DNA from: a bacterium
GTDB lineage: Bacteria; Arandabacterota; Arandabacteria; Arandabacterales; JALGWA01
Reading direction: 5' to 3'
Assembly: GCA_050125095.1 (NCBI GenBank)
Contig: JASFEA010000032.1
Coordinates: forward strand, 1-23,718
Length of the DNA: 23,718 nt
Shown piece by piece: positions 1 to 23,718 of this stretch. Position 1 is the stretch's first letter, and each line of letters begins with the position of its first letter. The notes beneath the pieces are model-generated. The model made no database searches and was not told the DNA's origin. It saw nothing but the letters and a program-made list of their open reading frames with translations. A program made the position numbers and the translations under genes.

Positions 1-81
1 TACCTCCTCAGGTGTTGCCGTTGACTCCCTAATGACGGGCTATCGCCCTCCAGCATACAATACGCCTGAACCCCCGGTCAA
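1..81 (-). promoter_or_regulatory. Probable promoter and ribosome-binding site of a divergent gene that starts just outside the window
   Basis: Reverse complement of 1-10 is TGAGGAGGTA (strong SD). On the minus strand: TTGACC (81-76), 18-nt spacer, TATGCT (57-52). Confidence 0.45.
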
Positions 82-180
82 ATTCGATTGAGAGTGCATC
101 AAAATGCTGTGCGGGAGAGCGCACGTTTTATTAACTTAATCTCAGGGCGGTCTGTCCCGTACCCGGGCTCGTATTTTATA

Positions 181-209
181 TTGATTTTGGCGCGCGTTTG
201 CGGGATAGT
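181..209 (+). promoter_or_regulatory. sigma70-like promoter of the first operon (MBL lipoprotein + ABC importer)
   Basis: TTGATT (181-186), 17 nt, GATAGT (204-209). AT-rich tract upstream; GGGAGG SD at 225-230 before ATG 239. Confidence 0.5.
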
Positions 210-238
210 CTTCGGAGTGATGAAGGGAGGGAAGTAAG

Positions 239-1498
239 ATGTGGAAACGAGGGGATTTATTACGGGGCGGCCTTCTCACAGGGCTACTGGTCGCTGCTGT
301 GCTCTCGGGCTGCGCCGACCGCGACGAGTCATATTACGAGCCCGACCTGACCCCGCCGCAGGTGGGATCGCTCACGGAGGATGGCGGGCAGGTTTCCTGG
401 CAGACTGACGAGAACGCTACTTGCGTACTCACTTATGGCTCAAGAAGCGGGACATATGACCACTATGCCTATCACGTCATGGACGGGGGCCTGTCCCATT
501 ACGTGGACCTCATAGACATCGAGCCGGGCACGTATTATTTCCGGGTCATCGCCACCGACCCCGCGGGGAACGAGTCCACCGCGCCCGAGACGTCCATGGT
601 GATTGCGGAAGTCCCGGATACGGAAGACCTGCGGTACACGGCGGTCGATGTCGGCTGGGGCGACTGCCACTTTCTCGAGTTTCCCGGAGGGACCACTGTT
701 CTGGTGGACGCCGCAAATGACGGTGCCTATAGCGGAACGGACCACAGGGCGGACGTCGACGCGTTCCTCCTGGCCAGTGGGATAAAAGGGCCTTCGGGCA
801 TCGACTATATGGTCGCAACCCACGCACATCGCGACCACTACGGCGGCTTCATAAGTCTCCTGCCGCGTTTCTCCGACACCTATTTCATGTGGCCGGACGA
901 TCCCGCGGACCCCTTCCCGCTTGAGCTCACCAGTCTCATCACGGATTACGACATACCGTCGTGCACGCTCGTCACGGGCATGTCAAGCGACACCGAGGCC
1001 TTCCTCGACTGGGACCCGGCGCACGGAGTGGAGGTGACGGTATTCAGCTCGGGCGCGGGCAAATACATGACAAGCGGTCAGTCCGGCAGCACCGGCAATA
1101 ACGACTCGGTGGTTCTCAAGATAACCTACGGCGAGGTGGATATATTGCTTTGCGCGGACGCCGAGTTTTTCGTGGAGCAGAGGACGATCAAGGCCTTCGG
1201 TGCCGAAGTGTCAGCCGAGGTCTTCAAAGTCGGGCATCACGGAAACGACGACGCCACGTCGGAGGAGTGGCTACATTACCTGAAGGCGCGAGTCGGATTT
1301 ATCTCCAACTCGCTTTACGATAATGACGGCGTTTTCGACCAGAGTGTGATAAATCTCCTTCTCGACCATAAAGTCGACTACTACGTGACCGACAGGGCTT
1401 ACCGTAACGCGGGGCGGAAGGACGCCGCCGACCACGGTAATCTTACCATCACAACCGACGGTGAGACCTACACGGTTATGGCCTGGAGTTCCAGCTAG
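239..1498 (+). CDS. Lipoprotein with N-terminal FN3/Ig-like domain and ComEC/Rec2-type metallo-beta-lactamase-fold hydrolase (putative nuclease/phosphodiesterase)
   Basis: Lipobox LSGC after a hydrophobic stretch. FN3-like VSWQTD...YYFRVIATDPAGN. MBL motifs DVGWGD, THAHRDHYGG (HxHxDH), NNDSVVLKITYG, ADAE, KVGHHG. SD GGGAGG. Confidence 0.88.
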   Translation: MWKRGDLLRGGLLTGLLVAAVLSGCADRDESYYEPDLTPPQVGSLTEDGGQVSWQTDENATCVLTYGSRSGTYDHYAYHVMDGGLSHYVDLIDIEPGTYYFRVIATDPAGNESTAPETSMVIAEVPDTEDLRYTAVDVGWGDCHFLEFPGGTTVLVDAANDGAYSGTDHRADVDAFLLASGIKGPSGIDYMVATHAHRDHYGGFISLLPRFSDTYFMWPDDPADPFPLELTSLITDYDIPSCTLVTGMSSDTEAFLDWDPAHGVEVTVFSSGAGKYMTSGQSGSTGNNDSVVLKITYGEVDILLCADAEFFVEQRTIKAFGAEVSAEVFKVGHHGNDDATSEEWLHYLKARVGFISNSLYDNDGVFDQSVINLLLDHKVDYYVTDRAYRNAGRKDAADHGNLTITTDGETYTVMAWSSS

Positions 1499-1508
1499 AA
1501 GCAGATCG

Positions 1509-2510
1509 GTGGTGGATTTGCAGAAGGGCGAACGCAAGGCAGCGGCCGCATCCTGGCGAGAGAGCAAGTGGAAAAAGCTTGCGCGCGGCCTGGCCTATAT
1601 CGCCCCCGCAGGCATCATCATAATAGTATTCCGCGTGCTGCCCATAATCGCGGCGTTCGCCGTCAGTTTCTACTATGTCATGATGGGCAAGATCGTGGGC
1701 TTTGCGGGTCTTTCCCAGTACGCCATGCTCTTCCGCGACAGCGAATTCTGGAATGCGCTGCTCAATACCTCATATTTCGTAATCGGCACGGTTCCGCTGA
1801 GTCTCTTCATCTCGCTTTTCATCGCCAATCTCCTCAACCAGAAGATAAAGGGCCTGGGTGTTTACAGGACGCTTTATTTCCTCCCGGTGGTCACGTCACT
1901 GGTGGCCGTCGCGATGGTCTGGAAGTGGATCTACCACCCGCGTCTCGGGCTTCTCAATTACCTCATCAGCCTGGTGGGCATGTCGCCCAAGATGTGGCTT
2001 GAGGAGCCTCAGGGGATATTCAGCATGATGGCGGGAAGCGCGGGCCTGACGCTGCCCGTCTGGGCGGCCGGGCCGAGCCTGGCGCTGGTCGCGCTCATTA
2101 TCACCAATCTCTGGAGGGGACTGGGATACAACATCATCATCTTCCTGGCGGGCCTTCAGAACATCCCCGGGGAGTATTACGAGGCCGCCAAGATCGATGG
2201 GGCGAACAGGTGGCACATGTTCTGGAAGATAACCTGGCCGCTCATATCCCCCGTGACCTTCTATGTCGTGATCATGACAACGATCGTGTCCTTCCAGGTG
2301 TTCACGCTTGTCTACCTTATGACGGGGAGCCCGCCCGGCGGCCCGCTGGGGAAGACCAAGGTCCTGGTCTACTACATATTCGAAAAGGGATTCGAGTCGG
2401 GAGGAGACATGGGTTACGCGAGTTGCGTTGCCCTGGTGCTCTTCGGCATAGTGCTCGCGCTCACTCTCGTGCAGCGCAAGATAATAGAGAAGAGGGTCCA
2501 CTACAATTAG
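1509..2510 (+). CDS. CUT1-family ABC transporter permease (UgpA/MalF-like); start uncertain (GTG 1509/1512 or TTG 1518)
   Basis: Multiple TM helices; EAA loop LAGLQNIPGEYYEAAKIDGAN. The ORF-track start at 1461 overlaps the upstream gene, so a later start is preferred. Confidence 0.92.
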   Translation: MVDLQKGERKAAAASWRESKWKKLARGLAYIAPAGIIIIVFRVLPIIAAFAVSFYYVMMGKIVGFAGLSQYAMLFRDSEFWNALLNTSYFVIGTVPLSLFISLFIANLLNQKIKGLGVYRTLYFLPVVTSLVAVAMVWKWIYHPRLGLLNYLISLVGMSPKMWLEEPQGIFSMMAGSAGLTLPVWAAGPSLALVALIITNLWRGLGYNIIIFLAGLQNIPGEYYEAAKIDGANRWHMFWKITWPLISPVTFYVVIMTTIVSFQVFTLVYLMTGSPPGGPLGKTKVLVYYIFEKGFESGGDMGYASCVALVLFGIVLALTLVQRKIIEKRVHYN

Positions 2511-2522
2511 GAGTCGACAAGT

Positions 2523-3341
2523 TTGTACAGGCTGAGGAACATACCGGTTCACGTGCTCGTGATCATCGGGGCGGCCTCCATGATATTGCCGTTCTTCTGG
2601 ATGGTCAGCACGTCTTTCAAAACCCCGCAGGAGATATTCCTCTTCCCGCCCACGTGGGTAGCCCAGAATCCCACCGTGAGTAACTACGTGCAGGCCTGGA
2701 GCGAAGTGCCGTTTCCGAGATACTTCCTCAATACCGTCATTATCGCCGCGTGCATGGTAGCAGGCGTGATTGTAACGTCGTGCCTGGCGGCCTACGCCTT
2801 CGCCAAATTCGATTTCCCGGGGCGGGAAACCCTCTTCATTACAATGCTCTCGATGATGATCGTGCCGCAGGCGGTATACCTCGTTCCGTCATTCATAATC
2901 GTGTCGGCGCTTGGCTGGATGGACACTTACATGGCCCTGATTGTGCCCTGGCTTGCGCAGATATTCTCCATCTTCCTCCTGCGCCAGCAGTTCAGGTCCA
3001 TACCCAATGACTATTACGATGCCGCCCTCATAGACGGGTGCAGCCGCCTGGGCTTCCTGTGGAGGATACTGGTCCCGCTGTCGAAACCCACCATCGTCAC
3101 CATCGGGCTATTTGCGCTTCTGGGGTCATGGAACTCCTTCATCTGGCCCCTCATCATGACCAACAGCGACACGCTCAGGCCCATACAGGTCGGGCTTTCG
3201 TATTTCGCCCAGGAGCAGGGCACCGAGCACGGACTCATGATGGCCGCCGCGACCTTCTGCGTCGCGCCGGTCGTAATCATATACTTCTTCGCCCAGAAAC
3301 AGGTGATAGAGAGCTATGCGAAAAGCGGTATCAAGGGCTAG
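2523..3341 (+). CDS. CUT1-family ABC transporter permease (UgpE/MalG-like)
   Basis: PFFWMVSTSFK, AAYAFAKFDFPGR, EAA loop IPNDYYDAALIDG, WNSFIWPLI. TTG start with AGGAG at 2509-2513. Confidence 0.94.
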   Translation: MYRLRNIPVHVLVIIGAASMILPFFWMVSTSFKTPQEIFLFPPTWVAQNPTVSNYVQAWSEVPFPRYFLNTVIIAACMVAGVIVTSCLAAYAFAKFDFPGRETLFITMLSMMIVPQAVYLVPSFIIVSALGWMDTYMALIVPWLAQIFSIFLLRQQFRSIPNDYYDAALIDGCSRLGFLWRILVPLSKPTIVTIGLFALLGSWNSFIWPLIMTNSDTLRPIQVGLSYFAQEQGTEHGLMMAAATFCVAPVVIIYFFAQKQVIESYAKSGIKG

Positions 3342-4641
3342 CGCGGTAATCCTGGCGGCGCTCCTCATCTTAGCCGCCCTGTTGGGCGGTTGCGGCAGGA
3401 GGGCCGGAAGGGACGGCGTCGTGGAGGTCACCTTCTGGCACGGCATGGGCGGCCCGCTTGGCAGGGTCCTCAACCAGCTCATCGACGAGTTCAATGAAAC
3501 CCATGAGGGTATCTACGTGAACTCCGTCTCGATGGGCAGGTACACCGCGCTCAGCCAGAAGATCATGGCCGCTGTCGCCGCCGGCAAACCGCCGACGATG
3601 GCCCAGGCATATGAGAACTGGACCATCGAGCTCATTCTCTCCGGGAGCATCATGCCAATACAGGATTTCGTCGACGGGCCCCACGGACTCAGCCAGGAGA
3701 GCCTGGATGACATACTCCCGGTTTTCATTGAGAACAACCAGTGGGACGGCGTGATCTGGTCCTTCCCGTTTAACAAGAGCGTGAGAGCGCTTTACTATAA
3801 TAGGGACCTGTTCGCCGCCTCGGGGCTGGACCCCGACCACCCGCCCGCAGACTGGGATGAATACATCGGTTTCTCGCGGCAGATAACGCGCGATGAAGAC
3901 GGCGACGGGCATCCCGAGATCTGGGGAACTTCGGGCCAGGTGACCGTCTGGATGTTCGGGAACCTCCTCATCCAGGACGGCGGCGAGTGGCTGGACGAGA
4001 GCGGCGAGCAGGTGGCTTTCAATTCGCGGCACGGAGTTAACGCGCTCACGTTCCAGAGGGACCTGCTGGTAGGCGACGCCGGTTTCATCACGCAGGGATT
4101 CGAATACCAGAACGACTTTCTCGCGGGCAAGGTGGGAATGGTGGAGGGCTCCACGGTTTCGGTGGCTTTCATGGAAGGCAAATTCGACTTCGAGCTCGGC
4201 ATCGCCGCGCTTCCACAGGGCAAGAGGCCCGGGGGCACCATAGCGGGAACCAACGTGGTGATATTCGATGGCATACCCGAGGAAGAGCAGCTGGCCGCCT
4301 GGGAGTTCATAAAGTGGTTCACCGATACCGAGCAGACGGCCAAGTGGTCGGCCGGCACATTCTATGTGCCCGTTAGGGCGAGCGCGCTGGAGACCGATCT
4401 TCTCAAGCAGAAATTCATTGACTACCCGGGGCTCCAGGACGCCTACCGCCAGCTCGATTACGCCAGTTTCGAGCCCAAGGTGGCCGGCTGGTACGCCGGC
4501 CGGAGATATCTGGCGGAGCGGGCCATCGAATCGGTATTGAGAGGAGACGCCGACGTCCAGGGGGCGCTGGATAAGGCAGCAAAAAAGGCCGACGCCGAAA
4601 TCGCAAGACTCAAGAGACTTCAGCACAAGCTCGGGCTCTAG
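3316..4641 (+). CDS. ABC transporter substrate-binding lipoprotein, family 1 (UgpB-like)
   Basis: Lipobox LGGC; VTFWHGMGG, SFPFNKS..LYYNRDLF, AAWEFIKWF; directly follows the two permeases. Confidence 0.92.
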   Translation: MRKAVSRASAVILAALLILAALLGGCGRRAGRDGVVEVTFWHGMGGPLGRVLNQLIDEFNETHEGIYVNSVSMGRYTALSQKIMAAVAAGKPPTMAQAYENWTIELILSGSIMPIQDFVDGPHGLSQESLDDILPVFIENNQWDGVIWSFPFNKSVRALYYNRDLFAASGLDPDHPPADWDEYIGFSRQITRDEDGDGHPEIWGTSGQVTVWMFGNLLIQDGGEWLDESGEQVAFNSRHGVNALTFQRDLLVGDAGFITQGFEYQNDFLAGKVGMVEGSTVSVAFMEGKFDFELGIAALPQGKRPGGTIAGTNVVIFDGIPEEEQLAAWEFIKWFTDTEQTAKWSAGTFYVPVRASALETDLLKQKFIDYPGLQDAYRQLDYASFEPKVAGWYAGRRYLAERAIESVLRGDADVQGALDKAAKKADAEIARLKRLQHKLGL

Positions 4642-4682
4642 GTTCAGGGCCAAAAGGTCGGGTCCGGGTTCGTATTTACAGA

Positions 4683-4711
4683 TTGACCTTCACGCCTTGA
4701 TGGATTAGCAT
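4683..4711 (+). promoter_or_regulatory. sigma70-like promoter of the second operon (4736-15112)
   Basis: TTGACC (4683-4688), 17 nt, TAGCAT (4706-4711). AAGGGA SD at 4722-4727 before TTG 4736. Confidence 0.6.
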
Positions 4712-4735
4712 TGACTCTCTTAAGGGAGTGCCGCT

Positions 4736-5800
4736 TTGAAGTCACTAGTGTCCATAATATGCTTCGCAATACTCCTCGCCCTGATTGCGGTTCCGCTGCA
4801 GTCGCCGCGCGCAGAGACCATCTGCCAGGTCCAGGACTGGGAACCTGCCACGGGATTCTCTCCGTACGAGGGCCAGACAGTTGAGGTGACGGGCTATGTG
4901 ACGGTCGGGCCCGGAATCTTCCAGGAGATGTATACATCAATCTACGTGGTGGGCGTTGGTGCCGATGACTGCGGCATAAACGTGTTCAGTTTCGAACCCG
5001 CCACTGGTCTCGAACTCGGGGATAAGATAAGGGTCACCGGTCTCGTTGAGGAGTATGTCTCCACTTCCGGATACGGGGCGGTAACCGAGCTCACGTTCAC
5101 CGATCCTTCGGCGCTGGTGATAGTTGAGAAGGGCGACGGCACTTCCCCGCCGCCGGTACATATGTCGACGGGCGGCGTCAGCCACGAGTCCAATGAGGGC
5201 AAGCTCGTGACGGTCACAGCAGTCGTTGTGAGCGCGTTTGTGGGCAGGGATTTCATGATCGACGACGGGACGGGCGCAATCGAGGTGTTCGACCGGGGTG
5301 AGAACTTCTACACATCGGATCCCGTCTGGCTGAGCCTCTCGTACGGGGATGAGGTCGTGATCACCGGCATAGTGTCCCAGTCCGACCCCGACATGCCATA
5401 TCTCAGCGAATACAGCATAATGCCCCGCAGCCCGGAGCCACCGTATAACGATGTGGTGAAGAAAGAGTGCATTCCGGGCGGTTCCTCGGGGGCCGAGCTC
5501 AAGGTATCGAGCGGGATCTTCGCCCCGAGCATTGGCGAGACCGTGACCATAGAGTACAACTGCCCGCACGGGGGCAGGATGCAGCTCCGGATTTTCGACG
5601 GCAGTGGCAGGCTGTCCGCGACGCTGTTTGACGGCCTCTCCGTCTGCGGCGAGCGGACCATGGTGTGGGACGGCCGGAACGAGGTCTGGGAGGCATTGCC
5701 CGTCGGGCTCTACCTCATAACGCTTACATGCGAAGACCCCGAGACCGGGAACGAGAGCATGGAAACCGTGCCCATCGTCATTGGGAGGGAGCTCAGGTGA
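4736..5800 (+). CDS. Secreted protein: paired OB-fold module + FlgD-Ig/T9SS-like C-terminal domain
   Basis: Signal peptide. ICQVQ...SPYEGQTVEVTGYVT, GDKIRVTGLVEEY..TEL, EGKLVTV, IDDGTGAI resemble YhcR/ExeM-type OB folds. CTD LRIFDGSGRL...WDGRN...GLYLI. Confidence 0.75.
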   Translation: MKSLVSIICFAILLALIAVPLQSPRAETICQVQDWEPATGFSPYEGQTVEVTGYVTVGPGIFQEMYTSIYVVGVGADDCGINVFSFEPATGLELGDKIRVTGLVEEYVSTSGYGAVTELTFTDPSALVIVEKGDGTSPPPVHMSTGGVSHESNEGKLVTVTAVVVSAFVGRDFMIDDGTGAIEVFDRGENFYTSDPVWLSLSYGDEVVITGIVSQSDPDMPYLSEYSIMPRSPEPPYNDVVKKECIPGGSSGAELKVSSGIFAPSIGETVTIEYNCPHGGRMQLRIFDGSGRLSATLFDGLSVCGERTMVWDGRNEVWEALPVGLYLITLTCEDPETGNESMETVPIVIGRELR

Positions 5801-8721
5801 AGCGGAGCCATATCATAGTCGCCCTCTGCTTCTGCCTGGTTGCGGCTGCGGCGCAGGTGTACGGCGATACCATTGCCGAGGTCAAGGAGATCAACGCGAG
5901 TGGCCTTCCCGTGAAGTTGGGGCAGATAGTGGACGTCTCCGGAACCGTCACTGTCGCCAACGGTACCTTCAACGACCGCGACCTCGACATACATATTCAG
6001 GACGAAACGGGCGGGATTTATGTCTCTCTGAGAAACGGCGTCTACATTGATGCCCGCCTGGGCGACAGCGTGGTGGTGACAGGCCTGGTAGACCAGGAGG
6101 GCAGGACGCCCAGAAGGAACCACACCAAGCTGTCGCTGCTCTCCGCCGATGGCATACAGGTTGTAGGAGAAGCGGCTTTCCCGGTCCCGATCGTGGTGAC
6201 GGCGGCCGAGCTGGCACAGCCGGCCCAGCCTCCTCTCGAGCAGTACGAAGGCCGGCTCGTCAGAGTCGAGGGCCTGAGCATAAACCCGGAGGATTGGCCC
6301 ACGGCGCCCGGGGGCGACAAGTGGATCACGGCCACCGACGCCACGGGTTCGCTTCAGATAAGGCTTGATAAGGACACCGACATACCGGGCAGCGAGGCTC
6401 CGAGCGATCCCTTTATAATCATCGGCGTGATCATACAGGATTCGAGCAATCCCCTCACCGGCTATCATGTCTGGCCGCGCTCCAGATACGCGGATTTCCT
6501 CGACATGGGAAACGGGTCGGGCCTGGCGTCCGTAGACCCCGATGTGGTCGAAACGGACGTGGAGGAATTCGACCTCGATGTGACCCTCAAGGGCAACGGC
6601 GTCGACACCATAACGGCGTTCGAGATCGGCCTTCCGCTCGATGACGGCTGGGGCTGGGAGCTGTACCAGGACAACCTGTCACTCTCCGGGCCGGGACTTG
6701 AAGGTGTGACTTGGGTCGAGATCACTGACTCGGGCGTCATCGTGCGAGGGGCCGAGATACTCGATGAAGCTTCATACGGCACGGTGACCTTCGAGGGCAT
6801 GACTCCCCCTGCGCGCGTTGTCAACTCGACGGTCGAGATCTCGACGTCGGTGGACGGCGAAACATTCGATACCATTTCAAGCAATCCCGTTATTGGGTCG
6901 CTGCTCCCGCTCGCGGACGTAGTGGTGAATGAGGTCTACCCCGACGACGGGACGACCTCGTCGAGCAGCGCTTTCATAGAGCTTAAGAACCGGAGCGGCT
7001 GGACTGCGCATCTGGAAGGTTTCACATTGAGCGATCTTAAGACCGCCGCGCATTGCAGTCCTGTGGCCCGGCTCACCTTCGGGGCTTCGGACAGCATATC
7101 GCCAGGCGGTTATCTCGTAATCGCCGAATCGGAGGCGGGCTTTGAGGAGAGGTTCGGCTCGCCGCCGGACATAGGTGCCGGGATCAGCCCTCTGGGCCGG
7201 GTCGGCGGCGACGGAGCCAGTGTGGCCGGGGTGGACGCATATGAGGTCGTGGCGCTCTGGCGCGGCGCGGTCTCCGGCCAGATGGTCGACCACTGCGAAT
7301 ACAAATCGCCGCTCATCGTGCTTAAGGACATATGCATCGGCGTCGGGGGTGACAACGACGCGTTCCCGATCGTGCCGCCGGTCGGCTACTCCCTGGCGAG
7401 GGATGAAGAAGCGGATGACGTGGGAGCGTCGGACATTGACTTCATCATGAGCTCCGAGCCCACACCGGGCGAGGAGAACGTGCCTGAAGACAGCGCTCCC
7501 CCCGAGATCGAGGAAGTCGTCATGTTCTCTCTGGACGTTGTCGAGGTGCGATTCAACGAGCCCTGTGACAGCGTGGCGCTGGCGGATCCGTCGGCCTATT
7601 ACATGAACGGCGAGGAGCCAGTGGCGGTGTATGTCGCCCTGACGCTGCAGAAGGTGGCGCTCCTCTTTGAAGGTTTCGAGTCGGGCATACCAGCGACTTT
7701 GACCGTCACCGAGATGGTGGATATCGCAGGCAATACAGCGGAAAATCTCATGTTTGAGTTCACCACATCCGGGAGTCCGGCCACGCGCATCTGCCAGGTG
7801 CAGGAGTTTGACGAGAAGGGCTTCTCTCCCATGCGGGGCGATATAGTCTCGGTGATCGGCTTTATCACCGTGCCTCAGGGCGTGTTCCAGTCTCAGTACA
7901 ATTCCATATATATCCAGGGCCTGGACGGCTGCGGCGTGAACGTTTTCTCCTACGACCCGCCGTCCCCCAACCCCGGTGCCGGCTACCTGGTGAAAGTGAC
8001 CGGAGAGGTCGAGGAGTACGTGTCGGGCACGGCCGGGGCGACAACGGAGCTCTACATGGGATCGCCGAACGCGGAGGTTCTGCTGTCGGGATTCTATCCT
8101 GTGCCGGACGCGGTCGTCATGAAGACGGGTGAGATCGGCCATGAGTCCAATGAGGGCAAGCTGATTGCCACGGAGGGCGCCATTGTCAGCGCCAATGACT
8201 TCGGTTTCTACGTGAACGATGGCTCGGGGGGAATTCAGGTTTACCAGAACTACACAGATATTGACTACTCGCAATTCCGCGTCGGCATGTACGTGAAGGT
8301 CCAGGGGGTTATCCTTCAGTACGACCGCACGATACCCTTCCTGGACGGCTACGAGCTCGTGCCGCGCCGGGACAGCGACATCATAGTCGTCGAAGAAGCC
8401 TACCCCGGGGAAGCCTTGCTCGATGTCGAGCCGCGGGTCTTCTGCCCTTCATGCGGGGAATATGGATTCACAGTCAGATTCTCCGCGCCGCAGGCGGCCC
8501 AGGTGACCCTAAGGATATTCGACGGCAAGGGCCGGCTCGTAAAGACGCTTTTCAGCGGGCTCAGCGTCGGCGAAGGCGAGAAGGTTTGGGACGGGCTCCA
8601 GCCCGGCGGCGAGCCCGTGGAACCCGGTCTCTATATTTGCTTCCTGGACTCGGTGGAGGAGGGGACCGGCAGAAGGACAACCGACAGCGCGCCTATAGTA
8701 GTGGGTGTTCAGCTTAAATAG
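5797..8721 (+). CDS. Large secreted modular protein: OB-fold pair, Ig-like, lamin-tail domain, Ig-like, OB-fold pair, FlgD-Ig/T9SS-like CTD
   Basis: GTG at 5797 overlaps the upstream stop (GTGA), has a GGGAGG SD and begins a signal peptide (MKRSHIIVALCFCLVAAAAQVYG). LTD motifs VVVNEVYPD..FIELKN..GYLVIA..PTPGEEN. CTD LRIFDGKGRLVKTL..WDG..PGLY. Confidence 0.78.
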   Translation: MKRSHIIVALCFCLVAAAAQVYGDTIAEVKEINASGLPVKLGQIVDVSGTVTVANGTFNDRDLDIHIQDETGGIYVSLRNGVYIDARLGDSVVVTGLVDQEGRTPRRNHTKLSLLSADGIQVVGEAAFPVPIVVTAAELAQPAQPPLEQYEGRLVRVEGLSINPEDWPTAPGGDKWITATDATGSLQIRLDKDTDIPGSEAPSDPFIIIGVIIQDSSNPLTGYHVWPRSRYADFLDMGNGSGLASVDPDVVETDVEEFDLDVTLKGNGVDTITAFEIGLPLDDGWGWELYQDNLSLSGPGLEGVTWVEITDSGVIVRGAEILDEASYGTVTFEGMTPPARVVNSTVEISTSVDGETFDTISSNPVIGSLLPLADVVVNEVYPDDGTTSSSSAFIELKNRSGWTAHLEGFTLSDLKTAAHCSPVARLTFGASDSISPGGYLVIAESEAGFEERFGSPPDIGAGISPLGRVGGDGASVAGVDAYEVVALWRGAVSGQMVDHCEYKSPLIVLKDICIGVGGDNDAFPIVPPVGYSLARDEEADDVGASDIDFIMSSEPTPGEENVPEDSAPPEIEEVVMFSLDVVEVRFNEPCDSVALADPSAYYMNGEEPVAVYVALTLQKVALLFEGFESGIPATLTVTEMVDIAGNTAENLMFEFTTSGSPATRICQVQEFDEKGFSPMRGDIVSVIGFITVPQGVFQSQYNSIYIQGLDGCGVNVFSYDPPSPNPGAGYLVKVTGEVEEYVSGTAGATTELYMGSPNAEVLLSGFYPVPDAVVMKTGEIGHESNEGKLIATEGAIVSANDFGFYVNDGSGGIQVYQNYTDIDYSQFRVGMYVKVQGVILQYDRTIPFLDGYELVPRRDSDIIVVEEAYPGEALLDVEPRVFCPSCGEYGFTVRFSAPQAAQVTLRIFDGKGRLVKTLFSGLSVGEGEKVWDGLQPGGEPVEPGLYICFLDSVEEGTGRRTTDSAPIVVGVQLK

Positions 8722-8733
8722 GAGGCAGGTAAG

Positions 8734-9612
8734 GTGAGAGTCCTGAAATTTCTTTTGTGCCCGTTATTGCTATTCATGATGCTGGCCGGCGCGTCGGCTC
8801 ATGTGTTCGACTCGATCGATTTGAGCAGCAAGGCCCGGGGCATGGGCGGGGCGTGGTCCGCCAGCGGCGACGACGCCACGGCCGTCGCCTATAACCCGGC
8901 GCTACTCATGGACGTCGAGCGCATGAGCGTCGCCGTGACCTATCTTAAGCCGAACCAGCAGAGTTTCGAATCTCTCGCCTATGCGGCCTTCAGTTTCCCG
9001 GTGTGGCGCAACCAGAAAATGGCGGTGGCGCTGCGCAATCTCGGTGTCGATTACCAGGGCACGAGCCTTGAGAACGAGACGACTCTCACCTTCAGCCATG
9101 CTTTCCCCGTTCTCAAGGACATTCACTCCAGGCTCTATGTCGGCTATTGCCTCAATGCCTACATGCTGGAGTTCGGCACCACCCAGACAATGGACCTGGG
9201 AAGCGAGACCTCTTTCGGCCTTGACATCGGGATACTGGGAGTGTTGCGCGAGCGCACGAAGCTCGGCCTGTTCATGAGAAACGTCAATGAACCGTCGGTG
9301 GGGAAGTACCGCAGCGAACCCATTCCGCAGTGGATCACCGCGGCCGTGTCCTACCAGCCCTATTATGGTGTATTGACCGAGCTCGACGTAAGGACCATGC
9401 GCGGCGAGGACGTGGAAATTCTCGTGGGCATGCAATTCGCCGTCATGGAGATGCTCGATCTGAGGGTCGGGTTCCAGACCGAGCCCAATACGCTTACGGG
9501 TGGCTTCACCGTAAAGGTGAGGGCATTTGAAGTCGACTACTCGTACTCGAGCCACTCGGCTCTTCCGGGTACGCATCATGTGGCGCTGAGAGGTTTCCTG
9601 GGAGGTAAGTAG
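8734..9612 (+). CDS. Predicted outer-membrane beta-barrel, PorV/PorQ (T9SS accessory)-like
   Basis: Signal peptide; N-terminal ARGMGGA...DATAVAYNPA motif of PorV/FadL-type barrels; alternating amphipathic strands; C-terminal DYSYSSHSALPGTHHVAL. GGAGG SD, GTG start. Confidence 0.72.
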   Translation: MRVLKFLLCPLLLFMMLAGASAHVFDSIDLSSKARGMGGAWSASGDDATAVAYNPALLMDVERMSVAVTYLKPNQQSFESLAYAAFSFPVWRNQKMAVALRNLGVDYQGTSLENETTLTFSHAFPVLKDIHSRLYVGYCLNAYMLEFGTTQTMDLGSETSFGLDIGILGVLRERTKLGLFMRNVNEPSVGKYRSEPIPQWITAAVSYQPYYGVLTELDVRTMRGEDVEILVGMQFAVMEMLDLRVGFQTEPNTLTGGFTVKVRAFEVDYSYSSHSALPGTHHVALRGFLGGK

Positions 9613-9613
9613 T

Positions 9614-12076
9614 TTGTCGAAGTTGAGGGTGATTATTCTTCTCGCTGCTCTGTGGCTTGGCGCGGCGTACTCTGCCGGACCGGTCGCCGCGGCGGAATTC
9701 CCCATTGATCTCAATAGCGCCACGCTTGACGAGATAAAAGAGCTCCCCGTTGCCGAGGAAACCGCGCAGGCTATTTACGATTACCGTGAATTCAGGGCCT
9801 TCTTCAGAAGCGTCTATGACCTCATGCTGGTGCCGGGCATTGATGCCGAGATTCTCGAAGAGCTCAAGCCTCTTGTGAGGATCGAGCCCGTGGAACTGGA
9901 CGAGATCGCCGAGCGAATGAATGTCGCCCAGAGAATGGTCAGGCAGTGGGGCTCGTCGGAGAGCACCAATGAGGGCCTCATCGACATGTGGATTGACATC
10001 GCCAAGGACCCGCCGAATATAAACACAGCCGATGTTTACGACCTCATGAACATGCAGAACGTCTCGCCTGTGGACGCGGTGTCCGTCGTGAACCACAGGA
10101 AGGCGATCGGCACTTACAGGGGCAGGAGGGACCTGAGATATACGCCCGGCCTTTCGGGATGGGGCTATTATAACCTCCGGTCGCTGGTAAGATACGAAGA
10201 CAAGGCCAAGGCGGGCGACTTCCACGGCACCTATCAGTTCAGGGTGAAATCCTTTGGCTACTACTCCGATACCGAGGAGCTGCTGCAGCAGGATGTGTTT
10301 TCTGCCCAGAACGTCTACGACTCATGGTGGAACCGGCTCGAGCTCGACAACGTGCGGCCGGAGACAGCCCACAAGCTCTATCTCAAGTACTACATAAGCG
10401 AACAGACGGCCGGCCGGATGGGCTTGCACGTCTGGAGGAGATGGGGCGAGACCGAGTACGACCAGCATCTCAAGGGTTTCGTAGCGTTCGAGGACTTCGG
10501 CCTCGGCGACTTCCAGGTCAACAAGCTCGTATTGGGCACGTTCCTCGTAGGCTTCGGCCAGGGCCTGGTGATGGAGAACTCGGACTACTTCAAGGCCCGC
10601 AAGTCGGGTTACTCGTGGGACAAACGTTACTACGGGATCCTGGGAGACGTTTCCAGGACGGATACATACAAGCTCAAAGGCGTCGGGCTCCAGTTCACCT
10701 GGAACCGGCTGAAGGGTATCGGCTTCTTCTCCAATGACTGGAAGGACGCCGTTCTGAATGAAGACGGGTCGGTGTTCCAGCCGATAATACTGACGCCCAG
10801 CATTGATAACGAGATTCTCGAGCAATACGGTCTGCCGCCCATGAAGGACGTTCTTCATGAGAAGACATATGGCGGAAACCTGAGGTTCGCTTACGCTCCG
10901 GGCAGCCACATCGGGATATCCGGCTATGAAAGCCGTTACAATCGCAACTTCGATCCCCAGATGGGGGAGACGTTCATTGCCAGAGAGGACAGGGTCACCG
11001 CGACTGATAACGAGATCTTCGCGAGTTACAAGAGCCCGGGCAAATTCCGCCGCATTCACGGCCTCGAATGGCAGCATGTGTACAAGAACTTCGCAGCGCA
11101 GTTCGAGTACGCCGAGATGCAAATAGACGGCAGCGTGCTCAAGATCGGCGACGATCCCAACTCCTTCGTGGGATCGATCTGGACGCAGTACAACAACCTG
11201 CATTTCCTCGCGCTGTACAGGAATCACGCGCTGGGTTTCGACAATTACTACTCAAGGGGTTTCTCTAATTACGAGAGGTACCGCGGCACGATTCTGGAGG
11301 ACTTCTGGTACCTGAAGGATCCGCTGTACGGCATGCTGGCGGTAAACTCCGCGGCGCCCCAGGCTGAGCGCGGTTTCTATGTCAATACGCGCTACAGGCT
11401 AACCACCAACATAATCCCCAGCCTCGAGTACGACCGCTGGACCAGGGTCGCGGACGGCGCCAGCTACAGCAGGTTCGTCGGCAGGCTGGAGTGGAGGTTC
11501 CTGCATCCCTTGAGGCTCAGGATCCGCCAGCAGTGGCAGGGCAGGCAGGCCGACAACGACCTGTCTCCGATGAGGTATCACCTGGATGAAACCCGCATCG
11601 AGCTTGAGATGCGGTTGTCCAACTACGATCTGGTCGAATTCATGTACATAAGGGGCGGAACGGAGTGGCCCCCCAGGCCGAGGCTGGTCGGTAATCCGTC
11701 CTCGGACGGCGACAATCCCGCGTCGGGCCAGGCGTTTCTGCCCAATAACGCCCTGATCATGCGCGGCTACCACAACTTCAACGACAAGTTCAACGTCAGC
11801 CTGGGCGCAATGACATATGACGGTTTCGTCTGGTATTTCGAGGAGAGCGAGTTCATGCCCATCGAGGGAAAGAGATCGCTCAAGCTCTGGGTAAATTTCC
11901 AGGACAGGCTCTCGGAGAGGCTGTGGCTGGAGATAAAGGCGGCCTGGGACAGGGGCCAGCCGGTCACCAACACCGACGTAAGGCAGTACAACCAGCCTTA
12001 CGGCGAATCTATAGATTATGACTTTCTGGTGATGAAGAAGAGCTATTTCAGAATACAGCTAGATTACATCTGGTAG
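9614..12076 (+). CDS. Secreted protein with two ComEA-like helix-hairpin-helix domains fused to a predicted outer-membrane beta-barrel
   Basis: Signal peptide. IDLNSATLDEIKELP..AQAIYDYR..FRSVYDLMLVPGI and NINTADVYDLMNM..HRKAIGTY..DLRYTPGL. Aromatic-rich amphipathic strands (FGQGLV, ERGFY); terminal YFRIQLDYIW beta-signal. GGAGGT SD, TTG start. Confidence 0.8.
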   Translation: MSKLRVIILLAALWLGAAYSAGPVAAAEFPIDLNSATLDEIKELPVAEETAQAIYDYREFRAFFRSVYDLMLVPGIDAEILEELKPLVRIEPVELDEIAERMNVAQRMVRQWGSSESTNEGLIDMWIDIAKDPPNINTADVYDLMNMQNVSPVDAVSVVNHRKAIGTYRGRRDLRYTPGLSGWGYYNLRSLVRYEDKAKAGDFHGTYQFRVKSFGYYSDTEELLQQDVFSAQNVYDSWWNRLELDNVRPETAHKLYLKYYISEQTAGRMGLHVWRRWGETEYDQHLKGFVAFEDFGLGDFQVNKLVLGTFLVGFGQGLVMENSDYFKARKSGYSWDKRYYGILGDVSRTDTYKLKGVGLQFTWNRLKGIGFFSNDWKDAVLNEDGSVFQPIILTPSIDNEILEQYGLPPMKDVLHEKTYGGNLRFAYAPGSHIGISGYESRYNRNFDPQMGETFIAREDRVTATDNEIFASYKSPGKFRRIHGLEWQHVYKNFAAQFEYAEMQIDGSVLKIGDDPNSFVGSIWTQYNNLHFLALYRNHALGFDNYYSRGFSNYERYRGTILEDFWYLKDPLYGMLAVNSAAPQAERGFYVNTRYRLTTNIIPSLEYDRWTRVADGASYSRFVGRLEWRFLHPLRLRIRQQWQGRQADNDLSPMRYHLDETRIELEMRLSNYDLVEFMYIRGGTEWPPRPRLVGNPSSDGDNPASGQAFLPNNALIMRGYHNFNDKFNVSLGAMTYDGFVWYFEESEFMPIEGKRSLKLWVNFQDRLSERLWLEIKAAWDRGQPVTNTDVRQYNQPYGESIDYDFLVMKKSYFRIQLDYIW

Positions 12077-12091
12077 CAGGGGGGAACTGCA

Positions 12092-13399
12092 ATGAGCCGA
12101 GGCGTGCCGCTGGGTATTCTCCTCGCGCTGGTGATCGTGACTGGTGCATGGGGGTACACGTTTTATGATCTTGGGATAGGAGGCCGGGTCTATACGGGCT
12201 CGGCACGGGGTTCGGCTATGGCCGAGGTGGGATGGTTGAGTGAGGAGAACGCATTTTCCACAATGCTCAACCCGGCGACCCTGGGGACTATGGCTGCCCC
12301 CGATGTCGTCGTTGCCTACCAGTACTACTTCCTGCAGGAGACGAGAGCGTTTCCCGCTTATGACAGCTTCGATGCGCTGCTCGGCTACAACATATACACG
12401 GTCAACAAGAACTTCTACCAGAATGTTGCTCTCGGATTCGCCACGGGCGCCATCCCCCGCGCCCTGGGGCTGTCCTTCGGCATAATGTACTCCCCCGTAT
12501 ACGATTTCAACTATGACTACGAGGAAGAGATCAGGGACCGGAGCAGCTCGTCCCGGCCGGCCGACGAGCTCATTGCGAGGACGTACATAATCGGTGAGGG
12601 TGCCCTGAAGGCCTTGAGTTTCGGTGCCTCAAAGGCCCTTGCCGACGAGGCCAGCGTGGGCGTCAGCCTCGATTATATTTTCGGGAGCTACGATCTCATT
12701 GCAAGGGTAGCCTGGGAGGGCGGTCTTCCGGAAACTAAGGACACCTATTCCGCGTCTAATCAAGGGGGGGTGAGGTTGAGGATTGCGGGGAGAATAGAGG
12801 CCGGTAAACGACTGGAGTTGGGTTTCGAGGCGACTTCGAGGTGTGATATGAAGGGAGATTTCGAGGCCAATACGGCAAATGGTCTCCTCTGGTTCATGCC
12901 GGTTCCGGAGACCGGCGATACCACGCTGAACTGGAAGGACGCCGAAACCACGTATCCGGCTTCGTTTGGCATAGGTGTGAGATTCAAGCCGAGAAACGCC
13001 CTCAGGGGCCATCTGGAGCTGGGGATGAAGTATACAGGATGGAGCGACTATAAGAGCGACTTCTATGGCGATTTCGATTTGGATAATGTCATATCCTGGC
13101 ACGCGGGCGTCGAACACGTTTTCCATAACGGCATGCCCGTGAGGTTCGGCCTTCTCTACAGTCCCTCGCCCAAGGACGAGGACATTAAAGAAGCGGCTTT
13201 CACCTTCGGCACCGGATTCGCGGCCTACGGATGGACCGTGGACTTCTCGGGCAGGATCGGCTGGCAGAAGTACCGCTATCCGGACCTCTTCGACGATGAG
13301 ATGTTCGGTGTGCCGTCGAGCGAGGAAGGCGTCAGGTGGAGGGATGAGGTCAGGGAAACATCTTTCAGCGGAAGGCTTAGCTTCACCAGGGCTTTTTAG
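12092..13399 (+). CDS. Predicted outer-membrane beta-barrel, FadL/OmpP1/PorV-like
   Basis: Signal peptide; SARGSAMAEVG...NPATL N-terminal motif; amphipathic strands (PASFGIGVRF, WHAGVEH, FTFGTGF); terminal GRLSFTRAF. Confidence 0.72.
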   Translation: MSRGVPLGILLALVIVTGAWGYTFYDLGIGGRVYTGSARGSAMAEVGWLSEENAFSTMLNPATLGTMAAPDVVVAYQYYFLQETRAFPAYDSFDALLGYNIYTVNKNFYQNVALGFATGAIPRALGLSFGIMYSPVYDFNYDYEEEIRDRSSSSRPADELIARTYIIGEGALKALSFGASKALADEASVGVSLDYIFGSYDLIARVAWEGGLPETKDTYSASNQGGVRLRIAGRIEAGKRLELGFEATSRCDMKGDFEANTANGLLWFMPVPETGDTTLNWKDAETTYPASFGIGVRFKPRNALRGHLELGMKYTGWSDYKSDFYGDFDLDNVISWHAGVEHVFHNGMPVRFGLLYSPSPKDEDIKEAAFTFGTGFAAYGWTVDFSGRIGWQKYRYPDLFDDEMFGVPSSEEGVRWRDEVRETSFSGRLSFTRAF

Positions 13400-13423
13400 A
13401 AGAACATGATGGGGGTGGGTGAA

Positions 13424-15112
13424 ATGGGAAGGACATTGCTGGTCGGGGTCGTTGCCCTGGCAGTCATCTGTGGTTCCGCGCTGGCCGGGGACCGGGAACC
13501 TATACGCATCGTAATAATGCACACCAATGACATACACGGCGGTATCGACCCCAGCGGGGCCACCTTCATGGACGAGGAGTTTCCCCCCGCTCTCGGAGGC
13601 GGCGCCTCGGCAGTGACGTTGGTTAAGCAGCAGATGGCGAAAGCTGAGGAAGAGGGCAAGGGCTTCCTGCTCTTCGATACCGGGGATTACTGGCAGGGAA
13701 CGCCGGTGGGCAACTACCGCCAGGGCCAGATCGTCGCCGAGTTCCTTAACAGAGTGGGTTATACGGCACGCGTTCCGGGCAACCACGAGTTCGACGCCGG
13801 CTGGGAAGAGGCCTTCGAGCAGATGAAGGACTCGGAGGTCCCCGTTCTCGCGGCTAACCTCGTCGACGGGGAAACGGGCGAGATGCCCTTCTTCGTGGAG
13901 CCCTACATGATAACGGAGGTCAAGGGGATAAAGATAGGGATAATCGGACTCATAACCGAGGAGACCGACTTCTATTCCAAGCCCGAGCACGTCGGCAATG
14001 TCGAGTTTCTGCCGGTGAAGGAAGTCACCCAGAAATATATCGCCGAGATCGAAGATGAGGTTGACCTCATATTCGTCCTCGGCCACCTGGGCATACCCTA
14101 TGATGTATGGTCGGCTTACGACGAGATGGTCGAGACCGGCAGCGAGATGAAGATCCGGTACGGCATGAACGGGATGGAGCTTGTCCACCACGTTGAGGGA
14201 ATAGACGTCTTCATCGGCGGCCATATTCACGTTGGTTATGAGGGCGGCTGGGAAGATCCGGTGACCCATACGATTTGCCTCCAGACCTATGGCCGGGGAA
14301 GCGGTATCGGCATTTACGAGATCCTCGTGGACCCAGATACCAAGACAGTAGTCGGGTACAACCTGCCGGAGGGCCGAGACCAGTCCATTACAACCCTCTT
14401 CCAGGACGAGTACTGGCCGGATGAAGAGACCGCCGAGTGGCTCAGCGAGTGGATCGACAGCGCGGAAGTGGGGATGGACGAGCCGATCGGGGTGGCGCTC
14501 CACGATATCTCAAGAGTCGGAGTGGGCGAGTCCCCGCTGGGCAATATGGTGACGGATGCGATGAGGGAGGCCGTTGACGCCGACGTCGCTTTCACGAACC
14601 TGGGCGGGATCAGGGCGAACATCGGCATGGGCGTTATAACCCCGCGCGACGTCTTCTACGCGGTGCCGTTCGAGAATCATATCGTCTATTATGAGATGTC
14701 CGGCTCATATCTCAAGCATGTCCTGGAATGGCGCGTGAAGGGCATGAGGCAAGGTGCCTATATCTCGGGCACCGAGATCGTCTACAGCAGGGAGCGCCCG
14801 GACTTCGAGAGAATAACGCTTCTTAGAGTCGGGGGCGAGCCCTGGGATCCGGATAAGATCTACCGCGTGGCGACCACGGACTTCATCGCCGCGGGCAACG
14901 TGGGTCTGCAGATCCTCCTGGATATAGACCCGGAATACGTTACCCATACAGATTTATCCATCAAGGAAGCCATCATCGAATACGTGGAGCGGCATTCCCC
15001 TGTGGACCCCAGGGTCGAGGGGAGGTTCCGGAGGGATGATGACGCGGATATGTCACCTGAGCTGGCCGCGTCGCTTCCCAAGTGGAAGCCCCTTGAGGAA
15101 TTGAACCGCTAG
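13424..15112 (+). CDS. Secreted bifunctional metallophosphoesterase / 5'-nucleotidase (UshA-like); alternative starts at 13406 or 13409
   Basis: Signal peptide. Calcineurin-like motifs HTNDIHG, DTGDYWQG, GNHEFD, GHLG, GGHIH. 5'-NT C-domain ESPLGNMVTDAMR, NLGGIRANI, PFEN, YRVATTDFIAAG. Confidence 0.93.
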   Translation: MGRTLLVGVVALAVICGSALAGDREPIRIVIMHTNDIHGGIDPSGATFMDEEFPPALGGGASAVTLVKQQMAKAEEEGKGFLLFDTGDYWQGTPVGNYRQGQIVAEFLNRVGYTARVPGNHEFDAGWEEAFEQMKDSEVPVLAANLVDGETGEMPFFVEPYMITEVKGIKIGIIGLITEETDFYSKPEHVGNVEFLPVKEVTQKYIAEIEDEVDLIFVLGHLGIPYDVWSAYDEMVETGSEMKIRYGMNGMELVHHVEGIDVFIGGHIHVGYEGGWEDPVTHTICLQTYGRGSGIGIYEILVDPDTKTVVGYNLPEGRDQSITTLFQDEYWPDEETAEWLSEWIDSAEVGMDEPIGVALHDISRVGVGESPLGNMVTDAMREAVDADVAFTNLGGIRANIGMGVITPRDVFYAVPFENHIVYYEMSGSYLKHVLEWRVKGMRQGAYISGTEIVYSRERPDFERITLLRVGGEPWDPDKIYRVATTDFIAAGNVGLQILLDIDPEYVTHTDLSIKEAIIEYVERHSPVDPRVEGRFRRDDDADMSPELAASLPKWKPLEELNR

Positions 15113-15198
15113 GCGGTACTGCCTGACGGATTCCTCTTAATTGCCTGCACCTCACCGGCGGGTATATGCCCTGTCGTAGCCTTCATCTTTATTTTTAG

Positions 15199-15227
15199 TT
15201 GAAATCCTGCCTTATCTGTGATACGGT
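15199..15227 (+). promoter_or_regulatory. sigma70-like extended -10 promoter upstream of the 15445 gene
   Basis: TTGAAA (15199-15204), 17 nt ending TGTGA, TACGGT (15222-15227). T-rich tract upstream. Confidence 0.5.
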
Positions 15228-15444
15228 TGATTTTGCAGGGAGGGGGCATGCGTTGCGATTCCAGGTATCTGTTGGTCTTGAAACCTGCTTATCGAACACC
15301 TGGCTGTTTTGGTATCAGGATGTGAGCGACTCGGTTTCATAACCCCGATTCCGGGCGAGCAAGGGGGTGATAATGGCAAGAGATTGTGCAGTTGGGGAGT
15401 AATTCCTTTTGGGTAGCAGTAACGCAGAAGGAGGGAAGGGAACG

Positions 15445-16152
15445 ATGAAGAAGTTGATATTGCTTGCCGTCGTGATCTTCGCGGCTTCGACGGCTTTTGC
15501 GGATGATACCATTTATGACATTCAGAATGGTACCATTCCTTCGGGAACCTATGTGAATGTCGAGGGTGTCGTTGTCACCGCCGGCCCTTACGAGTACACT
15601 TCGACCGGCGCATATTGCTTCGTTGAAGAGCCAGGCGGCGGCGCCTACAGCGGTGTGGAGGTATACTGGGGCAGCGCCCTGGCCGGCACTTACGGCGGGC
15701 TGGTAAGAGGCGATGTGGTCAACGTTTCGGGAACCACCGGCGAGTACTTCGACATGACCGAGATCGACATGAGCGCTCCCGGCGACACGCTGATCGTAGT
15801 CGGCACGGCGCCCGTTCCGGGTCCCGATCTAGTCAATGCCGATGAAATGATGAGCGAGCCGTGGGAAGCGGTTCTTTGCGTGACCAACTGCTGCGTATGT
15901 ACCGTAGCGCCCAATGACTACGGTGAGTGGTTTGTCGAGGACGCGTTCGGCACCGCCAAGTGCGACGACAAGGGTCTCAATCTGACATACGTGGCCGCCT
16001 ACGGCGACTGGAGGATCATCACGGGCGTCGTCTGGTATTCCTATGGCGAGTTCAATATCTCCCCCCGGGACGACGGCGATGTCTTTGATCCAGGCGGCCC
16101 GACGGCTGTCGAGCCCACTACCTGGGGTGGCATCAAGGGTCTATACAGGTAA
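15445..16152 (+). CDS. Small secreted paired OB-fold protein with C-terminal AVEPTTWGGIKGLYR tail
   Basis: ATG 15445 with GGAGG/GAAGGG SD; signal peptide MKKLILLAVVIFAASTAFA. TIYDIQ..VNVEGVVVTA..GDVVNVSGTTGEYFDMTEI..YGEW..PRDDGD resembles the OB modules of the 16382 gene. Confidence 0.78.
   Translation: MKKLILLAVVIFAASTAFADDTIYDIQNGTIPSGTYVNVEGVVVTAGPYEYTSTGAYCFVEEPGGGAYSGVEVYWGSALAGTYGGLVRGDVVNVSGTTGEYFDMTEIDMSAPGDTLIVVGTAPVPGPDLVNADEMMSEPWEAVLCVTNCCVCTVAPNDYGEWFVEDAFGTAKCDDKGLNLTYVAAYGDWRIITGVVWYSYGEFNISPRDDGDVFDPGGPTAVEPTTWGGIKGLYR
16103..16152 (+). repeat. Copy 1 of a 50-bp repeat encoding the AVEPTTWGGIKGLYR-stop tail (copy 2 at 19945-19994)
   Basis: 44/50 nt identical to 19945-19994; the six differences are all synonymous. 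Confidence 0.9.
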
Positions 16153-16172
16153 CTCAATTTTTACTTGATTTT

Positions 16173-16210
16173 AAGGGCCCCGCCCTTCTCGGGCGGGGCC
16201 TTTCTCACTT
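16173..16210 (+). terminator. Intrinsic terminator after the 15445 gene
   Basis: Perfect 10-bp stem GGCCCCGCCC (16176-16185) / GGGCGGGGCC (16191-16200), loop TTCTC, followed by TTTCTCACTT. Confidence 0.85.
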
Positions 16211-16289
16211 CGCCCCGGTTTTGTCGAAAATGACCACTTTTAAGGCACTTTGCTACGCAATTCCGGCATCCCGGAAGTCCTGAATTATA

Positions 16290-16318
16290 TTGAAATCAGC
16301 GGGGTCGTGTGATATACT
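16290..16318 (+). promoter_or_regulatory. Strong sigma70-like extended -10 promoter for the 16382 gene
   Basis: TTGAAA (16290-16295), 17 nt ending TGTGA, TATACT (16313-16318). Confidence 0.75.
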
Positions 16319-16381
16319 TAAGACGTTGGAGAGTCCCCGTATTATAGAGGGGTTATTATTCCCTCGAGAGGAGGAGTGGTT

Positions 16382-19267
16382 ATGTATTGGCGTAGTATCA
16401 CCAGTTTTGTTATTCCAATTGCGGCTATCCTTCTGGCGTCACTTGCTTTTGCCGCCAGCCCAGGTGACGTGGTAATCAATGAGCTTTACATGAATACGTC
16501 CGACTTTTTTGACGGGTCGGAGTACTTCGAGCTATATAACACGACGGGTTCGGCCATAGACATATCGGGTTGGGTGCTGACCAGCGTCGAGTACGATGAA
16601 ATCTGCAGAGAACATCTTCAGAAGTTCCCCGCCGGAACGACCATAGCGGCGAACGGCTATATCATCATCGTCAGGGACGTGACGAATGCAGACAGCGCCG
16701 GCTTCTCGAACTCCGGGAGATTCGAGTTCCTGCCCGACTTCGAGATGTATGACGACAGCCAGAGCTATGAAAACGACGACCCCAGAGTCGACAACATGAT
16801 CTGTCACAATCCCGACTCGTTTGATGACCAGATCAGGCTCTATCCGGGCACCAGCGACTACGCCTACAGGTGCACCGGGGCCGGAAGATACGAGGTGATG
16901 TACCTCTATGCCGACACATCGCTGACCACCCTTATAGATGCGGTGGAGTACAACGACAACGACTGCGTGGTGGACATGTGCCCGGTCAACGGCGTGAGCG
17001 ATGCGTTCCCCACCTATCCTAGTGTGGGATTCAGTCTGGGCCGGGATGCGAGCAGCTCGGACACGGATGACTCCGGCGCCGATCTCTCAATTCAGATTCC
17101 CACTCCGGGCGCGCAGAACATCGACAATATACCTCCTGATATATATACCTTGAGGTACAACCCCTGCCAGCCCGCGACCTCTGATTCCGTCACGATCTCC
17201 TGCTACATCATCGATACTCACGGCATACAGTGGGCCAGGTGCTATTACGCTGTCGCCACCGACCCGCCGGACTTCACTTACGGCGCATGGGACAGCACCA
17301 CGATGACTGATGTCGACATGGATTCTGTCTTCACCTGCAAGCTCCCCCCCCAGGCGGTAGACCCGAGTTACCTCCAGTTCTACGTGAGGGCTTCGGACAA
17401 TCTCGGCGCGGTGAGCGTATATCCCGAGGACGCCCCGGCTGAGCCCTATAACTACTCTGTAGGGACGACGCTGATATCGGACATTCAGACCGTCGATATA
17501 GGCGCGGACAGTTCCTACTATATGTTCCAGGCAGTCAACGTGACAGGTATCGTCACCGCGGAGAGGGGCTTATACAACAACAACACGTTCGTCATACAGG
17601 ACGGCTCCGGACAGTGGTCGGGCATCTTCGTCTATGACGGACCGGGGACGACTACGGTAGCCCGCGGCGACAGCGTAACGCTGTCGGGTTGGGTATCGGA
17701 GTACTTCGCGCGCACCGAGATAAACCTCTTCTCCGGCTGCGTCGTCAATCACGGTCCCGGCTGGTTTCCCGACCCCACTCCGGTGACCACCACCACGGTC
17801 TCGACCTCTTCGCTTCTCGCAGAACGCTACGAGGGCGTGTATATAGGGACCGAGGACGTGACGGTCACCAATGACAGCCTCGGCTACGGCGAGTGGGAGA
17901 TAAACGACGGGTCGGGTCCCTGCCGGGTGGACGATTACGCGTATTACGTCTATACGCCCGAGAACGGCGATTTCCTAGAGGAAGTCCGGGGCATTCTGGA
18001 CTTTTCTTACAGCGACTTCAAGATCCTGCCACGCGGAGACGAGGACATAATCGGTCCGCCGGCGGTAAGCGACGTGCGTTACACGCCTCACGCTCCGACG
18101 GCCTCCGACCAGATTACCGTGTCGGCGACCGTCAAGTGCGCCAACCCCATCGCCTCGGTCAAGACCTATTTCAGCCTCAATGACGGCGCGTCCTGGGACA
18201 GCACTTCGATGAGCACTTCGGACAGCGTGTATACGGGCACGATTGGACCGCTGCCGAATGACTCCAGCGTCGAATACTACGTTAAGGCCTGGAGCAATAC
18301 CGGCGCGACGGGCAGGCGTCCCGCGGCAGGCAGTTACTCCTTCTATGTCGGCAGGGTAAGCATCTTTGACATCCAGTTCCCTGCCGGAGGCGACTCCTCG
18401 GCATATGCAGGTAAGCCTGTCAACACAGAGGGTATTGTGACCGCGGGGCTCGGGACCTACAGCGATGCCTTCTTCTTCATTCAGGAAGACTTCGGGGGCG
18501 GTTCAGCCGAATACCGTGGTGTTAAGGTCTACGTCGGCAGCGGCAACCCGCTCACCGTCATCAGGGGCCAGAGAGTGACGGTGTCGGGCGATGTGTGGGA
18601 GTATTTCGGCGAAACCGAGATAGCGATGCCGTTCGACGAGGCCATAACCATCCACCCGGACGGTTCTGCGCGCGCGCCTTCATACAATGTGCCCGCGGGT
18701 TCAGTGAACACCTCCGAGCAGTGGGAAGGTGTGCTCGTTGAGGTGGGCAAGGCCACAGTCACGAATCCGGATAACGGTTTCGGCGAGTGGACGATATACA
18801 CCGGCGGTGCTGCTGATGACACTTGCATTGTTGGTGACATAGTAAGCTACTCCTATGTGCCGACGCTGGGTGACTCGGTCTTCGTGACGGGCATATCGAT
18901 GTACGCCTATGGCGAGTATACGCTGCAGCCGAGGGACGACGAGGATATATGCGGCGCGACAGCCGGCGTGCCCGGGGATGACGTGAGGCCGGTCCGGCTG
19001 GCGATGTCCATATTCCCCAATCCCGTGATGTCGGCCGGCGAGATAAGACTGGCAATTCCTTCGAATGACCGCATTTCGGTCAAGATATACGATGTAAAGG
19101 GCAAATACGTGGAGACCCTCATGGACAAGGAAGTTCAGGCCGGACAGCACCAGGTAACCTGGGAAGGACGCAACAGTGACGGAAGGCGCGTCACGTCCGG
19201 CATTTACTTCGTTCGAGTCGAAACGACAAGAGGATCTCTTACAAAGAAAATGGTTCTCTCGAGGTAG
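16382..19267 (+). CDS. Large secreted modular protein: lamin-tail domain, 2x (Ig-like + paired OB-fold), FlgD-Ig/T9SS type A-like CTD
   Basis: ATG 16382 with GAGGAG SD; signal peptide. LTD GDVVINELYMN..SEYFELYNTTGSAIDISGWVL. Two ISDIQ/IFDIQ..VNxxGIVTA..GDSV..EYFxxTEI..EGV..GEW..PRxxxDI modules. CTD IFPNP..IYDVKG..WEGRN..SGIYF..KKMVL. Confidence 0.85.
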   Translation: MYWRSITSFVIPIAAILLASLAFAASPGDVVINELYMNTSDFFDGSEYFELYNTTGSAIDISGWVLTSVEYDEICREHLQKFPAGTTIAANGYIIIVRDVTNADSAGFSNSGRFEFLPDFEMYDDSQSYENDDPRVDNMICHNPDSFDDQIRLYPGTSDYAYRCTGAGRYEVMYLYADTSLTTLIDAVEYNDNDCVVDMCPVNGVSDAFPTYPSVGFSLGRDASSSDTDDSGADLSIQIPTPGAQNIDNIPPDIYTLRYNPCQPATSDSVTISCYIIDTHGIQWARCYYAVATDPPDFTYGAWDSTTMTDVDMDSVFTCKLPPQAVDPSYLQFYVRASDNLGAVSVYPEDAPAEPYNYSVGTTLISDIQTVDIGADSSYYMFQAVNVTGIVTAERGLYNNNTFVIQDGSGQWSGIFVYDGPGTTTVARGDSVTLSGWVSEYFARTEINLFSGCVVNHGPGWFPDPTPVTTTTVSTSSLLAERYEGVYIGTEDVTVTNDSLGYGEWEINDGSGPCRVDDYAYYVYTPENGDFLEEVRGILDFSYSDFKILPRGDEDIIGPPAVSDVRYTPHAPTASDQITVSATVKCANPIASVKTYFSLNDGASWDSTSMSTSDSVYTGTIGPLPNDSSVEYYVKAWSNTGATGRRPAAGSYSFYVGRVSIFDIQFPAGGDSSAYAGKPVNTEGIVTAGLGTYSDAFFFIQEDFGGGSAEYRGVKVYVGSGNPLTVIRGQRVTVSGDVWEYFGETEIAMPFDEAITIHPDGSARAPSYNVPAGSVNTSEQWEGVLVEVGKATVTNPDNGFGEWTIYTGGAADDTCIVGDIVSYSYVPTLGDSVFVTGISMYAYGEYTLQPRDDEDICGATAGVPGDDVRPVRLAMSIFPNPVMSAGEIRLAIPSNDRISVKIYDVKGKYVETLMDKEVQAGQHQVTWEGRNSDGRRVTSGIYFVRVETTRGSLTKKMVLSR

Positions 19268-19373
19268 AGAACCGCGTAAGGAGGTGGTGTACTGGGAAAC
19301 GTGAGCTGAGGGGAGTATCAACCTGAGGTGTGACAGAAAGCCGGGTCTGCGCACCAAACAACGGAGGGAAACG

Positions 19374-19994
19374 ATGAGGACTTTGTTAATCGCTTCACTG
19401 GCAGTACTGATTGCGGTGCCGGCATTTGCCGCCACCTGCATTTACGACTGGGAAGACTGCGGGACCGTGTTGGGCATCTATCCCGACATGAACGGGATGA
19501 TCGTCACAAATGTGACCGCGCCCGATCCCATTTACGAGGGCTTCAGGTCGCTCAAGATCGAGGACAACCTCGCGAGCGGCACGCCTCAGGCGTATGTGGC
19601 CTGGATTTATGGCCTTGCCGACGGTGACAGCGTGTGGGCCGAGTTCGCCCGCTACGACGTTACTCCCGCCGCGGCTCCTTCATGCCGCATCTGGGGTCAC
19701 TGGAACGACACCGACAGCCTGACCGGCTACAGCGGCAGCGCCAGCGGTAACTACGATTACGGTCCGGGCCTTGGCTGGGACATCGCAGGCTTCGGCTGGC
19801 TGGTGGTTGACGGCCATACGGGCCTCGTAGTCGAGTGCCGCACCTATTCGAATCCGGGCGACGTAGTCTGGATAGACTATCTCCAGGTCAGCTTCTATGC
19901 CGATCATCCCGGCGTTTGCGTCATGGTTCCGAGCGCCGGCCCTTCGGCTGTCGAGCCCACCACCTGGGGCGGCATCAAGGGGCTGTACCGGTAG
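19374..19994 (+). CDS. Small secreted protein, possible CBM4/9-like beta-sandwich, with C-terminal AVEPTTWGGIKGLYR tail
   Basis: GGAGG SD; signal peptide MRTLLIASLAVLIAVPAFA. YEGFRSLKI...VWIDYLQV pattern reminiscent of galactose-binding-like folds (weak call). Tail identical to the 15445 protein. Confidence 0.65.
   Translation: MRTLLIASLAVLIAVPAFAATCIYDWEDCGTVLGIYPDMNGMIVTNVTAPDPIYEGFRSLKIEDNLASGTPQAYVAWIYGLADGDSVWAEFARYDVTPAAAPSCRIWGHWNDTDSLTGYSGSASGNYDYGPGLGWDIAGFGWLVVDGHTGLVVECRTYSNPGDVVWIDYLQVSFYADHPGVCVMVPSAGPSAVEPTTWGGIKGLYR
19945..19994 (+). repeat. Copy 2 of the 50-bp tail-encoding repeat
   Basis: Matches 16103-16152 at 44/50 positions. Confidence 0.9.
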
Positions 19995-20031
19995 CATACG
20001 GTGACATAGGGAAGTGAAATAGCAGTAAAAC

Positions 20032-20068
20032 GGGCGCGCCGGCCCGGCTGGCGCGCCTTCCTCTATTG
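20032..20068 (+). terminator. Probable intrinsic terminator after the 19374 gene
   Basis: 11-bp stem GGCGCGCCGGC (20033-20043) / GCTGGCGCGCC (20047-20057) with one G-U pair, followed by TTCCTCTATT. Confidence 0.7.
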
Positions 20069-20256
20069 AGGCCGGGACCCGGCGTGAGATCGAGGTGCTC
20101 TCTCGCCCGGGTGGCGCCGGCTCAAGTAAAGACAAATGTCCCATTTCCCGCCGGACACGGGGCCTTTTCCCGCGCCCGCTAATGCACAACCAATGGCTTA
20201 TGTTCTTCCCCGGGAGAGCAGTTCATATCGCTTCCCGATTCTCTACAAGATTGCAG

Positions 20257-20285
20257 TTGAATCCGAAATCAAGATGTGATACACT
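20257..20285 (+). promoter_or_regulatory. sigma70-like extended -10 promoter with no long ORF downstream (drives the candidate ncRNA)
   Basis: TTGAAT (20257-20262), 17 nt ending TGTGA, TACACT (20280-20285). Same architecture as the 15199 and 16290 promoters. Confidence 0.65.
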
Positions 20286-20290
20286 CCGCA

Positions 20291-20486
20291 GGGAGTTAGC
20301 GAGAGAGGGGAGCGCCGGGTATGAGTTTGAGATATATAGCGGTCGATCTGTCTGCGATTTCAGCGCTCCTGCCATATATTTCCCGCTTCCGCCATTCCTG
20401 CACTGATTCCGGATAGCGGGACTGCATCTAATAAGGGAGATGGAGCTCCCAACGCGGCCGGGGGTCCTTTGTGGCCCCTGGTCGCG
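20291..20486 (+). ncRNA. Candidate structured non-coding RNA, family unassigned
   Basis: Own promoter; 5' end GGGAGTT pairs with AGCTCCC (20444-20450); several internal helices; 14-bp 3' hairpin (20453-20486) whose non-Watson-Crick pairs are all G-U on the + strand. Confidence 0.5.
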
Positions 20487-20554
20487 CCTCAATATGTCCC
20501 TGCCGCCTCCCAGCGGAACCCATCACGCCCGGCTGAATCCAAAAGGCAGGTCAG

Positions 20555-20583
20555 TTGCCGTAACACGGCGTTTGTGGTATAAT
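20555..20583 (+). promoter_or_regulatory. sigma70-like extended -10 promoter for the 20610 gene
   Basis: TTGCCG (20555-20560), 17 nt ending TGTGG, consensus TATAAT (20578-20583). Confidence 0.75.
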
Positions 20584-20609
20584 TGAGGAGGAGCGAAGGG
20601 GGAAGAACA

Positions 20610-22469
20610 ATGAAGCTCGGCCGTCCAAATGCGAGATACTTTGCTTTTTCCGTTTTAATTGCGTTGCTTGTGACCTTCATGGCCGCCCGGGTTTTCGCCG
20701 AACTCACGATTCACGTGATCGACGTGGGCCAGGCGGACGCATGCCTTATCATATCGCCCACGGGCGGCACCATGCTCATCGACGCCGGCGATAACGGCGA
20801 CGGAAGCTCCATAGTGGTGCCGTACCTGCAGACCTACGGCCTCCAGGCGCTAGACTATATCGTCGCTACTCATTATCACTCCGACCATATCGGCGGGATC
20901 GACGAAGTCGTCTCCTATCTCGGCATCGATTCGGTGAGGGTGGCGGTGTACGACAGGGGCTGGTCTTATAACACTCAGACTTACTCCGATTACGCTGCCG
21001 CCGTGGCTGCCAAGAGGGCCACCATAACCGACGGCCAGGTCACCGACCTCGGCGGGGGAGTTACGCTCACATGCGTCGCCGTGAACGGGAACGGCGTTCT
21101 CTCGCCCCCCTTTGACACTCAGTACAATGAAAACGATCTCAGCGTCTCGCTGGTTCTGGAATATGACAACGGTTTCAGGTTCTTCACGGGCGGTGACCTG
21201 TCGGGCAGGACCGACGGAGAGTACCACGACATCGAAACATCAGTCGCACCCGAAGTGGGCGCCGTGGACGTATACAGGGTCAATCACCACGGCAGCTTCA
21301 CAAGCTCCAATGCCACGTTCGTTTCAACCCTGCTGCCCGCGGTCTCGGTCATATCTCTTGGTGACGGGAACCCTTACGGCTATGTCCACCAGGAGGTCAT
21401 GGACAGACTGATCGCCTACGGAAGCAACGTCTACCAGACCGAAGCCGGCGTGGGAGCCACGATTCCGCCGGGCAGGGGCAGGGTAGTAAACGGGGACATA
21501 GTCGTGGAAGTCGATTCGACCTTCTATACGGTGGACGTCACCGACTTCTATGAGCTCGGCGACACCGGCATTCCCATCAGCGCCGTCAGGGAAAACGACG
21601 AATACGGCCAGCCCATGTTGCTTGCCGAACCCGTCATCCTTAGGGGCGTGGCCACCGTTCCGACAGGCACGTTTTCCACCCTGCACAACGATATATATAT
21701 CCAGGACGGCACGGGCGGCGTGAACGTCTACCTGCGCAACTCAACCAGCCCGACGGTCGCCCTGGGGGATAGCCTCAAGGTCAGCGGCCTGGTTGACCAG
21801 TACAGGGGTCTTACCAGAATCACGAGCCCCACCATCACGGTTGAGGATACGGGCCTTCCGGTTCCGGAGCCCGTCGTGCTAACCACCGCGTTCGTGGACT
21901 CCGGCGGTGAGGACTACGAGGGCTCACTTGTCAAGGTCGTCGGTGCCGCGATCACGGGCGGCACCTGGCCCGGAGAGGGCGCAGACGGAAGCGTCACCGT
22001 CGACGACGGCTCGGGCGAATGCACGATATACATAAGCAGGTACACCGATATCGACGGCACCCCGCAGCCGGCCGGCTACCTCGACATCGTCGGCGTTCTC
22101 ACGCAGTACGACGCTTCATCTCCTTATTTCTCGGGCTACAGGATACAGCCGCGCTTCACCGCCGACATAGACTCGACCACCTCGGGGGTGCCCGGCGCCG
22201 ACGTGGAGAGGGATGCCAACCTGATCGCCAGAGTGCTTCCCAATCCCGCGAGGGGCAGCCTGAGAATAACCTTCGGCGCGGGCTCGGTCGCCGCCGACAG
22301 GCAGGTTGCTTTCTACGATCTCAGAGGCCGCAAGGTGGCAGGCGGGGAGGCCCTGGCCGGCGAGCGTTTCTTCGACTGGAACGCCGAGGGCCTGGCGAGC
22401 GGGATCTACTTCGCCGTAGTCACGAGCGGGGCCGAGCGTGCCACAGCAAAGATCGTACTGATAGACTGA
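20610..22469 (+). CDS. Secreted ComEC/Rec2-type MBL-fold hydrolase fused to a paired OB-fold module and T9SS type A-like CTD (putative extracellular nuclease)
   Basis: ATG 20610 after a purine-rich SD; signal peptide. IDVGQADA, LIDAG, THYHSDHIGG, NENDLSV, TGGDL, NHHGS. OB module IYIQDGTGG..GDSLKVSG..YEGSLVKV..DDGSG..QPR. CTD LPNP..YDLRGRKV..LASGIYF..KIVLI. Confidence 0.88.
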   Translation: MKLGRPNARYFAFSVLIALLVTFMAARVFAELTIHVIDVGQADACLIISPTGGTMLIDAGDNGDGSSIVVPYLQTYGLQALDYIVATHYHSDHIGGIDEVVSYLGIDSVRVAVYDRGWSYNTQTYSDYAAAVAAKRATITDGQVTDLGGGVTLTCVAVNGNGVLSPPFDTQYNENDLSVSLVLEYDNGFRFFTGGDLSGRTDGEYHDIETSVAPEVGAVDVYRVNHHGSFTSSNATFVSTLLPAVSVISLGDGNPYGYVHQEVMDRLIAYGSNVYQTEAGVGATIPPGRGRVVNGDIVVEVDSTFYTVDVTDFYELGDTGIPISAVRENDEYGQPMLLAEPVILRGVATVPTGTFSTLHNDIYIQDGTGGVNVYLRNSTSPTVALGDSLKVSGLVDQYRGLTRITSPTITVEDTGLPVPEPVVLTTAFVDSGGEDYEGSLVKVVGAAITGGTWPGEGADGSVTVDDGSGECTIYISRYTDIDGTPQPAGYLDIVGVLTQYDASSPYFSGYRIQPRFTADIDSTTSGVPGADVERDANLIARVLPNPARGSLRITFGAGSVAADRQVAFYDLRGRKVAGGEALAGERFFDWNAEGLASGIYFAVVTSGAERATAKIVLID

Positions 22470-22562
22470 GCACCGCCTGCTGTTGCCGCTGTTTACTGTT
22501 TAAGAGAATGAACCTCTCCTGAAGTCGGGATGGGGTATGTGCGGCGGACCTGCCCGATGTGC

Positions 22563-23717
22563 CTACTGGATGTAGCCCACGGCCCTCAGCTGATTCTCGA
22601 TCTTCTCGGTGTCATGCGGGCTGAGGCCGGCGGGCTTCCTGTAGCCTGATGTCCCCGACCTGGCCATCTGGATGCGCTCTATCGCGGCCGGCGCGAATGC
22701 GCCCTCCGGCACTGCGCCGTCCACTTCATCCGGCGCCGGAACGCCGAGGTAGGCGAGTATTATGGGCGCGATGTCGGTTATCCTCGCGTGGATGTCCGTC
22801 CCCGCTGCGACGGCCGGGCCGTAGAGCCCCAGGGAGCCGTTGCGCCGGTGATAACCCGTATGCGTCCAGAGCGGGTTGGGGCCCCTGTCCAGGATGCGCA
22901 GATCGGACGTTCGCGGAAGCCTCGAGAACAGATATCCCGACCTCTCGAGGCAGATTACATCGGGGGCCTTGCCGAGATACGGCCCGCTGTAGATGTCTTC
23001 CTTCCTGTATATGGAGTCCACCAGGCTTACGCCGCGCTCGGGGTCCTTGAGATCACCGAGATTCTCGATCAGCCTGTCCCTGATGCTCGCGTATCTTTCG
23101 TCGGCGTTCCTGCCGGTGACCTCTACCTTGAAGACTCCACCGAAGAAATCAGAGCACAGCACGTTATCGGCGGTCCCCACGGTGCGGTAGGCGAAGTTGC
23201 GCGCATTGATGGTGTAGTGCAGCTCCCCGAATCCGTGATCCGACATTATGATGAGGAGGTCGTCCTCTCCGAGCCGCTTCATGAACTCCCCGAGATACGC
23301 GTCCGCCTTCTCATAGGCGCCGTCTATCATGCCCCCGTATGTCCGGGCCTGCACGGGGTCGTACATCGGATGCTCGGGATCTATATATTTCCAGAAGAAG
23401 TGCTGATGTCTGTCGGTGAAAGTAAAGACAATCCAGTAGAGGTCCCAGTCGCGCTCGTCGAGGAGCTCCAGGCCCATTGCGCGGAGGCGTGACGACATGG
23501 CATCCATCCTCATTATGAACCTGTCCTCGCGCCCCAGACCTTCCGGGGTCTCGATATCGTCGATATCGTAGTCGGCAAGCCGCGAGCCGAGCCCGGCCGG
23601 GAAGTACTTGTCACGCGGATCGTCGGAAGTGTGCGGGAAGCCGGCCACCATGTAACCGTTGAGGCTGTCGGCCGGGGACGTCAGCGGGATGTTGAGAACG
23701 CATGAGGTCCTTCCGTA
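22563..23717 (-). CDS. Alkaline phosphatase superfamily protein (type I phosphodiesterase/nucleotide pyrophosphatase-like), 5'-truncated by the window edge
   Basis: Frame stays open upstream of the ATG at 23651 to the window end (…VLNIPLTSPADSLNGYMVAGFP). TDRHQHFFW, MSDHGF, TGYHRRNG, DIAPIIL, C-terminal QLRAVGYI. Confidence 0.87.
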   Translation of the reverse strand, partial: YGRTSCVLNIPLTSPADSLNGYMVAGFPHTSDDPRDKYFPAGLGSRLADYDIDDIETPEGLGREDRFIMRMDAMSSRLRAMGLELLDERDWDLYWIVFTFTDRHQHFFWKYIDPEHPMYDPVQARTYGGMIDGAYEKADAYLGEFMKRLGEDDLLIIMSDHGFGELHYTINARNFAYRTVGTADNVLCSDFFGGVFKVEVTGRNADERYASIRDRLIENLGDLKDPERGVSLVDSIYRKEDIYSGPYLGKAPDVICLERSGYLFSRLPRTSDLRILDRGPNPLWTHTGYHRRNGSLGLYGPAVAAGTDIHARITDIAPIILAYLGVPAPDEVDGAVPEGAFAPAAIERIQMARSGTSGYRKPAGLSPHDTEKIENQLRAVGYIQ

Positions 23718-23718
23718 G

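Follow-up and report, generated by a model that had tools for sequence, protein, structure and literature searches.

The closest published system to the locus analysed here is ddbABCDEF, a DNA-utilisation locus of Bacteroides that has its own TonB-dependent transporter and other nucleases, unlike the present locus, and has only a DUF5689-type OB module in common with it (PMC12478041). The original prediction named no described locus with the full combination; a described analogue does exist, with these differences. Transformation in Riemerella reportedly requires a DUF5689 protein, a TonB-type outer-membrane barrel and an HhH protein (PMC8459023), and PorV-type and PorP-type barrels of Bacteroidota are cargo shuttles or anchors (PMC12618676, PMC9143113). 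The MBL domain of ComEC has Mn-dependent nuclease and phosphodiesterase activity (PMC8579336); it acts as an endonuclease and 5'-3' exonuclease, and an OB fold on the same chain assists it (PMC12455585).

The window, that is, the whole stretch of 23,718 nucleotides that was analysed, belongs to an uncultured, Eisenbacteria-like sediment bacterium. Its region 239..22469 contains 14 plus-strand ORFs, each present at the span given in Table 1, and domains were assigned to the 14 products by Pfam and NCBIfam profile searches. The ORFs, these profiles and a module search confirmed the prediction: all 14 genes point the same way, encode exported or membrane proteins and have the expected domains. 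Genes g01–g10 overlap or lie at most 94 nt apart, and the subsequent spacings are 296, 223, 106 and 588 nt. Each product carries a signal peptide, a lipobox (LSGC in g01, LGGC in g04) or permease membrane segments. The inventory comprises two MBL hydrolases, two CUT1 permeases and one binding protein, two lamin-tail domains (g06 and g12), two HHH_3 domains on one 820-aa protein (g08), two PorV/FadL-like barrels and a 5'-nucleotidase; no ATPase gene was found within the locus. We consider it somewhat more probable than an even chance that g01–g14 encode a pathway across the cell envelope by which extracellular nucleic acid is scavenged.

Table 1. Genes of the locus, with positions in the window and predicted products.
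Gene	Position	Strand	Predicted product	Match or remark
g01	239..1498	+	Lipoprotein, N-terminal Ig/FN3-like domain and ComEC-type MBL hydrolase	Lactamase_B 38 bits
g02	1461..2510	+	CUT1 ABC permease, UgpA/MalF-like	BPD_transp_1 53 bits; start codon uncertain
g03	2523..3341	+	CUT1 ABC permease, UgpE/MalG-like	BPD_transp_1 64 bits
g04	3316..4641	+	Substrate-binding lipoprotein, phosphoester-binding CUT1 clade	SBP_bac_8 141 bits
g05	4736..5800	+	Exported twin-OB module and FlgD_ig-type C-terminal domain	Weak PF01336 and FlgD_ig matches
g06	5797..8721	+	Twin-OB (DUF5689-like), lamin-tail, second twin-OB, FlgD_ig-type CTD	LTD 36 bits
g07	8734..9612	+	Small PorV/PorQ-like outer-membrane barrel	NF033709 PorV_fam 49 bits (cut-off 90)
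g08	9614..12076	+	Signal peptide, two ComEA-type HhH domains, ~620-aa putative outer-membrane barrel	HHH_3 66.5 bits, 2 stretches
g09	12092..13399	+	FadL/PorV/BamG-like outer-membrane barrel	NF053685 BamG 64 bits (cut-off 250)
g10	13406..15112	+	Exported 5'-nucleotidase, UshA/YfkN-type, without CTD	5_nucleotid_C 119 bits, Metallophos 44.5 bits, both above cut-off
g11	15409..16152	+	Small secreted twin-OB protein, C-terminal ...TWGGIKGLYR	OB module residues 34-225
g12	16376..19267	+	Lamin-tail, two ExeM/NucH-N-terminal-type twin-OB modules, T9SS type A CTD	LTD 50 bits
g13	19374..19994	+	Small secreted protein without family assignment, C-terminal ...TWGGIKGLYR	No Pfam/NCBIfam match
g14	20583..22469	+	ComEC-type MBL, DUF5689/twin-OB, T9SS type A CTD	Lactamase_B 49 bits

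Comparison with other genomes revealed that the order g01–g10 was kept in all eight same-order genomes fetched, as far as their contigs extend. A core consisting of a CTD surface protein, a PorV-like barrel, the HhH-barrel, a FadL/BamG-like barrel and the 5'-nucleotidase was also kept in three distant genomes (G021, G028 and G033) and was seen again in several candidate phyla of FCB type, at 74 loci in all. In tallies of these loci, drawn from species representatives, the HhH-barrel gene was directly preceded by the PorV-like gene in 54 of 66 loci and directly followed by the FadL-like gene in 41 of 61; a gene for a CTD-ending protein stood directly upstream of the PorV-like gene (50/53), an OB/LTD/CTD protein gene lay upstream in the core (47/53), and a 5'-nucleotidase gene lay downstream (40/50). 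Because synteny is conserved, the arrangement reflects more than chance, and the predicted co-occurrence in other genomes was thus borne out. Linkage of the ABC importer to the core was seen in two clades of Eisenbacteria, in G021 and in a single Zixibacteria locus (L092). In four Cloacimonadota loci the cargo protein was absent, yet both the HhH-barrel and the FadL-like barrel were kept along with the 5'-nucleotidase. Outside Eisenbacteria-type loci, 11 of the 31 loci whose flanks were complete had an MBL gene near the core, and a single locus had an EEP enzyme. Note that this rarity of nuclease genes beside the core outside Eisenbacteria-type loci counts against scavenging.

No classical nuclease was found within the locus, nor did a genome search for ExeM-type, Endonuclease_NS and SNase enzymes find any; the candidates for cutting are therefore the two MBL enzymes of ComEC type. 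Their predicted type was upheld, the best solved relatives of both g01 and g14 being ComEC MBL domains. The g01 product matched TIGR00361 (ComEC_Rec2) with 70 bits over model positions 443–660, had 9ic4 and 30bt as best PDB relatives and retained intact HAHRDH and HHG motifs; its gene overlaps the first permease gene (g02), and orthologues occupied the matching position in seven of the eight same-order genomes, the contig of the eighth ending before it. For g14, PDB matches reached 60–70 bits to ComEC versus 45–49 bits to CbpE/Pce, the HYHSDH and HHG motifs were intact, and DUF5689 (31.5 bits; cut-off 28.6) and Por_Secre_tail (34 bits) were matched. The MBL domain and the OB module of g14 lie on a single chain. 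Among the same eight genomes, g14 was matched in G011 only, and there in its OB-CTD part only; it belongs to the variable portion of the locus. Judged by sequence, g01 is a candidate envelope nuclease and g14 a candidate surface nuclease. The ComEC-type MBL family also includes a phosphorylcholine esterase; this and the lack of a classical nuclease within the locus count against scavenging of nucleic acid.

In the analysis of the importer, the best NCBIfam matches of g02 and g03 were UgpA (124 bits) and UgpE (122 bits), respectively, each below its cut-off. The binding protein g04 matched 7c14/7c0f over its full length with 174–176 bits, compared with 110 bits for E. coli UgpB, 85–91 bits for Mtb UgpB and less than 75 bits for sugar binders. 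7C0F is a U3G binding protein (SI Table S5 of PMC12718374). The closest solved relative of g04 is thus a Thermus dinucleotide (U3G)-binding protein rather than a sugar binder; alignment revealed invariant Tyr and Ser columns in common with E. coli UgpB and an incomplete UgpB Trp clamp, the second Trp being replaced. These scores and the alignment placed g04 in the phosphoester-binding UgpB/U3G clade of CUT1 and not in a sugar-binding clade. As a point against nucleic-acid scavenging, the U3G-binding protein reportedly also binds glycerophosphocholine, and a dinucleotide may not be its physiological ligand. In nine of nine genomes of another lineage, a set with binding proteins 55–87% identical to that of its member G039, a DHH/DHHA1 (NrnA-like) gene directly followed the gene for a same-clade binding protein. 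This linkage speaks for nucleic-acid scavenging; against it, the G039 protein, 38% identical to g04, scored equally to U3GBP and UgpB. Since the best solved relative of g04 binds a dinucleotide, the importer probably takes phosphodiester fragments. The same kinship makes the predicted order, dephosphorylation and then import, doubtful; fragment import probably runs beside the 5'-nucleotidase, not after it.

Seven twin-OB modules of ~200 aa each were found, in g05 (residues 28–234), g06 (residues 69–278 and 707–907), g11, g12 (two) and g14, of which four matched PF01336 and two DUF5689. The g05 protein has an SPI signal peptide. The g06 ORF is open from 5665, with a likely GTG start at 5797 and a signal peptide starting at VKRSHIIVALCF, and its product matched PF01336 (35 bits), FlgD_ig (29 bits) and DUF5689 (27 bits; cut-off 28.6). 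In g12, Por_Secre_tail (37 bits), TIGR04183 (38 bits; cut-off 23) and model positions 1–116 only of NF033681 (75 bits) were matched, and Pfam/NCBIfam profiles detected no nuclease domain. The g11 product matched no Pfam family and had an orthologue only in G002 among the same-order genomes, being restricted to the same genus; orthologues of g13 followed g12 in six of the eight, and a CBM_4_9-like lead (score 0.92) was its only one. All OB modules were very acidic, with a net charge of -17 to -26 and a pI of about 4.1, although acidity marks the whole exoproteome of the genome (median pI 5.0).

This acidity, which speaks against polyanion binding, would suit the alternative that survives best, although we regard it as unlikely: that the locus scavenges non-nucleic organophosphates (glycerophosphodiesters, teichoic-acid or phospholipid head groups, nucleotide sugars), with the MBL enzymes as phosphodiesterases, the UshA enzyme acting on nucleotide sugars, a UgpB-like importer and OB/LTD parts as general adhesins. 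UgpA/E/B as the best NCBIfam names of g02–g04, the likeness of g14 to the phosphorylcholine esterase CbpE and the hydrolysis of UDP-sugars by UshA-type enzymes (according to the family name) point the same way. However, the Ugp matches lie far under the equivalog cut-offs (UgpB 129 vs 411 bits), and with its incomplete Trp clamp g04 has the U3G binder as the better relative. Moreover, ComEC gives the MBL enzymes better scores than CbpE does, no UgpQ/GDPD gene was found within the locus, and enzymes or receptors of nucleic acid are where HhH, OB (PF01336, DUF5689 and the ExeM N-terminal type) and LTD modules all occur.

Analysis of the barrel genes revealed that the g07 family profile matched PorV 6h3i_F (E 1.5e-6), and g07 may serve as the dock of the CTD protein whose gene immediately precedes it. 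The g09 family profile matched 9hiv_F (E 4.7e-7), CymD and FadL-like 3dwo, and the g09 and g07 families were homologous (hhalign 97.7%). The only PDB relatives of g08 were ComEA and EEPD1, and only for its N-terminal part, where the HhH domains lie at about residues 28–95 and 133–200. In all 11 members examined, residues 200–820 were without a Pfam match; because of this, the signal peptide, about two dozen amphipathic beta-type segments and the C-terminal ...YIW, we regard residues ~200–820 as a putative, undescribed outer-membrane barrel. At E<=1e-30, g08 matched 155 clusters in a 50%-identity representative library. The first HhH domain was acidic in all 11 family members; the second is basic. 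The GIG signature, kept by the genome's own ComEA, was lost in all four hairpins of g08. Both this loss and the negative charge of the OB modules speak against the predicted binding of nucleic acid by the OB and HhH parts.

Still less likely than organophosphate scavenging is an outer-membrane step of natural transformation, in which the CTD receptor, the PorV-like barrel and the HhH-barrel would feed ComEC import and recombination, the enzymes being secondary. It would draw on the Riemerella requirements cited above and on the full-length ComEC and the ComEA encoded in the genome; a KSB1-like clade (14 rows, aLRT 99) has the three-gene core only, without catabolic genes and adjoining ksgA and recO, and one locus (L059) has a ComEC gene 4.4 kb downstream. 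The recO gene may, however, be a mere housekeeping neighbour, and the ComEC, DprA and ComF genes are unlinked to the locus within the window. The 5'-nucleotidase is part of the operon here and in 40 of 50 other loci, and the phosphoester-clade importer and two hydrolases fit DNA breakdown, not preservation. Least likely of all is a structural module without uptake, whose barrels anchor T9SS adhesins for eDNA or matrix polymers in biofilms, with protein-binding HhH domains and unrelated neighbouring enzymes: the PorV/BamG-like nature of g07 and g09, the anchoring or shuttling role of such barrels in Bacteroidota and the degenerate hairpins would fit it, but anchoring alone hardly explains the tight and wide 5'-nucleotidase linkage or the hydrolases and importer here, and the four Cloacimonadota loci keep both barrels and the 5'-nucleotidase without cargo.

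The genome encodes PorU and SprA (542 and 501 bits, respectively), and beside porU lies a PorV-like gene; this makes the predicted T9SS-type display plausible. DeoC, a nucleoside phosphorylase and small DHHA1 proteins are also encoded, and the MalK-type ATPase is present as a single copy outside the locus. A hint of expression came from a wetland RNA library, in which exact contigs lay on g08/g09 and g11–g13 (depth 13–29 for g11 and 12–20 for g13); against it, DNA carry-over is possible, and no contigs were found on g01–g07. Domain content of each gene, operon-like packing, conserved order, a genomic T9SS and the kinship of the binding protein are established at the level of sequence and comparison. 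As a whole, the original prediction was supported in part: co-occurrence, a plausible T9SS-type display, the MBL type and the binding-protein clade speak for it, whereas the order of steps is doubtful, nucleic-acid binding by the OB and HhH parts has features against it, and an analogue has been described.

In the scavenging pathway that we favour, T9SS cargo with twin-OB and lamin-tail modules (g05, g06 and g12) would be displayed at the surface and capture DNA or RNA, with g07, the PorV-like barrel, holding one CTD type. Nicking or trimming of the polymer would fall to the surface MBL-OB enzyme g14, or to other enzymes where g14 is absent, and strands or fragments would pass the outer membrane via the large g08 barrel. 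The N-terminal ComEA-type domains of g08, chiefly the basic second one, would be periplasmic and hold the polymer as ComEA does, with the FadL/BamG-like barrel g09 as a partner in one outer-membrane complex. In the periplasm, the lipoprotein MBL g01 would cut the polymer to short fragments, and the 5'-nucleotidase g10 would free phosphate and nucleosides from mononucleotides. Dinucleotides and short phosphodiester fragments would be imported by g02–g04, powered by the single MalK-type ATPase of the genome, and then degraded in the cytoplasm, where DHH/DHHA1 proteins, nucleoside phosphorylase and DeoC would act on them.

The window is one complete contig of 23,718 bases (G000:C32). The 14 locus genes (g01 to g14) are closely packed as far as the 5'-nucleotidase gene g10, with neighbours overlapping or separated by at most 94 nt, and the gaps beyond g10 measure 296, 223, 106, and 588 nt. 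A lipobox is present in the MBL lipoprotein g01 and the binding protein g04, g02 and g03 are the permeases, and all remaining locus proteins carry a type I signal peptide. The start of g06, a twin-OB protein with a lamin-tail domain (LTD), is probably 5797 rather than 5665, because its signal peptide begins there and this start leaves a 4-nt overlap with the stop of g05, the preceding twin-OB gene. Scanning for regulatory sites was uninformative (17 promoter-like sites versus 8.6 expected; 11 terminator-like sites versus 13.9 expected). Each domain named in the original prediction was borne out by Pfam and NCBIfam, and an alignment recovered the seven paired OB modules that it had proposed as seven units of about 200 aa with 27–41% identity to the first unit, in g05, g06 (two), the small secreted protein g11, the twin-OB/LTD protein g12 (two), and the MBL-OB-CTD protein g14. 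PF01336 matched four of the seven modules and DUF5689 two (the latter at E≤0.01); the DUF5689 scores were 31.5 bits in g14 (cut-off 28.6) and 27.2 bits in g06, whose gene lies two genes upstream of the HhH-barrel gene g08. A PDB sequence search with g06 and g12 gave no match for the OB region. Another twin-OB/CTD protein is encoded elsewhere in the source genome, with a PorV-like gene about 7 kb off on the same contig. In g10, Metallophos (44.5 bits) and 5_nucleotid_C (119.3 bits) both exceeded the Pfam cut-offs, and all 5'-nucleotidase (UshA/YfkN) equivalog models of NCBIfam stayed below theirs.

A search of 40 related genomes found full-length relatives of g08 in every one of the 15 that belong to its own family and order, and relatives in three distant genomes as well. 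Comparison of gene order in the eight same-order genomes with fetched loci revealed an identical g01–g10 order as far as the contigs reach; g12 came next in seven of the eight and g13, a small secreted protein, in six, g11 was restricted to the same genus, and g14 was present, in part, in one. A scan of species representatives (one genome for each of 185,579 species) yielded 178 g08 relatives, and 74 loci were kept. Neighbours were tallied with HMMs built during the analysis, and a locus was counted only when its flank was sufficiently long (see the table for the counts). Record titles of these loci named Eisenbacteria, Zixibacteria, KSB1, Calditrichota, Krumholzibacteriota, Cloacimonadota, Fibrobacteraceae, Ignavibacteria, and UBP14, to which database protein names added Marinimicrobia/Fidelibacterota; Alphaproteobacteria, appearing in a few titles, is not trusted. 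The barrel tree tracks phyla.

Coordinates of the locus and of related features, with neighbour counts around the HhH-barrel gene and scores of the binding protein g04 against PDB relatives. Positions without a prefix are in the window; G000, source genome; C, contig; L, fetched locus.
Feature	Position	Count, score or sequence
Locus genes g01 to g14, plus strand	239-22469	14 ORFs
RNA-library contigs	10911-13578 and 14913-20238	
Deepest RNA-library contigs, on g11 and g13	15260-16137 and 18956-20025	13-29x
Identical terminal peptide of g11 and g13	16108-16152 and 19950-19994	...EPTTWGGIKGLYR
g15, Phosphodiest family, minus strand	22563-23717	
Cluster joined by g15	G000:C4:1-9216 (L122)	
Additional twin-OB/CTD protein	G000:C71:3735-5579	
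Paralogue of the g14 MBL domain	G000:C265:762-1625	60% identity
Paralogue of g13	G000:C26:6286-6867	54% identity
Reverse-transcriptase (RVT_1) fragment	L031:20107-20757	
Permease-permease-binding-protein operon, UgpB/U3G clade	L124:6183-10284; L126-L134	
PorV-like gene directly upstream of HhH-barrel gene		54/66 loci
OB/LTD/CTD protein upstream of HhH-barrel gene		47/53 loci
FadL/BamG-like gene directly downstream of HhH-barrel gene		41/61 loci
5'-nucleotidase downstream of HhH-barrel gene		40/50 loci
MBL gene near HhH-barrel gene		11/31 loci with full flanks
Permease and binding protein near HhH-barrel gene		9/31 loci with full flanks
g04 versus 7c14/7c0f series	residues 37-434	174-176 bits, E 1e-50, ~38% identity
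g04 versus E. coli UgpB		110 bits
g04 versus M. tuberculosis UgpB		85-91 bits
g04 versus sugar binders		<75 bits

Most loci without the 5'-nucleotidase belong to a single clade (14 rows, aLRT 99), in which the core adjoins ksgA and recO. In a clade of loci (L058, L060, L063–L068, L072–L074, L081, and L085) just three genes of the core are kept, for the OB-CTD protein, the PorV-like barrel, and the HhH-barrel; downstream of them come ksgA, recO, and a gene for a class II tRNA synthetase. Such loci may represent an uptake-only version or a chance housekeeping neighbourhood. A ComEC gene near locus L059 was rejected as a locus member, being too distant and separated by housekeeping genes, and one relative contains a reverse-transcriptase fragment just past the locus end. 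At the end of the window, the idea that the minus-strand gene g15 supplies the locus with a nucleotide phosphodiesterase was dropped, because no counterpart lies beside the locus in other genomes and the gene continues into a separate cluster on contig C4. Its 5' end is open, and the first 126 bases of C4 repeat the window end; the cluster contains a sulfate symporter, ATP sulfurylase, APS kinase, and three further Phosphodiest/sulfatase-like paralogues. This neighbourhood is separate and sulfation-related.

Analysis of g08 showed PDB relatives, ComEA and EEPD1, for its first 200 residues only. HHH_3 scored 66.5 bits (cut-off 27), and the first domain (HhH1) shares 38% identity over 63 residues with the source genome's own ComEA; the scores against TIGR00426 (35.6; cut-off 53.1) and TIGR01259 (43.6; cut-off 152) were below threshold. 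Unlike ComEA, g08 carries its HhH domains on a predicted outer-membrane protein, and the GIG hairpin signature, kept by the genome's own ComEA, is lost in all four of its hairpins. Solely from the usual topology of outer-membrane barrels, these N-terminal domains would face the periplasm. The putative barrel region matched no Pfam family even at E≤1, and TonB_dep_Rec, Plug, and CarboxypepD_reg had no Pfam or NCBIfam match in any of the 15 proteins of the window. Protein-atlas matches of g08, to be read as leads only, were 'ComEA family' and DUF6029 at 0.93, in clusters unnamed or weakly named. A profile search of 1.84 billion representatives placed 155 clusters in the family at E≤1e-30, with multi-HhH proteins appearing low among the best 150 matches; the family cannot be sized from the 24,130 matches at E≤0.001, because ComEA-type proteins are also picked up by the HhH domains of the profile.

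The source genome encodes PorU (542 bits against a cut-off of 420), whose gene adjoins a PorV-like gene, and SprA (501 bits summed, above cut-off), and it has CTD matches in dozens. Within the locus, type A CTDs (TIGR04183, cut-off 23) were detected in g12 (38.3 bits) and g14 (27.7 bits), and g05 and g06 have only a related FlgD_ig-type domain ending in PIVVGxxLK. In 50 of 53 loci the gene immediately before the PorV-like gene specifies a CTD protein of the FlgD_ig type, and the five loci without a PorV-like gene are also without such a protein on the same strand. The PorV-like barrel g07 and the FadL/BamG-like barrel g09 are homologous to each other (hhalign 97.7%); both scored below the cut-off of 90 for the PorV/PorQ family NF033709 (48.9 and 34.6 bits, respectively), and their family profiles matched PorV 6h3i_F, the outer-membrane chain 9hiv_F, CymD, and a FadL-like protein. 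The PorV 6h3i_F match and the hhalign result support a predicted fold-level kinship of g07 and g09 with the PorV/PorQ family. In Flavobacterium, cargo genes often precede genes of specialised shuttle barrels, according to PMC12618676; by analogy, g07 may hold g06. That paper and PMC9143113 describe type B CTD cargo with PorP/SprF-like proteins as dedicated shuttle or anchor barrels. The arrangement in the 50 of 53 loci, a CTD cargo gene and then a small outer-membrane barrel gene of the PorV/FadL kind, resembles the type B systems as described there, but the CTD here is FlgD_ig/type-A-like and the barrel PorV/PorQ-like, not PorP/SprF. The identical terminal peptide shared by g11 and g13 looks like a third C-terminal sorting tag alongside the two CTD types, and a pattern search for an ending [ST]WGx[IVLM]Kxx[YFW][RKQ] found it in 44 source-genome ORFs of at least 80 aa. 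A g13 paralogue lies on another contig; g13 itself matched a CBM_4_9-like protein-atlas cluster at 0.92 (a lead only).

Of the two candidate cutting enzymes, g01 and g14, both keep the MBL metal-binding motifs intact (HAHRDH/HYHSDH and HHG), and their top PDB matches were the ComEC C-terminal domains 9ic4, 30bt, and 9vc6, with the phosphorylcholine esterase CbpE as a weaker match of g14. Their TIGR00361 matches are confined to its MBL part (model positions 428–660), and in contrast to ComEC they are free-standing exported enzymes; neither the competence channel PF03772 nor DUF4131 was found in them. The true ComEC of this genome lies on contig C248, and an MBL domain paralogue of g14 on contig C265. 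By their sequence matches, g01 and g14 carry ComEC-type MBL domains and are candidate nucleases. PMC8579336 describes the ComEC MBL domain as a Mn-dependent nuclease and phosphodiesterase, and PMC12455585 describes it as an endonuclease and 5'-3' exonuclease whose activity is raised by an OB fold in cis. EEP, SNase, and Endonuclease_NS domains were absent from the locus proteins, and these families had no full match in the source genome (91% complete). A search of the other loci for classical nucleases returned mostly housekeeping neighbours and one EEP enzyme. The N-terminal OB plus lamin-tail architecture of g12 resembles the accessory part of ExeM/NucH/Xds nucleases (NF033681, NF033680); however, locus proteins reached at most 75 bits against NF033681 (g12, model positions 1–116; cut-off 300), with every match confined to positions 1–117, the locus lacks the EEP catalytic domain, and no full-length member was found in the source genome.

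The importer genes g02–g04 had Ugp-like best NCBIfam names far below cut-offs, as in the case of g04 against UgpB (NF008211; 129 bits, cut-off 411). Chandravanshi et al. in 2021 reportedly described a U3G (dinucleotide)-binding protein of Thermus thermophilus, PDB 7C0F. In PMC12718374, SI Table S5 gives 7C0F as 'U3G Binding Protein' with the ligand uridylyl-3'-5'-phosphoguanosine, and section 9 groups the U3G binder with the GPC binder and with UgpB on a single phosphate-binding branch of CUT1, giving two Tyr and two Ser as common to the branch and a two-Trp clamp as arising in UgpB only. The locus shares with UgpBAEC and the U3G binder a CUT1 importer whose binding protein probably belongs to the phosphate-ester-binding clade and is similar over its full length to 7C0F-type chains, whereas all Ugp equivalog cut-offs were missed and the locus contains no ATPase or UgpQ. 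Alignment of the g04 family with E. coli UgpB showed that invariant Tyr/Ser columns, candidates for the phosphate-coordinating residues, and the first Trp are kept, but that all six members aligned have another residue in place of the clamp's second Trp. Orthologues of g04 with at least 67% identity were present in 14 of the 15 same-order genomes, the exception being a genome 57% complete; the best matches in two same-class genomes without the barrel reached just 27–28%. Outside the locus, the source genome has a single MalK-type ATPase and two further sets of CUT1 permeases, together with DeoC, one nucleoside phosphorylase, and a number of small DHHA1 proteins. In another lineage, nine of nine genomes, including G039, carry an operon of two permeases and a binding protein of the UgpB/U3G clade with a DHH/DHHA1 (NrnA-like) gene directly behind the binding-protein gene. 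These binding proteins share 55–87% identity with that of G039, which in turn is 38% identical to g04 and scores equally to the U3G binder and UgpB; the DHH/DHHA1 linkage is therefore a supporting hint only. The genes together may form an oligonucleotide or pAp import-and-degradation operon.

Charge bears on whether these proteins handle nucleic acid. The OB modules have net charges of −17 to −26, and HhH1 is acidic in 11 of 11 family members, with the second domain (HhH2) basic in 8 of 11. The acidity of the OB modules and HhH1, together with the GIG loss, counts against the nucleic-acid reading, but this is tempered by the general acidity of the exoproteome (median pI 5.0 over 595 signal-peptide-like ORFs). 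Among source-genome ORFs of at least 200 aa, predicted exported proteins had a median pI of 5.0 compared with 5.9 for the rest, and 23% of them fell below pI 4.5.

Most of the window was present in four DNA runs, whose labels read wetland, sediment, and seawater. One wetland RNA library contained 20 contigs, 17 of them at ≥99% likeness, and the deepest lay on the two small secreted-protein genes. No RNA-library contig fell on g01–g07, a gap that is not proof of silence. Cover this uneven points to RNA more than to DNA carry-over, although contigs alone do not prove transcription.

The nearest published system is ddbABCDEF, the DNA-utilisation locus of Bacteroides thetaiotaomicron (Sharan et al. 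2025, PMC12478041), a kind of locus marked by being needed for the depletion of exogenous DNA. The two loci share a PUL-like logic, surface and periplasmic DNA-cutting enzymes (candidates here), and export of every product. In ddb a non-catalytic DUF5689 OB-type surface protein lies beside an outer-membrane transporter; its module is matched by g14 and nearly by g06. The ddb transporter is the TonB-dependent barrel DdbC, its enzymes are others, and its display relies on lipoprotein export, whereas the present locus has an unannotated putative barrel fused to ComEA-type domains, ComEC-type MBLs, and T9SS CTDs, and includes a 5'-nucleotidase and an ABC importer. What the locus has in common with ddb is its logic and, chiefly through the g14 match, a DUF5689-type module; membrane parts and enzymes differ. 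Transformation in Riemerella anatipestifer, an FCB-group bacterium, involves RA0C_RS04920 (DUF5689), RS04915 (an outer-membrane barrel), and RS02645 (an HhH protein), according to PMC8459023. As in the present locus, surface OB-type, outer-membrane barrel, and HhH components come together there, in Riemerella to act on DNA outside the cell. They are three separate proteins in that bacterium, all for transformation, with only RS04920 and RS04915 in one operon; in the present locus a single protein joins the HhH domains to the putative barrel, and catabolic and import genes accompany it. Full-text literature searches returned no description of the HhH-barrel fusion or of the locus.

As a tentative reading, which we regard as possible rather than probable, the g08 family would be a TonB-independent outer-membrane DNA/RNA translocon with a ComEA-like periplasmic ratchet, complexed with PorV/FadL-like barrels holding T9SS-delivered OB-fold receptors and, in Eisenbacteria, feeding the first ABC importer dedicated to di-/oligonucleotides. 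If true, the locus would encode a complete nucleic-acid utilisation pathway with membrane parts unrelated to Bacteroides ddb or to type IV pilus/PilQ uptake. The binding protein, the two exported ComEC-type candidate nucleases, and the unannotated barrel family are clonable targets, and the locus genes would serve as markers for DNA foragers in metagenomes. In sediments and soils, much phosphorus, nitrogen, and carbon is stored in DNA and RNA outside cells, and the Bacteroides ddb system of 2025 is, to our knowledge, the sole gene-level model for a locus dedicated to their uptake in diderm bacteria. The present locus suggests that many uncultured FCB-type phyla accomplish this task with another kind of outer-membrane device. 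Import across the inner membrane may extend beyond nucleosides alone to short phosphodiester fragments, which would contradict the usual assumption that nucleotides are dephosphorylated before import.
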